DNA of 64,000 nucleotides from Longimicrobiales bacterium. GTDB taxonomy: Bacteria; Gemmatimonadota; Gemmatimonadetes; Longimicrobiales; Gaopeijiaceae. The position numbers and the translations under genes were made by a program. Each line of letters starts with the position of its first letter. The stretch's first letter is position 1. The stretch covers positions 491,348 to 555,347 of the forward strand of contig CBDCKN010000015.1 in the NCBI GenBank assembly GCA_965218295.1. The letters run 5' to 3'. Shown piece after piece: positions 1 to 64,000 of this stretch. The notes under the pieces were generated by a model. The model had not been told where the DNA came from. It ran no database searches and saw only the letters and a list, made by a program, of their open reading frames with translations.

Positions 1-612
1 CCGACGACGGTAGAACGTGGCTCGCGGCACCCTGAGCGCATCGCACGCGGGCTTCACCCCTACGTGCTTGGCTAGCTCCTGGGTCGCCTTCATGAGTTCG
101 TCCCGTCCTCGAGGCTCAATCCCAGCAGCCCTGCAACTTTTCCCTGGACGTCGATGATCAAGTGCGCCTTCTGGAGCTCCTTCTCGAGGCGAGTGTTCTC
201 GCGCTCCAGCTTGCGCACCTTCTCCTCCAGCGGATTGCGCTCGCGCTTACGGCCTCGTTTCTTCGACAGCGCTTTCAGGGACCCGCTATGCGCCGCCTTG
301 CGCCATGTCGTCAGGTGCGACGAGTACAAGCCCTCCCGCCGTAGGAGTCGGCCAACCTCTCCGGGCTCCGTGCACCGGTCCGCTTCTTCGACGATCCGCA
401 GCTTGTACGACGGAGCGAACCGCCGGCGCAGCGGCCTATCTACCACCTCCGAGTCCGCAGGAGCTGCCGCGCTTCGCTTACCGTCCCAGGTTGGTGGGGC
501 TATTCCATTCTCTTTCATTCTCTCTCGGTGTCTCAGCATCCTCGGTTTCTCTGCCTTCGCCCTACTCTAATTCCTTAGCTGCTCCGTGTCTCACGTAAGT
601 TGGCAGAGAGGG
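1..612 (-). mobile_element. IS3-family element, copy 1 (runs off the window start)
   Basis: Appears identical to the complete copy at 42826-44392. Left end ...GTGTCTCACGTAAGTTGGCAGAGAGGG ends at 612. Confidence 0.95.
90..539 (-). CDS. IS3-family transposase OrfA
   Basis: HTH segment (RRRFAPSYKLRIVEEAD...LYSSHLTTWRK) plus leucine zipper; same protein as 42899-43348. Confidence 0.9.
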   Translation of the reverse strand: MLRHRERMKENGIAPPTWDGKRSAAAPADSEVVDRPLRRRFAPSYKLRIVEEADRCTEPGEVGRLLRREGLYSSHLTTWRKAAHSGSLKALSKKRGRKRERNPLEEKVRKLERENTRLEKELQKAHLIIDVQGKVAGLLGLSLEDGTNS

Positions 613-762
613 AGTAGCACACTCAAAAGGGTCGTTCAAGGCCGCCGGCTGGGTCGCACGCAGCGCTCCGTTTCCGTCTTCTGGCAAAACCTTTATGGCT
701 CGCTCAGCCGGCAGATATTTGTAAAGCACCCTCGGTTCCGCCGTATCGCCACTACTTTCCAT
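613..762 (-). pseudogene. DUF2971-like protein N-terminus, interrupted by IS3 copy 1
   Basis: LYKYL...LRATQPAALNDPFE motif typical of DUF2971 proteins; the frame runs into the IS end at 612. Confidence 0.7.
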
Positions 763-2083
763 TGTCGAATACCTTGAATCTGGATTGTTCCAGACTATAT
801 GGCCGATCCTAATGGAGAATTGACATGGGACTGACCTTTGCCGAGCGTTTCCAACGGCCAGCCTTGCGCACTGTTCCGGTACCGTAATCGTTTCAAGCTG
901 CGATTCCGGTCACCGCTTGGTTGCCGATTGACCCCGCACCGCTGAATTCTTCACCTCCTGTGCCGTCCTGACCTCCAACTCGACATAGTAACAGACAGCG
1001 TTGGAGTTCACTCCCAGCCGGATGGCTTTCTCCGCAGGGGACCGGGACGGCACAATAAACTCTCGGAAGAGCCACACGGAAATCCCAGTCGCTCACTTAG
1101 CAGATACCGTGCCGGTCAGTTCATCGAGTAGCCAGGCGTCGGTGCTTGCCTCTTCGTAGGCATTGTCCAGCACGGGTCGAAGCGTGAGAAGCGCGCTGAG
1201 GCGATGGACCATGCCGCGCAAGTATGTGAGTTCACCAAGAGTCAAAGGAGATCCGTCCCGGCGCCGGGCGTCGCGGTAACCGAGCCACTTCTTTATCACT
1301 GGATAGCCACCCATTTCATAATGCCACACAGCCTGTGGGACGTGCCTCAGGAAAACCGCGTCGCTGAGATAGAGATCACCGGTGACCCCGCCCCACTCGG
1401 GATGCCTTGGCTCAGCGTCTGCCAGCATCCTTCGCTCCCACTTCCCCGCAGCACTACCAAAATAGCTGTACTCGACAACAAGATCGGATTCCCTAATGCT
1501 GCCGCCCCCGACTCGACAGACAACCGCAACAGCCTTCATGTCGTCCCCGAGTAAGTTCTGCACAACCGGTCCGGCATTAAGCTGAGGGTCGAGCAAAGAT
1601 GCGATCAGCTCCCCCAGCGCCGCGATCTCGTCGAATCGACCTGCGTCCTTGCAGATCGGGACATGCGGCCAATCTGCCGCCAGCGAATCCTTGTGGTCTG
1701 CCTCGTACTGTGGCGCATGGCTGATTGCGAGACAGTAGCGGAAGAGCATCCGGCACAGGCGTTTTGCATCTGGACCCGTCAGATCCCCCGTCATTTTCCA
1801 GGAGTCCCTTAGGACGGTCCAGGCACCTGCAGCTAGATTAGCTCTGCGCTTGAGGTCTGCAGGATCGGGCGTGAACAACCCTCCAATCCCTGTATCGGGA
1901 TTAAGCTCGGCGGGAAATCCCACTGAACCCCAATCGTGCACATGCAGATCGAAGAGCCAGGAAAGGATGAGCGGTCGGCTTTCTGACACACGGCGGGCAT
2001 TCGGAGCACCCACGAGAAATTCATTGTTCTTCAGATGATCACCGAGATCGGGCCGACTCCTGTTGAGAAACTTTGCCTCGCGC

Positions 2084-3461
2084 GAGCTAGGATCAAAGGG
2101 TGTGTAAAAAGAGAGGCGACGTACCTTTCCGCTGAGTAATAACCAGCGAACTCCGGGTGACAGCCCGGGGGAAAGGAACGACGCCTCGTGAGGAAGAATA
2201 CGGTGGGACCCGAGGGTGAGTCCAGGACGCCCGTGTGGGAAGTTCTGGAAGAAGTGGTTCGGGAGAAGGCGCAGGAGTTCATTCAACAGATCTTGGAGGA
2301 GGAAGTCACGGAGTTGCTAGGGCGAGAGAAGTCAGAGCGCAGGAGGGTGGTGGACGCGACCGAGGGCTACCGCAACGGATACGGCAAGCCGAGGCGGCTG
2401 GCGATGAGCTCGGGCACGATCACACTCCGACGCCCTCGAGTTCGAGGCCTTGAGGAGCGGTTCGAGAGCCGCGTGCTGCCGTTGTTCGCGAGGCGGACGA
2501 AGGAGCTGGGCGCTCTGCTTCCGGAGCTGTATCTGCACGGACTGGCGGAGGGAGACTTCGAGTTGGCGATGCGGGGCCTGCTGGGCGAGGGGGCACCGCT
2601 GTCGAAGTCTTCGATTCGGCGGCTGCGGGCGGGATGGACGGCGGAGTTCGAGGAATGGAGCCAGCGTCGCCTGGAGGGTCGTGAGGTCGTCTACGTGTGG
2701 GCGGACGGGATCTATGTGAAGGCAGGGCTGGAGCGGGACAAAGCGGCGCTGCTGGTGGTGCTGGGTGCCATGCGAGACGGGACGAAAGAGGTGTTGGCCC
2801 TGAGAGCGGGCTACCGAGAGTCGGTCGAGTCCTGGTCCGAGGTGTTGCGGGACCTGAAGGCACGCGGCATCGAGGCGCCCCGGCTTCTGATGGCGGACGG
2901 TAACGCTGCGATCTGGGGCGCAGTACGGCAGGTATGGCCTGAGGCGGGTGAGCAACGGTGCTGGAACCACAAGATGAGGAACGTGCTGGACCGACTACCT
3001 CAGCGGGAGCAGGGCGAGGCGAAGGATCTTCTCCGGGCCGTGGTCTACGCACCGAGCCGGGCCGAGGCCCTGAAGGCCCGCGAGGTGTTCGCCCGACGCT
3101 ATAGGCCGTGGTATCCGAAAGCAGTGGACGTACTCGAGGACGACTGGGAGCGGATGGTAGCGTTCTACGACTTCCCCGAGGACCACTGGAAGCATCTACG
3201 CACGACGAACGTGGTCGAGAGCCCGTTCGCCGCGGTACGGCTCAGGACGACAGCAGCGAAGCGGTTCAAGCGGGTCGAGAGCGCTACGGCGCTAATCTGG
3301 AAGTTGCTCTTGGTGGCCGAGAAGCGGTTCCGAAGGCTCGACGCTCCTCACCTCCTCAAGGACGTATTTGAAGGAAGAAAGTTCGAAGACGGAAAGCCCG
3401 TCTCACACCAACAGCGGAAGAACGCCGCCTAATACGTTTACACACCTATTGACCCAACCTC
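2084..3461 (+). mobile_element. IS256-family element
   Basis: Imperfect IRs GAGCTAGGATCAAAGGGTGTGTAAA / GAGGTTGGGTCAATAGGTGTGTAAA; 8-bp DR CCTCGCGC at 2076-2083 and 3462-3469. Confidence 0.95.
2188..3432 (+). CDS. IS256-family transposase
   Basis: YRNGY, WADG, ADG, QRCWNH and RTTNVVES motifs of Mutator/IS256 DDE transposases. Confidence 0.95.
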   Translation: MRKNTVGPEGESRTPVWEVLEEVVREKAQEFIQQILEEEVTELLGREKSERRRVVDATEGYRNGYGKPRRLAMSSGTITLRRPRVRGLEERFESRVLPLFARRTKELGALLPELYLHGLAEGDFELAMRGLLGEGAPLSKSSIRRLRAGWTAEFEEWSQRRLEGREVVYVWADGIYVKAGLERDKAALLVVLGAMRDGTKEVLALRAGYRESVESWSEVLRDLKARGIEAPRLLMADGNAAIWGAVRQVWPEAGEQRCWNHKMRNVLDRLPQREQGEAKDLLRAVVYAPSRAEALKAREVFARRYRPWYPKAVDVLEDDWERMVAFYDFPEDHWKHLRTTNVVESPFAAVRLRTTAAKRFKRVESATALIWKLLLVAEKRFRRLDAPHLLKDVFEGRKFEDGKPVSHQQRKNAA

Positions 3462-6400
3462 CCTCGCGCTCGTAGTAGATCCAGCGCGCATCACATGGAA
3501 ATGCGACATAGGGCAACACTTTGTCCCTGTCGAACCTACTGTCAGTAAGCAGTGCCTTCCGCGTCTTCTGTGGGTAGTACTCCGCGCGTTTGGTGCACAG
3601 AATCGGATGACGCTTCTGCAATTCTTCGAAGCTGGACGTCGAAAAATAGTCGCGCATTCTCTCTTCAAGCGCCAAGCGATCCGTGTCGATCACACTGCCC
3701 TTAAGGCCACGATTGGGGTTCACGCCTTGAAAGGAAACAGGGAAGAGATCGTCAAACCCCGGCCACTCCTCGAAACCGCTGCCTCTTGCGGGCATCAAGC
3801 GCCAGCCTGTGGGGGCCGTGGGGACGAATTGCTCGTAGTGGCGTGGCCCGGCAGGTGTCCGGGCGTTCGCCGCGCTCTTCGCTCTCGACCACGAATCCAG
3901 ATTCAACGACGCAACAAGGGCGTCCCTCTTATCGGTCGCACGGCCCCAGAAATTGCGGAAACTGACCGTGGCAATTGTGTGCGTCTCCCTAGTGCGCGCA
4001 TTGCGCTTCAGATAGGTCGTGATGCAGGTTCCGACTTGGATGCCGCGCGAGTCATGTTCCGTGGTGAAGATGCTTTGATCCGATGTACCTTCACCCGGCA
4101 GCCCGGCTGGGATGACCTTGCCGGTCTTGTATTTGTCGCCGTTGAGGTTGTCAACCCAAATGGCATCGAAACTGCGCAACAGGGACTCGCGCATCATTGG
4201 ATGCGACCGCCCGGTCAGGAAAGATGAATTCGAGATGTAGGATACAACGCCAAACTCTGCCCACTCGCCGATGCGGACCTCGGCAAGCCTCAAAAAGCGC
4301 ACATACAGGTCGTCAAGCAGCTGCTTGCGAACGCCCCAACGAGTGAATAGTTCGGATGGGCCAATATGCTTGCCATCCCTGGTCCTCGTGACCCCCTTGT
4401 AGTGATCGACGAGCGCCGCTTCCTCTTCCAGCGGTACTCCAGCGAAGCGGTTGTACGGAGGATTGCCCAGCACAACGATGACCTTGGCATCGCGCTTGAC
4501 GTCGTATGCCGCGTCATGCTCCTCTTGAAGCTCCGGGAAGTTCAGCTTCCGCTGATCTGACCCGTGCCAGCCCGTAAGAGCATTCGTCAGGAAGATTGCA
4601 GGTCGCTGGCTCGCGTCCGGCTCCGCGCCGGCTTCGGAGAGCAGGAGATACAGCTGCAGCTGCGCTACCACGAAAGGGGCGGTGAGGATCTCGAAGCCGA
4701 TGAAGCGTCGACACATTGCATCGAGCAATTGCGCAGCCATCGTGGCCTGCGCGCCTTCGTCGGCAAGCTGCTTGGCCATGTGGCGCAGAACCTCGATGAG
4801 ATAGGCGCCCGTGCCGCAGGCCGGATCGAGCACCACCACGCGCTCATCCGCAAATCCTCGGCTGCAGCCAAGCTCATCGCGCAACAGGCGATCGATCTTG
4901 GAAACTTGGTAGCGGATGACATGGGTCGGAGTATACCACACGCCCAGCTCCTTCCGCAGATCCGGATCGAACGCCTCGAGGAAGGGCTCGTAGAAGTACA
5001 TGATTGCCGTCGAACTTGCCTGCCTATCCTCGTCAAGCGTGGGCGGGCGGAAACGTTTGAAGAATCTCTCGGGGTCGACACGTGCCAGCGTCTCGGTCCC
5101 GATATCCAGATGCTTTGCGAGGTGGAGCTCTTTGATACGCGACGGATGTCTAAATTCGTGAAACAAGCCGGCCAAGAACGGAATCTTGAGGTACTCCGCC
5201 AAGTCCTCCCAGCGAAACGGCCGGTCGCGCTCACCCTGCCACCACAGCGCCCAACCGGCGAAAAGGCCGTAGAAGGCTGTTTGTATCAGGGAAGAGCGCA
5301 GGAACTCCTCGCCCTCCGGGCCTTCAAATGTCACGCCCAGTGCATCGCTGAAGTCATCTAAGAGACCCTGGACGGCACGGGTGAATTTCGCCGGCAGGTC
5401 AGCCTTCGCATGCTTTGCCTGTCGCGCCAGAATGCGCGCGAGGGATTCCGGCTCGGCGATTGGCGCGTAGCGCGTCACAGCCGTTTCGACTAGTGCGACG
5501 AAGGCTGCGAGCGCCGCTGGACCGATCGGCTGCTTCTGCCTCAGCGCCGTCGCTGAGGGCCACAGGTCCACGACTTGCTCGATACGCCGCTCGCTGGGTG
5601 GTACCGGTCCGCTGCCGTCCCAGTCGGACTTGACAGTCACGAGGCCGAACGCACGCACATTGGAGAGGAGCACGGCCCGCGTAGCAGCCAAGTAACGCCC
5701 GATCTGATCCTTGCCATCCGTCGACATGGCAAGCTCTTCAAGCTCCGTATCGGGAAGCTTGACCTCGCCGCAAACTGCGACGAACAAGCCACCAGCGTCA
5801 TACAGGGCGATGTCCGGAAGATTGATACCGCCCCCCGGTTTTCGCTCGCTCGTATTCACCCGCACGTCGAACGGCAGGGCTTCAACAGCGAGCGCTGCAG
5901 CGACGAGCCCCTTGATGGCGGGGTAGTAGCTGGCTTCTGTCGTCGACCCAGCCGTGGTCAGGGCGCTGACATCTCGTGCATAGGACTTGCCTGCCGTTAC
6001 GAGTTTCGGCGACACCGCTGCGTTGACCATCCACTCCCCTCCATAAGTATCTACGTCCCTGCTGCGTCCGGCAGATGCCGCTGCACGCCGGTGGGGACAC
6101 TCCCTGTCTCGGCGAGGAAGTCGCGCGAGTCTGCTACTCCGGTCGAAGACCGAGCCGCCGGAGAACACAGAGCCACCTCCGCGCTGGACCACGAGACCGG
6201 TATTACTACGGGTGTCACTGCGTCACGGCTAGTTCGAATCCCAGTCGGCCAGGTCGGGCACCTTGATGTCTCGGTGTATGCCCTGCAGCGAGGATGTCTT
6301 ATTACCGCCCAGACGGGGTGGTTTTCCCGTTGACCAGCCGTGTTCCCGAACGCACGATCAATACCCTCCGCAAGTTCGTACGGCAAAGCTCTCAGATCCC

Positions 6401-6642
6401 ACTCGCCGTCTGCGTTCAGTTCTGTGTCGCCGTGGATCGTTGCTAACTCCACATCCGTCCCTCGCCCCACCGCATTCCCGACTCTGCCCACCTCGAGCGG
6501 TCGTCCGGCACCCGCTCGACGCGCCGCTGGCGGAGCGGCCGGACACACTGCTCTCCCAATTAAATCCCAATAGTTCTACTAAGAACGTCGGTTAAATCCT
6601 ACGGATTGACGTAGTTGCGCAAGTGCCTTCATCGTCCCTCGC

Positions 6643-7134
6643 ATGGAGATGCTGAAGGGGCTTTTCATGGCGCGAGTGGACGCGTTCCTCGAGCGCACGG
6701 GAGTGGCGCCGGCGACGCTTGGCCGCCAGGCGGTAGGCGATCCGAACCTGGTGCGTCAGCTACGCCATGGCCGCTCCCCGACGCTCGCGACGGCCGATCA
6801 GCTCCTGGCGTTCATGGAAGGCTTCGACGAGGCCGGTGTGGACCCTGTTTCCTCCCGGAGCGACCGGCTCCGGGATTCATCCCCGAGAGAACGGAGAGGC
6901 AGAGAGATGACGAGAACCATGGTGCAGGAAATGGAGGTGCCGATCCGCATCGTGCGGCTCCCGGCCGTGCAAGCTCGCACGGGGCTCGGGCGGAGCACGA
7001 TCTACGTGCGGCTGGCCGAGGGTTCTTTCCCCAGACCCGTCCAGCTAGGCGCGCGCGCTGTCGGCTGGATCGAGTCGGAGGTGGACGAGTGGATCCGGCA
7101 GCAGATCGCGTTGAGCCGCGGCGAGGCCGAGTGA
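6643..7134 (+). CDS. alpA: AlpA-family regulator/excisionase with N-terminal Cro-like HTH
   Basis: C-terminal IVRLPAVQARTGLGRSTIY...FPRPVQLGARAVGW.ESEV; N-terminal phage Cro-like segment (FLERTGVAPATLGRQAVGDPNLV). Confidence 0.85.
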   Translation: MEMLKGLFMARVDAFLERTGVAPATLGRQAVGDPNLVRQLRHGRSPTLATADQLLAFMEGFDEAGVDPVSSRSDRLRDSSPRERRGREMTRTMVQEMEVPIRIVRLPAVQARTGLGRSTIYVRLAEGSFPRPVQLGARAVGWIESEVDEWIRQQIALSRGEAE

Positions 7135-7169
7135 TCGGCGCATCCCAGCGAGAGACCAAGGAGAAGACG

Positions 7170-7457
7170 ATGCAACCTTTCATAAGGACGGTACGAGCGG
7201 CGGCTTGGGCCGCGCTGTGGATGCTCATGCCCGGCCTGCTGTGGGCGCAGGGGACGAGCCCGTGGGTGGAGGCGGTGAACGAGCTTCAGGCGCAGTTCAC
7301 GGGTCCGATCGCGAGGGGGCTATCGCTGATCGCAATCGTGGTGGGCGGGCTGATGTTCGCGTTCGGCGAGGGCGGGAGCAAGCGCACGCTGGCTGGGATC
7401 ATCTTCGGTCTCGGGATGGCGATGGGCGCGGCGAACTTCCTGGCGTGGCTCTTCTGA
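7170..7457 (+). CDS. virB2: TrbC/VirB2 pilin
   Basis: Signal-like N-terminus, SPW...FTGPIARGLSLIAIVVGGL pilin motif, AAGGAG RBS. Confidence 0.85.
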   Translation: MQPFIRTVRAAAWAALWMLMPGLLWAQGTSPWVEAVNELQAQFTGPIARGLSLIAIVVGGLMFAFGEGGSKRTLAGIIFGLGMAMGAANFLAWLF

Positions 7458-7759
7458 TGAGGGGTCTGAGGCGCTGGGCCGGCTATGCGGCGCTGAACCG
7501 TCCGCTCACGATCCTGGGCGTGGAGCGTAGGGGGTTCCTCCTGAGCGCGACGCTCGGGCTCGCGATGTGGAACGCGATGAACTCCCTGGTGACGGGCGGC
7601 GTCGTGTTCGCGGTGGGCTTTGGGGCCGGATGGCTCGCGGGCCGCAAAGACCCCGACATGCTTGGCGTGCTACGGGCCGGGACGCGCTACCCGTCACGCT
7701 TCGACCTGGGCAAGTGGGCCGAAGAGCCGTGGCATCTCGTGATCCGGAGCGGGCGATGA
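7457..7759 (+). CDS. virB3: VirB3-like T4SS protein
   Basis: ALNRPLTILGVER motif, two hydrophobic segments, KDP motif; TGATG overlap with virB2. Confidence 0.85.
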   Translation: MRGLRRWAGYAALNRPLTILGVERRGFLLSATLGLAMWNAMNSLVTGGVVFAVGFGAGWLAGRKDPDMLGVLRAGTRYPSRFDLGKWAEEPWHLVIRSGR

Positions 7760-10199
7760 GGATCGCCGCGGAGCTCCGGGACCACGAGGCGGCCGGTTCG
7801 CTGGCCGAGGAGCTGCCCTACTGGGCTGGCTCGAGGACGGCCGCACCTGCCTGACCCGCTCGGGCGAGCTGATCGCGGCCGGCCGGCTGGAGCCCGCGGT
7901 GGTGGATGGGCGTTCGCCCGAGCAGATCGACCGGGTGCTCGGCCGCTGGCAGCGGTTGCTCTCGGGTTTGGACGCCGACACGCGCCTCTACTTCTATCTA
8001 CTCCGCCGGCCAAGTCCGCCCGAGGCCGCGGACGACGAGGGCTCCGGCATCGTAGCGGTGTCCCAGCAGAAGCGGAGTGCGTTTCTGGCCGGCCGCGTCC
8101 AGCAGCTCGAGGCCTACCTGGTCTGGTCGCACGATCCCCGTCTACGCACGGTGGCCGACGGGCCCAGAACAGGAAGCGCCTCCCGGCTCATGCAGTGGTG
8201 GCAGCGCCGCCGGGCGAGCGCGCCCACCTACCTCGGTTCCGAGATCGAGGCCGCCGCCGCCCGCTTTCGCGCGACGGTGGACGCGGGCCGGGCCCTCGTG
8301 GAGGAGCACACGCCGATCGAGATGCTCTCGCCCGCCGAAGCTTCGCGGCTTCTCTCCGAGCTCATCAACCGTCCGGGCACGATGTGGGCCGGAGCGACGG
8401 GGAGCGGCATGAACTGGCGGCTCGCGCTTTCGGAGCTCGAGGCGGAGCGCGGTCACCTGCGGCTCGACGGCGAGCCCGTGATCCTCTACTCGCTCCTCTC
8501 TCCGCCCGGCCAAGCCTACGCGAACCTGCTCCGGGACCTCTACTGCCTGGACGCGGCGATGACGGTGTCGCTCGAGTGGCGGGTCTGGGCGGTTGAGGCG
8601 GCCCGGCGCCGGATCCGTGGCGCGCAGCGGCACTACTTCGCGCGCCGTTACTCGATGATGGCCCATGTGCAGGAGACCGAGGGCACGGCCGCCGCGATGG
8701 TCGACTCGGCCGCGGCGACCGAGTCGGACCGGCTGGGCGAGGCGCTGGTCGAGCTGGAAGCGGACGGGGTGAGCTACGGGGAGGCCACGCTGACGGTGGC
8801 CCTCCACGGCGAGCTCGGACGGATCGAGCGGCTGGACGGCGACCTGCGTCGTCTCTTCGCCGCGCACGACGCGAAGGCGATCCGGGAGGGTTACGGCCAG
8901 CTTCCGGCGTGGTTCTCCCGGCTGCCGGCCCAACCGCGTGGGCGGCAGGTACGGAAGGTGTTCGTGTCGGCCGGCGTGGCGGCGTGCCTCGCGCCGCTCT
9001 TCGGTCCGCCCAGGGGGACGCCCCGGAGCCGTCACCTCGGTCGCGAGTCGCTCGCGGTCTTGGAGACCCCGTGGCGCACGGCGTACCACTACGATCTGTT
9101 TGCCGGTGACGTGGGCCACACGTTGATGCTCGGCGCGACCGGCTCGGGCAAGAGCTTCACACTGAACTTCCTCCTGGTCGAGGCGCTCAGGTACGACCCG
9201 CGCGTCCTGATCCTGGATCTGGGCGGCTCCTACCGCTGGCTCACCCGGTTCCTCGGGGGCCGCTACCTGGAGCTGTCGCCCGGCGAGGCGGAGCCGACGC
9301 TCCGGCTGCAGCCGTTCGCGCTCCCGGCGGGCACGCGGACGTTCCAGTTCCTGACGGGCTGGGTGCTACGGCTACTGAAGCTCGGCGGTTGGGAGGCGAG
9401 CGGCGCGGACACGAGCGAGATCCGCTCGCGCATCGAGGACCTCTACGCGTTCGAGCCGGAGCGGCGGACGCTGAGCGTCCTGGCCAGCTCGCTTCCGTCC
9501 GCGACGTGGCCGGCATGGAGCCGTTGGACCCAAGGCGGCGCCTGGGGCGCCTACTTCGACAACCCTGCCGGTGGGGCGCCGGACCTCGAGTTCGCCGACT
9601 GGCAGGTGATCGATCTGGCGGGTGCGGTCGAGCATCCGGATCTCTGCGACGCGGCGCTCTCCTACCTGCTCGAGCGGATGCGGCTCGAGGTGGAGGATCC
9701 GTCCGAGGCGGCGCGGCTGAAGCTGATGGTCGTGGACGAGGCCTGGCGCTACCTGCAGGACCCGGCCGTGCTGAACTACCTGGCCGAAGCGGCGAAGACG
9801 TGGAGGAAGAAGAACGCCGCGCTGATCCTGGCCACGCAGTCCGCCGTGGACGTGACCTCCACGCCGGGCGCTGCGGCGCTGCTCGAGTCGATCCCGACCA
9901 AGCTGTTCCTCGCCAACCCCGAGCTCCCCGACGAGGTCGGCGCGCTGTTCCGGCTGAACGACTCGGAGCTGGCCCAGGTCCGGGGCCTGATCCCCAAACG
10001 CGAGCTCTATCTGCGCCGCCCGGACGGGGCCGCCGTGCTCCGGCTCGACGTCGATCCCCAGAGCTACTGGCTCTACACCTCGTCCGCATTGGACGCCGAG
10101 GAGAGGGCCCGGGCCGTCGAGCGCCACGGGCTCGCCCGCGCGATTGAGGTTCTCGCGAGCCGAGACGATCCCACCCCCACCCCCAACGCAAGGAGCTGA
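7756..10199 (+). pseudogene. virB4: VirB4 ATPase with a 1-nt frameshift near the 5' end
   Basis: Walker A GATGSGKS and Walker B VVDEAW. The N-terminus MRIAAEL...ELPYW from ATG 7756 joins the main frame (WLEDGRTCLTRSGE) only if one base is added at GGG 7823-7825. Confidence 0.85.
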
Positions 10200-10205
10200 C
10201 ACGCC

Positions 10206-11069
10206 ATGCGATCCCCGACTACACCCCTCGTTCTAACCGCCCTTCTCTTGGCTGCCCTCCCGGCCGGGGCCGCCGCGCAGCAGGAGGACGACCAAGCGTT
10301 CCTCCGGGTGCCGGTCCCGGAGGAGGGGGAGGACCGGATCCACCGGCTCCGCACCCGGGTCCGCCACACGACGGTCATCGTGCTCCCCGCCGATGAGAAC
10401 ATCCTGGACTTCGTGGTCGGCGACTCGGAGTACTGGCACCTGACGGGCGCGGCGAACGTCGCGTTCCTGAAGCCTCTCGCTTCGGACGCGGCGACGAATA
10501 TCGCGCTCGTATGCGAGTCGGGGCGGATCTACTCGTTCCTGGTGGCCGAGCACAGCGACGGGCCACCCCATCTGGTCGTCCGCGTAGAGTCCGGAGCAGA
10601 GGCGGCGCGGCTCTCCGGCGGCAGCGGCCGTCCCGCGTTCGTCGCGCGTAGCGAGGTCGCGGCCTACCAACAGATGGCCGCCGAGGCGGCGGCGGCGGCG
10701 CGGAGTGCCCGGGAGGCGGCCGAGGCCGGCATCCTGGAAGCCCGGACTCAGGCCGAAACGGAGATCGAGGAGTTCCGTGCGTGCTATCCGGAGCGTCTCG
10801 CGTTCGAGTACCGGCTCGACGGGGACGCGGCGGAGCGGCCGTTCCTGGTCGAGGCGATGTGGCACGACGGGCAGTTCACCTACCTCCGGTCCCACGCCCA
10901 GGAGTCGCCGGCGCTCTATGAGCTCCGGGACGGCGAGCCGGCGCTCGTCGCTTACGACCTGAGCAAGGACGGCCTCTACATCGCTCGACACGTGTTGGGC
11001 GACGGGTGGCTGCAGATCGGCGACAAGCGGGCCGCTTGGCGGTTCACGCCCAGGGACGGACTCAGATGA
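10206..11069 (+). CDS. virB9: TrbG/VirB9 family protein
   Basis: Signal peptide; VGDS..W, FLKP, TN and WHDGQFTY motifs; operon position. Confidence 0.85.
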   Translation: MRSPTTPLVLTALLLAALPAGAAAQQEDDQAFLRVPVPEEGEDRIHRLRTRVRHTTVIVLPADENILDFVVGDSEYWHLTGAANVAFLKPLASDAATNIALVCESGRIYSFLVAEHSDGPPHLVVRVESGAEAARLSGGSGRPAFVARSEVAAYQQMAAEAAAAARSAREAAEAGILEARTQAETEIEEFRACYPERLAFEYRLDGDAAERPFLVEAMWHDGQFTYLRSHAQESPALYELRDGEPALVAYDLSKDGLYIARHVLGDGWLQIGDKRAAWRFTPRDGLR

Positions 11070-12340
11070 GCCGCTGGAAGCAGTGGGTCCGGCCCCCGGA
11101 AGGTGCGCTGCCTGGCGGCATCGTGACGAAGGCAGGCGTCGTGTTGATCGCCGTGCTCGTCGGTGGACTCCTCTTCTCGTGGGCGATGACGGGTCCCCAG
11201 GAAGCCGACACTCTCGTAGCCCTGCCCGAGGCGCAGGCGGTCGACGACGGAATGGGGAGGTCGCTCCAAGACCGCATTCGGCAAGAGGCCGAGCGGCAGA
11301 CTCTGGAGGCCGCCGCCCGGGCGCGCGTCGAGCTCGAGCTCCGGCAAGCCGCGGCCGCCGAAGAGATGGCCCGGCTCCAGACCGAGTCGGAGGCGCCGAA
11401 CACCGCAGCCTTGATCCCAGGCGTGAGCGCGGCCGAGTCGGAGCTTAGGGAGGCGCTTCGGCTGGAGGAGCTGGAGCGAAGAACCCGCTCGCTCCGCTCC
11501 GTGCCGGTCGCCCACACGTCCAGGACTCCGGACGCCGCGACCCGGCCGTCCGAACCCGACGGTCGAAGCGCCGGCGGTGCGGCCGACGCAGATGTGGCGG
11601 TCCTCGAGAACACGGTCCAAGCGGCTCTCGCCTCCTTCGAGCAGTCGCTCGGGGCGCTCGAGGGCGAGCTGGAAGCGGAGTTGGCGGCCGGGCAGCTTCT
11701 CTCCGGCTCCTCCGGAGCTGCCGCACCGCCGAGCTCTCCTCGCACGCCCGGCACGGTTCGGCCGGTCTCTAGCGTCGCGTCCGCCGACCTGCCGGGTTGG
11801 GAGCGGATCTACGAGGGCTCGTTCCTCGAGGCGGTGCTTCTCACGCAGCTCTCGGGCGACTTCCCCGGACCGGTGCTCGCCACGGTCTCGGTGCCGTTCT
11901 ATTCGACCGATCGCCAGCGGGTCCTGATCCCGCGCGGCGCACGCGTCGTCGGAACAGCCCGGGCCGTCCAGGACCCGGACCAGAGCCGGCTCGCCGTCGC
12001 CTTCCACCGGCTGCTGCTGCCCGACGGCAGCTGGATCGACCTCGAGTTCACCGGCCTGAACCAGGCGGGCGAGGGCGCGCTTCGGGACCAGGTCGACCGC
12101 CACTACTTCAGCACGTTCGCGGCAGCCGGAGCCGTCGGTGTCGTAAGCGGACTCGCCTTGGCCGGCGGTTCGCCGTTCGGCCTGAGGGCGGGCGTCGGCC
12201 AGGGACTCGGCCAGAGCGCGACCTCGGTTCTCGACCGGTTCCTGAACCGGCTACCCACGATCACGATCCGCGCCGGCCATCGCCTGCGCATCTGGTTCAC
12301 CTCCGATGTCCTGGTCCCCAGGCCCCGGACACGGCACTGA
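11066..12340 (+). CDS. virB10: TrbI/VirB10 family protein
   Basis: N-terminal TM; EGSFLEAVL, VLIPRGARVVG and PTITIRAG motifs. Confidence 0.9.
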   Translation: MSRWKQWVRPPEGALPGGIVTKAGVVLIAVLVGGLLFSWAMTGPQEADTLVALPEAQAVDDGMGRSLQDRIRQEAERQTLEAAARARVELELRQAAAAEEMARLQTESEAPNTAALIPGVSAAESELREALRLEELERRTRSLRSVPVAHTSRTPDAATRPSEPDGRSAGGAADADVAVLENTVQAALASFEQSLGALEGELEAELAAGQLLSGSSGAAAPPSSPRTPGTVRPVSSVASADLPGWERIYEGSFLEAVLLTQLSGDFPGPVLATVSVPFYSTDRQRVLIPRGARVVGTARAVQDPDQSRLAVAFHRLLLPDGSWIDLEFTGLNQAGEGALRDQVDRHYFSTFAAAGAVGVVSGLALAGGSPFGLRAGVGQGLGQSATSVLDRFLNRLPTITIRAGHRLRIWFTSDVLVPRPRTRH

Positions 12341-12357
12341 AACGAAAGGAGACTCTC

Positions 12358-13266
12358 ATGCAGATCCGAACCCTTACCACCGTCCTCCTGGTCTCGGTCC
12401 TGATGCTCGCGACCGCAAGTCCGGCCAACGCCCTCTTCGACATCGGCGGCGTGATCCAGCGTGCCCAGATGATCGTGAACCAGGCGACCCAGATCGCGAA
12501 CCAGATCCGCCAGATGCGGACCATGACCCGCCAACTCACCGAGCTCGAGGAGCAGCTCGACTACATGAAAGAGGCCGCGCGGGGCGAGGTGGACGCGCTG
12601 ATCGAACCGTTCGCCGAGCTGTCGGCCGGATCCGTCGGCCTCGTCGGCGACGGCCTCGACTGGGGTTCCGAGTTCACCGGAGCGGCCGGCGAGCTGGTCG
12701 ACGCGGTCCGTGACATGGGGAGCGGAAGCTCGTTCACCGATGTCTGGCGGAGCGCCCAAGGTGTGGCCGACCAGGTGAGCGAGGCGGACATCCTGGGGCT
12801 GTTCCGTAACCACCCGGCCGAGGTGTCGTCGCACGCGGTGGACGACTACCGCCAGGCCCGTGAGGCCGCCGACCGCCAGCGCGTGCTCGACTACGCGATG
12901 ATGGACGCCGCGGCCTCGCTCGCCTCGACCGTCGAGAGCGCGCAGAGCTCGTTCGACGAGCTGACCGCGAACGGCAATCTGTCCAACACGGCACTCCAGC
13001 AGGCGCAGGTCGCGGCCGCCCTGACCCAAGGCCGGATCAACGCCGCCGTGGCGCAGGTGCTCGCCTATCAGGCGGTCGAGCAGGCGAACCGGATGCAGCA
13101 GGCCGAGATCGACCGGCTCGAGCGCCTCGCCGAGTGGAGGGACGCGCGCCTCCGTACGAACGCGATGGCGGATGCGATGCGCACGGCCGCGTTCCAGAAC
13201 CGCGACCGGCTCCGGGAAGGGCTCCTCTTCAAGATCCCGTCGTTCTACATGGGCGGCCAGGCATAG
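12358..13266 (+). CDS. TrbJ/VirB5-like secreted helical protein
   Basis: Signal peptide, QIANQIRQ coiled coil, located before virB6; AAGGAG RBS. Confidence 0.65.
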   Translation: MQIRTLTTVLLVSVLMLATASPANALFDIGGVIQRAQMIVNQATQIANQIRQMRTMTRQLTELEEQLDYMKEAARGEVDALIEPFAELSAGSVGLVGDGLDWGSEFTGAAGELVDAVRDMGSGSSFTDVWRSAQGVADQVSEADILGLFRNHPAEVSSHAVDDYRQAREAADRQRVLDYAMMDAAASLASTVESAQSSFDELTANGNLSNTALQQAQVAAALTQGRINAAVAQVLAYQAVEQANRMQQAEIDRLERLAEWRDARLRTNAMADAMRTAAFQNRDRLREGLLFKIPSFYMGGQA

Positions 13267-13284
13267 GCCCCGGGAGCGACTGTC

Positions 13285-14295
13285 ATGCAACTTCCTCCCC
13301 CCCAGTCGATCGATCCGAACGTCCCGGCCCAGATCCCGGCGGATCAGCTCCAGGACTTCAAGGGGTTCCTGGACGTCGTGCTCGATACGGTGGTCGGCGG
13401 CGCGGCGCCCGACGTGCTGACGCTCGGCCACCAGCTGTGGGGCGGTCTGGCGGCGATCGTCGTCGCGTGGAGCGGCCTCAAGATCGCGTTCAGCGGAACC
13501 TTCGAGCCCTGGTCCCTCGTGCGTGTCGTGCTCGCGGTCGCGATCCCCCGGACGCTCCTCCACTACTACAGCGTCCCGATCCCGGGCGTGGGCTTCACGT
13601 TTCCGGCCATGGTGGCGGCCGGAGGGATCTGGCTCCAGAACCTGTTCATCTCCGATGTCGTGTCGGTTGGCTACACGGAGATGACCGCGCTGGTCCAGGC
13701 GTTCGCCGCACGGCTCGGCGCCGCATGGTCCGGCGGGAGCCTGATGACCGTCGTGACCGAGGGCGTGAGCGTGTTCTTCTCCTCCCTCGTCGCGCTGATG
13801 ATGGGCGTGCCGCTCGTGCTCGGCCTCGTCGCGCTCTTCTGCCTGACCTACGCGCAGGTGATCTGGGCGCAGGTGGCGCTCGCGATCGTGATCCTCTTGG
13901 GCCCGGTGTTCATCCCCTGGCTGCTGTTCGAGCCGCTCGCGTTCCTATTCTGGGGATGGTTCCGCACGCTCATGGTCTACACGCTCTACGGCGTCGTGGC
14001 CGGAGCCATCCTCCGTGTGTTCATGGGCGTCGGCATGGGCTACGTCACCACCTATACCGGCGCCTTGATGGGCACCGGCTCCTCCGACCCGGCCGAGTTA
14101 GGGCTGTGGGTCGTCGTCCTCCTCCCGCTCGTCGTCTCCGGCCTGATGGCCGGCATGAAGGTGGGCGAGCTCGCCGCGATGCTCGTCTCCGGTTCCGGAT
14201 CCGTCGGGTCAGGCATGATGGCGCTCGTGGTCCACGGAGGTGGGCGCCTCAGCGCTGCTGCGAACCCGGCCCGCCCCCCAGTCCCCGGAGGCTGA
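13285..14295 (+). CDS. virB6: TrbL/VirB6 family membrane protein
   Basis: Polytopic; LGPVFIPWLLF..L.FLFWGW motif. Confidence 0.85.
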   Translation: MQLPPPQSIDPNVPAQIPADQLQDFKGFLDVVLDTVVGGAAPDVLTLGHQLWGGLAAIVVAWSGLKIAFSGTFEPWSLVRVVLAVAIPRTLLHYYSVPIPGVGFTFPAMVAAGGIWLQNLFISDVVSVGYTEMTALVQAFAARLGAAWSGGSLMTVVTEGVSVFFSSLVALMMGVPLVLGLVALFCLTYAQVIWAQVALAIVILLGPVFIPWLLFEPLAFLFWGWFRTLMVYTLYGVVAGAILRVFMGVGMGYVTTYTGALMGTGSSDPAELGLWVVVLLPLVVSGLMAGMKVGELAAMLVSGSGSVGSGMMALVVHGGGRLSAAANPARPPVPGG

Positions 14296-14306
14296 AGGAG
14301 ACGTCC

Positions 14307-14975
14307 ATGAACCGAGAACGCGATGCCGGCCGCGAGTACGCGGAGATCTGGGGCGAGACCGTGCAAGCGAACCGAAAGCTCCGGACTCTTGCAATCGTCC
14401 TAGCAGGGGGATGCCTCGCGCTCGCCGTCCTGCTCCTTCGCATCGCGACCGTCGAGCCGCCCCGCCCGATCGTGGTCCGGGTCGACGAGGTCGGCCGCGC
14501 CGAGGCCGTGGCCTACGAGGCCGCAACGGCCCAGGCGGATCCGCTCGATCCCACGACCAAGTACTTCCTCAACCGGTTCATCTCCGACTTCTACTCACGG
14601 CGGCGGGCGACGGTCGAGGAGCACTGGACGCGGAGCCTCCGCTTCCTCTCGACCGAGCTGGCGAACGCCGCGTTCACGAGGGACGGCGCCGAGGTCGCCG
14701 CCATGGCGGCCGGCACCGCCGACACCGAGTTCCAGGTCGAGCAGGTCGTGCTCCGCATCCACCCCGCACCGGAGGCTCCGCACGGCGCGACCGCCGACTT
14801 CGATCTGGTCCACCTCAGGCAGGGGCAGGAGACGCTGAGGGAGCGGTGGTCGATCACGCTCCGGTTCACCTTCCTCACCGTCATCCCCTCCGAGCTCGTC
14901 GTCTACAACCCGATGGGCATCCTTCTCACCTACCTGCAGGCCGACCGTGCCCTGGTCACGGAAGCCCCGCGATGA
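14307..14975 (+). CDS. virB8: VirB8/TrbF family protein
   Basis: TM followed by PIVVRVDEVG; C-terminal NPMGI motif. Confidence 0.85.
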   Translation: MNRERDAGREYAEIWGETVQANRKLRTLAIVLAGGCLALAVLLLRIATVEPPRPIVVRVDEVGRAEAVAYEAATAQADPLDPTTKYFLNRFISDFYSRRRATVEEHWTRSLRFLSTELANAAFTRDGAEVAAMAAGTADTEFQVEQVVLRIHPAPEAPHGATADFDLVHLRQGQETLRERWSITLRFTFLTVIPSELVVYNPMGILLTYLQADRALVTEAPR

Positions 14976-15907
14976 TCGCCCACCTCGCCGGGCGAGAGAG
15001 GGCGCTCGAGCCGTTCGGTTGGACGGGACGCCAGGCCGAGTGGATCGCGCTGGCGTGTCTCCACAGCGGCGTGTTCACCCGCGCCCAGCTCTCGGCCTAT
15101 CTACGGATCGATCGCTGGCAGGCTCTTCGGTTCGTCCGGGCCATGTCGGAGCGAAGGCTGGCAGCCGACGAGACACTGGAAGGCCGGAAAGTCTGCCGGA
15201 TCTGCGGGCGCGGGATCTACCGGGCGCTCGGCGCCGAGGACATCCGCCATCGCCGGACCGCTTCCGATGAAGTGCTCCTGCGGCGCCTGCTCTCGCTCGA
15301 CTACGTGCTCGAGCACACCGACTTGTCGTGGCTCCCGACCGAGCTGGAGAAGGTCGGCGCGTTCCAGGCGCTCGGCATCGAGCGCCGGCTCCTGCCCTCG
15401 CGGCTCTACCGCGGAGCCGCCGGCAACACGCGGCGTTACTTCCCAGTCAAGCTGCCGGTCGCGCTCGAAGCCGAGCGCGCCGTGTTCGTCTACGTCGATC
15501 CCGGACACGATACCACGACGGCGCTCCGCTCGTGGGCCGTGGCGCATCGCGGCCTCTGGCACGCGCTCGAAAACCAAGGCCGATCCATCGAGGTCGTGGC
15601 CGTCGTCCGCACCGTGAGGGAGCTGCAGCGGGCCCTGACGATCCTCGAGAACTGGACCAACACATCTACAGCATCCGGCCCCTCCGCCGCTCCGGAACCC
15701 GACAGTGCGGCCCGCCGCGAGATCGCCCGAATCGAGCAGGCCATCCGCGCCAAGGATGAACGGGTGCTCAAAGAGTATGGCGACCTGCAGGCCTGCCTCA
15801 AGCGGATCGCCGAGCTGAAGGACCTCCACCGATCCTCGAGTCCCGGAACGATGATCCACGGGTTCGCGACATGGCGCTCGAGACGGCTCCCTGGAGGCGG
15901 ATTTTGA
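14972..15907 (+). CDS. Conserved hypothetical protein (wHTH-like N-terminus; candidate replication/relaxation protein)
   Basis: Translationally coupled to virB8. Full paralogue at 51757-52731 and 3' remnant at ~49030-49225. Function inferred only. Confidence 0.75.
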   Translation: MIAHLAGRERALEPFGWTGRQAEWIALACLHSGVFTRAQLSAYLRIDRWQALRFVRAMSERRLAADETLEGRKVCRICGRGIYRALGAEDIRHRRTASDEVLLRRLLSLDYVLEHTDLSWLPTELEKVGAFQALGIERRLLPSRLYRGAAGNTRRYFPVKLPVALEAERAVFVYVDPGHDTTTALRSWAVAHRGLWHALENQGRSIEVVAVVRTVRELQRALTILENWTNTSTASGPSAAPEPDSAARREIARIEQAIRAKDERVLKEYGDLQACLKRIAELKDLHRSSSPGTMIHGFATWRSRRLPGGGF

Positions 15908-15912
15908 ACGCG

Positions 15913-16195
15913 GATCAGCGAGGGCCGGTGCTGATCGGCGCGTGCACATCAGACAACGAGGTGCATGTGCACCGAAACGCCATTTTCATGTGCGCGCCAG
16001 CGCTTCCTTATGTGGCTGGCTGTCTTACAGTTGCGGCACGGCCGGCGGAGCGGCGATGCCGCTCCGGAGCTTTCGGCCGTAGATGGGAGCGACCCCCCCT
16101 TTGGGGATGCCTCGATCGGCATCGGGGAGGGTTGGCATGTGCACACCCATGCCACTCTCCCACGGGGGGTCGCTCCCAGCCATGGATCCCTACGG
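15913..16195 (+). other. Conserved multi-hairpin non-coding element, copy A
   Basis: Stems GATCAGC/GCTGATC, GTGCACAT/ATGTGCAC, ACGGCCG/CGGCCGT and a 14-bp GGGAGCGACCCCCC (16085-16098)/GGGGGGTCGCTCCC (16164-16177) stem enclosing two hairpins. Homologous copies near 49.2 and 51.5 kb. Confidence 0.7.
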
Positions 16196-16417
16196 ACTGC
16201 CTCGGGAAGTTCCATAACACACGTGATGTCAGTTACTTACACATTCAGTGACTTTGCTCGTCCCCCCATTTCATCCACCGTTTTGAATCGGCTGTCGAGA
16301 GCCCTTCGTGGACGTGAACGGACTGTAACTGTTCGGCCAAGCCGTGGGGAGCGTCGTGTTGTCGGATCGTGTGGTGGGGTCTGGTAACGTGATCCGGAAT
16401 GTAGTATCGTCGAGGGC

Positions 16418-18688
16418 ATGGCGATGCGGGACGGCAACGGACATGCGAACGTGGCGCTGGCCGAGGGGCTGGAGGAGCTTTGGCCGGTGCCCGGTTCCGT
16501 GGAGTCGGAGCTTGGGGACTGGCGGTCGCTGTACGAGCGGGAGCGCGAGCGAGCGGAGGCGGCGGTGGCCCGCGCGGAGGAGTTGCGGTGGGCGGAGGTG
16601 CGGGCGCGCTGCGAAGCGGGATCGTGGAAGTGGCGGTGGGAGGCGTCGCGCCGGAAGCTGAGGGCGGTGATCGCGGAGACGCGGGAGGCCCGCCGCGCGG
16701 CGTGGGACGCCCTGGCGTTGCAGCGCGAGGTGGGGCGTCTGCACGGGCTGCTGCGGGAGGCCGGGGTGGACGCGGGGAAGCGCGGCACGGAGATGGCGCT
16801 TCGGATGGAGGTGGCACGGCTTCGCGAGGAGGGTTGGGCGCTGGAGAAGGCGCTCGATGCCCGCGCGGCCGAGGTGCAGAACCTTCACAAGGCCCGCATC
16901 GAAGCGGACGCGGACATCCTGGCGCTGCGGCGGCAGTTGCGCGAGATGCTCGAGATCCACGGCGAACTGTCGAAGCTGGGGGACCAGCGGGACCGGGTCG
17001 AGTCGCTGTCGGAGGAGGTCGGGGCGCTTCGCTGGGCGCTGAAGGTCTCGGAGGCGTCGAAGGGCCGCCTGACGGCGCGGCTGCGGCGTGCGGTCGAGGC
17101 GGGGCGGGCGCGGTCGCCGTCGGCCGCCGACGCGGAGTTGCGCAAGGCCTTGCGCAGATCGCGGCGCCAGAGGGCGACGATCGGCTCGCTGACGCGGGAG
17201 AAGACCCGGCTCGGCAGGAGGATGCGGGCGTCGCGGCGGCGGATCGAGCGCCTCGAGGGCCAACTGGCGAAGCTTCGCGCGTCGCGCACGGTGCTGCCGA
17301 AGGGGCAGTCCGGCGGCGCGTGCGAGAGGCAGGAGCGACCGCGTTCGGGGCGGCGGCGGGGCCAGCAGCCCGGCACGCCGGTCCACGGCCGCACCCCGCG
17401 CCCGGGGCTTGAGGAACGCACCGAGGAGCACAACCCGCCCGCCGATGCGCGGGTGTGCCGGGGTTGCGGGAGCCCGTACGCGGCCAACGGCGCCGAGGAG
17501 TCGGCCCTCGTCGAGATCGAGGTCCGGGCGCACCGGCGGGTGATCCGCCGCCCGCGCTGGCGGCGGACGTGCGGGTGCGCGTCGTCGCCCGCCGAAGTGA
17601 CGGCGCCCCCCGTGCCTCGGCTGTTCGCCCGCACGCCGTACGGGACGAGCGTCTGGTCGCGCTTCCTGTTCGAGCGCTACGCGTGCCTGCGCCCGCTGCA
17701 CCGGGTCTGCGGGTGGCTGTCCGACCAGGGTCTGCCGGTCTCGCCGGGCACGCTGGCGGACAGCGTGCACCGCTTGGCGCCGTTGTTCGAGCCGGTGGGC
17801 GCGGCGATCCTCGCGCACCAGAACGGCTCGGCGCTGCGCCATGCCGACGAGACCAGCTGGCGGGTGCGGGCGCTGCGCGACAGCGACGGATCGGGGTACG
17901 CGTGGCTGTGGATCTCGGTCGGCCGCGGCGCGGCCTACTTCCATGTGGATCCGTCACGCAGCGCCGAGGCGGCCCGGAAGCTGTTCGACGGGGCGCTGTG
18001 CCCGACGGTCCTCGTCTGCGACCGCTACAGCGGCTACAAGAAGCTGGCGCGTCTCCTCGGGGGCAGGGTCACGCTGTCGTTCTGCTGGGCGCACATGCGC
18101 AGGGACTTCATCCGGTGCGCGGCCGGGCACGTCCATCTGACCGGCTGGTGCCGGGAGTGGCTCGGGCGGATCGCCACGGTCTACCGCCTGCACAAGGCGC
18201 GGCTGGAGCTCCACGACCCCGGCCTCGAGCGCCAGAGCCCGGCGTTCGACGCGGCGCACGACGCGCTGAGCGAGGCGCTCGGCGGCATGTTCGCGGCCTC
18301 CGAACGCCAACTCGCCCGCCTGTCGCCAAAGGCGAGGGAGGGAGGGCCGCTGCGCTCGCTCCTCAACCACCGCGAGGGGCTGAGCGTCTTCCTCGACCGG
18401 CCCCGCGTGCCGCTCGACAACAACCTCGCCGAGCGGCTGCTGCGCGGCCCGGCCATCGGGCGGCGCCTGTCGTTCGGCTCCGACAGCGAGTCCGGCGCCC
18501 GGTTCACCGCGCTCATGTACTCGGTGACCGGCACCCTGAGGCTGAACGGCCTCGACGTGCCGCGCTGGCTCGCCGACTGGTTGGCGGCGTGCGCGCGCGG
18601 CGGCGGTCGCCCGCCGGGCGACCTGTCGCCCTGGCTGCCGTGGTCGATGGACGCCGGACGCAGGCGCGAAATGACGGCGTCCGCATGA
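16418..18688 (+). CDS. IS66 transposase (TnpC-like) with long coiled-coil N-terminus
   Basis: CxxC zinc finger, HADET, CDRYSGY, CWAHMRRDF and DNNLAERLLR motifs. Confidence 0.92.
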   Translation: MAMRDGNGHANVALAEGLEELWPVPGSVESELGDWRSLYERERERAEAAVARAEELRWAEVRARCEAGSWKWRWEASRRKLRAVIAETREARRAAWDALALQREVGRLHGLLREAGVDAGKRGTEMALRMEVARLREEGWALEKALDARAAEVQNLHKARIEADADILALRRQLREMLEIHGELSKLGDQRDRVESLSEEVGALRWALKVSEASKGRLTARLRRAVEAGRARSPSAADAELRKALRRSRRQRATIGSLTREKTRLGRRMRASRRRIERLEGQLAKLRASRTVLPKGQSGGACERQERPRSGRRRGQQPGTPVHGRTPRPGLEERTEEHNPPADARVCRGCGSPYAANGAEESALVEIEVRAHRRVIRRPRWRRTCGCASSPAEVTAPPVPRLFARTPYGTSVWSRFLFERYACLRPLHRVCGWLSDQGLPVSPGTLADSVHRLAPLFEPVGAAILAHQNGSALRHADETSWRVRALRDSDGSGYAWLWISVGRGAAYFHVDPSRSAEAARKLFDGALCPTVLVCDRYSGYKKLARLLGGRVTLSFCWAHMRRDFIRCAAGHVHLTGWCREWLGRIATVYRLHKARLELHDPGLERQSPAFDAAHDALSEALGGMFAASERQLARLSPKAREGGPLRSLLNHREGLSVFLDRPRVPLDNNLAERLLRGPAIGRRLSFGSDSESGARFTALMYSVTGTLRLNGLDVPRWLADWLAACARGGGRPPGDLSPWLPWSMDAGRRREMTASA

Positions 18689-19566
18689 GCGAGCGCATCG
18701 AATGCCGCTACCACGGGCGCGACTTCACCGCCGCGGAAATGGCGCTGCTGCGCCGACTGATCGCCGGACCGCCCGCGCTCAACCGCCACGCCCTGTCGAA
18801 GGAGTTCTGCCGGCGCATCGGCTGGTTCAAGCCCGACGGCGGGCTCAAGGACATGATGGCGCGCGTCACCATGCTCGCCATGCACAGCGACGGCCTCATC
18901 GTCCTGCCGCCCCCGAAGTGGAGGCAGAAACGACCCGGCCCCATCGTCTTCGGACAGGACACCGAACCGCCCCTCTTCCCCCCGCCCACGATCCTCGACG
19001 AGGTCCGCCCCCTCGAACTCCGCACCGTCGTCGGCGGCACCCGACAGGGCAGGCTGTGGAACGAGTTCGTCGCGCGCCACCACTATCTCGGCTACAAGAC
19101 CCTCGTCGGCGCCCAGATGCGCTACGCCGTCCACGACCGCAACGGCTGGCCGCTCGCCATACTCGGCTTCAGCACCGCCGCCTGGTCCCTCGCTCCACGC
19201 GACCGCTTCATCGGATGGACCCCGACCCTGCGAAAGAAGAACCTGCCGCTCGTCATCGACAACCCCAGGTTCCTCATCCTGCCCTGGATCCGCATCCCCA
19301 ACCTCGGATCCCACATCCTCGCCCTCGTCCGCCGCCGCCTGCCCCGCGACTGGACCCGCCGCTACAACACCACCCCCGTCCTCATCGAGACCTTCGTCGA
19401 GGTCCCCCGCTTCACCGGCGGCGTCTACAGGGCCTCCGGTTGGATCCGCGTCGGTACCACACGGGGACGAGGGCGCTACGACACCGCCAAGCAGTACGGC
19501 AAGCCCACCAAGGATGTCTGGCTCCGCCCGCTCGCCAAGCACTGGAAGCGCATCCTCAACCGCTGA
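18685..19566 (+). CDS. DUF4338 (DruA-like) domain protein
   Basis: HHYLGY, G.QMRY, RDRFIGW, NPRFLILPW..IPNLGSHIL and YRASGWI.VG.T.GRG motifs; ATGA overlap with the transposase. Confidence 0.85.
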   Translation: MSERIECRYHGRDFTAAEMALLRRLIAGPPALNRHALSKEFCRRIGWFKPDGGLKDMMARVTMLAMHSDGLIVLPPPKWRQKRPGPIVFGQDTEPPLFPPPTILDEVRPLELRTVVGGTRQGRLWNEFVARHHYLGYKTLVGAQMRYAVHDRNGWPLAILGFSTAAWSLAPRDRFIGWTPTLRKKNLPLVIDNPRFLILPWIRIPNLGSHILALVRRRLPRDWTRRYNTTPVLIETFVEVPRFTGGVYRASGWIRVGTTRGRGRYDTAKQYGKPTKDVWLRPLAKHWKRILNR

Positions 19567-20081
19567 GCACCCCCACACACACGATCCGACAACACGACGC
19601 TCCCCACGGCTTGGCCGAACAGTTACGAACGGATGGCCATCGCCTGCGCCCCCGTCCTTCCCGCCCCCTCAGCGGCTTTCAGAGCGGCGATCGGAGGTGC
19701 CCCGGAGGCGCCAGTCGGCCGCGACCCGGGGGGGTTCGGCCCGTTCCGCGGCCGCGGCAGGCCGAGAGGAGGCTCTTGGAGACCGTCAGAGCCGACTTCT
19801 CGGCGCTGGGTGACCCATAGGACCCCGGGATCCAGCGCGGAGCTCCCCTCGACCTTCAGTTTCGGCGGAGCCGAAGATCGGGGATCGACGGCGGCGCAGC
19901 CGACCCGCCCGGATCCTCCAGCCACTCGAGGACGTCCGCGTGCATGAGCGACACGACCGGCGAGGTATCCGAGCGTGGGCGCACGAGTCTGTTTGGTGCA
20001 CGGGAGGGAAGCACGTCTAGCCAGTCCCCGACGGGGGATTCCTTGAGGAACCGGCGCGCAGCCAACTTCCGCCCCCCGTCC

Positions 20082-20630
20082 TCACAGAAACCGCCGAACC
20101 CGGCTCCGATACTCCCGGTAAGCGTCGCCGTACTGCTCCTCCAGCCACAGCTCCTCGGCCAGCGGCGCAACCACGAACACCACCGCTAGGAGAAGGTGCG
20201 TGATCCACAGCAATAGCGAGTTCGCGATCACACTCACGCCCACGAAGCAGACGATGTCACCCAGGTACTGCGGATTCCGCGTGAACCGGTAGGGGCCGGT
20301 GGACACGAACCCGCCCTTCAACCCGCTCGTGTTCTTCCAGCCCACAGTGACCACTCCCCACACGGCCAGCAGGCCGCCGAGCACCACCAGGGGTACCCCA
20401 ATGATGAACCGTAAGGGGCTCTGGAAGACCCAGGAGTTCCAGTACATCAGGAGGAGAAGAACGTTGATCCCGATCACCGCCCAGAAGCCCGCCCAGGTCA
20501 GCAGATGCTGCCAGGAACCACGGCCCGGCGGTGGCCACAATCGCCTATCTGGGACGACGACCGACCAGACGGCTCCCGCCAACTGCGCGATTAGGATGAC
20601 GACGGCGACGCCGAAAAGGATGGTGGACAT
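20082..20630 (-). CDS. Isoprenylcysteine carboxylmethyltransferase/PEMT family membrane protein
   Basis: Multi-TM; GPYRFTRNPQYLG and EE..L...YG..Y..Y motifs. Confidence 0.88.
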   Translation of the reverse strand: MSTILFGVAVVILIAQLAGAVWSVVVPDRRLWPPPGRGSWQHLLTWAGFWAVIGINVLLLLMYWNSWVFQSPLRFIIGVPLVVLGGLLAVWGVVTVGWKNTSGLKGGFVSTGPYRFTRNPQYLGDIVCFVGVSVIANSLLLWITHLLLAVVFVVAPLAEELWLEEQYGDAYREYRSRVRRFL

Positions 20631-20815
20631 GTACGGATACCCCTGGGGCTGTCCCAGGTTGGTGGACAGGTGAGCGTTGAGCCTTCAGGGGATACTTGAC
20701 CTACTCCTCCTACTAGGAGAGCAAGGCTTCCCCCGAAGTGGGGATAAAGGTGCGTTCACGCGGCGGCGTTTCTGCTCGAACCCGGAAGACCTATCCTCGA
20801 CGATGGTCTTGCCAT

Positions 20816-22321
20816 TTACGCACTTCCTCCTGATGACTCAAGCTCCTGCGCAATGGCTTGAAACGCTTCCAATGCAATGTGTAAGTCTTCCACGATCTCG
20901 GCAGCCAGCACCTCAGGCTCGGGCAGGTTCTCGCTGTCCTCCAGTGATTCGTCCCGTAGCCAGAATATGTCGAGGTTTAGCTTGTCCCGCTTTAGCAGTT
21001 CCTCATAGCTGAACGACCGCCACCGGCCCTTCGGATCCTCTTCGCTCCAAATATTCTCGCGCTCGTGCCTCCGCCCAGCCTTGTAGCATTCCACGAAATC
21101 GTCGAGGTCTGCGCGCTGCAACGGCTTCGTCTTTAGCGTGAAATGCTTGTTCGTGCGGAGGTCATAGACCCACAGCCGTTCGGTCCATGCCTGCTCCCGT
21201 GCAGGCTTCCTGTCGAAGAACACCACGTTCGCCTTCACGCCCTGCGCGTAGAACAGGCCTGTTGGGAGGCGGAGCAGCGTGTGCACATCGAACTGCTGAA
21301 GCATGTTCTTACGGACGGTCTCACCCGCACCACCCTCGAACAGGATGTTGTCGGGCATGACGATGGCGCACCGGCCATGGATGCTCAGCAGCGTCTTCAC
21401 ATGCTGAAGGAAGTTGAGCTGCTTGTTCTTCGTAGTGGCCCAGAAGTCCTGGCGCTCGTAGGCGTGAGCCTCACTCTCCAGCCCTCCCGCTTCGTTCACG
21501 ATCTGGATACTGCTCCTCCTCCCAAACGGCGGATTTGTGAGTACCACTGAGAACCGCTCACCAGGGTCGCTCGCGAGGCTGTCAACACCCGAACGGATAG
21601 GGCACGGATCGGCGTCGATCCCGTGCAGGTACAGGTTCATGATCCCAAGGCGAGCGGTCGCAGGGACCAGTTCCCAGCCATGCACAAAGCCTTCGCGGAG
21701 ATGTCGCTTCTGGTCGGGATCCAGTTCCGTGCCGTGTTCTCGGGCGACATATTCGTGGACGGCAAGCAGAAAGCCTCCGGTCCCACACGCAGGGTCGCAA
21801 ACCGTATCATCGGGACGTGGCTGCATCACGTCCACGATGCCCTTGATCAGCTGACGGGGGGTGAAGTACTGACCGGCCCCCTTCGGTGATTCCTGAGCAG
21901 ACTTCGAAAGCAGCCCCTCATAGATGTCGCCCTTTACGTCGGCATGCATCGACATCCAACTCTCTGGATCGATGAGATCAACGATCAGCCTCTTCAAGGT
22001 CGCTGGGTTCTGAATCTCCTGTCGTGCTTTCTTGAAGATTTCTCCGAGCATCCCCGATTGCGTTCCGAGTTCCCGTAGGATGTGTCGGTAGTGCGACTCT
22101 AGCTCCTCGCCGTCGCGTGTGAGTAGGCTCGGCCAGTCCATGTCTTCCGGAACGATGGGGTCTCGGCTCCACGGCGGCTGGGTCTGCTCATGGGCCATCT
22201 TCAGGAAGAGCAGGAAAGTGATCTGCTCGGTGTAGGCCATATAGGAGAGCCCGTCGTCTCTCAAGACGTGCGCGAAGCTCCAGGCTTTGTTGACGACCTG
22301 TTGGGTGTGGTTGTTCGGCAT
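20816..22321 (-). CDS. hsdM: Type I R-M methyltransferase subunit
   Basis: GQYFTPR, DPACGTGG and TNPPF motifs. Confidence 0.95.
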   Translation of the reverse strand: MPNNHTQQVVNKAWSFAHVLRDDGLSYMAYTEQITFLLFLKMAHEQTQPPWSRDPIVPEDMDWPSLLTRDGEELESHYRHILRELGTQSGMLGEIFKKARQEIQNPATLKRLIVDLIDPESWMSMHADVKGDIYEGLLSKSAQESPKGAGQYFTPRQLIKGIVDVMQPRPDDTVCDPACGTGGFLLAVHEYVAREHGTELDPDQKRHLREGFVHGWELVPATARLGIMNLYLHGIDADPCPIRSGVDSLASDPGERFSVVLTNPPFGRRSSIQIVNEAGGLESEAHAYERQDFWATTKNKQLNFLQHVKTLLSIHGRCAIVMPDNILFEGGAGETVRKNMLQQFDVHTLLRLPTGLFYAQGVKANVVFFDRKPAREQAWTERLWVYDLRTNKHFTLKTKPLQRADLDDFVECYKAGRRHERENIWSEEDPKGRWRSFSYEELLKRDKLNLDIFWLRDESLEDSENLPEPEVLAAEIVEDLHIALEAFQAIAQELESSGGSA

Positions 22322-23847
22322 TAGAGGACTTGCTTCTTGCGTTTGTGTATCGGCCTCGCGGGGCGGCGCTTTCTCCGATTGCCTTCCTGGTCGGCTCGAA
22401 TGCGCTCAAGGAGGACGGAAGCGGGCTCGTCGGTAGGATCTTGTGGGACGAGGTGGCCCGCGAAGGCGAGTTTGAGGATGGATTGGCGGAGGCGGGCGGA
22501 AGTAGTGCGGCGCGATTTCACCGCCTCTAGTGATCGCTGCCAAACGTCCATCAGCTCCTGCACTAGATCCAATACGATTTTCTGCTCAGAAGCAGGTGGC
22601 AAAGGAAGGAGAAGCGGCAGAATGTCTTGATTGTTGATTTGGGGCACATTCGATCCGTCCGCTAGCACTGCAAGGTCGACGGACTGAAACCACCACCACA
22701 GCCATGTCCCAACGTCACCCACCGGGCTCATCGCCATGATGTTCAGATCGAGGCAGGACGAGACAGCGAGCTCCCTCTTCTTGTTGGTTGCTATGGCTCC
22801 CCCTCGCTTGGGGAATACAATTGTACCGGCAGGGAAGACCCTTAGCCCAAGAGCCTTTGCTTTGTTCATAGAAAGATAGGCCCTCGAGTGTTGCATGGCC
22901 CTCTCGTTCCCGGGCAGGTTCATATCGCCCACCTTGTACCACGGAACCTCACCTGTTGGTGTGACGTTGGCGGCCGCGCCTTTCGGCGTTTGGCCGCTAG
23001 AGATATTTGACACCTGATCCACCGTTGCCCAACACCATCCCTGCGGCAGTTCCGGCAGTTCGCCCTCATCCGGCCCTAGCGGTTCCTTGTACTTGTCCCT
23101 CCAGTTCCTGGGTGGTTTCCGGTCCCTGGCGGCAAACTTGGCAAGCTGCTCTTCCTCCCAAAGCTGTCTCCGCTCAACCAGAATCCGCTGAAGGAGCTCC
23201 GCGCCCGTCTCGTCGGGCGGATTCTTCCGTCTCCACTCCTCGGTCAGCCTCCCCTCGACCGCTGCCTTGAGCACTGAGGCTCGGTAGCGCTTCAGCTTTG
23301 CCTGGGCGCGCTCGAGTGCCGCAACGCCCGCATCCAGTTCGGAGAACAGTTCATCAAGCTTCGCGACGATACGGTGCTGCTCGGGGAGGGGGGCGAGAGG
23401 GATAGGAAACTCTCGTACGACCTTGCCGGATACGGCTTTGAATGTGGTGCCTGTTCCCTTGGTATCTAGTTCATCCGCATAGCGACGGAGTATGTACAGC
23501 ATGTAGCTGAGGCTTAGGCTGTTCTCGGGTCGTATCGCGGCCAAGCCGCGTCCTATGCAACACTTGTATGGTGCGAGATTGGTAGGTCCAACAGGCGCTC
23601 TGACAGACAGTAGGATATCGTCAGCAAGAGCTATTTTGTTTGGTTGAGTGCACCACACACGCGCTTCTGGATATAGGTTGCCGAACTCTGCTTTTCCCTG
23701 AAAAAAAGGCAACCCCACCCCGTCGTGGTTGTAAGTCACAGACGGCGGCGATTGTCCCATATTGACGAGAGCGACATCGGCAATACTAGCCGAGCACCAC
23801 CCCGCTGGTAGCTCAGAGCGGTCTGTAACGAGTTGATCATTGCTCAC
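22321..23847 (-). CDS. hsdS: Type I R-M specificity subunit
   Basis: Two TRDs with PLAPLPEQ/PLPPASEQ conserved regions; PQDPTDEPASVLLERI tail. Confidence 0.93.
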   Translation of the reverse strand: MSNDQLVTDRSELPAGWCSASIADVALVNMGQSPPSVTYNHDGVGLPFFQGKAEFGNLYPEARVWCTQPNKIALADDILLSVRAPVGPTNLAPYKCCIGRGLAAIRPENSLSLSYMLYILRRYADELDTKGTGTTFKAVSGKVVREFPIPLAPLPEQHRIVAKLDELFSELDAGVAALERAQAKLKRYRASVLKAAVEGRLTEEWRRKNPPDETGAELLQRILVERRQLWEEEQLAKFAARDRKPPRNWRDKYKEPLGPDEGELPELPQGWCWATVDQVSNISSGQTPKGAAANVTPTGEVPWYKVGDMNLPGNERAMQHSRAYLSMNKAKALGLRVFPAGTIVFPKRGGAIATNKKRELAVSSCLDLNIMAMSPVGDVGTWLWWWFQSVDLAVLADGSNVPQINNQDILPLLLPLPPASEQKIVLDLVQELMDVWQRSLEAVKSRRTTSARLRQSILKLAFAGHLVPQDPTDEPASVLLERIRADQEGNRRKRRPARPIHKRKKQVL

Positions 23848-26639
23848 GCAGCTAACCTATCGTTCAACTCACCTAGCACGACTGTGAGCTGGTCACCGAA
23901 GACCTGGTACGCCTTCCCGAGCCCACCCATCTGGCTAAAGGGAATTTCCTGGAAGTCGTCCTGCTCGATGCTGAGCGCCTTTGCGATATGGTCCTTGATG
24001 GCGTCTAACCAGAGTCCCTGCTCGGGGGTGAAGATGAAGCCCGTCGCCTCTTTCTCGGTCCTCCACTCCCGATACCGCGTTTCAACTGTCTCAGCGACAG
24101 GCTCGAGGGGCTGCTCGGGTGTGATCGCGTGCTTTATGATGGCCACGAGGTCGACTAGGGCGTTCCCTCCTGCCCCTGTCACGCTCTGGGGCTCGACGGC
24201 GGTGTACATGGACCAGAGCCGGTTGACGGGGTCGTGCAGGGACAGCGGCGGCTTCTTCAGTGCCTCGGCCAATTTCTTTACGTGTCGATATCGCAGACCA
24301 GCGCGATACGGTCGAGAGTAGAGGATCTGGAGGGCTTCGATCTCGTCCTTGTTATCCTCGATGAACTGCCTGAAGTCGGTGAGCTTCGAGCGGGCGTCGT
24401 CGAGAGCGGCCTGATCATACTCAGCCCGTATCAATTCGTCCTGGGTGACCTCGTCGATGACCTGTTCGAGGATCCGTAGGGTATTCAGGATCGTGCCACG
24501 CAGCTCGGGCCGGTGGAACGGCTTCAACGCCTCCGTTATCTCCTCGCTTTCAACCTTGGCGAGCTGCTTCTCGGTTGGCTCCTCACCCTCGGGCAGATCG
24601 AACTTCCTAGTGGTCAGCTCTCGTGTCCGGTCGGGATCGATACTGGCGAGGAGATTGGCTGCGAGCGTCCCCGGTCCGCTGCCGTCCGCCTGCTCCGCTA
24701 TCTCGGATCGCTCCTCGTCTCCTATCTGCCTGTCGAGCCGTGTCAGCCGAGACGCTAGGGTCGAGACGATGTCAGCGTGGACGATCCCCTGGGCAACCTG
24801 TTGGAGGATCTTGTCAAGCCCGACAGTCGGCTGTCGATCGAGCGGCTTTGACAACGACTTATCGTTCTCGCAGACGCCGACTGCATCCACAACCACAAAG
24901 TGCGTCTTGTGCTTCGCGTCGGGCGTTACACTCTGAAGGTCGTCGGGATTGATGATGCGTACCCCCCGGCCCTTCATCTGCTCAAAGTACGAGAGCGACC
25001 TGATATTCCGCATGAAGAGCAGGCACTCCAATGCCTTCACATCCGTGCCCGTCGCGATCATGTCCACCGTAACCGCGATGCGCGGGTTGAACGAGTTCCT
25101 GAATTGAGCCAGTAGGTCCTCGGGCGCGACACCCGTTGTCTTACTCGTGATCTTCTGGCAGAACTCGTTGCCCTTGCCGAACTCCTCTCGGATGATATTG
25201 ACGATATCCTCGGCATGGTTGTCGGTCTTGGCGAAGACGAGTGTCTTGGGGACTTCAGTGCGACCGGGGAAAATCTCAGTCGGAAGCCGGTCCCTGAAGG
25301 TTCGTACGACAAGTCGAATCTGATCTTCGGCGACCACATCGCGGTCGAGTTGGGTCGAGCTATAGGTGAGGTCATCCTCCAGTTCCTTAAGCGTCCGCTC
25401 CTTCGTGCGCCTATCTCGATGCGGCACGTAGGTGCGAGCACTGATCCGGCCGCCCTGCTGCGTGATCTTCGTATCGATGCGGTACACCGAGTATCCAACG
25501 TTCACCCCATCGGCTACTGCTCGTTCGTGCGAATAGTCCTGCACGACGTTGTTCTTGAAGAAGCCAATGGTCTGGGGCGTCGGCGTCGCTGTAAGGCCGA
25601 TGGTGAAGGCGTCGAAGTAGTCGAGCACCTGGCGCCAGACGTTGTAGATCGAGCGGTGACACTCGTCCACTACAACGAAGTCGAAGGTCTCAATGGGCAC
25701 GCTCGGGCTGTACTCCACGGGCACAGGGTCTTTCGTCGCGGGGCTGCCCGACTCGAACATCGAGCCCTCCTCGCGCTCCGCCTCGAACTCTTCGTCGCCC
25801 CTCAGCATTGCGTACAGCCGCTGGATCGTCGTGATGACTACCTTGCTAGCGGGGTCGATGGCGTTTCCTCTTAGGTGCTGAACGACGTATTCGTTTGTGA
25901 AAGAGTCGTTCGTCTGGGGGCTGACGAACTGCTGGAACTCGTTCAGCGTCTGTCGGGCCAGGTTGTTGCGGTCCACCAGGAATAGGATCCGCTTCGCCTT
26001 TCCAAACTTGATGAGGCGGTAGCAAAACGAGCACGCCGTGTAGGTCTTGCCGCTCCCGGTGGCCATCTGGATGAGTGCGCGCGGGCGGTTTGCCGCAAGG
26101 GACCGCTCTAGGTTCGTGATGGCATCGCGTTGGACCGGCCATAGCCGCCCAGGCTCCAGCACCGGCATCTCGCGCAGGTTGCTGCGCAGCTGGCACTGGA
26201 GCTCCACCAACCGCTTCAGCTCCTCCGGCCTGTGGAACGTGAAGACTTCTCGGCTCCGGTGGTCGGGGTCTAGGCCGTTCGTGAAGTGGGTGATCTTGCC
26301 CGTCGACTCATACGCGAACGGTAGGGGCAACCGGTAGTTCGGGATCCCCTCGGGGAGACCATCGGTGTACTGTTTGGACTGGGGTTCGACGCCTCTCAGC
26401 GGATACCCTGCCGGCTTCGCCTCGACGACCCCGATCGCGCGTCCGTCGGCGTAGAGCAGGTAGTCGGCGGACCCAGTGCAGGTCTTCGCGCCTTCCTTCC
26501 ACCTGAGCGGATACTCCCGAACAGCCACGCCGAGCCCAGCATGGATGTTCATGGACGCGAAGTCCTGAACCACCCATCCGCAGGCTTCGAGCTGCTCGTC
26601 GATCTCCTCGCGGGCTAGCTGTTCAGGAGTCAGTGGCAC
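23844..26639 (-). CDS. hsdR: Type I R-M restriction subunit (EcoEI-like)
   Basis: ADY..EAK nuclease; MATGSGKT, DECH, TATP and QMKGRG helicase motifs. Confidence 0.95.
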   Translation of the reverse strand: MPLTPEQLAREEIDEQLEACGWVVQDFASMNIHAGLGVAVREYPLRWKEGAKTCTGSADYLLYADGRAIGVVEAKPAGYPLRGVEPQSKQYTDGLPEGIPNYRLPLPFAYESTGKITHFTNGLDPDHRSREVFTFHRPEELKRLVELQCQLRSNLREMPVLEPGRLWPVQRDAITNLERSLAANRPRALIQMATGSGKTYTACSFCYRLIKFGKAKRILFLVDRNNLARQTLNEFQQFVSPQTNDSFTNEYVVQHLRGNAIDPASKVVITTIQRLYAMLRGDEEFEAEREEGSMFESGSPATKDPVPVEYSPSVPIETFDFVVVDECHRSIYNVWRQVLDYFDAFTIGLTATPTPQTIGFFKNNVVQDYSHERAVADGVNVGYSVYRIDTKITQQGGRISARTYVPHRDRRTKERTLKELEDDLTYSSTQLDRDVVAEDQIRLVVRTFRDRLPTEIFPGRTEVPKTLVFAKTDNHAEDIVNIIREEFGKGNEFCQKITSKTTGVAPEDLLAQFRNSFNPRIAVTVDMIATGTDVKALECLLFMRNIRSLSYFEQMKGRGVRIINPDDLQSVTPDAKHKTHFVVVDAVGVCENDKSLSKPLDRQPTVGLDKILQQVAQGIVHADIVSTLASRLTRLDRQIGDEERSEIAEQADGSGPGTLAANLLASIDPDRTRELTTRKFDLPEGEEPTEKQLAKVESEEITEALKPFHRPELRGTILNTLRILEQVIDEVTQDELIRAEYDQAALDDARSKLTDFRQFIEDNKDEIEALQILYSRPYRAGLRYRHVKKLAEALKKPPLSLHDPVNRLWSMYTAVEPQSVTGAGGNALVDLVAIIKHAITPEQPLEPVAETVETRYREWRTEKEATGFIFTPEQGLWLDAIKDHIAKALSIEQDDFQEIPFSQMGGLGKAYQVFGDQLTVVLGELNDRLAA

Positions 26640-26832
26640 GGGAATGCATTCTCTTTCGGGGTTGTTTCAGGAGCACAAGGATTCTTCGAGAGTCGGGTGA
26701 TGGGGCTGTTCCTGAGACGGACGAAGGGGGCGGGGAGTTGGGCCCCTCGAGGAGAAGCTGACGAATCTCGAGACGGCCACGACGGCGGCCGGCCTTGAGG
26801 TGACGACGCTGCTTCGCGAGCAAGTGGCTGGA

Positions 26833-27120
26833 TCACGCCGCCACAAAACTCTCCACCGCGATCTCCTCGGCGCGGCCGCGGGCCTGCCAGAGATCGTAGG
26901 CCATCTGCATCCCCAGCCAGGTCTCGGGCGTCGAGCCGAAGGCCTTAGACAGCCGTATCGCCATCTCTACCGAAACCCCCGTGCGCTCGTTCACCAACTC
27001 CGAAAGCGCCTGCCGGGTAACGCCCAACCCTTCGGCAGCACGGGTCACGGTCAGACCCAGGGGTTCGAGACATTGCCGCTTCACGATACCGCCCGGATGC
27101 GGAGGGTTGTGCATCGCCAT
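26833..27120 (-). CDS. higA: HigA antitoxin
   Basis: MHNPPHPG...MAIRLSKAFGSTPETWL.MQ signature. Confidence 0.93.
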   Translation of the reverse strand: MAMHNPPHPGGIVKRQCLEPLGLTVTRAAEGLGVTRQALSELVNERTGVSVEMAIRLSKAFGSTPETWLGMQMAYDLWQARGRAEEIAVESFVAA

Positions 27121-27133
27121 GATCAGCTCCTCC

Positions 27134-27412
27134 TCAGTGATAATCCACGTAGTTCACATCGACCGCCGCGCCGTCCTCGAACCGGAAGGTCACGCGCCAG
27201 TTGCCGGATACCGAAACCGCGTAGTGCCCCTTCAGCGGCCCCTTGAGTGCGTGTAACCGGAACCCCGGCAGACTCATGCCCTCCGGCCCCCGGCTGAAAT
27301 CGAGTGCCGCCAGGATGTCCCGCAACCTGCCTACATGCTCCGGCGCGACTCGCTGTGCCGTCCTTCCCTCATAGAGCGCCTTCAGCCCCCGGTGGCGGAA
27401 CGATGCAATCAC
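27134..27412 (-). CDS. higB: HigB toxin
   Basis: MIASFRHRGLK...LHALKG...SVSGNWRVTFRF...DYH; upstream of higA. Confidence 0.93.
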   Translation of the reverse strand: MIASFRHRGLKALYEGRTAQRVAPEHVGRLRDILAALDFSRGPEGMSLPGFRLHALKGPLKGHYAVSVSGNWRVTFRFEDGAAVDVNYVDYH

Positions 27413-27870
27413 TGCGGAATTCTAGTCCGTCGCCTGTCAAATGACAATTGGCGATCCCAGATGGGGTCGGTTCACACGGTAGTGCGGCGGCCTTCTCATT
27501 CGGACAGCTACACCGGGGCTGATCCGCCAAGATGCGTTCAGAGTGTCGTTCCCTATCCCGCTCCCCAGCGGGTACGCGGCGCCGGGGCGCCCGAGCCCGT
27601 ATGCAGCGGTAGCCGCTCGGGTCACTCCCAGCAACGGCAGCTTGGCGACCCTTTCCTCCGCGGGCTGCTAGGAGTCGCCACAGCTTTGCGCGGCTCCCTC
27701 GGTGTACTTCACGCGTCCGTTGGCAGAGCCCGGTCCGCCTCTAGTACGTCGCTGGAACTCTAGGGACATCGCCTCTTTGCCCGTTGTTGACACGGCATGA
27801 AGCGGGCTCCTCAATGTACGGGTATGGAGATTCTGACGGCCCAGGGTTCCCAGCGCCGGGGGCTGTCTGG

Positions 27871-27960
27871 CGCACTTAAGGTGCGTAAGCCAGCCCACGC
27901 AATGTTGAACATTGCGCTCTGGCGAGGGGATGCTGCGCCCCCCTTCGAACCCCCGGCTTC
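27871..27960 (-). other. ColE1-type oriT (nic CTGG^CTTA)
   Basis: TAAGCCAG at 27886-27893 flanked by hairpins CGCACttaagGTGCG and CGCAATGTtgaACATTGCG, followed by GCTGCGCCCC as in the ColE1/pBR322 bom region; directly upstream of mobC. Confidence 0.75.
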
Positions 27961-28028
27961 CCGCGCTGCTGCCGGGGCAGCGGGCGGGCGGGAGCCGCCG
28001 CCCCCCGAACCCCGTCGCCTGTGCGCTC

Positions 28029-28370
28029 ATGGCTGATCGCCGCACCGTCATGGTCGCCGCCCGCGTCACGCCGGCGGAGCATGCCGCTTGGCAAGACAAG
28101 GCGGAAGCGGCGGGCGTGTCGCCGTCCGCGCTGCTGCGGCAGGCGATGGCGCGGACGCGAACGTGGACCGCGCCGGCACTGGCCGTCGAGCGCGAACGCA
28201 GCCGCCAGATCGCGCGCATCGGCAACAACCTGAACCAGCTCGCGCGCTGGGCGAACACGCACGCCTCGGCGGTCGAGGCCGCCGCGGTGATCGCCAACCT
28301 CGTGTCGTTCGAGCGGTCGCTGCTCGCTGCCATGGCCCGCTTCGACGGAGATGGCGGGGATGCACATTAA
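28029..28370 (+). CDS. mobC: MobC/MbeC relaxosome accessory protein
   Basis: RHH-like N-terminus and IARIGNNLNQLAR motif. Confidence 0.9.
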   Translation: MADRRTVMVAARVTPAEHAAWQDKAEAAGVSPSALLRQAMARTRTWTAPALAVERERSRQIARIGNNLNQLARWANTHASAVEAAAVIANLVSFERSLLAAMARFDGDGGDAH

Positions 28371-29880
28371 GTGCCTCCGGCGCGGCAGGGGCTCGGCCCG
28401 TGCGGCGGTCGACTATCTCGTCGGCGAGCGGGACGCCGAGGGGCAGAGGCGCGAGGGCGTCGAAGTCCTGCGCGGGAACCCGGACATGGTGGCCGCCGTT
28501 GCCGACTCGCTGGAGTTCGAGCGCAAGTACACGTCGGTCGTGATCGCGTGGGCGCCGGACGACCAGCCGCCCGACGAGCAGATCGGAGCCGTCCTCGACG
28601 AGTTCGAGAAGACGGCGTGGGCCGGATTGGGGCCGGACCGCTACTCATGGACGGCGGTCCTGCACCGCGAGCGCGGGGGTGGCGTCCACGTGCACGTCCT
28701 CGCCGCGCAGTGCGACCTGGAGACGGGCCGCAGCCTGAACATCGCGCCGCCCGGCTGGCAGAGGACCTTCGACCCGCTGCGCGACGCCTTCAACCACGAG
28801 CACGGCTGGAGCCGCCCGGACGACCCGGCGCGGGCCAGGGCGCAGCAGCCGGGCCATCGCGCCTACATCGAGGCGTCGAAGCTGCGGGCCGGGCTTGCAC
28901 ACGAAGCCGACCCGCGCGAGTTGATCCGCGACTACCTGGTGCAGCGCGTCGAGCACGGCGCGGTGCAAAGCCGCGCCGACGTGGTCTCCGCCCTGGAGGA
29001 CGTCGGCCTTGAAGTGCCGCGCCAGGGCAAGAGCTGTGTGACCGCCCGCGATCCGGACAGCGGAAAGCGGTGGCGGCTGAGAGGAGAACTGTATGAGTAC
29101 GACTTCCGACCCGAACGTCTTGACTTCCCGGCTGCGCCAGCGGCTGGAGACCGACCGCCGGCAGATCGAGGAGACGGCCGTGCGCGAGCTCGAGCGGCTT
29201 GGCGCGAGGTCGGGCGCCGTCGCAAGCGGCGCGCTGCGTTCCATCGAGGCCGATACGGCGTCGGCGACCGCGCGGGTGAGCGTCCTACTGAGGCGCGCGT
29301 GGCTCCGGCCCCTGGTGGTCGGCCTGAGCCTTTTTCTCGGTATCAGCGGCGGCAGCTGGGCGACGATGCACTGGTTGTCGAGGAGCATCGAACGCCGGAT
29401 CGAGACTTTGGCGGCGGTGAACGTGGAGATCGAGCAGGCGCGAGTGGTCCTGGCCGAGATCGAGGAGACGACCTGGGGCGTGACGCTGCGGGAGATCGAC
29501 GGAGAGCGGTTCGTGGTGCTGCCGGCCGGCACGCTGGACCGTCCGCCCTGGACCGTGGGCGAGCGGCCTGCCGTGAAGCTGTCGAGAGAGTGAAGGAGCT
29601 ATATGACCGAGCTAGAACGGCAGTTGACGGCGGCCTTGGAGACGTTGTCCGCGCAGTACGGGACGGAACAGCGGCGGCACTGCGAGCAGGTCGAAGCCTT
29701 GCGGCAGCGGGTCGAGCGGCAGGCCGCGCAGAGCGAAACCTTGCAGGAGCAAGTCGAGCGGCTCACCGGGCAAATGACACGCTTGGCCCAGGACTACAGG
29801 ACGCTCGCCGCGACGTTGCGCGCGCGCTGGAAGTGATGCGCCAGCGTGGACGAGAGCGCGACCATGGTCCGAGCCGCTGA
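28360..29880 (+). CDS. mobA: MbeA/MobA-type relaxase
   Basis: RGRGS...VDYL, VLRGNP, KYTS and LHRERGGGVHVH motifs, resembling ColE1-family relaxases. Confidence 0.88.
   Translation: MHIKCLRRGRGSARAAVDYLVGERDAEGQRREGVEVLRGNPDMVAAVADSLEFERKYTSVVIAWAPDDQPPDEQIGAVLDEFEKTAWAGLGPDRYSWTAVLHRERGGGVHVHVLAAQCDLETGRSLNIAPPGWQRTFDPLRDAFNHEHGWSRPDDPARARAQQPGHRAYIEASKLRAGLAHEADPRELIRDYLVQRVEHGAVQSRADVVSALEDVGLEVPRQGKSCVTARDPDSGKRWRLRGELYEYDFRPERLDFPAAPAAGDRPPADRGDGRARARAAWREVGRRRKRRAAFHRGRYGVGDRAGERPTEARVAPAPGGRPEPFSRYQRRQLGDDALVVEEHRTPDRDFGGGERGDRAGASGPGRDRGDDLGRDAAGDRRRAVRGAAGRHAGPSALDRGRAACREAVERVKELYDRARTAVDGGLGDVVRAVRDGTAAALRAGRSLAAAGRAAGRAERNLAGASRAAHRANDTLGPGLQDARRDVARALEVMRQRGRERDHGPSR
29093..29593 (+). 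CDS. MbeB/MobB-like protein nested in mobA (alternative frame)
   Basis: AGGAG RBS, coiled coil plus TM segment; same position as ColE1 mbeB. Confidence 0.7.
   Translation: MSTTSDPNVLTSRLRQRLETDRRQIEETAVRELERLGARSGAVASGALRSIEADTASATARVSVLLRRAWLRPLVVGLSLFLGISGGSWATMHWLSRSIERRIETLAAVNVEIEQARVVLAEIEETTWGVTLREIDGERFVVLPAGTLDRPPWTVGERPAVKLSRE
29603..29836 (+). CDS. MbeD/MobD-like protein nested in mobA (alternative frame)
   Basis: MTELERQLTAALETLSAQY N-terminus typical of MbeD; AAGGAG RBS. Confidence 0.8.
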   Translation: MTELERQLTAALETLSAQYGTEQRRHCEQVEALRQRVERQAAQSETLQEQVERLTGQMTRLAQDYRTLAATLRARWK

Positions 29881-29965
29881 TGGTCCCGGCTTAGGAATCG
29901 CCCGGCGCTCGAGGATCGGTGGAGGTCCTTCGGGCGGATGGGGTGCGGCCTATGGTTCTGGAGTG

Positions 29966-30300
29966 TCATTGGCCAAGTACGCCGCCCAATCTCAGAAGCT
30001 CGAGCGAAAGCCGTGCCGGAACAGTCGCGATATCGAACTTCCGGAATCTCCGGTGCAGTTGCGTCTCATCGAGCCGCTTACTAACCCAATTGGGAAAGAC
30101 GAATGGACTAGTGCCCTCCCACGAACGTCTGTGCCGCGTCGAGAATCTCCATCGCGCGGCCACACAGCCGCACTCGGTGCTCCCGGTTCGACTTCGTCCG
30201 CCTAGCCAGACCCGTCCAGACGCTCTGCTCCCGATCGATCTCAATCCACTCGGCCCACCGGACCTCGCCCCACCGCGCTCCCGTCAGCACTACGAACTCG
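29966..30300 (-). pseudogene. P4-like integrase C-terminal remnant
   Basis: LTGARWGEVR...TKSNREHRVRL and DWAAYLAN pieces homologous to the integrase at 35284-36501. Confidence 0.75.
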
Positions 30301-30591
30301 AATGGCAGCCGGACGAGCGGTACTGCCGACGCCCGTTCCGTCGGGATGGCTCCCCTCGGGGTGGCTACTTTGCCTGAGATTGACTATTCAAGGGAGTGGC
30401 CGACACGCGATGGATGACCACGGCCTACGTCGAGGCACGTCGAGCGTTCTGGTGCTATGCGTCAGCACGGGGAATGCAGCCGTACAATCGTCGTCCGGAG
30501 AGTAAAACAGCCAATCGTCGGCAGCCCTCCTACGGGAAGAAATCGGCCCCATCTGATGCAGGCTGCCCCAATCGCAAGATATCCCACTCCG

Positions 30592-31947
30592 ATGCATAAC
30601 AAAATACCCCGTCCAGCAGAACTCGCGGAATTCAGGATGCTTTACCTGGCTTTTACGGAGATAATGCTAGATTTGACTAGCAAACGATATACGGCTGCCG
30701 ACGCGAAACAATTGACTAGAAATATCGCAGCGCAAGAACCATTTATTCCTTCGCCTGATGATGACGACTTTCCGCATGAACTCGCGCAAAAGTGCGCGGA
30801 TGTGTTTTGTTCCTTGGAACTCACCGATTTGAAGCTTTCGGACAACGCCGGAACTCCAATCGAGAATCCGAGTGTCGAACAGCTTCGGCCGTTTATCATC
30901 CATATGGAACTCAATCGTCCGATACGGTACTTGGTACGGGAGTATGGCAAGACATCTTTTTCTAGAGACCAAATTTCAGTTTGTCTAAACAGATACATCG
31001 CCCATTGGACCGGCGAAACAGCGACCGATGCGGAATTCGCCCCGATATATAACTTCGAGACCGATATTCGGGTCATCAAACTCAGTGACCTTGTTTCCAT
31101 TGTGCACTTCACTGACGAAAATAAAAACAAGATTATGAGAACGCTCGGGCCGTTGGAACGGGCAATCGATACACGAAACTACGCTAGTGCCTCTCGGGTG
31201 GCGAGGCTGCGTCCGATTGAAGGCTTTTATGACAAAGAGACGAAGCGCGAAATCCGGGAACACGCACGCAAGAACCTACAATGTGCTGTCACATCGCTGC
31301 GGCTCATGAAGCCGGAGGCAATCGGGACCATGGGATACATCAGATTCCGAGGGCTAGGAGGGGACCGTGGAGCCGGTGTTAGCCCGCAAGAAGAATTCGA
31401 TCTGCCCTGGAACTGGTTTTCGAGTATTCGTGATAGATATGTACTTAATCGCTCAGATCTACCTAGATTCCGCAAGCTCTATAACATGCTGAGTAGAAGT
31501 GAATTTGAAACGTGGGATCGGCTGGCATTGCTGTTGCGTCAATTCAATCGCTCCTGCCAGAGGGAACGAGATGAAGATCGAATACTTGATTACGCGACTT
31601 GCCTTGAGAGCGCGTTGTTATCTGGCGTCAACACTGAATTATCGTACCGTCTTGCACTTCGTGCAGCGAAGCTTCTTCGAGACCAGCGCAATCCAGAGCA
31701 GACCTTCAAACATATACGATGTTTGTACAATGTCAGAAGCAGAATCGTTCATTCGAATGAATCATTCACCAATGCTATGGTAGATACGTATGCTAGGCGG
31801 GTTGGCCTCCGCCCACGCGAGTTCATGCGGTCGACGAACGCATTGATGCGTGAACTGTTGTCTACGGTCATTGAGCATGTGTCCCAGGGGAAGGTTCTCG
31901 CAAAGCTATGCGAAGACCTGGACGATAAAATTGTGAAGTCCCTTTGA
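30592..31947 (+). CDS. HEPN-domain protein (ApeA-like); start uncertain
   Basis: LES.L....ELSYRLALRAA.LL and LYNVRSRIVH (Rx4H-type) motifs; lower GC than flanks. Confidence 0.75.
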   Translation: MHNKIPRPAELAEFRMLYLAFTEIMLDLTSKRYTAADAKQLTRNIAAQEPFIPSPDDDDFPHELAQKCADVFCSLELTDLKLSDNAGTPIENPSVEQLRPFIIHMELNRPIRYLVREYGKTSFSRDQISVCLNRYIAHWTGETATDAEFAPIYNFETDIRVIKLSDLVSIVHFTDENKNKIMRTLGPLERAIDTRNYASASRVARLRPIEGFYDKETKREIREHARKNLQCAVTSLRLMKPEAIGTMGYIRFRGLGGDRGAGVSPQEEFDLPWNWFSSIRDRYVLNRSDLPRFRKLYNMLSRSEFETWDRLALLLRQFNRSCQRERDEDRILDYATCLESALLSGVNTELSYRLALRAAKLLRDQRNPEQTFKHIRCLYNVRSRIVHSNESFTNAMVDTYARRVGLRPREFMRSTNALMRELLSTVIEHVSQGKVLAKLCEDLDDKIVKSL

Positions 31948-32609
31948 CTTGACGGCGGGTGCAACGTCTTGATTGCTGAAACCAGAATGAAGCTCATGCA
32001 TTGGAGTTTCCTATACCTACTGCACTTGGCCGCAGATCCGGACCGAGTTCGAAACGATAGTGACGGCAAGGCACCCATGAACCCCACACCAACCACCCGA
32101 CGAACGAACCCTGACTCTGTCGAGGCGTTCTTCAGCACTCAGATTTCGGTGTCCGATTGACGCCGCACGGTCCCACGACCGTGCGGTTCGCGCACGCATC
32201 TGCTCGATGGCACGGTGGTCGCCAACCCCGGCGGGAGCACCGTCGCCACCCCGGCGTCGTCATTGCCCGTCCGACAAGGTGCTATCTAGGTATGCCTATA
32301 TCGCCCTTCCACATGGCGGTGGACCCGGAGTCGAGTAGATTTCCGCGCAGTGGACCAAGCGTAACCGCGTCCACCAGACCTCCTGTAAGCCGGACTGAAA
32401 CTGCCACCGTCACGGAAGTACTGATTAGGAGAGAGAGGGTCAGTCGCTGGATGGTGAGCCGTATCGTCTGCCGGCTCGTGGCGGCCCACGCTCTCCACGC
32501 TACCAACCTCCGGAGCCGGTCATCTACTAATGAAATTTCCCAGCGACATCTCCACATCTAGCAGTCTAAGAACCGCTTCTGCATATTGATGACATGAGGA
32601 AGACCTCCA

Positions 32610-33926
32610 GTGCGATCTCTCTTGTATGCTGGTCCTTTGACCCAAGTTAAACCCGCCTTGAAGACAATAAAGTTTTCTAAATTAATTGAAGTCTTTCGGG
32701 AAATCTGTGAATTGTCTTCTATACAGAGGTCAAAGCAATCATGGAAATACGATTTTGACCTGTCCTTGACTTTTCTTGAATCACGTTCACTAGACAAGCA
32801 CATTACTTTTGCTTCTCGTAACTTCAAGACGCTGCCTTTGAATAGCGAAAGGCATCTGTACGAAATGAATGACATTGTCATTCGAAATCTCCAAATCAAT
32901 CTCGACGATCAAAAGGGATTGACTATCCATGATGACTGGCACCCGCTCTCCTTCGCAAAGTGGCATTTTGAAAATTGCCACTTTGCATCTTCATCCGTGA
33001 ATATGTGGCACATCGGCTTTCCTTGGCGTGGCTCCTTCCGGTTTTACAAGAACGACTTTGATTTTCCATTACGACATCCTGGAGGTCGTTGGTCGTTTGG
33101 TTTTGCGGAGGGAAGCAAAATCTTGTTTCAAGGGAACGATTTCAAGCGAAATAATGCCCAGATTGGCTTCACGACTTCCGGGACAGATCGAGACGCAACT
33201 GATAGGGAACATTCTACCCGGCATAGACTAGGAAATTTGTCACTTGTGGGAAACAAGGGAATACAGGAGTTGCTAGTACTGGAAGGTTGCCCATCCGTAT
33301 TGTTTTCTGGAATGAATCGTATAGAGAAATTGTCTTTATCACAATTGTCGGAGGGAGGACAGATACGGAATGTAACGGTATATTTTGGGCCGCGTGAAAA
33401 GATAGATTCGCAATTTCACTACTGTATGCATCACAGACGTCTGTTTATGTCCGTGAAGGATCTGGCAGCAATGAACCACGACACACGCCAAGAAAACGTA
33501 TTGGATAAACAGCTAGAACGCATCGAGTATTTTTTTAATAAGGAACAAGATACTCCGTCGCCGGCGGATTATCGTATTTCGATCGAGTACTGGCAGGACA
33601 GAGTGTTGTACGCGTGGAGGCGGTGGTCATCAGATTTCTACAGATCCTGGTTGCGCCCCCTAAGCATGATTGTACTAGGCTATATGCTGTTGAATGCGAT
33701 ACCAGTGTTGTTTATTGATACTTTTTCTCTCTCCCAGTGGATCGAGCTTACTCTTCGTCCGATAAGCGACATCGCCAGATATGAGGAGAAAGTGAGTCAG
33801 ATACTTTCGAGTGACTATGCCATGGTTTCTGTATCAGAGCGGAATATATTGAGACTTGTTGGCTTGATCGAAGTGATTTGGATTGCTATGTGGAGTTTTG
33901 CTTTCGCGAAGGCCATAAGGAAATAG
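32610..33926 (+). CDS. Hypothetical low-GC protein with C-terminal TM helices; start uncertain (possibly 32865)
   Basis: Long AT-rich ORF; SDFYRSWLRPL motif followed by TM segments. Confidence 0.65.
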   Translation: MRSLLYAGPLTQVKPALKTIKFSKLIEVFREICELSSIQRSKQSWKYDFDLSLTFLESRSLDKHITFASRNFKTLPLNSERHLYEMNDIVIRNLQINLDDQKGLTIHDDWHPLSFAKWHFENCHFASSSVNMWHIGFPWRGSFRFYKNDFDFPLRHPGGRWSFGFAEGSKILFQGNDFKRNNAQIGFTTSGTDRDATDREHSTRHRLGNLSLVGNKGIQELLVLEGCPSVLFSGMNRIEKLSLSQLSEGGQIRNVTVYFGPREKIDSQFHYCMHHRRLFMSVKDLAAMNHDTRQENVLDKQLERIEYFFNKEQDTPSPADYRISIEYWQDRVLYAWRRWSSDFYRSWLRPLSMIVLGYMLLNAIPVLFIDTFSLSQWIELTLRPISDIARYEEKVSQILSSDYAMVSVSERNILRLVGLIEVIWIAMWSFAFAKAIRK

Positions 33927-34060
33927 GGCGACATACGGAGCGAATATGTAATCACCCACTGAATCCTGTGTCGAGACGCTTGTGTAGTGAGTGTGATAGA
34001 TAACAGACTGGAGGATCATTCACAGCCGTAGGCAGTCGATCACTCACGACTGCCGCCGGC

Positions 34061-35291
34061 TGTACAGAGATGGTAATGACCTGACAGTTGGCCCTCGCCG
34101 GAGCTGTGTCTAGGCTGCCTTCGTCTTAGCCTCCTCCTTCCTGGCCTTTGCGGCCTTCCTGGCGTCGGTGAGACCGGCCTTGAAGACCTGATAGGGCGTG
34201 CGGCCCTCCATGGCTCGACCGCGGTGCGGCCGCTTCCGGTTGTAGGTCTCCAGATACGCCTCGAGGTCCTGCTGCATCTCCTCGACGGTCTCGTACCAGG
34301 TGGTGCGGCCCTTCACCCTCAAGTGCTCGTCGAGGAGCGTGCGGTGGAAGCGCTCGATGAAGCCGTTGGACTGGGGCCTGCCCACCTTCGTCGTGCGGTG
34401 CTCGATGTCCTCGAGCTGAAGGAACAGCTCATATGGGTGACGGTCCGGACGGCCGCAGAACTCGCGGCCGTTGTCGCTGAGCACGGTCTTCACCCGGACC
34501 CGGTGCTCATCGAAGAACGGCAACACGTCGTTATTCATCACCTGCACCGCCGTGAGCGGGAGCTTGCTCGTGTAGAGCCGGCCCCAGGCGTAGCGGCTGA
34601 AGCAATCGAGCACGGTCTGCAGGTACACCTTGCCGACCCCCTTCAGCGTTCCGACGAAGAACGTGTCCACGGCGACGAGGTCGCCCGGGTAATGGACTTC
34701 GATGTGGCGCTCCCGGAACTCGGGACTGAAGCGCTCCAGCAGCTCGATCTGCTCGTCGGTCAGCTTCAGCTTCCGTTCCCTGGCCGTCTCTTCGAGCCTG
34801 AGCAGCCGTTCGTGCTTCGTGGTGAGGCCATGCCGGCTCCACACGCCCCGTACGCCTCCTGAGCTCACCTGGATCCCTCCGAGCAGCAACTCGTCCGCGA
34901 CCCGCTGAGCTCCGTGCGTCGGAGCCTCCAAGGCGTGGGCCAAGACCGCCTGCTCAATCTCTTCACTCACCCGGTTCGGGTGCGGTCCCTTCGGCCCCGG
35001 AAGCTGGTCGATCAGCCCCTCGGCCCCGTAAAGCTGGAAGTTCCTCCTGATCTCGTAGAACTGCTGCCGGCTGTAGCCCACGATCTTGCACGCCTTGCTC
35101 ACGTTGCCGAGCTCCTGGGCCAACTGTAGCAGGCTCAGCTTGCGGCGCGCTATCTTCTCCCCCTGGACGGTGGTCATCTTCTCTCCCGTGCTAAGTGAGT
35201 GACTTCGACATCTCTCAATTAGCTCCGGCGAGGGCGGCTGGCCACCGTCCTCTCTCGTGGTCAACTGTCAGGTGAATACCGTCTCAGCACA
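34061..35291 (-). mobile_element. IS481-family element
   Basis: TGT...ACA ends with imperfect 30-bp IRs; 7-bp DR CGCCGGC at 34054-34060 and 35292-35298. Confidence 0.93.
34110..35177 (-). CDS. IS481-family transposase
   Basis: LAQELGNVSKAC HTH; VDTF, SDNGREF and SNGFIERFH DDE motifs. Confidence 0.93.
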   Translation of the reverse strand: MTTVQGEKIARRKLSLLQLAQELGNVSKACKIVGYSRQQFYEIRRNFQLYGAEGLIDQLPGPKGPHPNRVSEEIEQAVLAHALEAPTHGAQRVADELLLGGIQVSSGGVRGVWSRHGLTTKHERLLRLEETARERKLKLTDEQIELLERFSPEFRERHIEVHYPGDLVAVDTFFVGTLKGVGKVYLQTVLDCFSRYAWGRLYTSKLPLTAVQVMNNDVLPFFDEHRVRVKTVLSDNGREFCGRPDRHPYELFLQLEDIEHRTTKVGRPQSNGFIERFHRTLLDEHLRVKGRTTWYETVEEMQQDLEAYLETYNRKRPHRGRAMEGRTPYQVFKAGLTDARKAAKARKEEAKTKAA

Positions 35292-36501
35292 CGCCGGCGA
35301 GGTACGCGGCCCAGTCGTCCATGAGCCGGCGCCGGCGCTCGAACAGATCCGTGCGCCGGTAGGCCGCCTCGACCGGGTTTCGGACCTTGTGTGCCAGCGC
35401 CGCCTCCACGACCTCGCGGGGATGATCCGTATCTTCGGCCGCCCAGTCCCGGAAACTCGACCGGAACCCGTGCGGCACAGCCGCGATCTTTAACTCCCTG
35501 AGCAGTTCCGACAGCGCCGTGGTCGCAATGGGGTTTCTGCGCAGGCCTGGAAACACGAGCGGGCTGCCGCGATCGAGCACCCGCGCCTCCTCGAGGATCT
35601 CCAGCGCACGCCGGCACAGCGGGACCCGGTGCTCGCGCGCCGCCTTCGTGCGTCGGGCCGGGATGATCCACGCACCCTCGCCCCGGTCGATCTCCGTCCA
35701 GAGCGCCCCACGCACCTCGCCGGAGCGTGTCGCCGTCAGCACCAGAAACTCGAATGCCAGCTTCACGACCGGCCGCGCGTTCGACCTCCGCACCGTCTCG
35801 ATCGCCGCCGACACCTGGCCGTGCGGCAACGCCCGCATGTGTCGAACGACGCCCCCCTGCGAACCGAGCACCGGGCCGATCCGGTCGCACGGGTTGTCGG
35901 GCCTGAGACCCATCGCCACCGCCCACTCCATGACCGCGCGGATGCGCTGGCGCAACTTCCGGGCCGTGGGCGGCATGTCGTGCCAGATCGGAGCGAGGAT
36001 CCCGATCACGTCGGCGCTCGTCACCTCCGAAATCGGCATCTTCCCGATGCGAGGAACAGCGTAGCGCTCCAGGCTGCTCAACCAGAGCTGCGCATGCTGG
36101 GGGGAGCGCCAGCCCGGCCGCAGCTGCTTCCAGACCTGCCGGGTCGCGTCCGCGAAGGTGGGCGTCGACTCGACCCGCTGCTTCTCCGACAGGGGATCGC
36201 CTCCCTCGCGGGCGAGCTTCCGGTTGGCGAACGCCTGCTCTCGGGCTTCCTTCAGCGAGACCAGGGGGAATCCGCCGAGCCCGAGCTCGGTTCGGCGGCC
36301 GCGGATCGTGAGGCGCTGGATCCAGCCCCGGCTGCCCGAGGGCCGCACATCGAGATAGAGGCCCTGGCCGTCACAATAGCGTCCGGCCTGGCTCACGTTG
36401 CGCACGAAGGCAGGCGTCAGGGCGTTGTTGGGATGCCGGCTGCGCGGCTTGCGTTGCGGGGGTCGTGTGGGGAGTGTTATACATACCAATATATCCACCA
36501 C
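35284..36501 (-). CDS. P4-like tyrosine integrase 1 (last codons replaced by IS481)
   Basis: Arm-binding domain (DGQGLYL...LGLGGFP.VSLKEAR), TATRSGEVR, HGFRSSFRDW, ALAH and catalytic AAY. The original end YLAGGSRE* lies beyond the IS. Confidence 0.93.
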   Translation of the reverse strand: MVDILVCITLPTRPPQRKPRSRHPNNALTPAFVRNVSQAGRYCDGQGLYLDVRPSGSRGWIQRLTIRGRRTELGLGGFPLVSLKEAREQAFANRKLAREGGDPLSEKQRVESTPTFADATRQVWKQLRPGWRSPQHAQLWLSSLERYAVPRIGKMPISEVTSADVIGILAPIWHDMPPTARKLRQRIRAVMEWAVAMGLRPDNPCDRIGPVLGSQGGVVRHMRALPHGQVSAAIETVRRSNARPVVKLAFEFLVLTATRSGEVRGALWTEIDRGEGAWIIPARRTKAAREHRVPLCRRALEILEEARVLDRGSPLVFPGLRRNPIATTALSELLRELKIAAVPHGFRSSFRDWAAEDTDHPREVVEAALAHKVRNPVEAAYRRTDLFERRRRLMDDWAAYLAGVC

Positions 36502-36666
36502 AGATTAGCGGATGCAAGGGGTCGAAGCGGATCGGTATGGGACAGGAGAGATCCTTATACATCGTGATAAGTCAATATAAACAAGTCAGTTATATGCGTT
36601 ATGGGACTTTGCTGGACGAGATGGCTATTCTCAACATGGCTGCCCTACGGGAAGGTTGTCAGAGCG

Positions 36667-37210
36667 ATGCTGAGGCCGGCGACGCTCGTCCTCATGGGCC
36701 TCGCTTCGGCGGCCGCGATCGCCCACGCCTTCTGGGCGCCGTTTCCCGCCAGCGGCGGTAATCCCGTGCTGGACCTCATCGCCTACCACGATCCGGGCTT
36801 CCACACCGTGATCCGCATCTGGTACTACGCAGCGCCCGCCATCGCCGTCGTGCTCTTCGGCAGCCTCGGCCTCTCGGTCTGGAGAGTCTGGCTCCAGCCG
36901 CGAGCGGGGGGCGGCGGCAGGGGCAAGCTGCCTGCTTGGCCCGCCTCGCCCGAGGACGAGGCGCCCTCGCTCGTGATCGGCGAGCTGCACCACCCGACCG
37001 TTCCGTGCGAGAGCGAGCGGCCCTCCTGGCTCGTCGTTCCCGAGACGGGGCTCTACACCGGCGTCCTGATCGTCGGCGCCGTCGGCTCCGGCAAGACCTC
37101 GGCCTGCATGTATCCGTTCGCCCAGCAGCTCCTCTCCTGGCAGGCCGACCGGCCGGGGTGCCGGGCCAGCGCCCTGGTGCTAGAGGTCAAGGGCGACTTC
37201 TGCCACAAGT
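36667..37210 (+). pseudogene. VirD4/TraD-like coupling protein, 5' part only
   Basis: Two TM segments, Walker A GAVGSGKT, LVLEVKGDFCH, then an abrupt switch to an AT-richer att-like sequence. Confidence 0.8.
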
Positions 37211-37388
37211 ACGTCACTATGATCGCGACCATCGTCCCATGCGGTCCCATAGTGGTCCGTAAAGCGTGTTATTACAATGTGATACGGCGTATCCTGGCCG
37301 TGTTTACAGGCTCCCTCTTGTGCCGCTACGTACCGTATTGTACCATTGTGTATCCGTCGATATGTGATACACAGGTAGGATACACCAC

Positions 37389-38573
37389 ATGCGCAAACGA
37401 CCCCTTACGGCCGCCTTCGTGGCGCGGGTGAAGACGCCGGGACGCTACGGCGACGGCGGGATCGGCGGGCTCGGCCTGTACCTCCGCGTCCACCGGATGA
37501 AGTCCGGGCGCGTCTCCAAGTCTTGGGGCCAGCGCATTCGAGTGGCGGGGAAGCCCACCAATCTCGGACTGGGCTCGTACCCGGTCGTGACGCTCAGGGA
37601 GGCGAGGGAGAAGGCGCTGGAGTACAGGCGGGCGGTCCATTGGGGCCACGACCCGAGAGACGCGGGGGTTCCCACGTTCGAGGCGGCCGTCGAGAAGGTG
37701 ATCGCGATCCACTCGCCGACCTGGAAGAACCCATCCCGCATGGCCGGGCAGTGGCGGCAGACGCTGCGGGACTACGCACATCCGCGCATCGGCCGGAAGC
37801 GCGTGAGCGAGGTCGCGACGGCCGACGTGCTCGCCATCCTCAAGCCCATCTGGTCGAGCAAGCCCGCGACCGCGAGGGCCGTGCACCAGCGGATCGGCGC
37901 GGTGATGAAGTGGACCGTCGCGAAGGGCTACCGGCCGGACAACCCGGCGGGGGACGCCATCGCCGCCGCGCTGCCGCGTAACGGCAACGCCATCCGGCAT
38001 CACAAGGCGCTCCCGCACGGCGAGGTGGCGGCGGCTCTGGCCAAGGTCCGCGACTCGGAGTCCCATGCCGGTGTCCGGCTGGCGCTCGAGTTCATGGTCC
38101 TGACCGCGACACGCTCGAACGAGGTCCGGGGCGCGGCGTGCGACGAGGTCGAGCACGATGTCTGGACCATTCCCGCCGACCGCATGAAGGCGAAGCGCGA
38201 GCACCGGGTTCCCCTGTCGGGGTGGGCCTTGGAGATCCTCGAGGAAGCCCGGAAGCTCCACGGCGGCGGCGGGATCGTGTTCCGGGGCGCGAAGGGAGGA
38301 AGGATCCACGCCTCCATGTTCAGCAAGTCGCTCCGGCGTCTCGGCATCGCAGGAACGCCCCACGGGATGAGGTCCTCGTTCCGCGACTGGTGCTCGGAGA
38401 CGGGCGTGGCGCGCGAGGTGGCGGAGGCGGCGCTCGCACACAAGGTCCGCAGTCAGGCCGAGGCCGCCTACGCCCGCTCGGACCTGCTGGACCGGAGGCG
38501 CGAGGTCATGCAGGCCTGGGCCGCGTATCTCGCTGGCAAGCGTCGAGACCCGGAGGCCGAACCGATCCGCTGA
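37389..38573 (+). CDS. P4-like tyrosine integrase 2
   Basis: Arm domain, TATRSNEVR, HGMRSSFRDW, ALAH and AAY motifs; GATACAC repeats upstream. Confidence 0.93.
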   Translation: MRKRPLTAAFVARVKTPGRYGDGGIGGLGLYLRVHRMKSGRVSKSWGQRIRVAGKPTNLGLGSYPVVTLREAREKALEYRRAVHWGHDPRDAGVPTFEAAVEKVIAIHSPTWKNPSRMAGQWRQTLRDYAHPRIGRKRVSEVATADVLAILKPIWSSKPATARAVHQRIGAVMKWTVAKGYRPDNPAGDAIAAALPRNGNAIRHHKALPHGEVAAALAKVRDSESHAGVRLALEFMVLTATRSNEVRGAACDEVEHDVWTIPADRMKAKREHRVPLSGWALEILEEARKLHGGGGIVFRGAKGGRIHASMFSKSLRRLGIAGTPHGMRSSFRDWCSETGVAREVAEAALAHKVRSQAEAAYARSDLLDRRREVMQAWAAYLAGKRRDPEAEPIR

Positions 38574-38689
38574 GGCGGTGAGGGACTCCGCCCCTTCGAT
38601 CCCCTAGGGAGGCCCGCGCTCCGCTGCGGCGTGACCTATGGAGTAGCGCCGGGTGTTCCCGGCGGCGCCCCGGCAGACCCTGAGAGGCA

Positions 38690-38935
38690 GGATCCCGCGT
38701 TGCCTACTGCATCCGGTTCGCCTGCTCGACGGCCTGACAGGCGAGTACTCGGCCCACGGAGGCGTTCATCTGGCCCTGCGGCAGGGCGGTAGTGAGGGCT
38801 CGGTAACGCATGCCGGTCTCTTGTCGTCCCATGGCCTGTCCCGCGCCTCGGGATCAGAACATCGGAGGTAAGCCCGGTGCGAAGGCGGCGGCCTGCGCGG
38901 ATCGTGATCCGAGGCAGCCGGTTCAGGGCCGTCAG
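38690..38935 (-). pseudogene. Remnant of a second T4SS operon (virB10 3' end plus internally deleted virB5-like gene)
   Basis: LNRLPRITIRAGRRLR.GLTSDVLIPR and MRYRALTTAL|QGQMNASVGRVLACQAVEQANRMQ* match the proteins at 11066-13266. Confidence 0.75.
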
Positions 38936-39598
38936 GGTGTCCATACCAGCTACATTGAGGAGCCGGTTCCGTGCAGTGTCAAGCACGGCAAGAGAGGGGA
39001 GATTCCAGGAGGTCAACCACGTCCCACAGCCGGATCGGGCTCCGCCAGCGCCCGATCGAGCTTCTCCCGGAGGGCCTGAGGAAAGCCTCGATCACGGTCG
39101 ATCGAAGTGCGTTCGATCCGGGACAGTTCGGTAACCGAGGCACTCCCCGGATCCTGGCCGAGCATGAACGCAAAGCCATGGCTCGGCCGAGCGGCGCGGC
39201 TTGGGCCGAGTGGCTCGTGTGCGAGTCGTGCGCCGATATTGTGATCCGCCACGGGGACGCGGCTAGCCGGTCAGGCAGGAGCTATTAGGCCACGTCAGCT
39301 AGAGCTCTTCGCGCAGCCCACCGATCCCGGGACACGCTCCGAGGGGAGCTCCAAGCGGCGGCCACCGCCATCGCGGCCACCGAGTCTGTTCGATTAGCGA
39401 TCCCGTAGGGCGGGGGAAGCGTGTCGAACGCTGCCGCGTCCCGCCTTACTTGCCCTGCCTTGCCCTGCCGAGCCACGCCAGGCCATGCCAGGGCTTCGAC
39501 GATCGCAGACCCCGAGGGGACCGGTCCCCTTCGGGTTTGTGCTCTTTTCTAGGGTCGGAGAGAGCGCCAGCCAACCCGAGGGCGGACATCGGCTATTT

Positions 39599-40159
39599 CT
39601 ACAGCCCGCATTCCTGATAGCCCGAGTCCAGACATCGACGGGCAAGCTCCAGAGCGCGTTCGAGTTCGTCGGCTGTCAGGGACAGCTCGATGTCGGTCCT
39701 GTCGTCGAATGCAAAATCGCTTCCGTTGACCGAGGCCAGGTTAAACCACATGTGCGCGAGTACAAAGTCCCTCTCACCCACGCCACCTGTCCCGGTGGCG
39801 TATCTAAGCGCGATGGAGCGTTGAGCAGGGGCGTACCCTTGTGCAGCTGACAAGGATATTAGGCGCAATGCCTCGGCGTCGTCTTCCAGGACGCCGATAC
39901 CGGCATCATACCTGTATCCGAGAGCGTACTGCGCCTCTGCATTCTCTTGATCGGCCAGCTCGCGAAACAGGCGCGCGGCTTCGGCGAAATCTCCTTGCTC
40001 TTCGAGGTCCAGTGCGGCCTGTATCTCGCGGTCGTCACCGCGAGTACAGCCATGGACTACGAGCAAGCCGAACAGTACAATGAGAACCGCACCGGCCGCT
40101 CGTTGCGCTCGTTCCTCCTGGCGCTTCTTACTGCGGTGAGCCTTCTTCATCGGTTCCAT
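39599..40159 (-). CDS. Sel1-repeat membrane-anchored protein
   Basis: AEAQYALG..Y..G.GV and AAQGYAPAQ repeats; AHMWFNLA motif. Confidence 0.85.
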   Translation of the reverse strand: MEPMKKAHRSKKRQEERAQRAAGAVLIVLFGLLVVHGCTRGDDREIQAALDLEEQGDFAEAARLFRELADQENAEAQYALGYRYDAGIGVLEDDAEALRLISLSAAQGYAPAQRSIALRYATGTGGVGERDFVLAHMWFNLASVNGSDFAFDDRTDIELSLTADELERALELARRCLDSGYQECGL

Positions 40160-40244
40160 CTCCGTGTGTGAGCCTCCGGTTTTGCTTACGATAAGTCCAA
40201 TTATCGTAAGCAAAACCGACGACCTGCGGGCTCGACGCACGCAG

Positions 40245-40727
40245 TCATCCCAACACCCTCAACGTTACGGGCCCCCCGCCATCCGTGATCAGCTCACCGA
40301 TGTACTTGGGGGGGTCTCCTTTGGGCCACGGCGGCCCGTCCTGGGCACAATCTCCGCGCCGCTTCATCCAGTCCCCGATCAGTCCCCGATCTTCGCGGGA
40401 CTTATAGGACTTGAACTCAGGGCAAGTACTCCAAAACGAGTCCTTCACGTTTACGCTCACGGAGACGTCGCTGACCTCTCCCGGAAGCACTATGGTGAGA
40501 CCCTCGCATTGGAGCCGGTCCTTCCATGGAAGGAACAGCCGTTTGCGGTCCGTCCTCGCTACACTGAGCCCGAAATACCGATAAGATCCGTCCTCGCCTT
40601 TTCTCCCGCCGAACCAGCCCGTGAGTGTGAGTTCCTTCCCACCGGCTCGGATTCTCCCCGGACTCCTACTACCCCCTACCATTCCGGTATGCCAATCACA
40701 TCGCCCTGGAAGCTTCCGATTGCCCAC
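40245..40727 (-). CDS. Hypothetical protein (start uncertain)
   Basis: Protein-like composition with SFWSTCPE and PWPKG.PP motifs. Confidence 0.5.
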   Translation of the reverse strand: MGNRKLPGRCDWHTGMVGGSRSPGRIRAGGKELTLTGWFGGRKGEDGSYRYFGLSVARTDRKRLFLPWKDRLQCEGLTIVLPGEVSDVSVSVNVKDSFWSTCPEFKSYKSREDRGLIGDWMKRRGDCAQDGPPWPKGDPPKYIGELITDGGGPVTLRVLG

Positions 40728-42898
40728 GGGCTAGGCGCCTCCGCAGCGGGGGAGCGGAAATCCGGGTCGTACTGACCGTCTCGGCACCCAGTGAAGTCCC
40801 AAGTCCACCTTTCAGGATCCAATTTTCGGCCAGGGGCCATGGAGGGGTCGTAGATGTAGCCCTCAGCGAGGGACGCCATCGTCAGTTCCGTCACTGTGCT
40901 TGTCTCGGTGAAGGAAGAGCCCATGATGTCGAAGTGGCCCGCGCATCTATCCCAGTGGGCGTGATCGACCGTCAGCGGGATCTTCGGGGTTGTCTCCGGG
41001 AAGTCCGTTCCGCCCATCCGGTCGAATACGGCAATGGCTTCCGGGTCTGTGAAGTAGGCATGCCAGGGCTTCTCTGGGTCGGGGACCCTGAGCCACTCGA
41101 GCCACCTATAGCTCGTCCCGATTCCGAGCACGTGGGCGATCTCGTGCATCGTTACGGTGTGCAACCACCGAACGAAATCCGCTTCGTATGTCGTGTTACC
41201 CTCAAACTCCTTGAGAAGCTTCCCGTTTAGGGCGATCAGTCCCATAGGCGGCATGGGCACGTCCGACGTCCCGTGATCACCCGCCCGGTTCCTGCAAGCC
41301 CACCCCCAACGGCCCGGTAGAGTGGAGTCGTTCACCACGTACAGGTGCAGACCGGGAGCCAAGGTCTCACCGGCCTCGAACGGTTCAATCTTACCAAACT
41401 GTTTGCATGCTTCGGGCCGCGCTTCCCACGCCATCGTGTCCCACGGGCGGTCGAACCTGAACGTCCCCACTCTGGTCGGTGCTAGGATCCGACCCCACGC
41501 CGCAGCCGCGGACTCCATCCCCCGGCGAAGATTGTCGGGGACATCCCCGAGGTAGTTCACGTGGATCGGGTAGCGGAACTCTGGTGAAGGGATCGCTACG
41601 GTGACTTCGGCACTTCCACTACCCGATCCCAGCCAGCCCACGTTCCCTTGGGAGGTCGTAGCAGTGATTGTCGCTGTGCCCTCGGCGAGACCCGTCACCC
41701 TGTGAGGGTTTCCGCGCCCGCGCCCGTCCACTTGCACCACCAGCGGGTTATCCGACGACCAGCCGAAAAAGACTGGGCCGCGAATCGGCATCCCGTCCCA
41801 GCGACCCTCATAGTATACCGTATGCCCGTTGGCATCGAACGACTCCGCAGTCAACACCACGATCCCGCTGCCCCAAATCGTATCGGCCGCGGGCGACACC
41901 ACGACTTCTGCGACGGCTTGGCGTACTTCGATGTCCCACCGGTACTTGGCTACTGGACCAGACGTTGCCGTGATCCCGGTCCGGACCCGGCCTTGGCTCG
42001 TTGCGGTGTAGCGAGAGTTACTCACCGCCGTCACCAGGCCCAATGAATCCACCGTCGCCACCGAAGGATCGCCTGACTCCCAGGATGTTTTCGCTCCCAC
42101 GACGTCACGGCCGTTCTCGTTATATGGAATCGCCGTCAGCTGCCTTGTCTCACCTAACGACGACAGGACGAAGGGTCCGGTCGAGCGTGTCCCGAAGTAT
42201 GCCGGATGTGTTACGGTGATCAGCAACCGCCCGGTCACCAGACCAGCCGCCGCGGTGACTTCGGTCGAGCCAAGGGTCAACGCCTCCACCCGCCCGAAAG
42301 AGTCCACCCGGACGACTGTCGTGTCCGCGCTCGCCCATGCAAGGTCGGCTCCGGTTATGGGATGCCCGTTCTGATCCTTCACTGTCGCACGTAGGTGGAT
42401 GTCCCCTCCGGGTGCGATGCTCACACTGCCAGGCCGCGTGAAGCTCAGCGCGGTGTCCGGTTCCACTACGACCGCAGCCGGTGCCTGACGCACCGTGATA
42501 CGTGCCGGAACCTGTCAACGCCAGTGAGACACTCTTGGAAATCAATTAGAGAGCAATCTCCTGTGTAGTGAGGGATGGGGTGGGAGGATTGATCCAGACG
42601 GCCTCCGGGAGTGGTTTAGGCTTCGGCTCACCGGAGACGAAGCGCTCGGGATGAGCGGCCCATGCCTCACGGAGCACGGCCTTCCTGCAGGCGATGATCC
42701 GATCGGCGTGACCGAAGTGGACCTGTTCGGGGGTCAGCATCGAGATGCCGCCATGGCGGTGCTCGGCATTATACCAACGGAAGAACGAGCGACAGAAGGT
42801 CTTGGCTTGCCCCTGATCCCCGAACCCCTCTCTGCCAACTTACGTGAGACACGGAGCAGCTAAGGAATTAGAGTAGGGCGAAGGCAGAGAAACCGAGG

Positions 42899-43348
42899 AT
42901 GCTGAGACACCGAGAGAGAATGAAAGAGAATGGAATAGCCCCACCAACCTGGGACGGTAAGCGAAGCGCGGCAGCTCCTGCGGACTCGGAGGTGGTAGAT
43001 AGGCCGCTGCGCCGGCGGTTCGCTCCGTCGTACAAGCTGCGGATCGTCGAAGAAGCGGACCGGTGCACGGAGCCCGGAGAGGTTGGCCGACTCCTACGGC
43101 GGGAGGGCTTGTACTCGTCGCACCTGACGACATGGCGCAAGGCGGCGCATAGCGGGTCCCTGAAAGCGCTGTCGAAGAAACGAGGCCGTAAGCGCGAGCG
43201 CAATCCGCTGGAGGAGAAGGTGCGCAAGCTGGAGCGCGAGAACACTCGCCTCGAGAAGGAGCTCCAGAAGGCGCACTTGATCATCGACGTCCAGGGAAAA
43301 GTTGCAGGGCTGCTGGGATTGAGCCTCGAGGACGGGACGAACTCATGA
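42899..43348 (+). CDS. IS3 transposase OrfA
   Basis: HTH plus leucine zipper; in-frame G-GGA-AAA heptamer at 43294-43300. Confidence 0.9.
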   Translation: MLRHRERMKENGIAPPTWDGKRSAAAPADSEVVDRPLRRRFAPSYKLRIVEEADRCTEPGEVGRLLRREGLYSSHLTTWRKAAHSGSLKALSKKRGRKRERNPLEEKVRKLERENTRLEKELQKAHLIIDVQGKVAGLLGLSLEDGTNS

Positions 43349-44352
43349 AGGCGACCCAGGAGCTAGCCAAGCACGTAGGGGTGAAGCCCGCGTGCGATGC
43401 GCTCAGGGTGCCGCGAGCCACGTTCTACCGTCGTCGGAGGCCATCGACCGGGCATCAGCAGCCCCGCCCGACCCCCGCCCGGGCCTTAAGCGAGAAGGAA
43501 CGAGACAAGGTCTTCGACACGCTGTGTTCGGAGCGGTTCGTGGACCGGTCCCCAGCCGAGGTGGTGGCGACGCTGCTCGACGAGGACGTCTACCTGTGCA
43601 GCGAGCGTACGATGTATCGCGTTCTGGCTTCCCAGGTGCCGGTTCAGGAGCGTCGAGCGCAGCGGAGTCATCCCAAATACCAGAAACCCGAGTTGATGGC
43701 GAGGGGCCCGAACCAGGTCTGGTCCTGGGATATCACCCGGCTGCTGGGGCCGAAGAAGTGGAGTTACTTCTACCTCTACGTGATCCTGGACATCTTCAGC
43801 CGCTACGTCGTGGGATGGATGGTGGCGGATCGGGAGAACTCTGCCCTGGCCAGCCGGCTGATCCAGCAGAGTTGCTTGAAGCATGGCGTCCAGCCCCACC
43901 TCCTGACCCTGCATTCCGATCGAGGGGCTCCGATGACGAGCCAATGCACGGCTCAACTACTCGCCGATCTCGGCGTGACCCGCTCGTTGGGCCGACCCCA
44001 GGTCTCGGATGACAATCCGTTCTCCGAGGCTCAGTTCAAGACCTTGAAGTACCATCCCTCGTTTCCCGGCCGGTTCGGGGATCAGGGGCAAGCCAAGACC
44101 TTCTGTCGCTCGTTCTTCCGTTGGTATAATGCCGAGCACCGCCATGGCGGCATCTCGATGCTGACCCCCGAACAGGTCCACTTCGGTCACGCCGATCGGA
44201 TCATCGCCTGCAGGAAGGCCGTGCTCCGTGAGGCATGGGCCGCTCATCCCGAGCGCTTCGTCTCCGGTGAGCCGAAGCCTAAACCACTCCCGGAGGCCGT
44301 CTGGATCAATCCTCCCACCCCATCCCTCACTACACAGGAGATTGCTCTCTAA
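43345..44352 (+). CDS. IS3 transposase OrfB (DDE)
   Basis: WSWDIT, HSDRG and NPFSEAQFKTLK motifs. Confidence 0.95.
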   Translation: MKATQELAKHVGVKPACDALRVPRATFYRRRRPSTGHQQPRPTPARALSEKERDKVFDTLCSERFVDRSPAEVVATLLDEDVYLCSERTMYRVLASQVPVQERRAQRSHPKYQKPELMARGPNQVWSWDITRLLGPKKWSYFYLYVILDIFSRYVVGWMVADRENSALASRLIQQSCLKHGVQPHLLTLHSDRGAPMTSQCTAQLLADLGVTRSLGRPQVSDDNPFSEAQFKTLKYHPSFPGRFGDQGQAKTFCRSFFRWYNAEHRHGGISMLTPEQVHFGHADRIIACRKAVLREAWAAHPERFVSGEPKPKPLPEAVWINPPTPSLTTQEIAL

Positions 44353-45119
44353 TTGATTTCCAAGAGTGTCTCACTGGCGTTGACAGGTTCCGAACCGGCC
44401 GGGAAACGAGGGATGGTACTTCAAGGTCTTGAACTGAGCCTCGGAGAACGGATTGTCATCCGAGACCTGGGGTCGGCCCAACGAGCGGGTCACGCCGAGA
44501 TCGGCGAGTAGTTGAGCCGTGCATTGGCTCGTCATCGGAGCCCCTCGATCGGAATGCAGGGTCAGGAGGTGGGGCTGGACGCCATGCTTCAAGCAACTCT
44601 GCTGGATCAGCCGGCTGGCCAGGGCAGAGTTCTCCCGATCCGCCACCATCCATCCCACGACGTAGCGGCTGAAGATGTCCAGGATCACGTAGAGGTAGAA
44701 GTAACTCCACTTCTTCGGCCCCAGCAGCCGGGTGATATCCCAGGACCAGACCTGGTTCGGGCCCCTCGCCATCAACTCGGGTTTCTGGTATTTGGGATGA
44801 CTCCGCTGCGCTCGACGCTCCTGAACCGGCACCTGGGAAGCCAGAACGCGATACATCGTACGCTCGCTGCACAGGTAGACGTCCTCGTCGAGCAGCGTCG
44901 CCACCACCTCGGCTGGGGACCGGTCCACGAACCGCTCCGAACACAGCGTGTCGAAGACCTTGTCTCGTTCCTTCTCGCTTAAGGCCCGGGCGGGGGTCGG
45001 GCGGGGCTGCTGATGCCCGGTCGATGGCCTCCGACGACGGTAGAACGTGGCTCGCGGCACCCTGAGCGCATCGCACGCGGGCTTCACCCCTACGTGCTTG
45101 GCTAGCTCCTGGGTCGCCT

Positions 45120-45569
45120 TCATGAGTTCGTCCCGTCCTCGAGGCTCAATCCCAGCAGCCCTGCAACTTTTCCCTGGACGTCGATGATCAAGTGCGCCTT
45201 CTGGAGCTCCTTCTCGAGGCGAGTGTTCTCGCGCTCCAGCTTGCGCACCTTCTCCTCCAGCGGATTGCGCTCGCGCTTACGGCCTCGTTTCTTCGACAGC
45301 GCTTTCAGGGACCCGCTATGCGCCGCCTTGCGCCATGTCGTCAGGTGCGACGAGTACAAGCCCTCCCGCCGTAGGAGTCGGCCAACCTCTCCGGGCTCCG
45401 TGCACCGGTCCGCTTCTTCGACGATCCGCAGCTTGTACGACGGAGCGAACCGCCGGCGCAGCGGCCTATCTACCACCTCCGAGTCCGCAGGAGCTGCCGC
45501 GCTTCGCTTACCGTCCCAGGTTGGTGGGGCTATTCCATTCTCTTTCATTCTCTCTCGGTGTCTCAGCAT
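45120..45569 (-). CDS. IS3 transposase OrfA (copy 3)
   Basis: Same protein as 42899-43348. Confidence 0.9.
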   Translation of the reverse strand: MLRHRERMKENGIAPPTWDGKRSAAAPADSEVVDRPLRRRFAPSYKLRIVEEADRCTEPGEVGRLLRREGLYSSHLTTWRKAAHSGSLKALSKKRGRKRERNPLEEKVRKLERENTRLEKELQKAHLIIDVQGKVAGLLGLSLEDGTNS

Positions 45570-46239
45570 CCTCGGTTTCTCTGCCTTCGCCCTACTCTAA
45601 TTCCTTAGCTGCTCCGTGTCTCACGTAAGTTGGCAGAGAGGGTGCCTGCCCGTTCGCCGGGCCAGCCGTCGCGGTAATTTCGGTCGAGCCATTGCCTACC
45701 GCCGTCAGCAGGCCCGATGTGCCGACGGTCGCTACCGACGTGTTACCCGACGCCCAAGTCACGGCAGCCCTAGCCATCACGCCGGCGTGCTGATTGCGCA
45801 CCTCCACCGTCAGCTGCACGATCGCGCCCAACGCGGTCAGCTCGGCCGTGGCCGGGCTCACCGTGACCGTCGTCGGACGGGCGGGCTCTGGCGTTGGAGG
45901 CGTGGTAGGGCTCTCGCCGTCCCCGCACCCCTTGGCCAAGGCCACAACCGCTAGCACCGCCGACAGCCGGATGATGGTGCGGTGACGGCTCATGGGGATT
46001 CTTCTTCACACAAGACAGTGGCTCGTCGGTCCACGGGGTCACTCCCGAACCATCGCGAATGATTCATTATATCGAGCCCAACTTATGTGCTCTATCAGTG
46101 ATGATCCAGAACAGGTGAGTTACTTTGTTGTGAAGCTATGACAGGCGGGCAAATCCGGGACCGCTCGGGTCAAGCGAGTGGCGAACGGGGTGAGGAAAAC
46201 GCTTGCGGTCGCAGCTGGCTCCTGGCGGCTTAGGCACCA

Positions 46240-46542
46240 TGAGCCAGCCTACCCTTTGGGGCCACGCTTCGCGGGTCCCCGGCAGGGGCTGGCGGGGGGC
46301 TGTGCCCCCTCTGACCCTCCCAACGGCAACGGCACATGAGGGGCGCTGGACGCGACGTGTGGGTGAAGATCCGCGCCAGCGAGGCGGAGCGTGCCGAGTG
46401 GCACGCGAAGGCGTGCTCTGCAGGGTTGACGCTGTCGGATCTGGTGCGCCGGTCGGTGGGCCGGGTGCGCACCTGGACCGTGGCGCACGCCGCGGTGGAG
46501 CGAGAGCGCTTCCGCGGGATCCCGGCCTTGGACACCTCGTAA
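46240..46542 (+). pseudogene. Second oriT-like site and truncated mobC
   Basis: TGAGCCAG (nic-like) and GCTGTGCCCC upstream; ORF 46336-46542 (VKIRASEAERAEW..KA...RTWT...VERER) resembles the N-half of mobC at 28029. Confidence 0.65.
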
Positions 46543-46666
46543 GGCGCGCGTCCTGCCATGCCGCGACCTCGGCCGGACTAGGGTTGGACGCGGCAGTGCA
46601 TGCGACCCTAACCTTTGAAGAGGCGGAGGAGTCCCTCAGACATTCTAATTTGGAGGCGGAACCCGG

Positions 46667-46993
46667 ATGGCCTGGCCCGACGTGCTCCGGTGGCTGGCGC
46701 TGATCGTTGGTGGTGCGGCGTCCCTCATGGGGCTGGTGTGGACGCTGCGGTGCATCTTCCGACCGTGGATGCGGGAAGCGGCGCGGGAGGCGGCGGACGG
46801 CCTGTATGAAGCGGCTCCGGGGCAACGACTTCCGGCAGCCATGAAGGGGCTCGTGGACCGCATCGAGCGCGTGGACGCCAGGGGGCGGGGGGACCGGGCG
46901 GCGATGGAGGCCCGGATCGTAGACCGGGTGCGGGAGGACCGGGCGGCGATCCTGGAGGCCTTGGCCACCCCAAGGGATCGCCCGGGAGCCTAG
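46667..46993 (+). CDS. Small hypothetical membrane-anchored protein
   Basis: GGAGG RBS, N-terminal TM, coiled-coil C-terminus. Confidence 0.5.
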   Translation: MAWPDVLRWLALIVGGAASLMGLVWTLRCIFRPWMREAAREAADGLYEAAPGQRLPAAMKGLVDRIERVDARGRGDRAAMEARIVDRVREDRAAILEALATPRDRPGA

Positions 46994-47008
46994 TAGTGGA
47001 CCCTGACT

Positions 47009-47278
47009 TTGTTCGGCCGTGGAAATAAGGGCTACTTGGTCTGGTGTGTGGTGCTGCTGGGAGGCATGTTGGCGTTAGAGCCGGTTGTTCGTGTGGCTTG
47101 TGAGGCGGTTCTCGACGGCCGCACGCCGCGCCCGCTCGCGCTCGTCCGGCGGTGTGTTGGGGTGATGGAAGTACAGGGGGGGGAGCTCAGTGGAGACTCT
47201 TACTTTTGGTGGTGGATCCTCCCGATGGGGCTACTGTGGTGGGGATGGGCGTTTTGGGACTCGTGGCGGAGGCCCTGA
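47009..47278 (+). CDS. Small hypothetical membrane protein
   Basis: Two hydrophobic segments, Trp-rich C-terminus. Confidence 0.35.
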   Translation: MFGRGNKGYLVWCVVLLGGMLALEPVVRVACEAVLDGRTPRPLALVRRCVGVMEVQGGELSGDSYFWWWILPMGLLWWGWAFWDSWRRP

Positions 47279-47783
47279 GCCGCGCTATTCGCGACGTTCT
47301 CCCACCTGCGGCGGACGCTCTTCCGCGTGGAACGCTGGCCGCTCGGCTCCGAGCCTCGGTTGAACGGTTCAAGTCCGACAATATCCTGGAGACATTTAGG
47401 TCTAGCCTTAATCCACTGAATCTGCCGCACATGTTTATCCAGTCGGTCCCTAGCTTTTTCTTGAAAATGTCTGCAAATCTCCGCAACTTCAGCAGCTGTC
47501 TGGGCAAGCTGCACACGCTTACACTCGATGATTTGGATGTCTCTGCCAGGTTTCCATGCGCGATGCCAGCACGGAGATGACCTTGGCCGCCGCTGCATCA
47601 GCAAAGTTCGAGATCCGCGCCTCCTCCGACCCCGAGCGCGTACTAGTACTAGTCGACCTGGACGTGCTAGTCCGGCAACTCAACCGCGCTGCGCCGCGTT
47701 CGACTTTTGAGAAGGCATCCGTCGGTCCAAGTATGGTTGGGGAAGGCGGACCGTAGAGTTCCATCTTCGCGGGAAGGAATCTG

Positions 47784-48773
47784 ATGGTAGCAGAGCACCA
47801 GCCAAAAAAAGCCCATACCTATCTGGTAAGGTTGCAAGTACGGATCGGAAATTACCTCAATACGGATGCGGAGCGTTTGACCGCTACGGTCTGGGACCGG
47901 GAGGTGTCGATAATCTCACGGACGGGTCCGCTCTCAAAGGCTGACTGGCTCGTTATGCAAGCTCGAGGGTTTCCATCCGAAGCGGACGCGAGCGAGTTTG
48001 GCGAACGACTGCGACTGCTCGTCTTGATCGCAGGCCTCTGCTCGCATCTCGGTATCGATCCGGGCCGAGACGAAACGCGTGGGCAGTTCACGGAGGCAGG
48101 CCTTCGCGTGATGGGGTTCGAGCCCGGCTTGAGGGCGCCGCCCGAGATCCACGGAATCTCCGTCGTTCCGGACGATGGAAAGTCCGTATTCATCTACTCG
48201 AGCATGTCCGCGTCCGTGACTAGCGACCCCGCACAGCTGCTGGGCGCCGTGGAGGAACTCTCAGAGGTGGCAGAGTGCGACGCAGGCGAGTACGCCACAT
48301 CCCTAGTTCTCGCTCTACGTCTTCTCAATCTCGCGATGATGTCAGACGACCGCCGGGCGAGGATCGTACTTGCGATCTCCGCAATCGAAGGATTAATACA
48401 GTCTGAGAAGTGGAGCACTAAGCAACGGCAATGCATAGACGATACCGTTACAGCACTCCGAAGGGCAGAAGATAGCGATCTCGCTGAGATCGCTGACCGC
48501 TTGCAGGGCATACAGCGAATCAGCATTCGGCAAGGCGTAACTCGCCTCTTGGACGAAAACGGACGCCCTGACCTTAGGGTGCGATGGGATGAAATCTATG
48601 GCCAACGGAGCAAGCTGTTTCATGGCGGCGCGCAGGTCGGCCAGCATGAACTAAACCAAATCTCCCAAGCTACCGTGAAGCTCTGCGTTACGATCGTCCT
48701 GTCTATTTGCAAGAACAAAGGTATCGAGTTACCCGAAATTGCCGAAGTGCACTTTCCCGACCTTCAAGCTTGA
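47784..48773 (+). CDS. HEPN-domain protein (ApeA-like)
   Basis: AISAIEGL and IYGQRSKLFHG (Rx4H-type) motifs; AAGGA RBS. Confidence 0.72.
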   Translation: MVAEHQPKKAHTYLVRLQVRIGNYLNTDAERLTATVWDREVSIISRTGPLSKADWLVMQARGFPSEADASEFGERLRLLVLIAGLCSHLGIDPGRDETRGQFTEAGLRVMGFEPGLRAPPEIHGISVVPDDGKSVFIYSSMSASVTSDPAQLLGAVEELSEVAECDAGEYATSLVLALRLLNLAMMSDDRRARIVLAISAIEGLIQSEKWSTKQRQCIDDTVTALRRAEDSDLAEIADRLQGIQRISIRQGVTRLLDENGRPDLRVRWDEIYGQRSKLFHGGAQVGQHELNQISQATVKLCVTIVLSICKNKGIELPEIAEVHFPDLQA

Positions 48774-48899
48774 TTGCCGGATTGCCCAGAGAATTGGCGG
48801 GGGATCTATCTCCTCGAGTTCCTCCTTAACCTTCCCGCTAGTTAGTGGCTTTCGGTGCCTTTTTGTCATGGCATCCCCTTCGTTCACCATGGTTAATCG

Positions 48900-49025
48900 T
48901 CAAGTTACGCCAGAAGCGTCGCGCTTAGTTCGCCGGAAGTCTTCACGCGTCTTCGGCACACGCTTCGCGGGGCAATCGGGGTGTCGGTGCCAGAAGCAGC
49001 TGTGCACGAAGATCACCCGGCGGCG
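48900..49025 (-). pseudogene. vsr: Vsr endonuclease fragment
   Basis: Minus strand reads VIFVHSCFWHRHPDC...PKTREDF, the Vsr FVHGCFWH signature. Confidence 0.7.
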
Positions 49026-49029
49026 TGGC

Positions 49030-49530
49030 CCGCCACGAGGTCGCCCGGATCGAGCAGGCAATCCGCGACATGGACGGGCGGGTGCTCAACGAGTATGGCG
49101 ACCTGCAGGCCTGCCTCAAGCGGATCGTCGAGCTGAAGGACCTCCACCGATCCTCAAGTCCCGGCAGGATCATCCGCAGCTTCGCGACATGGCGTTCGAG
49201 ATGGCTCCCTGGAGGCGGATCTTGAGCGCGGATCGGCGAGCGCCAGTGCCGATCGGCGGGTGCACATCAGACAACGGGGTGCATGTGCACCGAGAAGCCA
49301 ATTCTCTGTGTGCGCCAGCGCTTCCGTATGTGGCTGGCTGTCTTGCAGTTGCACCACGGCCGCTGGAGCGCCGCTGCCGCTCCGGAGCATGCGGCCGTGG
49401 ACGGGAGCGACCCCCCCTTTGGGGATGCCTCGATCAGCATCGGGAAGGGTTGGCATGTGAACGCCCATGCCAACCTCCGCCGGGGGTCGCTCCCGTTCCA
49501 ATGATCCCTGGCGGGAAGGCCCTCGAGCCG
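49030..49530 (+). repeat. 3' remnant of the 14972-15907 gene plus structured element copy B
   Basis: Close similarity to ~15710-15810 onward through 16195, with compensatory stem change GATCGGC/GCCGATC. Confidence 0.85.
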
Positions 49531-49635
49531 ATGAGGGGGCCCGGTGTCGCCGAGACCGGATCGGCGCTTCTTCTCGAGTGAAGACCCTTCGTGAATCGAG
49601 CTCCACTGGCTCCGGGAAGTGCCTCGCTCCGGTGT

Positions 49636-49974
49636 CTAGGTCTTTCTCGCTGGCCCGACGACAATTCGCCCGCGACCTCGTTTGACCACATAGCCCTGAG
49701 GACGAATCCTAAGCTCCCCTTCCTGAACAAGAGCCCAGAGACTCTCAGCGATCAATTCGGCGTTCCGATCCGTCTCTTTCGTGGCTGCCTGTGAGGACAG
49801 CCACTCGACGAACGCCCGCCCCCCGATATCTTGGCCGACCGACCTGCGAAGTGCGTTCAGCTTGCGGAGTTGCCCTTTCGTGAGAGCGCTCTCGTCAATA
49901 TTCCTCGATGTCTGCCCTATAGCTCTTCCTTTCCATGGTACTGTGTGCTGAGATGATGGTTTGACATTCGTCAA
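49636..49974 (-). CDS. Small basic hypothetical protein (start uncertain)
   Basis: LTKGQLRKLNALRRSVG...GYVVKRGRGR; protein-like ORF overlapping the HNH gene stop. Confidence 0.55.
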   Translation of the reverse strand: MTNVKPSSQHTVPWKGRAIGQTSRNIDESALTKGQLRKLNALRRSVGQDIGGRAFVEWLSSQAATKETDRNAELIAESLWALVQEGELRIRPQGYVVKRGRGRIVVGPARKT

Positions 49975-50987
49975 CCTGGATGCTCTGGCTCCCTCCGATT
50001 CCTTAACTCAGAGATACAGCTATCCCCTATGTTATATAAGTGCCCCGACACACGGAGGTCGGCCGCCCGCTGTTCGGAGAGAGCGATCTGATACCGGAAA
50101 CCGCCAAACAGCAACACCTGCCCAATGACTGCATCTGTGCCAACTGCCCTTTCCACGGTGACGACGTGTACAACAGGTCGGTCTCCATCTGGGGTGTTAG
50201 GGGGCAGAGGTATCGGGAACTCATCGTCAATGTCAACCAAGTTCTCGCCGCCTTCTCCGTAGCGGATGAATCTCCTCGATACGTTGAACTGCGGGCGTAA
50301 CGCGAACTGTCCACCATTAATGTAGGCCAGGTAGTTGAATGAAATCTTTGCTACCGCCCGCCGAAGGTCCCTCGTAAACTCAGCCACTTGCACCACCGGA
50401 GCTTCGTCACCCGACTCTCCGTCTCGGACCATCTGACGCCAGTTTGGGAACGACACTCCCTGTTCTTCGAGATAGGCTCTCACTGACTCGTGATCTCTCG
50501 CATAGACCTTAATTCCGGCCTGTGGGTTCAAGTCATTACGATTTTTCCAAGTGCCCTCAGAGACTTCATCGAGCCCCATCCAGACGAACCCATCCTCCTC
50601 GCGCCGAGCAAACCCAACTTGATCGATAGGTGTCGCGCGAAATCCATTCGAGGCTTCAAGATCGGCGGTCAGACGCAGCAAGCATCCCTGGTAGTCACCT
50701 GCTCCATTGTACCGGAACGTAACGGAGTCATATTTGAACTGCTCGATCTGTTCCGACGGGCGAACATTCCAGACATATCGTTGGAACCCCTCATCGGAAC
50801 CGCGCGCCAAGGTAAGGTCGAGGTTGGCTCCAAAGTAGGTGTTGCAGCTCTCGCATACGCAGTCAGCAAGAACGAGGGCGGCGTTGAAGCTGCCGAATGC
50901 GGCGGGGACAACATGTTCCCGATTGAACTCCGCCGCAGGTTTCGGCTCAAGGCAGTAGATACACTGCAGTTGTGAGTCGCCGGGCAT
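49971..50987 (-). CDS. HNH endonuclease domain protein
   Basis: CIYC...EHVVPAAFG...VCESCN..F N-terminal HNH motif. Confidence 0.82.
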   Translation of the reverse strand: MPGDSQLQCIYCLEPKPAAEFNREHVVPAAFGSFNAALVLADCVCESCNTYFGANLDLTLARGSDEGFQRYVWNVRPSEQIEQFKYDSVTFRYNGAGDYQGCLLRLTADLEASNGFRATPIDQVGFARREEDGFVWMGLDEVSEGTWKNRNDLNPQAGIKVYARDHESVRAYLEEQGVSFPNWRQMVRDGESGDEAPVVQVAEFTRDLRRAVAKISFNYLAYINGGQFALRPQFNVSRRFIRYGEGGENLVDIDDEFPIPLPPNTPDGDRPVVHVVTVERAVGTDAVIGQVLLFGGFRYQIALSEQRAADLRVSGHLYNIGDSCISELRNRREPEHPG

Positions 50988-51326
50988 GGCTATCTGATTT
51001 ACGCGGTCTGAGGGACACTCTCCTAGCGATCATGCCGCGAAGGTACGTGAATCTCATGGACGTTGCTCGGCCGGTTCTTGATGTGATGTCCCGAACACAG
51101 GGTTTAACCTCGAGGCACGTACTCGGCCAGCAACAGTGTGGCGAGCATCGATCAACCGCCGCTCCGCGCCCTGCCTCGGTCCCGGCGTCGGATACGACCG
51201 GCATGAACGGGAGCCGCTCTCCGGAAACGCGTCGTATTCTAGACTCGTGTCAACCGCAGGGTGTTGTGGTAATTGGCTGCATCGTCAGCCCAACAAGCCG
51301 TACGCATGTGGTCCTAAACAAGGTCT

Positions 51327-51440
51327 AGGCGGCGTATCGGCGCACCGACCTGTTCGAGCGCCGGCGCCGGCGTCATGGACGACTGGCTAGCGTACTTGGC
51401 CAGCGAGAGTCGAGACCCGGAGGCCGGACCGGTCCGTTGA
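51327..51440 (+). pseudogene. P4-like integrase 3' remnant
   Basis: AAYRRTDLFERRR...DDW..YLASESRDPEAGPVR*, matching both intact integrases. Confidence 0.8.
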
Positions 51441-51464
51441 TACGCCGCGCTCCTTCGCGGCGCT

Positions 51465-51745
51465 CGACAGCCTTCCCGCAAGGGATCCATGGAACGGGAG
51501 CGACCCCGCCTGGGGCCAGGGCTGTGTGAATACACACCCGGCCCTATGCCCGCACCAGGGCGTCTCTGAGGGGGGTCGCTCCCCTCCACGTCGGTGCTGC
51601 CCAGTGCGGCACAGGCGGCCGGGTGGCAGCGACCGCAACTCCAAGCGCCCGCACGGGATAGCCGAATCCGGCGTCTGCGCATCTTCACGGGTGCCATGCG
51701 TGCATCGACCCCCAACGTCTCATGCACGCTCCAGTACGGCACAAG
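51465..51745 (-). other. Structured non-coding element, diverged copy C
   Basis: GGGAGCGACCCC (51496-51507)/GGGGTCGCTCCC (51572-51583) closing stem with different inner hairpins; GCGTGCAT/ATGCACGC stem; CATGGATCCCT..CGGGAAGG tail. Confidence 0.65.
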
Positions 51746-51756
51746 GCGTGGGCTTC

Positions 51757-52731
51757 TCATCGGAAGCGTGCCCCCGCGAGCCGAACCGTCCGCCAGGTGT
51801 CGGTGCGTTGCATCAGCCCCCGCCCTGCCTGCCTGCGCGCCCGCTTCGTCAGCGCGACGCTGCGCTTCATCGCGGCCTGCAAGCCTCCGTACTCCATCAG
51901 GACCGGGACATCCCCCTTGATGATGGCCTGGTCGATAAGGTCGATCTCGCGGCCGATCCCGTGGTCGAATTCGGAGGGGCGGGGATCCCGCGCCCAGTTG
52001 GTGAGCACGGTCTCCGCCCGGCTGTCCTCCTGCGGTGTCCGGACGATGGCCACGACCTCGATCCCGCAGCCGCGATCCCAGAGCACCTTCCAGAGTTCGC
52101 GGTGCGCCGCGCCCCAGGAGCGGAGTGCCGTCGCTGTCTCGTGGCCCGGATCGAGGTAGACGAAAACGGCGCGCCGGGCGTCCAGCGCGACCGGCAGCTG
52201 GAGCGGGAAGTAGCGCCGGAGGTTCCCGGCCGCTCCCCGGTAGACCCGTTGGGGCAGGAGCGGGCGCTCGATGCCGAGCGCCTCGAAGGCGGCCACCTTC
52301 TCCGGCTCGGTCGGGAGCCAAGGCAGGCGGGAATGATCAAGCACATAGTCGAGCGAGAGCAGGCGCCGCATCAGCACTTCCGTGGAGGTGATCCGGCGGC
52401 GGCGGCGGTTCCCGGCGCCGAGCGCCCGGTAGATCCGGCGCGCGTGGATTCGGCACACTCGACCGATGCCGTCGATGCCGGGCGGATCCTCTTCGACGGC
52501 CACGCCCTGCGCGACGAGGGCGCGGACGGCGCGGCGCACCTTTTCGTGGTGGCAACCCAGAAAGCTCGTCCACTGAGCCCGAGTGAACACGCCGCCATGG
52601 AGACAGGCCAAGGCGATCCACTCGGCCTGACGGCCCGCCCAGCCAAATCCCTCAAGTGCCCGTTCGCGTCCCCGCAGGTGGACGATGGCTCCGCTCGCCG
52701 CCGAGTTGAACTGCTGCTTCAGCGTCTTCAT
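51757..52731 (-). CDS. Paralogue of the 14972-15907 hypothetical protein
   Basis: Shared RERALE.FGW.GRQAEWIALACLH.GVFTRAQ, RRLLSLDYVL.H and LPVAL motifs. Confidence 0.8.
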   Translation of the reverse strand: MKTLKQQFNSAASGAIVHLRGRERALEGFGWAGRQAEWIALACLHGGVFTRAQWTSFLGCHHEKVRRAVRALVAQGVAVEEDPPGIDGIGRVCRIHARRIYRALGAGNRRRRRITSTEVLMRRLLSLDYVLDHSRLPWLPTEPEKVAAFEALGIERPLLPQRVYRGAAGNLRRYFPLQLPVALDARRAVFVYLDPGHETATALRSWGAAHRELWKVLWDRGCGIEVVAIVRTPQEDSRAETVLTNWARDPRPSEFDHGIGREIDLIDQAIIKGDVPVLMEYGGLQAAMKRSVALTKRARRQAGRGLMQRTDTWRTVRLAGARFR

Positions 52732-53445
52732 GCCCCTAACGGTGAGGAGCCGTTTGCAAGGAAGTCAACCCGTAGAAAACCTCCTAAATGCCTGTGGCGT
52801 TCAGAGACGTTCAGTACGGTACAGGGGCTGTTGGACACCGCCGCCAGCGGCTTGCCAAACGCCCCGTCGGCCTTCGCCGAAGGCTCCGTCAATGGGTGCG
52901 GATCTCGACCGGACGTCGGCCTGCGCACGAACGATGCTGGGAATCTTCGAACCGGAGTGCCGTGTTCCGGGTCTGCGGCAGTCCGCAGCCGCGTTACTGC
53001 GGCAGATAGCTTGGGCGGGCCTATCTGGACGGGTCACAGCCGAAACCCTCCCCCGCGGCTTCGGCGGCGTCCGCCGGGCTGGCGAAGGGTGGCTCCGCCC
53101 CCCTTCGATCCCCCGGACGCCCGCGCTCCGGCGGAGTTCGCGGGCGGGGGGCTCGCCCCCCGTCCCTCTTGCCGGTGCGTCCTGAGTCGCGCGCCACACG
53201 AAGGACATATGGCGGCAGGCAGCTGCTGGAGTCGGTTGAGGGGACGCGGACTAGGAGAGGCCACTAGAGGTCTCGTCGGCCAAATCAATGGGGAACTCGC
53301 CGAGGACACACGAGCAAAGTCTGCGCTCCGAACAGCCCTGCAGGCTCACCGTGGAAAACCAGGCAATGTTGATCCCAAAGCGCTGGCCGCGTAGTAGTCG
53401 GACCGCACCGACGCGGCGCATGTCAATATCCGTCGGGACGACCCC

Positions 53446-54304
53446 TCACTCGCCGAGCAGGTACTTGAAGCCGAGCATCATCGACCAGGGATTGATGCGA
53501 CTGATTTCGGTGTCGTTCATTATGGGAAACGGATGCACCTCGTAAGGACTCGTGTCCACAAGGTCGTCGACCCAGCTGTAGGACGCCTTCAGGCCGAGTA
53601 GGAGCTTGTCGCCCAAACGATTAGTCGGCACCGGCAAAGAGCTGCTTGGAAAGACCGCTGTCGGACAGATCAACGTCCTGCAGACTGTTGTACTCCGCCG
53701 CGGGACGACCGCCGCATGGCTGACTAATGCACGAGTATTCGCTGCTGAAATACAGCCCCGACAGCTCGACGAAGGACAGGCCCAGTCCGGCGCCCAGGTA
53801 AAGCATGACCCGGCTTTCTGCGAACGCGAAGTCGTGATAGGCGTTCAGGGACAGCGTGCGCGCGGCCAAGGCATCGACCCTGGTGGTGTTGGTCGACGTA
53901 TAGTTGCTGTCTTCGTTAGGCAGGATCGGAGATCCATCGAGAAAGGTAATGTCGGTGAACTCTTGCTCGATGTTGTTCGATCGCTGGGAGACCGACACCT
54001 CCACGCGCACGTCGTCGAAATCTCGACCGAAGGCGACTTCAAAAGCAGTACCGAGATCCGAGGGAAGGTCGTAAAACCAGCGGTAGCCCTCCGGCGTGCC
54101 GCTGCAAAGGTCATTCGGGTAACAGATATTGTCCCGGTTATGGCCCGCCTGCTCCATCACGGGATTCCAGTTCGTCCCGCCGCTCGCGCTCACGTACCAC
54201 CCGTAAGACCCCGGCTGTTGACCCGCACCTTGTTCCGCTCGGCCGAGCAAGGTGCAGATCGCAAGCGTGGCTCCGAAGGCGTGTAACTGCCAGGACAAAG
54301 GCAT
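53446..54304 (-). pseudogene. Outer-membrane beta-barrel protein with a +1 frameshift
   Basis: Signal peptide; LNAYHDF and YLGAGLG motifs. GAC TAA T would read GAC TAT (ADYRLGDK) without one extra A near 53621; ends LGFKY. Confidence 0.75.
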
Positions 54305-55113
54305 TTGAGTCACCTCCAGTTGAGTCCGATGGCCTTCATTTGAGGATACCGCCTCCCAAGGACCCCGATCAACGGATCCCACACTATCGAGCCGGTAACG
54401 GGAGATTCCAATCGCCCCACGCGGGGGGTAGCCCAGGAAATGGCCCGCCTCCGCGTGGCAGATTCATGGCGACGAGCACATGGCTCATCCCCACCACGGC
54501 GGCTGCGCTGGCAAGGCCGAGCTGGTCTTGGCTCCTCCCGTAGCAACGGGGAGCCAAAGCTTCCGCCGTGAAGCGGTGGAGTAGAAGGCGGCCTCATTCT
54601 GCCTTGTCACGGCTTCGCTTGAAGTCCATCGGAGACTGATAGTCGATTGGAGCTGGCGCGAGTGGCAAGTCCAAGAGGGCCGTGGCGCAATCGGCGGAGG
54701 CGCGCAGCACCTTCTGGGCTTGATCCAGTTTCGTGGACGGTTTAGCTCGGCTGCCAGCCGAGCCGAGCCGAGCGTCGAGTGTCGGCACTGCTGTCTTAAT
54801 CGCCATCGTCGGCTCAGGTTCGACGAACGTGCGCATTGACGATCCCCGGGCCGCCGAGCTCGCCAGCTAAGATCCATGGTTGTAGTCTGCACCCACGACG
54901 CATGGACAGGAGACCCACACCGCACACGGGCAATTCCGGGAACTTGCTCAGGGCCCAGTCAACGACGGCAAGAGCCTCAGCTCGATCCATGCTCGGACTC
55001 TAGTTGGGATTCATGTACCAAAAACATGGACTCCTACCGTGGTGGAGCGAGGGGTTACGGATAACTAGGCTGCTTTCCTAGGAGGTCGCAGGCTGGGTAC
55101 CCTGTTGCTGCAA

Positions 55114-56712
55114 CTAACCTAGTATCACCTGATGAATACGATCATCCTTGACCGCAGACAGGAAGACCCTCGCCCATTCTGCATTCGTGGAGAGACTGTT
55201 TGCCGCTACGATGAGGTCCGCCCGAAAGACAACGGGGCAGGCATTCCAGAGGCGCATAAACGCCTCACGACTCAGCTCCCTTTGGGCACTCAGAAGCTTG
55301 GCTACCTCGGTTGCTGCGAGCCACGAATCGAAAGGTGACGTGGTCAGCGCCTCCAGTTGCGAGACGACCCACTCCGGCAACTGATCCGCAACGGAGGTTA
55401 AGACCCGGGCAACCCACGCCACCTCCCACTCCGTGCGGAATCGCCCGGCTTTCAAGGTCTTGCTCGCCTGCGCGGCGACCTTCTTGGGTTCTGTTCCCGC
55501 CAGCGCGAGAAGATACGAGCATACAACCTCCGATTTCTCGGGATATGAAGTGAGGATATCGCCTGCTGCCCCCAGCGCTTTGGGAGAGCGCCCCGCTGCC
55601 AACCTGACCAATGAAGCGACAATCCTCTGATGAAAGGCATCGCTAGCAAGAGCGTTGGGTTTACCGGGTCTCCGCTCCCACGTTTCTGCAAAAAGGTCCT
55701 CGGCAATCTCGACCGCATTCGGCTCGAGTGACGGCCGCAACTGGTCAATAACTTCCTGCAATGACACGTTCCCATGATAGAAGAAATCCCACCCGAGCTG
55801 TTCCATGTCAGCAAGATCGATGGCCGTGTCTAGCGCATCCGGATCATCCTCTAGCGTTGCGAATTTCTTGCTGAGGACCTTGCTTCGCACATCGGTAATC
55901 GACTTCTCAATTGACTGGACGGCATCCTTATAGGTTGATGCCTTCAGCACTCTCGTCTTGTGTCCACTTAGGAGCAGGCCCGCGCTCCGCACGCATGCTT
56001 CAAGGGTGTATAAGGCACCGCGAGCATCGTCGTAGCCTTTCATCGCGACGCGGAAGTCGTCCCCATGTCGCGTGTAAGCGAATCCATTACGTATCATCGC
56101 GAAATCCAGCTCTGCTAGATAAGCTGTGGCGAGCGGGTCTGAAGCATCGAGCCCCTGAGGTAGGCCACGGGAGCCGCCCATCACTCTCGTCAGGAAATGG
56201 GATAGCGCCTCGACTTCAGCTCGCTTGCCAGTGGCTCGGATCAATCGCTCGGCCAAGCGCCTATGGTCCACCGATTCGTAGAAACCCGAGACGTCAGCGA
56301 GGACCACATACTTGCATGAATCGGTGAGCGGCGAGTGCTCGAACTTGAGCCAGCTCTTGTTACGCTGTAGACCTCGGGGCCAGAAGACGATTTCTTCGCC
56401 GAGAAGGTAACTGTCGATCCGCGAACGTAGCGTAGCCACCAAGGCTGCATAGACGACTCGGTCGTTGAGCGTCAGTAGGGCCGCGGGACGCGTCGCAGAT
56501 GTGGATTTCGGCACCCTGACGGTATATGCAGGAGCCGGATCATATCTCCCGCGTTCGAGGTCGCGTATCAGAGCCTGAAGAAACCTGTTGCCAACCTCCC
56601 CGCCTACCTTGTCCTCAGCTCGCGGCGGCAGCAGATCGTTTCTTTCCGATCCATTAGTCAATGCGGCGGCTAGATCGAGCTGGTCAACAACATTTTGATA
56701 GGGTGTCGGCAT
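55114..56712 (-). CDS. UG/Abi-like (defence-associated) reverse transcriptase with helical C-terminal domain; start uncertain (56712-56760)
   Basis: VPK...RP, DRVVY, ADVSGFYESVDH, GLPQG..AS..LA..YL..LD, RHGDD and GLLL...KT motifs; long alpha-helical-looking C-terminus. Confidence 0.88.
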   Translation of the reverse strand: MPTPYQNVVDQLDLAAALTNGSERNDLLPPRAEDKVGGEVGNRFLQALIRDLERGRYDPAPAYTVRVPKSTSATRPAALLTLNDRVVYAALVATLRSRIDSYLLGEEIVFWPRGLQRNKSWLKFEHSPLTDSCKYVVLADVSGFYESVDHRRLAERLIRATGKRAEVEALSHFLTRVMGGSRGLPQGLDASDPLATAYLAELDFAMIRNGFAYTRHGDDFRVAMKGYDDARGALYTLEACVRSAGLLLSGHKTRVLKASTYKDAVQSIEKSITDVRSKVLSKKFATLEDDPDALDTAIDLADMEQLGWDFFYHGNVSLQEVIDQLRPSLEPNAVEIAEDLFAETWERRPGKPNALASDAFHQRIVASLVRLAAGRSPKALGAAGDILTSYPEKSEVVCSYLLALAGTEPKKVAAQASKTLKAGRFRTEWEVAWVARVLTSVADQLPEWVVSQLEALTTSPFDSWLAATEVAKLLSAQRELSREAFMRLWNACPVVFRADLIVAANSLSTNAEWARVFLSAVKDDRIHQVILG

Positions 56713-56850
56713 TCGAAGGAATGTGGAGGATGACATCATATCCGCGATCGTGAGATTCATCGGCGGGTTGCGCAATCTCCGACATGTCGGCGATCCGCTC
56801 CCGCCCCAACGTCCCAGCCAGGCAGGCTGACCGACCTCGCCTGACTCCCC
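56713..56850 (-). ncRNA. Candidate structured leader/ncRNA of the RT
   Basis: TATAGT -10-like box at 56854-56859; hairpin CAGGC/GCCTG; long GGCGGG...CCGACATGTCGG...CCCGCC stem (56762-56805). Confidence 0.35.
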
Positions 56851-57596
56851 GATACTATAACGTCCATGTGCTGTGCGACGGCCTTGCGCTGCCGGAAAAG
56901 AGTGGGTCCTGCACGTGGGGTAACTCCCACCGGATCGAGATGCGCCTAGCCGCTCGCCCATGCCCCTACCACCGCAGGTCCTGCTGGCGAGCATCGGCGG
57001 CTACCCCCAGCGTGGTGGACACGATCCTGTCTATGCCGCTCGCGCCGCGATTCCCGAGCACACGCGGATCCCAAGTCGCGCACCCCTCCGAAGTCGTCCA
57101 AATCGCCAAAGGGCACCGCCTCGAGGACGTCCGGCCCATGGCTGTGAAACGGAAAGAATGTGCCACCAAGCGATGCAGCGAACCCCTACGTCGGTCGCTC
57201 GAAGTGTGGTGCAGATTACGCCGGGAGGTTGTGGGCCGGTCGTCTCGAGCTTGCCCATGCGGGTCACCGGGCCCCGATTGTACTATCCTACGCGATGCCC
57301 CGGCCGACCTTCCATTCCCAATGCCTCGATCCGGTCCGGGCTCACGGCCGGAAGCCGCAAGATGAATTGCTCCGGTAGCGTCACGCCCCTTCTGGCAGTG
57401 GATGCCAACGCGGCGGCATATCCAATCACGGCAGATCCCGACCCCGATAATGTGGACCACGGACTCCCACATGTCGACCGCCCATTCCGTCGTATGTCGA
57501 TCACTCTGGGAGGGCGAAGGTCCAGAGCGGTGCTGGGGTCGTGGGTTTGAGGGTTGAAGTTAGGAGGTGGAGGGGATCGTTATCGAGTCGTACAGC

Positions 57597-57775
57597 TATC
57601 GCATGGAAGCGCGCTCGAGTACAATGCGACGGGTGTTGTTGAGGAGTCGGTCGAGGATGGCGTCGCCGAAGGTGCAGTCGCCGGCAAGCTCGTGCACCAG
57701 TGCTGACGGAGACTTGTCTGGCCTTGAGCGTGCCACACCGAGCGTAGCGAGCATCCAGAACCTCGAGGAGCCATA
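57597..57775 (-). pseudogene. IS21 IstB remnant
   Basis: LLEVLDARY and GDCTFGDAILDRLL...SMR pieces. Confidence 0.7.
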
Positions 57776-57864
57776 GTCATCTATATGATGTCACTGGAAT
57801 GATTTTGCACATCGGTCCAAGTAGTCTACCTATTCCCGCCCATGCTGACCTCCCTGTAGCTGGG

Positions 57865-58210
57865 ACCAGGTGCCCGGATCCTAACATCCGCCCTGGTCTC
57901 GTTTCAGGGGGGCAGATCACTCGAGTGCGAGCTTCTCGACCGCAAACGCTTCCAGGCGCAGGCCGAGGCGAAGATGGCCGTCTTCGCCTTCATCGAGGGC
58001 TTCTACAACCCGCGCAGGAGGCACTCCTCTCTCGGCCAAGTCTCGCCGGTCAACTTCGAACGCCGCCATGCCCGGGAGGCCGCCGCATGAGCGCCCCCTA
58101 CGCCCGGTTCTTTACTCCCCCGCTTCGCGGGGGAAGATTCCTTCTCCCTCGGGCGAGGGATGTAGTGAAAACCTCAGTGTTCACCCGTCCACGAAAGCGG
58201 GACAGCTCCA
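57865..58210. mobile_element. Fused IS3-family fragments (IS407-like left end plus an orfB 3' end with IRR)
   Basis: CCTGGTCTCGTTTCAGGGGGGCAGATCA end; LECELLDR...FIEGFYNPRRRHSSLG..SP; end CCGTCCACGAAAGCGGGACAGCTCCA. Confidence 0.75.
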
Positions 58211-58227
58211 CACGGGAGGGCTCCACA

Positions 58228-60990
58228 GTGCTACGAACAGCAGCGGCTGCAAGTCTTTTGTTGGCCCTCGTCCAAGCGGGCGCGCTAACGGCGCAGGGCA
58301 CGCTCAGTGGAACCGTAACATCCTCTGCGACGGGCACGCCCGTCGCGGGTGTGCAGGTGAGCCTGCCCGAACTGAGTAGGGGATCCATCAGTGGGGCCAC
58401 CGGCACCTACGATATTCCCAACCTGCCGGCTGGTAGCCACGATGTCGTGTTCAACGTAATCGGTTATCGATCGGTGACCCAGCAGGTCACGATCGCCAAC
58501 GGCGAGACCACCCAGCTGGATGTGACGCTTGAGGAGGAGGCAGTTCAGCTCGCAGGCTTGGTCGTGGTCGGCAGCCGGGCGCCGCCCAGGACGGTGACCG
58601 AATCTCCCGTCCCCGTGGACGTGGTCTCGGCTACCGACCTCACTAGCCAGGGAACGGTCAACCTGCAGGACCAGCTCCGAACGGTGGTCCCGTCATTCAG
58701 CGTCAACACCCAGCCGATCAGCGACGCCTCCACCGTCGTTCGGCCGGCGATGCTGCGCAACCTGGCTCCGGACCACACCCTGGTCCTTGTCAACGGCAAG
58801 CGCCGCCACCGCTCTTCGATTATCGACTGGCACGGCGGCAACGGCGTGGCTTTCGGGTCGCAGGGACCCGACATCTCGGCCATTCCGGCCATCGCCCTGC
58901 GGCAGGTAGAAGTGTTGCGGGACGGCGCGGCCGCGCAGTACGGCTCGGATGCCATCGCCGGCGTGCTGAACTTCCAACTCAAGGACGCCGCATCCGGCGG
59001 CTCCTTGGAGTACGGCGCCGGCACGTTCGGTGACGGCGACGGCGAGGCGATGAACGTGGCCGCCAACGTCGGTCTGCCGCTGGGCACCCGCGGCTTCGCC
59101 AACCTCAGCCTGGAGTACGGCGGCTCGAACCCGACCAACCGCAGCGCGCCCCGCAGCGATGCAATCGCGCTCATCGCCGCCGGCAACACCAGCGTGATGT
59201 CCGACACGCCGCAGGTCTGGGGCTCGCCAGACATCGACGACGATTTGAAGCTGTTCGGGAACTTCGGATACACCGCCGCCGCCGGCGTGCAGGTCTACGG
59301 CCATACCAACTACGCCAGCAAGAAGGTGACCGGCGGCTTCTTCTTCCGGAATCCGAACACGCGGGGCGGCGTCTTCAGCCTCGACAGCGGCCAGAGCCTG
59401 CTGATCGGCGACGTGCTGATGGCGAACGGGGCGGGGTCGGCAAACTGCCCAACGGTGGCCATCACCAACAACGTGGCCGATCCGGTCGCCCTGCAGCGGG
59501 TGTTCGAGGACCCGAACTGCTTCTCGTTCCGCGAGCGATTTCCCGGCGGTTTCACGCCCAGCTTCGGGGGCGAGGCGCAGGACCTGTCCGTGGTCGTCGG
59601 CGTGCGCGGCTTTACGGCCGATGGGTTCAACTGGGATGTGAGCGCATCGCTCGGCGCACACGAGACCGACCTCTTCATCCAGAACACCGTTAACGCCTCA
59701 CTCGGCCCCGACACGCCGACCGCGTTCAACCTCGGTAGTAACCGGCAGCGCGACGTCGGTCTCAACACCGACTTCTCCTACGCCGCCACCGACATGGTCA
59801 ACATCGCGGCCGGGGCGGAATGGCGGAACGAGCAATACCAGACCACCGCGGGCGATCCGGCATCGTGGACGGTCGGCCCCTACGGCCGGGGACAGGGTTT
59901 CTCGGCCGGATCCAACGGATTCTTCGGTTACGGGCCGATGGCCGCCGGGACCTGGGGCCGCAGCAACGTCGCGCTCTACGGCGACATCGAGTTGAATGGG
60001 ATCGAGCGCGACTGGACCGTCGGCTCCGCCGTTCGCATCGAGCACTTCGATGACTTCGGCACGACGATGAACAGCAAGCTCTCCGGCCGCTTCCACTTCG
60101 TGCGCGCCAGCGTGAGCAGCGGGTTCCGCGCCCCGACACCGGGACAGCAGAACGGCTTCAACATCTCGACCATCTTTGACCCGGCGCTCGGGGATCTGGT
60201 GAACAACGGCTCCATCCCGTCGATCTCGCCGTTGGCGGCACTGCGCGGCGGCCAGCCGCTCGCCCCAGAGAAGTCAATCAACTACACCGCCGGCGTCGTC
60301 TTCGATAACGGCCAGTTCACCTTCACGGCCGACTACTTCCGCATCAACGTATCGGACCGGATCGGGATCACGAGCAACTTCACCCTGACCGCCGACGAGA
60401 TCGACACCCTGCTGGCCGAAGGCGTCGACGCCGCTCGCGACCTACGGCAGTTCCGGTTCTTCACCAACGCGTTCGCGACGGCGTCGCAAGGTATCGATCT
60501 GGTATCGACCTTCACACCGCTCGTGCTGCGCGGCAACACCGTGATCAGCGCCATCTTCAACTACACCGACACCGAGGTGACCGACAACGAGAAGGGGCTG
60601 CTTAACGACCGGCGGATGGCCGAGTTCGCCTACGCCTTGCCGCGCATCCGCTGGAACGTCGGTCTGACCCAGCAGGTCGGGCGGGTGAGCATTATCGGCC
60701 GGCTGAACTACTTCGGCGGCTGGTACGACTACGACAGCGGCTTCGCCGAGGTCTACCTGCCGTCGGGAGGCATCGAGCAGGGCTTCTTCGATGGCAAGCC
60801 GATCGTCGACTTGGAAGGGAGCATCGACCTCGTCGGCGGCGCAACGTTGGCCGTCGGCACGCAGAATGCGTTCAACACCTACCCGGACGAGAGCGCGCGG
60901 GCGATGTCCGTCGGCGAGAAGTACAGCGAGTACACGCCGTGGGGCTTCAACGGCGCCTTCTACTACGGGAAATTGACCTATCGATGGTAG
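58228..60990 (+). CDS. TonB-dependent receptor with N-terminal carboxypeptidase-like domain
   Basis: GGAGGG RBS and GTG start, signal peptide, VVVGSR, LVLVNGKR, EVLRDGAAAQYGSDAIAGV plug motif, C-terminal YRW. Confidence 0.93.
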   Translation: MLRTAAAASLLLALVQAGALTAQGTLSGTVTSSATGTPVAGVQVSLPELSRGSISGATGTYDIPNLPAGSHDVVFNVIGYRSVTQQVTIANGETTQLDVTLEEEAVQLAGLVVVGSRAPPRTVTESPVPVDVVSATDLTSQGTVNLQDQLRTVVPSFSVNTQPISDASTVVRPAMLRNLAPDHTLVLVNGKRRHRSSIIDWHGGNGVAFGSQGPDISAIPAIALRQVEVLRDGAAAQYGSDAIAGVLNFQLKDAASGGSLEYGAGTFGDGDGEAMNVAANVGLPLGTRGFANLSLEYGGSNPTNRSAPRSDAIALIAAGNTSVMSDTPQVWGSPDIDDDLKLFGNFGYTAAAGVQVYGHTNYASKKVTGGFFFRNPNTRGGVFSLDSGQSLLIGDVLMANGAGSANCPTVAITNNVADPVALQRVFEDPNCFSFRERFPGGFTPSFGGEAQDLSVVVGVRGFTADGFNWDVSASLGAHETDLFIQNTVNASLGPDTPTAFNLGSNRQRDVGLNTDFSYAATDMVNIAAGAEWRNEQYQTTAGDPASWTVGPYGRGQGFSAGSNGFFGYGPMAAGTWGRSNVALYGDIELNGIERDWTVGSAVRIEHFDDFGTTMNSKLSGRFHFVRASVSSGFRAPTPGQQNGFNISTIFDPALGDLVNNGSIPSISPLAALRGGQPLAPEKSINYTAGVVFDNGQFTFTADYFRINVSDRIGITSNFTLTADEIDTLLAEGVDAARDLRQFRFFTNAFATASQGIDLVSTFTPLVLRGNTVISAIFNYTDTEVTDNEKGLLNDRRMAEFAYALPRIRWNVGLTQQVGRVSIIGRLNYFGGWYDYDSGFAEVYLPSGGIEQGFFDGKPIVDLEGSIDLVGGATLAVGTQNAFNTYPDESARAMSVGEKYSEYTPWGFNGAFYYGKLTYRW

Positions 60991-61294
60991 GTTGATCGGA
61001 GCTGCCTGGGGAAAGTGACCCTGAACTCAGGGAGATTTGATCGAGAGATCCCGCCCCGGTCCGGCCAGTCCTGGGAGTAGCGAACCGCGAGAAGTTCGCC
61101 GAGTTCGTTGAACGTTACGACACCATCGTTTCGGAAGCGCGGTTGCTGTTCCGGGTCTAGCTGCTTGCAACAGAATGACGATTAGGAAGCCGGTACGGGA
61201 ACCGAGCCGTCGAAGCCGCGCAGGTTGTAGAGGGAATTTATCTGGCTCGCCCGCGATATGCGCGAAGCGCGCGCGCGGAGCTTCAACGGAACGC

Positions 61295-61525
61295 TCGGCG
61301 ACGAGGTGCTGAAGCGCGAGATCTTCTATTCTCTGGAGGAGGCACAGGTGCTCATCGAGCAGTGGCAGCGGGAGTACAACACCATCTGACCGCATAGCTC
61401 TCTGGCCTATCAGCCGCCGGCCCCGGAGGCGATCCGGCCTGAGCCGGCCTTCCTCAATCTCCCCAGACTCCGAGGCCCTCTCCCCAGACTCCAAGTAGGT
61501 GGTACCACTCTTGGGGGCTGGTCAG
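61295..61525 (+). pseudogene. IS3/IS407-group orfB 3' remnant with right end
   Basis: DEVLKREIFYSLEEAQVLIEQW..EYN...PHSSL.Y.PPAP; end ...GGGGGCTGGTCA. Confidence 0.75.
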
Positions 61526-61919
61526 CTTCGCGGATGAAGTCTTTGGGAAGCTGTTCCTGGACCTGGGTCCGCTACACTTCATGAGAGTGCTCAAAATTCA
61601 GGGTATGTCGGATCTTGTATCCGGTTTTGTGGATCGTGCCATTCTGCAGCGGTCCAATCAAGACCGGTGAGCAGAGCCTTTTAGCGCCCCCCGATCGCGG
61701 GCAATTCCTTCGCGCTACGTTGTGGGGTGCGGGCGTCGGGTTCATGACCTCGGTCGCTGGGCCCTCCGTCCAGGCTTCCCCCTTTCCGTCCCCCGCATCC
61801 CCCGAAGCGCGGAACGTGTCTACAGTCGCACTCGGGTTCGCCGTACGCTTCCCACTCCCGTAGCAATGCGCTGATGTTGCCCCGCCGTCTCAACCGATGG
61901 GGGAGGTTCGTCTCATCGG

Positions 61920-62120
61920 GATCGATCTGGTGATGCCGAGCTCCCGGCTGATCAGCTTCACGGATTTGCCGCGGGCCAGACCGACCTCTGCCTCCCGCAC
62001 TGCAGTGATGATCTGCTCCGGAGTGTGTCGCTTCCTTCCCATCCTGACCTCCTCGCTGAAAAGCTTCAGACCAGGTCGATCCTAACATTGCACCTGGTCT
62101 CGTTTCAGGGGCTCAGGTCA
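61920..62120 (-). pseudogene. IS3/IS407-group left end and orfA remnant
   Basis: TGACCTGAGCCCCTGAAACGAGACCAGG end; MGRKRHTPEQII..VREAEV. Confidence 0.75.
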
Positions 62121-62128
62121 ATGGGCAC

Positions 62129-62427
62129 TCGGCCAGCCGTGAAGCTGTCGAACGAGTGAAGGAGCTCTATGACCGCGTTAGAACAGCAGTTGACGAAGGC
62201 CTTGCGGACGTTGTCCGCGCAGTACGAGCAGGCGCAGCAGCAGCACGCCGAGCAAGTCGAGACCTTGCGGCGGCAGGTCGAAGCCTTGGAGCGGCCGTTC
62301 CCGCGGCCGTGAGCGGCCAAACGACATACTTGGCCCAGGACTACAGGACGCTCGGCGAGACGTTACGCAGGCGCTGGAGGTGACGCGCCAGCGGGGGCGA
62401 GTGCGCGATCACGGTCCGAGCCGCTAG
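62129..62427 (+). pseudogene. Degenerate second copy of the mobA 3' end/mbeD
   Basis: Similar to ~29565-29880 (MTALEQQLTKALRTLSAQY; GGTCCGAGCCGCTAG). Confidence 0.75.
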
Positions 62428-62506
62428 TGGTTCTAGGAGCGAATCGGCTCCGGCACCACCCGTATTCGTTGCGCCACCGGTAGTACGTCTGCTCGTCCTG
62501 ATGGAT

Positions 62507-62621
62507 GGTCTCACCGACGCCAGGAAGGCCGCAAAGGCCAGGAAGGAGGAGGCTAAGACGAAGGCAGCCTAGACACAGCTCCGGCGAGGGCCAACTGTCA
62601 GGTCATTACCATCTCTGTACA
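62507..62621 (+). mobile_element. IS481 terminal fragment
   Basis: Reverse complement of ~34061-34175. Confidence 0.85.
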
Positions 62622-62646
62622 TGATGGACGGTCAAATAACTGCCCC

Positions 62647-62730
62647 CGCCCGTGGCGACGGCTCCTATCCCAAGCTCATCCAGTGGCTCACCAGGACCTG
62701 CCTCCCTATCCTCGACGACCGCTACGATCC
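62647..62730 (+). pseudogene. IS21 IstB fragment
   Basis: ARGDGSYPKLI..L.....ILDD. Confidence 0.55.
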
Positions 62731-62856
62731 GAAGATCAGGAAAGGGACGATCTCAGCCCACTTGATCCAATTCTCAACCAATGCATCTAGTCGACCTTGA
62801 TGCTAGTGCGGGATACCTAGAGGCAGGTGCATACTGCATGTGCTACGGCCGACATC

Positions 62857-63651
62857 TTATCTCGGGATCGAAAAACTGGTTGGAACGGATGACATGGGAA
62901 AGCGCAGACCCAGGCGCCATCGAGCACGGATGCAATAGAACCCCAAACGAACATCTCCTACAAGCGCTACTAACCATGGAGCCCGATATGCGGTGCGAGT
63001 TTCACATAAATTGTGGATTAATTGATCATCGACAACTCCCAAGGATCGCCGAAATATTTTTACGATACTACTACGAGGTATTCTTCCTGCAGACGCCACA
63101 TCCTCATACTCCTCTGGGAGTTTCGGTATATCATCGTAGTTGAAATTTAGAATTAACTCGAAAAATGGACGATACGCATCAGTGACTTGTCGAATGAATT
63201 CATCATCGAAAATCAAAGCGTTCTTGTGCAGAGAGGCGTTTATTTCGAGGAATGTTTCGCAAAATGTCATTCCGTGATTTTTCATCATGTCCAAGGCACT
63301 CTCAGCATCTTTAGGAACATCTAAGTCTTTTTGAGCAATTCTATCGATATCTGTGATCGCCCACCAACCCAGGAAGAATGTTTGCAAGGAATACTCGATA
63401 TCAACGGCTTTATGGTAAATTTCCTCTATCAGTTCAATACGCCTTCGATGTAAATAGTTCTCGTGAATACTTAGCCGAGCAATGTCTTTGGAGAATTCGG
63501 CGCGAATAGTTTCAAGGTGAATTAATTGTTGCTGTTCATAGTCACTTCTAAGAGACTGAATCTGATAAGACATCCAGGACCGAAAGAAGTATCCTGCCAC
63601 TGCTACGACGACTCCAGTCGTTCCCAATTGAGTCAGAAGGTCCTGGATCAT
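62857..63651 (-). CDS. Low-GC hypothetical protein with N-terminal TM and coiled coil
   Basis: AT-rich ORF with CAGGGAG RBS-like site; LH.RR.E.I.EIY motif. The C-terminus may be read-through. Confidence 0.65.
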   Translation of the reverse strand: MIQDLLTQLGTTGVVVAVAGYFFRSWMSYQIQSLRSDYEQQQLIHLETIRAEFSKDIARLSIHENYLHRRRIELIEEIYHKAVDIEYSLQTFFLGWWAITDIDRIAQKDLDVPKDAESALDMMKNHGMTFCETFLEINASLHKNALIFDDEFIRQVTDAYRPFFELILNFNYDDIPKLPEEYEDVASAGRIPRSSIVKIFRRSLGVVDDQLIHNLCETRTAYRAPWLVALVGDVRLGFYCIRARWRLGLRFPMSSVPTSFSIPR

Positions 63652-63929
63652 TATTCGTTCTCCCTGTGCCGCATGAAGAATACGTCTGGCTTAGAAATGT
63701 GGAGAGCTAATACAACTCCACTTACTTCCGTTTATCATGGCTCTAAGGGTGAAGATGCCCTTGGCGAATACACATAATGTTCAATTGTTGGCCAGCTTCT
63801 GTATGTCTCAAGTGCATAAGAATACGGTTTTTCCCAAGGCGAGCGCGGCAGGTCCTACGGCGAAATTCAGGGGCGAACCCCAAACCGCCTTCTCACGAAG
63901 ACCGGGCAGCCCTGCGCAGAGTTCCTTCA

Positions 63930-64000
63930 TCCGCGACTGCTGACAGTGCTGGACGAGCACACGAGGGAGTGCCTGGCGATCGTGGGGCGGGGAGCCCTCG
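63930..64000 (+). pseudogene. IS3/IS407 orfB fragment
   Basis: RLLTVLDEHTRECLAI. Confidence 0.6.

Follow-up and report, generated by a model that had tools for sequence, protein, structure and literature searches.

A putative transfer origin accompanied by two winged-helix proteins in integrative and conjugative elements of Longimicrobiales and other bacteria

The described systems closest to the one considered here are those of the MOBC group, which corresponds to the Pfam family PF13814 (Replic_Relax) (PMC5357655). TraX of pAD1 and MobC of CloDF13, both MOBC proteins, are described as combining an N-terminal winged helix with a restriction-nuclease-like domain (PMC12857230, PMC6736028), a DEE triad has been reported for the group (PMC6736028), and the binding repeats of TraX are placed 70-120 bp from nic (PMC12857230). 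Published accounts also include repeats lying away from a conserved site and an association with VirD4 (PMC12857230, PMC6736028, PMC5357655). Further likenesses are found in the pWBG749 family, where the accessory protein SmpO is reported to set the oriT subtype and specificity to switch against phylogeny, and in the staphylococcal oriT mimics, several subtypes of which are carried by hitch-hikers (PMC8136818). Likewise, the streptococcal IME_oriT and IME_traG are described as integrase elements that enter the oriT and virD4 of a host integrative and conjugative element (ICE) (PMC7563843, PMC5357655), while MobI of the IncA/C plasmids and SXT/R391 is an element-specific transfer factor encoded beside an oriT that bears inverted and direct repeats (PMC5587640).

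The locus described here was analysed in a stretch of 64,000 nucleotides (the window) from a Longimicrobiales bacterium (GCA_965218295.1, contig CBDCKN010000015.1, positions 491,348 to 555,347). Its intact relatives are ICEs with the order virB2-virB8, X, element, virD4, virB11, ardC, Y, integrase, in which X and Y are two winged-helix proteins and the element is a repeat-bearing sequence of approximately 290 bases. We propose, with a probability of about one half, that the element is an oriT, with X determining its specificity and Y nicking it; that it is an oriT, X and Y roles aside, we consider quite probable. The X-element system was found nowhere described in a literature search at the level of search results.

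Gene order of the ICE and its interruption in the window

An alpA-type regulator and a mating-pair operon, recognized through Pfam/NCBIfam matches, gene calls and clusters, occupy positions 6643..14975 of the forward strand in the order alpA-virB2-virB3-virB4-virB9-virB10-(virB5 position)-virB6-virB8, and the operon is closed by protein X (copy 1; 311 amino acids; 14972..15907, +). The gene in the virB5 position (12358-13266) encodes a secreted-type protein of 302 amino acids without a Pfam match. Element copy 1, a putative oriT, follows X (15908..16195, +). An earlier reading of the window from the sequence alone (the sequence-only reading) had reported the X gene, or its 3′ end, together with a structure at three places, and all were found as described. 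A 3′ remnant of X covering residues 243-311, that is the last ~68 codons (49016..49225, +; 78% identity to copy 1), precedes element copy 2 (49226..49520, +), while X copy 3 (324 amino acids; 51757..52731, −), which is 57% identical to copy 1, precedes element copy 3 (51466..51756, −). The count of three copies holds for the window, but the genome contains 22 profile matches to the element, 14 of them near full length.

The ICE of the window is interrupted repeatedly. A 20.4-kb integrative element (16196..36650) is inserted in the terminal hairpin of element copy 1, which is cut at 16195, and is flanked by CCCTACGG at 16188 and 36643. Element copy 1 ends at the first of these repeats (16188-16195); the second is followed by the missing GAAGG and then by the 5′ part of virD4 (~180 codons; 36667..37206, +). 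The uninterrupted hairpin-virD4 junction was found in a related locus (L002) and also as a loose end in run X16. In a further locus (L001), the same hairpin site is filled by a related element, the end of which is 76% identical to window positions 16196-16323, and the site is therefore a specific integrase target. The 20.4-kb insert carries a tyrosine integrase (35284-36405, −), IS66, a DruA-like gene and a type I RM system. Its IS66 transposase and the subsequent DruA-domain gene (16424-19566) form a pair that recurs several times in the genome.

The 5′ part of virD4 runs up to CTTCTGCCAC (37197-37206), and from there a second integrative element, with a tyrosine integrase at 37389..38573 (+), extends beyond the window. 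Element copies 2 and 3 lie inside this second insertion, facing each other around an HNH-domain cargo gene (49971..50987, −). What looks by eye like the frameshifted end of a former integrase gene converges on element copy 3 (~51340-51440, +). A reverse transcriptase encoded at 55114-56994 (−) reaches no family at cut-off, with weak matches to group II intron and DRT3a/5/4 models, and is cargo of the second element, possibly with a role in defence. In this genome, the other pieces of virD4, together with virB11, ardC and Y, are located on contig C12 (G000 C12:242870-196940), which starts at the same CTTCTGCCAC as the virD4 break. No overlap between contigs C15 and C12 was found; the shared 10-base repeat leads us to infer that the pieces on C12 and in the window belong to the same ICE. 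The arrangement is that of a nested ("Russian-doll") ICE, in which the oriT hairpin holds a single element and virD4 no fewer than three, its breaks lying near nt 541, 728 and 766. Since a MOBP-encoding element splits element copy 1 and virD4 is disrupted, the ICE has probably lost its capacity for self-transmission.

Matches to X were obtained from Longimicrobiales/Gemmatimonadota and Acidobacteriota assemblies and from metagenomes, for which an association with sponges is taken from run labels and otherwise presumed. A total of 2,434 clusters, formed at 50% identity, are related to X, while in a phylum sample of 301 genomes X is present in 35 and Y in 31, restricted to two families. Forty further X loci were picked from the better-assembled genomes among the matches, with 17 kb fetched for each (one, L119, repeats L010). 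X is found at the end of the mating-pair operon in 25/40 loci, of which 24 continue with the element, virD4, virB11, a small gene, ardC, Y and another small gene, nearly all ending in an excisionase and an integrase. Conserved ICE genes without a Pfam match include one for an acidic protein of 76 amino acids before ardC (L002:18429-18662) and one for a membrane protein of 104 amino acids after Y (L007:16429-16743). An element occurs at most 340 nt from the X stop codon in 39 of the 40 loci. The proposal that X is always followed by the element nevertheless goes too far, since six divergent X genes were found to have no element (L071, L072, L083, L086, L088 and L092). Y is located directly before X in L079, L080, L083, L086, L088 and L092.

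The sequence-only reading had also placed X in the slot before virD4, which is accurate for the relatives and, in the window, only once the 20.4-kb insertion is discounted, and had considered the T4SS operon to lack a relaxase. Representatives of the conserved ICE-block genes indeed have no relaxase domain in Pfam, but the window does encode MobC (27930-28370) and a MOBP relaxase (28360-29880). Both lie inside the 20.4-kb insert, such that the only classical relaxase of the window belongs to the intruder, and it was rejected as the ICE's own relaxase since this insertion is missing from intact relatives. In a direct screen of the new loci MOBP/MobC were present in two, both times inside insertions. 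The genome contains at least eight long MOBP relaxase copies, which form a separate mobilisable-element family alongside.

Anatomy and covariation of the element

The three window copies of the element have folding z-scores of -5.5, -4.5 and -2.3 against shuffles. All stem arms quoted in the sequence-only reading are present, namely GATCAGC (15913)/GCTGATC (15930) and GTGCACAT (15942)/ATGTGCAC (15965) in copy 1, GATCGGC (49231)/GCCGATC (49248) in copy 2, GCGTGCAT (51698)/ATGCACGC (51722) in copy 3, and the closing arms GGGAGCGACCCC...GGGGTCGCTCCC in all three. The element comprises a near-invariant 11-bp inverted repeat (copy 1: 16085-16096/16166-16177; copy 2: 49403-49414/49483-49494; copy 3: 51572-51583/51496-51507), a terminal hairpin (51476-51485 in copy 3) and four copies of a variable box of 7-9 bases, one inverted and three direct. 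In copy 1 this box B is found at 15942-15949 (inverted), 15965-15972, 15988-15995 and 16137-16144, and the second stem named in the sequence-only reading consists of two such boxes facing each other. The terminal hairpin further contains GGGAAGG ~11 nt before the virD4 start, likely the virD4 ribosome site.

Covariation was evaluated on 57 element copies of <93% identity, being the 60 that remained after de-duplication minus three truncated or very divergent ones. Across three helices (22 pairs), 90.8% of positions are paired and 110 both-sides changes are observed, compared to 35.6 in shuffled controls (0/500 reach 110) and at most 24 when the helices are slid. The suggestion that the stems are preserved by compensatory change is thus significant in this broader alignment for three helices, but the GATCAGC stem and the inner hairpins of a supposed three-way junction are not family-wide, RNAalifold recovering consensus pairs in two places only, the 11-bp closing repeat and the terminal hairpin. 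The boxes change in concert, with a within-element identity of 0.63-0.77 versus 0.45-0.54 when shuffled (0/2000 shuffles in each of the six pairs, those of direct repeats among them). Much of the covariation hence reflects the joint change of repeats of one box, direct repeats included, and the alternative of a new ncRNA is not supported.

Other properties of the element were also compared with those of an RNA. Among 87 in-stem mismatches on the sense strand, five are G-T and 18 A-C (expected ratio 1.25), so that no G-U excess is apparent, and folding is equally good on the two strands (z -5.1 vs -5.3). The window yielded no Rfam match at the gathering score, the best weak match having an E of 0.24, far below the cut-off. 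On the bottom strand, the loop of the terminal hairpin is GNA in 35/57 copies and GNNA in 9/57. GNA mini-hairpins are stable in DNA, and these loops suggest a single-stranded DNA hairpin on this strand; a literature search on such mini-hairpins found no paper. To judge from its sequence, the element looks like DNA rather than RNA. It shares several traits with oriT sites, as it is intergenic, lies beside transfer genes, contains inverted and direct repeats and is common to mobilisable elements. Its layout parallels those of the TraX site, with binding repeats set apart from nic (PMC12857230), and of SmpO and the oriT mimics (PMC8136818). The earlier suggestion of an oriT is supported by this synteny and by the protein folds.

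Proteins X and Y and the helix-box code

No family of Pfam or NCBIfam is matched by either long copy of X, PF13814 is assigned in 0/107 members of the X family and has no match over the cut-off in the whole genome, and sequence comparison of X with solved structures returned weak, unrelated matches only. X likewise lacks a relaxase family match and a conserved H-x-H, and its fold is unlike that of an HUH relaxase. In the predicted structure (pLDDT 84.5), copy 1 is modelled with a winged helix at residues ~15-90, a recognition helix IDRWQALRF at 46-54 (CHHEKVRRA in copy 3) and a restriction-nuclease-like second domain at ~97-230, followed by a helical tail. The winged helix (residues 1-88) has MarR-type structural matches (Z 8.4 and 8.3). 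Residues 97-306 match SdaI (Z 7.5, rmsd 3.7, 118 residues) and NucS (Z 7.0, rmsd 3.1, 103 residues), with Z-scores below 8 that may reflect a common arrangement. Foldseek searches with the X model, a check proposed in the sequence-only reading, returned nothing from the PDB at E<=0.001, but gave phage G gp146 as the best viral match (E 8e-4; TM 0.41 over the whole chain), a protein which itself matches PF13814 at E 4e-25. The anticipated winged helix plus nuclease-like fold and the resemblance to Replic_Relax are thus supported by structural matches.

Y is the second Replic_Relax-like protein of the intact ICEs. Its model matches the same phage proteins better than that of X (E 2e-6 and 9e-6, the latter gp146), and residues H144, D145, D220, E238, Y244 and K252 are kept in 44/44 rows as an H-D, a P-D, an E, a Y and a K, forming a fuller nuclease motif than that of X, although the motif reads E-V-A-S and the third acid of the DEE triad is absent. 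No match to PF13814 was found in 7/7 Y proteins. A VIA search with Y gave winged-helix matches only, the second domain being barely probed, and the comparison of X and Y profiles was weak and confined to the winged helix (probability 9 and 32). Neither X nor Y aligned significantly with gp146 in hhalign. Given that sequence profiles detect neither link, the tie of X and Y to Replic_Relax is one of resemblance, not membership.

Among 37 copies of X, D110 is present in 36, E124 in 31 and D176 in 33, while D110, E124, K160 and D/E176 are kept in 33/33 ICE copies; on these conserved residues, X may be catalytic. The pattern D110-x13-E124-x-E126 fits the MOBC triad in its spacing. In X a conserved P-D is missing and, with the register set by eye, Y-x-D stands where gp146 has E-x-D. 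K160 is retained in 25/25 ICE copies versus 2/15 small-element copies (L101-L136), with several routes of loss, and X copy 3 of the window has Gln at this position. In L014, L021 and L022 an integrase element interrupts X near codon 160. ArdC-X fusions (P0266, P0270, P0313) and one Y-X fusion (P0334 in the same set) also occur, some of which may be read-through artefacts. From its fuller motif and better structural match, Y is a better candidate nickase than X.

The box type tracks X residues 46-54, the predicted recognition helix. Helix HPEQVRR is paired with box TTCAC, HHEKV with TGCAC, HHERARR with TGCGCA, HRHTARR with GGACA/GTACA, HRGTARR with GGTGCA, and DRW/DRF with TGTGC. The partial correlation between helix 46-54 and box B, given residues 96-305, is 0.50 (n=37; 0/2000 permutations); it peaks at residues 40-57 and is close to zero across the nuclease-like domain. 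On a tree of residues 96-305, sister rows switch helix and box jointly (L008/L013, L003/L004 and L035/L040+L054). A correlation with box B is seen for residues 244-297 of the C-terminal tail as well (partial r as high as 0.29), and mosaic inheritance thus contributes to the signal. For box A, no part of X correlates in sliding windows (partial r <=0.16). When box type was predicted for 39 new loci, the nearest helix gave the correct answer in 37 and the nearest middle domain already in 34, and the out-of-sample signal is therefore mostly kinship with a modest gain; below 85% identity, the helix is correct in 15/17 cases against 12/17 for the middle domain. When the recognition helices were compared in 33 ICEs carrying both genes, the X helix was less conserved than whole X (0.51 vs 0.64) and the Y helix more conserved than whole Y (0.90 vs 0.72), a contrast consistent with the variable boxes being read by X and the invariant repeat by Y. 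The X helix and the box likely represent a lock-and-key code by which mobile elements are chosen for transfer.

Small elements, the transfer model and its alternatives

Fifteen of the forty loci are small elements carrying X and usually an integrase, without mating-pair genes or Y within 17 kb; virD4 is present in three of them. The combination of X, virD4 and integrase in the absence of Y was observed in L055, L059, L060, L125, L130 and L131. It is common for small elements to hold a further element, the second or third, without an X of its own, and the box types of facing pairs differ in 14/15 cases, four of which are the same element in several assemblies. In the window, the orphan copy 2 shares its box type (ATGTGCAC) with copy 1 of the host ICE, while copy 3 has its own (ATGCAC/ATTCAC). 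Staphylococcal oriT mimics present the same picture (PMC8136818).

In the model in which X addresses and Y nicks the oriT, X bound to box B would recruit Y and/or the coupling protein VirD4, and Y, with its nearly invariant recognition helix, would read and cut in or beside the invariant 11-bp repeat. The strand present in single-stranded form would be the bottom one, with its GNA-loop terminal hairpin. Equipped with an X and an origin of their own, and with extra origins of other box types, small integrase elements would hitch-hike on a helper ICE. The observations underlying this model are the gene order, the fold resemblance, the concerted boxes, the co-variation of box and helix, and the lack of Y at small elements.

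X itself may instead be the relaxase, one of the options named in the sequence-only reading, a diverged MOBC-like protein binding box B and nicking through a rearranged acidic site while Y has another role. This would suit its TraX-like layout of winged helix and nuclease domain, the well-kept D110, E124 and D176, the ArdC-X fusions, which would fit a protein travelling with the DNA, and the X-element-virD4-integrase elements without Y, which resemble IMEs with a MobC relaxase (PMC5357655). X, however, has no conserved PD Asp, its strand position corresponding to the gp146 Glu holds Tyr/Phe/His (register by eye), and D110, E124 and E126 are all on helices in the model; K160, moreover, survives in only two of the 15 small-element copies, and Y, encoded on the other contig in this genome, has the fuller motif and the better structural match. 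We regard this second reading of the oriT as the strongest alternative, though rather unlikely. In offering repeated boxes to a winged helix, the element is reminiscent of iteron origins, and X could be a replication initiator acting on an origin of iterons and a hairpin to copy the excised circle. Relaxase and replication roles are reported to overlap in such proteins (PMC5714925), and small elements do retain X and the element without transfer genes. The fixed position between virB8 and virD4 nonetheless speaks against this reading, extra non-cognate elements suit the borrowing of helpers and not self-replication, and X has no match in a plasmid collection, which together render an origin of replication improbable.

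The element may also be thought of as a structured RNA or leader controlling virD4, with X a transcription regulator on operator boxes. The covariation is real, the GGGAAGG motif could be a sequestered ribosome site, and the helix of boxes B1 and B2 includes 20 G-U cells, but the Rfam search, the mismatch counts and the equal folding of both strands speak against RNA, and the element persists without a downstream gene and in facing pairs; this explanation seems to us highly improbable. The enclosure of differing cargo by facing pairs, and the insertion of an integrase element in the terminal hairpin, could alternatively mark the elements as recombination sites that bracket cargo cassettes and exchange them for the neighbouring integrases. 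Such a role is very improbable, as the ICE operon has a single copy, which goes with X rather than with an integrase, facing copies are mostly of differing type, and the hairpin is destroyed by the insertion, for which an 8-bp core is used.

The X/Y system most likely works like MOBC conjugation, as a putative rather than an established member of that group. It differs from MOBC in that neither X nor Y reaches PF13814, in that each ICE encodes a pair of such proteins and not a single one, in lacking a canonical DEE triad at the expected place, and in the hypervariable recognition helix of X. SmpO is a small ribbon-helix-helix protein that works with an HUH relaxase, whereas X is a protein of 311 amino acids with a winged-helix/nuclease fold, and the hitch-hikers observed here often encode an X of their own. 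The streptococcal IMEs occur in other hosts and with a host relaxase of another class (MOBT), and the oriT-targeting element of the window carries MOBP. MobI is associated with MOBH and an AT-rich oriT upstream of mobI (PMC5587640), while the site described here is GC-rich and downstream of X.

A further-reaching extension of the model, which we put forward tentatively and at somewhat less than even odds, is that a duplicated MOBC-like ancestor gave rise to a two-protein relaxosome, in which Y kept the nuclease and reads the invariant site, whereas X turned into an address reader that can be reprogrammed and follows a simple helix-to-box code, with small elements collecting arrays of differently coded origins for several helpers. 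If true, this would represent a relaxase class that is new and escapes current profiles, and its protein-DNA code would be predictable. ICEs of this kind, though common, would be scored as relaxase-less secretion systems under current profiles. They would provide a second test case of how transfer is started by non-HUH (MOBC-type) proteins, for which no covalent link is known, and their natural series of helix and box pairs makes oriT specificity directly testable. X, the element and Y would account for the movement of DNA among uncultured Gemmatimonadota and Acidobacteriota associated with sponges.

Follow-up and report, generated by a model that had tools for sequence, protein, structure and literature searches.

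The locus described here raises the question of why 20,463 bp separate the T4SS operon of a host ICE from its virD4 gene, and whether they came there as a satellite of that ICE, as an earlier note had proposed. In the 64-kb window (the whole stretch of DNA that was analysed), the T4SS operon virB2-B3-B4-B9-B10-B5-B6-B8 (7167..14975, + strand; identified by Pfam and by tblastn with an intact relative, virB5 being named from gene order only) is headed by alpA (6943..7095, +; AlpA domain PF05930, E 1.1e-21). Gene X (14972..15907, +) and a conserved inverted-repeat region of ~290 bp (15905..16187, +) follow, then the element, and then virD4. The host ICE in this window is itself broken: only codons 1-181 of virD4 remain (36667..37209, +; 84% to the intact 679-aa VirD4 of relative L079), because a second P4-like element interrupts the gene at codon ~181; the integrase of that element (37389..38573, +) belongs to a clade that mostly targets codon 160 of gene X. 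There is no intact virD4 in the assembly of this genome, which is 90.7% complete.

The element occupies positions 16188-36650 and is delimited by an 8-bp direct repeat, CCCTACGG. The attL core (16188..16195, +) is part of a target palindrome of the form TCCY-N3/4-RGGA-AGG, and the attR core (36643..36650, +) is followed by host GAAGG. The junctions read as the earlier note had given them: CATGGATCCCTACGG followed by ACTGCC on the left, and TGCCCTACGG followed by GAAGGTTGTCAGAGCG and the virD4 start codon (ATG at 36667) on the right. Its two intact copies of the site were likewise found in the window, copy B at 49483-49528 and copy C at 51462-51507 on the minus strand. The 8-bp repeat occurs three times on the + strand of the window and many times in the genome, a frequency no higher than chance, and therefore it is the empty sites that prove insertion. 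In L017, the closest of the relatives with an empty site, 94% identity across 1296 bp runs uninterrupted into GAAGGTTGTC..ATG of virD4, and flanks joined without the island also occur elsewhere in this genome (contigs C13 and C3), so that the contiguity on which the note had made its proposal depend exists. The attP of the excised circle is predicted to contain GCTGCCCTnCGG followed by ACTGCC; no attP or attB junction was among the matches listed from nine public runs (assembled contigs only, none recorded as RNA). A left arm-like motif (ending in CCATTTCATCCACC; 16266..16279, +), kept in the attL ends of sister elements, is likely to be an integrase arm site, and a right arm-like motif (ACCAATATATCCACC; 36484..36499, +), conserved across the integrase clade, may have the same role. 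The ATCCACC that had been placed inside both ends is present in each of them (16273 and 36493), yet a further copy lies at 23017 and the + strand of the window has six in all; it is a piece of the longer arm-like motif conserved in sister ends.

The integrase gene at the right end (35284..36480, − strand) points inward, as had been observed, and encodes a P4-like tyrosine integrase with Arm-DNA-bind_3 (PF13356), Phage_int_M (PF22022) and catalytic Phage_integrase (PF00589) domains and intact R-K-H-R-H-Y motifs. In these domains, in its place beside the att site and in its orientation, it resembles the P4/CP4-57-type integrases of genomic islands, which target tRNA and tmRNA genes. Unlike for those integrases, a tRNA or tmRNA target had to be rejected: there is no tRNA in the window, and a tRNA lies within 900 bp upstream of only two of 120 related integrases. 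Instead, 13 of the 16 members of its clade, and none of 104 more distant integrases, have the target motif at the same distance from the integrase gene, as counted with a simple motif (a more elaborate regular expression caught nine of the 13 sites); the three remaining members (L041, L085 and L242) are located elsewhere or lack the end. The survey of homologues that the earlier note had called for thus found most of the clade at an identical site, and its reading of a satellite that targets its helper ICE gains support, but not its placing of the target between the T4SS operon and the coupling-protein gene: attR ends are followed by the virD4 start at only six of the 13 occupied sites, and the other seven are in copies of the region that have decayed or lack virD4, which argues that the integrase targets the non-coding region and not the T4SS-virD4 junction. 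Against the satellite reading, the site is occupied in only one of 80 gene X loci. The copy of the island in this window is probably impaired: the integrase start codon reads ATA (14 of the 15 other members of the clade have ATG), and comparison of flanks places an IS481 within the last codons of the integrase. The base at 36478 is C in every contig covering the integrase start, from four public runs.

Six members of the element family could be delimited (20,463, 21,552, 15,371, 10,043, 7,092 and 4,252 bp), each bounded by a perfect 8-bp repeat that matches its own host's variant of CCCT[A/C/G]CGG. A sister in another genus (G125) has an integrase 97% and an R-M system 95-96% identical to those described here, lacks both IS and sits in a different host variant; near-identical elements in differing host variants of two genera require independent movement.

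Close to the left end of the element is an IS66-family passenger (16325..19626, +; 49-bp inverted repeats, identical copies on contigs C3, C12 and C14; Pfam and NCBIfam), containing its transposase (16418-18688, +) and a DruA/DUF4338-like orf (about 18685-19566). Next are genes for a PEMT-like membrane methyltransferase (20082..20630, −; PF04191), a Type I R-M system (20816..26639, −; Pfam and PADLOC) consisting of hsdM (20816-22321; MTase_I, 8e-184), hsdS (22321-23847; Specificity_I, 2e-84) and hsdR (23844-26639; REase_I, 2e-45), and the toxin-antitoxin pair higA (26833-27120) and higB (27134-27412) (26833..27412, −; TIGR02607 above cut-off, PF05015). The candidate oriT of the element itself (27870..28000) comprises an inverted repeat and TAAGCCAG at 27886, which we take to be the reverse of the ColE1-type nic site CTGG/CTTA, and has homologues in relaxase-less sisters. 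It precedes an RHH relaxosome accessory gene (NikA/MobC-like; 28029..28370, +; PF21983 4.6e-14, PF05713 2.9e-10) and a gene for a MOB_P-type, MbeA-like relaxase with an HxH motif (28351..29880, +; PF03432; NF047848 2.6e-28, under its cut-off). The remainder consists of a decayed fragment of another P4-like integrase (29980..30485, −; tblastn 44%), an uncharacterised protein with a C-terminal RxxxxH motif (RSRIVH; 30457..31947, +), a low-GC uncharacterised orf translated with C-terminal hydrophobic segments (32610..33926, +; no family in Pfam, PADLOC or NCBIfam searches) and the IS481 passenger (34061..35292, −; NF033577; GCCGGC target duplication, many near-identical copies). The two multicopy IS passengers make up 4.5 kb of the element.

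Matches to Pfam, PADLOC and NCBIfam bear out the Type I R-M system, higBA and mob gene pair that had been recognised in the earlier note. The HEPN protein of that note has the RxxxxH motif but no match in Pfam, PADLOC or NCBIfam; its nearest named atlas cluster is HEPN_Apea (score 0.89, 15% of members), so that a HEPN-like identity is a lead only. Accordingly, the description of the element as defence-laden holds for the R-M system and HigBA, which likely serve maintenance and defence, but is weak for the HEPN-like protein, and also for the DruA-like gene because it rides in the IS66 passenger. No primase or replication gene is among the orfs scanned with Pfam, and no virB or virD4 match was found within the element or its five sisters. 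The element thus has the integrase, att repeats, empty site and relaxase of an integrative mobilizable element, and no T4SS of its own.

The island is probably an integrative mobilizable element that sits in the likely oriT of the host ICE and rides the host secretion channel; the host would be its helper, although the copy seen here is broken. It is rather unlikely that the island is a site-specific lodger on a common, cell-neutral palindrome, moving passively in its host or by way of unrelated helpers. The broken host and the seven occupied sites without virD4 would suit a lodger, as would the absence of a relaxase gene from four of the six members and the habits of related clades, which also target integrases and IME relaxases, with 66 of the 120 integrases at sites that match no assigned ICE gene. 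Passive movement is opposed by the independent movement deduced above from the two genera, and relaxase-less members retain part or all of the oriT-like segment of the IME. Also against a lodger, ten of the 19 integrases in this genome adjoin ICE modules that amount to about 1% of it.

Insertion takes place in a small covarying palindrome, with which the inverted-repeat region ends on its 3′ side. The outer arms of that region are GGGAGCGACCC (16085-16095, +) and GGGTCGCTCCC (16167-16177, +), and it folds with z −6.6 as DNA and −4.75 as RNA. In 57 relatives there are 43 both-sided changes (counted from related sequences rather than as independent events), with 99.1% pairing and no G-U pair among 855 cells, a covariation score reached by none of 500 shuffles; both-sided changes without G-U pairs fit an inverted repeat that acts at the DNA level. 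Of 80 gene X loci, 74 have the palindrome intact, among them 16 of the 20 with neither T4SS nor virD4 adjacent; it therefore moves together with X, not with virD4. X and the target region stay together across three element types. In the MOB_C systems treated in a recent preprint, oriT lies between the MPF operon and downstream Dtr genes (bioRxiv 10.64898/2026.01.13.699239). From its position, its co-travel with X and the fit of its covariation, the target region appears on balance to be the oriT of the host ICE.

It is distinctly unlikely that the region is instead a regulatory leader of virD4 and the genes downstream (a promoter, an attenuator or a hairpin at the ribosome site), such that the island cuts host expression. 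GGGAAGG lies 11 nt upstream of the virD4 ATG within the small hairpin, and so could be a ribosome site, and the RNA fold is strong; on the other hand, the palindrome persists where virD4 is not adjacent, G-U pairs are absent, an Rfam search of the target region returned no family (two sub-threshold chance matches only), and promoter and terminator consensus scans, weak at this G+C, found none.

Gene X encodes a winged-helix N-terminal domain and a predicted restriction-endonuclease-like C-terminal domain. Its AlphaFold model (pLDDT 84.6) was aligned by VIA-align with MarR-like (Z 8.3), SdaI (Z 7.6, rmsd 3.7 over 118 aa) and NucS (Z 6.9) structures; the fold of X scored Z 6.8-7.6 to nucleases, and the acidic catalytic residues are not conserved in the alignment. 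X has no Pfam family, and a Foldseek search of the PDB found nothing at E<=0.001. X was considered as a Replic_Relax relaxase and dropped, its profile-profile match being limited to the wHTH (prob 4.8%). Protein Y, present in 26 of 49 T4SS loci with X and in none of 31 other X loci, is likewise limited to the wHTH in its Replic_Relax match (prob 54.8%), but has invariant residues (P217-D218, E236 and K250) in 25 close sequences; its fold search gave wHTH matches only among the best 50 and barely probed the nuclease part. Y may be regarded as the better candidate for the host relaxase. PF13814 has no match in this genome, nor in X or Y, and Rep_trans has none in the host orfs scanned. The combination of wHTH and PD-(D/E)XK that characterizes MOB_C relaxases (PMC12857230) is predicted for X by its model and suggested for Y by its sequence. 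It is improbable that X and the region form a replication module (initiator and origin) of excised elements, in the origin of which the island lands, since the wHTH of X, the repeated 8-bp motifs of the region, their association in three element types and the distribution of Y are outweighed by the location of X inside the transfer operon, overlapping virB8, and by three negative results: none of the 80 X loci has the terminal repeat of a circular contig, none of 72,556 plasmids matches X, and X matches no Rep family.

The P4-like integrase inserts the island at the one fixed palindrome that ends the inverted-repeat region. Such an insertion would split the palindrome, move virD4-virB11-ardC-Y 20 kb away from the T4SS operon and silence host transfer. 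An island within the likely oriT would have to excise before host transfer, an order of events that has a precedent (PMC7563843). No AlpA or HTH_17 gene is found within the element, the only AlpA in the window being that of the host at 6943; alpA has no match in the five sisters, although an alpA gene is present in some related elements from other clades (e.g. L090). With no such excisionase of its own, the island might borrow AlpA from the host; as alpA heads the T4SS operon, island excision would then be tied to induction of the host, a suggestion that is tentative. The MOB_P relaxase of the island would next nick the excised circle at the island's oriT, and the circle would pass through the restored host T4SS and re-insert into the next copy of the region. 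Only two of the six members encode a relaxase, and the others would use one in trans.

The radiation of related integrases extends to other parts of the host. Forty-seven of the 120 P4-like integrases are at about 16 clade-specific sites in the host ICE family, and subclades keep to site groups in the host machinery (FastTree, 120 integrases): each integrase branch lands in a different part of the ICE transfer machinery. Thirty-six flanks with no assigned site mostly had no match by BLAST to the 80 X loci. Copies of the ICE are often fragmented because embedded P4-like elements target them. A more inclusive reading, somewhat unlikely as a whole, is that these elements are an ICE-based counterpart of HE-PICIs with about 16 sites in one unclassified ICE family and one branch on oriT, that they have lost an excisionase of their own and use the host AlpA, so that they gate host conjugation and leave just as the host induces its transfer operon, and that the insertion marks the nick region of a new MOB_C-like two-protein relaxosome.

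Targeting of ICE oriT or conjugation genes by IMEs is known mainly from Firmicutes, and here the integrase type, the relaxase and the phylum are other. The radiation is broad, and its integrase branches, each with a separate site within a single compact ICE, offer a natural series for how tyrosine integrases switch target. For the ICE family, in which no relaxase is recognised, the system also supplies candidates for the oriT and the nick region. Whether embedded satellites control helper transfer can be tested directly in it, and it reveals one way in which restriction systems spread between genera. A literature search that covered few subscription papers and excluded supplements found no description of this ICE family or its embedded elements.

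Known systems resemble the island and its host in part. The host is like the MOB_C systems of pAD1 TraX and CloDF13 MobC (PMC12857230) in its proteins with wHTH and restriction-endonuclease-like domains, predicted for X and suggested for Y, but differs in having no PF13814 match, two such proteins and an X without conserved acidic catalytic residues; modules of X, region and virD4 without T4SS resemble IMEs with MobC and VirD4 (PMC5357655). The serine-integrase IMEs of streptococci in traG/virD4, maff2 and snf2 of Tn5252-family ICEs also hit conserved ICE transfer loci, and are common in decayed ICEs, where their excision is proposed to restore transfer (PMC5357655); in contrast, the elements described here have P4-type tyrosine integrases, Gemmatimonadota-type hosts and many more target sites. 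IME_oriT of Firmicutes are tyrosine-integrase IMEs in the conserved non-coding transfer site of an ICE (PMC7563843, PMC5704250, PMC5357655), and like them the island is site-specific for a non-coding site of its host ICE, encodes its own relaxase and has secondary sites. Whereas IME_oriT have MobT/Rep_trans, the island has an integrase with a P4-type arm domain, a MOB_P/MbeA-like relaxase or (in sisters) none, defence cargo and a Gram-negative MPF_T-type host with no recognised relaxase, the oriT of which we infer here. As in HE-PICIs (PMC10111431), each integrase subclade keeps to a single site among the many that are used in the transfer machinery of the helper, there is no replacement sequence, co-oriented arm-like motifs flank the core, off-target insertions occur and many helpers are truncated; unlike HE-PICIs, the island has no alpA beside its integrase and no primase or capsid genes, one of the targets is non-coding, and the helper is a conjugative element rather than a prophage.

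The mobilizable element at 16188-36650 is real and well delimited. It is 20,463 bp long with both terminal repeats counted, and its junctions are as the earlier note had described them: the core CCCTACGG lies at 16188-16195 and again at 36643-36650, and the ATG of the host virD4 follows at 36667. The core repeat alone is not significant, since the + strand of the window has this 8-mer three times; it is the empty sites that settle the boundaries. The expected joined flanks, with virD4 next to them, were found on contig C13 of the same genome and in relatives. On C13, where a second copy of the T4SS matches at 90% over 7.6 kb, the flank passes directly into virD4, and contig C3 carries a nearly exact joined form. 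The flank was matched in seven of 41 genomes searched. Among the 30 loci returned, L033, L024, L013, L014, L020, L021, L027, L031, L036 and L017 (the last at 94% over 1296 bp) are empty with virD4 next, and in L011, L023 and L029 the site is occupied, each time with the identical left end ACTGC(C/T)TCGGG.

Six members of the family were delimited: the window element, one in G125 (21,552 bp), two in G001 (15,371 and 10,043 bp), one in G002 (7,092 bp) and one in G124 (4,252 bp), these being genomes of relatives. Each is bounded by a perfect 8-bp repeat in the form that its own host carries (CCCTACGG, CCCTCCGG or CCCTGCGG). The element of G125 comes from a different genus and sits in a different host variant; its integrase is 97% identical, its restriction-modification (R-M) proteins 95-96% identical and its HigBA identical to those of the window element, and it is missing both insertion sequences (IS66 and IS481). 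Site-specific integration and movement between hosts are shown. R-M genes are present in four of the six members and a relaxase in two; the relaxase-less members retain the oriT-like segment of the IME in part or whole.

At the left of the element is IS66 (16325-19626), which carries a DUF4338/DruA-like orf and of which the genome contains seven or more near-identical copies, two of them in tandem on contig C12. A PEMT-like gene, a Type I R-M system, higBA and a likely oriT come next. They are followed by an RHH accessory gene and a MOB_P/MbeA-like relaxase, then by a decayed integrase fragment and two uncharacterised proteins, with IS481 and the P4-type integrase last. The HEPN protein that had been listed among the defence cargo is a candidate, called from its RSRIVH motif and from an atlas neighbour scoring 0.89. 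The catalytic motifs of the integrase are intact, and its last codons are replaced by IS481; its start codon is ATA in the window and ATG in 14 of 15 other clade members, and the contigs of four public runs that cover this position all have the ATG base. A domain search found no match to AlpA or HTH_17 inside the element. Behind its relaxase is a 30-bp reversed piece of host gene X (29902-29931), and the G125 sister (L295 7558-7761) has X codons 1-68 at the corresponding place.

The intact host ICE has the order alpA-virB2-B3-B4-B9-B10-B5-B6-B8-X-region-virD4-virB11-ardC-Y-two small genes-integrase, in which X (14972-15907, + strand in the window) precedes an inverted-repeat region of about 290 bp. 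The named records in which X occurs come mostly from Longimicrobiales/Gemmatimonadota, and some are bins of Acidobacteriota or Gammaproteobacteria. The element sits at a palindrome, TCCY-N3/4-RGGA, at the 3′ end of the region. Across 80 X loci, this palindrome is intact in 74 and occupied by the window element's family in one; T4SS and virD4 adjoin X in 46, virD4 without T4SS in 11 and neither in 20, of which 16 keep the palindrome. Pairing across 57 sequences is 99.1% for the outer 11-bp inverted repeat together with the 4-bp palindrome; both-sided changes number 43, and one-sided G-U changes are absent. The covariation score was reached by none of 500 shuffles, the 57 relatives not being independent. 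The target looks like a site that acts at the DNA level, is bound by protein and goes with X, and the region is rather likely to be the host oriT. X is predicted to combine a wHTH with a nuclease-like domain (a middling Z of 7.6 to SdaI), the acidic residues of which are not conserved in the alignment. The best candidate for the relaxase of the host ICE is Y (L186 15525-16409), an unannotated wHTH protein whose P-D, E and K residues are invariant in 25 close sequences; Y is confined to T4SS loci (26 of 49, versus none of 31 without T4SS). Profile and fold comparisons did not establish MOB_C membership for X or Y. X and the region also occur, outside the full ICE, in two reduced types of element that are likely further hitchers: X-region-virD4-integrase without T4SS (L167, L178, L179, L190, L211, L215, L216, L220, L234) and integrase-X-region without virD4 or Y (L174, L175, L181-183, L198, L201, L209, L241).

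The target of related integrases was surveyed with 120 distinct proteins (alignment of at least 300 aa, flank of at least 330 bp) from the source genome, from loci of the flank, integrase and X searches, and from 40 further regions of the integrase match list; they were picked by similarity to the window integrase, so shares are not population frequencies. The motif CC-N4/5-GGAAGG occurs in the flank of 13, all within the 16 at 81% identity or above (exceptions L041, L085 and L242), and at exactly equal distance from the integrase in 12 of the 13. Most of the close homologues use this target, in favour of the earlier note's reading. The note placed the site between the T4SS operon and virD4; a virD4 start comes next in six of the 13, and the rest are in interrupted copies of the region or in copies without virD4.

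Modules of the host ICE are adjoined by 47 of the 120 integrases: the palindrome by 13, virD4 by 13 (codons about 181, 243, 255 and 506), virB4 by six (about 10, 158 and 633), X by four (160), the ICE integrase by three, the upstream part of the region, ardC and virB8 (63 and 79) by two each, and virB5 and virB11 by one each. Another IME's integrase or relaxase is adjoined by seven, 66 flanks fit none of these classes, and a tRNA lies within 900 bp in two. In the source genome, 10 of 19 integrases adjoin ICE modules, which make up about 1% of the genome. Insertion sites track clades in a FastTree tree, the sister clade (76-78%) of the window integrase's clade targeting virD4 codon 243; a single origin is not shown, because the tree, rooted at its midpoint, has few outgroups and virD4-255 and virB5 elements occur in a distant 29% group. 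Constant target sequences were also seen in three further clades (L243-L246, L046, L255 and L266; L047, L075, L248, L251, L252 and L254; L259-L264 and L270), the last of which seems to use the ends of another IME family as its insertion site, and one clade (L096, L099) inserts in repeated 'VTVTV' surface-protein-like coding sequence.

Insertion would break the palindrome without supplying a replacement copy and part virD4-virB11-ardC-Y from the T4SS operon; excision would restore both the palindrome and operon continuity, and the excised circle could use its own relaxase to pass through the host channel, re-inserting afterwards. The lack of an excisionase in the element and the host alpA heading the transfer operon suggest that excision may be timed by host induction; some of the elements in other clades carry an alpA themselves.

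The host ICE in the window is broken, its virD4 being cut at codon 181 by a second element; the assembly of the source genome contains no intact virD4. On contig C12 (242870-196626), virD4 codons 178-243 lie at the contig end. A P4-like element of 41 kb then occupies codon 243, and beyond it come codons 246-679, virB11, ardC and Y. From the junction at 37207-38580 of the window, the host virD4 may continue there, a link left unproved by a second candidate for the junction at C3 297564; if true, roughly 1 kb of host DNA in one ICE carries three successive P4-like elements. Behind the second integrase, 38642-39076 is made up of short reversed fragments from X, from virB5, from the virB10/virB5 junction and from an IME oriT, probably a deletion remnant, though antisense to host genes. 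Elsewhere the window has, directly upstream of the host alpA, a Type ISP R-M gene interrupted by an IS256-like element (1093-6192), an inverted IS3-family duplication with 1253-bp arms (42506-45642) that also matches 1-612, an HNH protein (49971-50987) and, outside the element, a reverse transcriptase with best match PADLOC RT_UG22 (7.5e-94), a candidate defence RT (55114-56994).

The literature searched yielded no paper on this ICE family or its embedded elements. In the excerpts available, one review presents IMEs inside ICEs as an established arrangement (PMC11389934), nested elements are frequent in Faecalibacterium (PMC12084326) and serine-integrase IMEs inside streptococcal ICE genes are a further precedent (PMC5357655); the excerpts of PMC11104534, PMC3548315, PMC12884075 and PMC5935869 add little. 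As far as those of PMC7563843 and PMC5704250 describe the IME_oriT of Firmicutes, the likeness is in the way of working, but the window element is not a member, its relaxase and host being different. The pattern of integrases and sites parallels that of HE-PICIs as excerpted from PMC10111431, except that the helper here is conjugative.

Follow-up and report, generated by a model that had tools for sequence, protein, structure and literature searches.

An intact single-gene UG22-group reverse transcriptase with an HGDD motif C in a Longimicrobiales genome

An intact single-gene reverse transcriptase (RT) was identified in a 64,000-nt stretch of DNA from a Longimicrobiales bacterium (assembly GCA_965218295.1, contig CBDCKN010000015.1, positions 491,348 to 555,347; hereafter the window). 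By profile it belongs to the UG22 RT clade, and its HGDD at motif C is, judging from the sequences of its relatives, a conserved lineage trait of the whole branch. We consider it moderately likely that the enzyme is a stand-alone, oligomeric, protein-primed and template-free single-stranded DNA polymerase acting in abortive defence. The sequence and the model show that the catalytic triad, the fingers and the steric gate are intact and that the fold matches DRT6, DRT4 and AbiK over the full length; no recurring partner gene or conserved flank was found, and the gene has moved horizontally. According to this proposal, a UG22 Class 1 RT that stands alone and is predicted to form oligomers would likely prime DNA synthesis on a tyrosine of its own, with Tyr328 as the candidate. 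The product would likely be covalently attached ssDNA made without a nucleic-acid template, and a phage protein that stabilises or binds the RT-linked DNA would likely bring about abortive infection. We infer the priming, product, trigger and killing step by analogy; the characterised single-gene Class 1 enzymes are described as protein-primed and template-free (PMC12783706, PMC9508834, PMC13174585). The group is already catalogued as UG22, and its likely mechanism is known from DRT4, DRT6 and AbiK.

The RT frame contained no stop codon across 548 amino acids. Most relatives start at the position of Met17 (56712), and the 532-aa product from this codon may be the working protein, in agreement with the intact RT of about 530 aa described in the first-pass annotation. 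The RT ends at a TAG codon, while a near-identical copy from a related genome, with an identical HGDD motif, has CAG at this site and reads 12 residues further. The change from CAG to TAG therefore accounts for the 12 missing C-terminal residues, which belong to a tail that is unconserved among relatives. Compared with one close copy only, pN/pS was 0.50, from 15 changes. The protein includes YTRHGDDFRV, in which the previously reported RHGDD is present, and in the alignment its HGDD is in register with the YADD of group II intron RTs. Pfam RVT_1 matched residues 83-272 (E 3e-13), and this was the sole RVT_1 match genome-wide. A sigma-70 promoter scan returned 0 sites. The positions of the features are listed in Table 1.

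Table 1. Features of the RT gene and its immediate surroundings, in window positions
Feature	Position	Strand	Basis
UG22-group Class 1 UG/Abi RT, 548 aa from upstream ATG, 532 aa from Met17	55114..56760	-	Profile, model and fold matches
N-terminal motif NDLLPPRxED, residues 41-50	56611..56640	-	Conservation among relatives
Fingers Lys85...Arg91, dNTP-binding hairpin	56488..56508	-	Each 47/47 core representatives; aligned with group II RT fingers
FWPR motif, residues 126-129	56374..56385	-	Common to UG22-like proteins, missing from UG21-like outgroup
Motif A: catalytic Asp156, aromatic steric-gate position Tyr161, His166	56263..56295	-	48/48 each
Motif B GLPQGxxxSDxLAT, with invariant Asp208 at 56137-56139	56125..56166	-	Alignment with DRT3b base-reading Arg; conservation
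Motif C His232-Gly233-Asp234-Asp235 (HGDD)	56056..56067	-	Sequence and conservation
WDFFYH motif, residues 324-329, in helical insertion; Tyr328 at 55777-55779	55774..55791	-	Conservation; helix 320-328 in model
C-terminal alpha-helical repeat (alphaRep) domain, about residues 349-547	55120..55716	-	AF2 model, fold matches
TAG stop where near-identical copy has CAG	55114..55116	-	Copy comparison; 12 unconserved residues lost
Block of outer-membrane-protein-like gene and RT, about 4-4.6 kb	53076..57696	.	97.9% identical elsewhere in two same-family genomes
IS21 istB and IS3 transposase remnants, upstream of RT	57617..58070	.	Neighbour analysis

The absence of an intron, retron, DGR or cas context, asserted from the letters of the window, was borne out by the searches. 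The RT reached 81.8 of the 300 bits needed for the group II intron maturase cut-off and 23 of 235 bits for the retron cut-off, and none of the NCBIfam DRT, retron or maturase cut-offs was reached. No retron VTG motif was detected in the RT protein, and no Rfam match within the 64-kb window. Between 52 and 60 kb there was no CRISPR array and no DGR TR/VR pair or long near-identical repeat, the longest direct repeat family being 37 nt at 68-70%. The five neighbours of the RT gave no PADLOC matches, including to cas1.

The best PADLOC match of the RT was RT_UG22 (335.2 bits, profile positions 4-473 of 476), followed by UG21 (172.5 bits). UG22 was likewise the best profile for all nine tested RTs from HGDD loci, while UG21 was the best for the three outgroup RTs. 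All 12 distant representatives tested also scored UG22 best, although ten of these were without xGDD. Thus, UG22 is broad and HGDD marks a part of it. UG22 was placed in Class 1 of the UG/Abi RTs by Mestre et al. (2022; PMC9226505), where a HEPN-like neighbour (cluster 79) is predicted for it and its defence prediction is called inconclusive. The earlier designation as a UG/Abi RT therefore stands, with a class and a group added, while the DRT label, which implies proven defence, and the altered template or primer use suggested with it are putative. The RT shares with UG22 (PADLOC PDLC03760) the end-to-end profile match and the RT plus alphaRep architecture. It differs in that this branch has no HEPN neighbour, in that the protein is about 50 residues longer than the profile span and carries the WxxFYH insertion, and in motif C, which is xGDD in this branch but YADD, FADD, YSDD, YTDD or CSDD in other UG22-scoring branches. 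Proteins P0176-P0260 of these other branches displayed YADD, FADD, YQDD, FSDD, CSDD, CQDD, HNDD, HNDE and RVDD, and a clade of YADD proteins of about 620 aa has a 100-residue N-terminal extension and retains a WxxxYH motif.

The suggestion of a possibly uncharacterised lineage was half right: the group is catalogued in PADLOC and by Mestre et al., but we found no reported test of it. The accessible text of a 2026 review (PMC13213688) lists DRT1-9, and UG22 is not among them. In the literature searched, which leaves out most subscription papers, no report on the activity or phage defence of UG22 was found, the single paper retrieved on UG22 RTs being that of Mestre et al.; none on UG22 as a defence-associated RT dates from 2023 onward. 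No on-topic title on HGDD as an RT motif was found there.

HGDD was present in 116 of 121 proteins (the query and the best 120 of 218 matches), the others having NGDD (three), LGDD (one) and YGDD (one). A profile search run without a word index was evaluated for the best 150 of 16,785 matches, and motif C was covered in 141. Among these 141, HGDD occurred in 68, another xGDD in 21 and other forms in 52, including YADD (19), FADD (6), FSDD (4) and YSDD (4). Motif frequencies were taken from these protein searches (121 and 141 proteins) because the locus counts are biased, one search pattern having contained HGDD.

A FastTree phylogeny was calculated for 137 RT domains with two motif residues masked, comprising 121 of 151 rows and 16 outgroup loci; the rows left out were fragments lacking required motifs. 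The query fell within a 57-row clade (SH-like 95) with xGDD throughout, the first motif position being His in 44 rows, Asn in six, Tyr in four, Arg in two and Lys in one (13/57 non-His). This clade was nested in a 121-row UG22-like clade (SH-like 98), labelled by the PADLOC matches of its members, of which the 12 tested matched UG22 best. Eleven longer proteins with HGDD formed another group that branched separately, and xGDD required six changes on the tree, three of them forced by strong branches. A private mutation or sequencing error as the origin of HGDD is thus ruled out by the conservation among relatives, the clade and the near-identical copies, so that the private-mutation or error case named in the first-pass annotation as a refutation does not hold.

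In all 48 full-length core representatives, Gly233, Asp156, Asp234, Asp235, Gln202, Asp208, Tyr161 and Tyr277 were conserved, while His232 was found in 37. The invariance of the catalytic and pocket residues indicates that the active site is under selection. The contrast between Gly (48/48) and His (37/48) argues against a catalytic His, and the special role initially placed on the His could not be upheld; the Gly is better read as the special residue of the motif, as far as conservation tells. The fixed change is the Gly, and the first position accepts planar or hydrogen-bonding side chains. Across UG22 branches the normally fixed YxDD varies beyond expectation (HGDD, NGDD, YADD, FSDD, CSDD, HNDD), and an active enzyme of this kind would be the first working RT family without the aromatic residue of YxDD within the literature searched.

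The AF2 model of the RT (42-row alignment, pLDDT 92.5, pTM 0.88) consists of an RT core, then a long helix and a helical insertion that together span 274-345, and finally a domain of helical repeats. It is helical throughout beyond residue 274, which confirms the helical C-terminal region noticed previously. Foldseek ranked DRT6 first and DRT4 next. With VIA-align, DRT6 (9wy8) gave Z 22.4, rmsd 3.8 and 433 aligned positions over residues 31-547, UG15 (DRT4; 9l9s) Z 20.1 and 441 aligned positions, with DRT4 structures spanning Z 18.9-20.1, and AbiK (7r07) Z 20.0 and 445 aligned positions over nearly the whole chain. Group II RTs reached Z 21.2, within about one Z unit on the RT part, with the alignment ending near residue 364. 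An alphaRep domain fused to the C-terminus of the RT, the mark of Class 1, was seen in the model and the fold matches. The RT was 10-16% identical to the Class 1 enzymes of solved structure.

A two-copy prediction of residues 22-519 scored 0.71 against 0.00 for the best control, with at least 97% of contacts shared between runs and pLDDT of at least 80; of the chains used for comparison, 20 of 30 solved pairs but 1 of 23 single chains attained this mark. The predicted contact is RT-RT, with the conserved Glu254 (47/48) and Arg258 (46/48) at the interface, and an RT-RT contact has been described between the trimers of DRT3b (PMC13174585). The RT is predicted to oligomerise, and the two-copy result may echo its likeness to solved hexamers.

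Among known systems, DRT6 (UG12) and DRT4 (UG15) are likewise single genes, provide the closest full-length structures and share the predicted RT-RT two-fold contact. In contrast, identity to them is 12-13%, RHGDD replaces FRYVDD and RYIDD, and PQG replaces PIG. Unlike DRT4, the window RT has neither a Tyr at the priming site nor the Asp of the RNase dyad, and it scored 27.7 of 450 bits with NCBIfam Drt4 and 36 bits with PADLOC Drt4. AbiK, AbiA and Abi-P2 have the RT and helical domain fold in common over nearly the whole chain, but identity is 10-16%, AbiK primes on Tyr44 of an N-terminal loop where the window RT family has no conserved Tyr, and a HEPN fusion of AbiA type is missing here. DRT3b (UG8) shares the Class 1 fold, and the window RT has a charged, invariant residue at its switch position; however, this residue is Asp rather than Arg, and there is no DRT3a partner or ncRNA and no C-terminal priming Tyr tail.

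The priming tyrosines reported are Y44 in the N-terminal loop of AbiK (PMC9508834), Y125 of DRT4 (PMC12783706) and Y666 of DRT3b (PMC13174585). The RT family alignment contained no conserved counterpart of any of these, and no conserved Tyr in residues 126-141, the DRT4 priming position before motif A. Of 119 rows, 111 had Tyr at position 328 and none had Phe, and a Tyr occurred somewhere within 322-333 in all 119. The other conserved tyrosines accepted Phe (Tyr161 in 9/131, Tyr277 in 12/142 and Tyr416 in 3/138). This difference points to Tyr328 as the best candidate for a protein-priming residue, with Tyr416 as the second candidate. The insertion with Tyr328 was missing in 23 representatives, three of them with HGDD. 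For the killing step, the RNase of DRT4 requires His160 and Asp192 (bioRxiv 10.64898/2026.10.21.760695; 10.64898/2026.10.27.754916). The counterpart of this His, His166, was conserved (48/48), while the aligned Asp position 191, mapped by sequence only, was Gly, Thr, Ser or Asn. Since this position is variable, a DRT4-type RNase effector lacks support in the window RT.

The Tyr of YxDD in DRT4 (Y238) forms a stack with the 3'-terminal base (bioRxiv 10.64898/2026.10.21.760695), and in DRT3b Y276 and V277 touch the ribose of the 3'-terminal nucleotide while R241 reads the base and acts as specificity switch (PMC13174585). Because the Tyr-X pair holds the 3'-terminal nucleotide in both enzymes, His-Gly would alter the -1 pocket. 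We infer a pocket remodelled by a planar or hydrogen-bonding residue and a vacancy, which would not add a catalytic His. In M-MuLV RT, the Y222A and Y222S changes at this motif position almost abolished activity (PMC8640165), and low activity of the HGDD RT is therefore possible. The products of Class 1 DRTs are reported to be random, purine-biased or protein-templated DNA, each set by few active-site residues. A compact single-gene RT with the candidate residues Tyr328, Asp208, His232 and Gly233 thus bears on how the -1 pocket sets the product.

The remodelled pocket might itself read bases, with Asp208, Asp42 and His-Gly enforcing a homopolymer or short repeat, so that the RT would be a single-gene, protein-templated polymerase. 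We regard this as unlikely. Asp208, invariant in the core representatives, aligned with the Arg of GPEFSR in a Drt3b homologue at a profile alignment probability of only 16.6, and this Arg corresponds by spacing to the R241 switch. Moreover, the purine bias of DRT4 is set by the N-terminal Q23 and D29 (bioRxiv 10.64898/2026.10.21.760695; 10.64898/2026.10.27.754916), and a loose analogy with DRT4 D29 and DRT3b E22 makes Asp42 a candidate for contacting the incoming base. However, Asp208 is common to UG21-like YVDD proteins and is therefore not tied to HGDD, the His is freely swapped for Tyr, Asn, Arg or Lys, and the register of Asp42, a part that the profile alignment did not reach, is uncertain. 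If true, a homopolymer or repeat primed on Tyr328 and dictated by the pocket would be a new protein-only sequence code, independent of RNA or a partner.

The preferred reading of a stand-alone polymerase was then weighed against the genomic context. In an all-against-all comparison of neighbours from 58 loci, no recurring neighbour protein was detected in the main branch, in support of the single-gene status given before. Beyond close kin, blastn of 55 upstream and 46 downstream flanks revealed no conservation, and RNA folding of the RT flanks was no better than for shuffled sequences (z 0.67 and 0.79). Flank blastn, Rfam and folding revealed no conserved ncRNA; one conserved in structure alone may have escaped them. 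In L001 and L047, the start of the RT directly adjoins other genes.

Alternatively, the RT might be half of a system whose effector (a HEPN protein or another) or RNA is supplied from elsewhere, the window copy being an orphan; the probability of this is small. It would agree with the published link between UG22 and a HEPN-like neighbour (PMC9226505) and with the presence of a probable HEPN gene at a distance of 6.3 kb from the RT. The 329-aa product of this gene (47784-48773, + strand) has RxxxxH near its end and gave no Pfam or PADLOC match; the nearest annotated Atlas clusters were MauJ and HEPN_Apea (0.90-0.91), an Atlas lead by which it probably encodes a HEPN protein. The 338-aa product of the other nearby gene (49971-50987, - strand) carries an HNH_5 domain at its N-terminus. 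The first-pass annotation had set the RT among HEPN, HNH and R-M genes; these genes are indeed in the window, but the HNH and HEPN genes lie 4-6 kb and the R-M genes at least 28 kb away. The HEPN and HNH genes had matches in 0 of 95 loci and did not occur in the 19.9 kb examined around each of two RT copies with 98% identity, so that they do not travel with the RT and a functional link was rejected. No adjacent HEPN candidate was found in the window, and the RT lies outside the predicted UG22-HEPN two-gene pair. Among 59 scanned neighbours no HEPN Pfam family was detected, HEPN domains often escaping Pfam. The dependence on an outside RNA is likewise opposed by the folding result and by the genes abutting the RT start, although the roughly 700 bp that precede the RT (56761-57450), in which no gene or RNA was recognised, are 98% conserved in close copies. 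The window RT bears on whether UG22 defends without its predicted HEPN partner.

One HGDD sub-branch of seven loci (three distinct) also fits the half-system, since its RT is fused to a wHTH and always preceded by the same gene. The fused RTs (L048:3009-6506, L050:1972-5440 and L057:2033-5550) carry an N-terminal MarR-like winged helix, and the upstream gene (425-469 aa) has a predicted nitrilase-like (carbon-nitrogen hydrolase) structure, at a family share of 11-13% a lead only. If true, the pairing of a nitrilase-like protein with a Class 1 RT would parallel the DRT1/DRT5 architecture in another class. Relationship of this partner to the HEPN-like gene of the window was rejected (E 0.16).

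At 10 of 25 loci, a gene with a defence-type Pfam family lay no more than 5 kb from the RT (59 of 93 candidate neighbours scanned, 'defence-type' being a judgement and no background control applied). The families included R-M S subunit, Sir2-HerA, Mrr, TIR, AlbA_2, AAA_15, NERD and others, while several RT loci were surrounded by housekeeping genes. At L010:3405-6256 a Sir2-HerA pair lies immediately downstream of the HGDD RT. Other Class 1 RTs (L082-L087) occur in several window-family genomes, one of them near DRT6 (E 1e-68 to 9wy8).

The RT gene is patchy and horizontally mobile. It was matched in 3 of 251 family genomes and 2 of 401 phylum genomes; in two other groups, matches occurred in 4 of 401 and 1 of 401 genomes. 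Its GC content is 57.3% as compared with 64.8%, and its direct neighbours are an outer-membrane-protein-like gene (53621-54382) and IS debris. Copies of the block formed with this gene sit at other positions, without the HEPN-like or HNH genes. None of 11 pattern matches on viral contigs was confirmed, and among plasmids RT matches were limited to two distant records. Attachment-site-like (attC-like) hairpins were found about 20 nt before the RT start and over the stop codon in L029, and on one side in L030, L031, L033, L034 and L038. The RT might thus be an integron cassette; this is left as a sequence-based suggestion because the attC detector is loose, shuffled sequences giving similar site counts, and no integron integrase was seen at these loci.

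A slim probability is given to a polymerase, active or weakly active, with a non-defence role such as repair-type terminal addition, or to selfish, often decaying cargo. The RT was split in 7 of 58 loci (two of them one sequence), an IS lies within the RT of L014, one 98%-identical copy is frameshifted, and the defence prediction for UG22 was, as mentioned, inconclusive. Some splits could, however, be due to assembly errors, and patchiness with frequent loss also fits defence, as costly defence genes are typically patchy and often lost. The characterised Class 1 relatives described in the accessible text of PMC12783706, PMC9508834 and PMC13174585 are all defensive. Split, shortened or IS-interrupted RTs occurred in L004, L011, L014, L015, L016, L021, L043, L058 and L099, and a programmed frameshift behind the split copies was rejected since the breaks are at differing positions.

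A shift to ribonucleotides marked by xGDD is highly improbable: GDD is the motif of viral RNA-dependent RNA polymerases and one relative had a faint RdRP_1 match (E 0.33), but the aromatic steric gate Tyr161 is kept (48/48), matching DRT3b F187, and the structural matches are RTs.

The region of the window in which the RT lies is mobile and also harbours genes for conjugation, a relaxase and integrases, besides IS elements and Type I and Type ISP-like R-M genes. The conjugation genes (VirB4-like, CagX, TrbI, TrbL) are located with MobC and the relaxase at 7899-14295 and 27912-29880, and together with the integrases at 35284-36501 and 37389-38573 look like one or more integrative elements. A complete Type I R-M operon (M, S, R) occupies 20816-26639 (- strand), and a Type ISP/IIG-like R-M gene at 1093-6192 (- strand) is divided in two, an IS256-family transposase gene separating the parts. 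Two low-GC genes (30457-31947 and 32610-33926, + strand; 496 and 438 aa) without Pfam or PADLOC match are candidate cargo. At 43345-45569 the same IS3-like transposase gene occurs twice, head to head, with one copy truncated.
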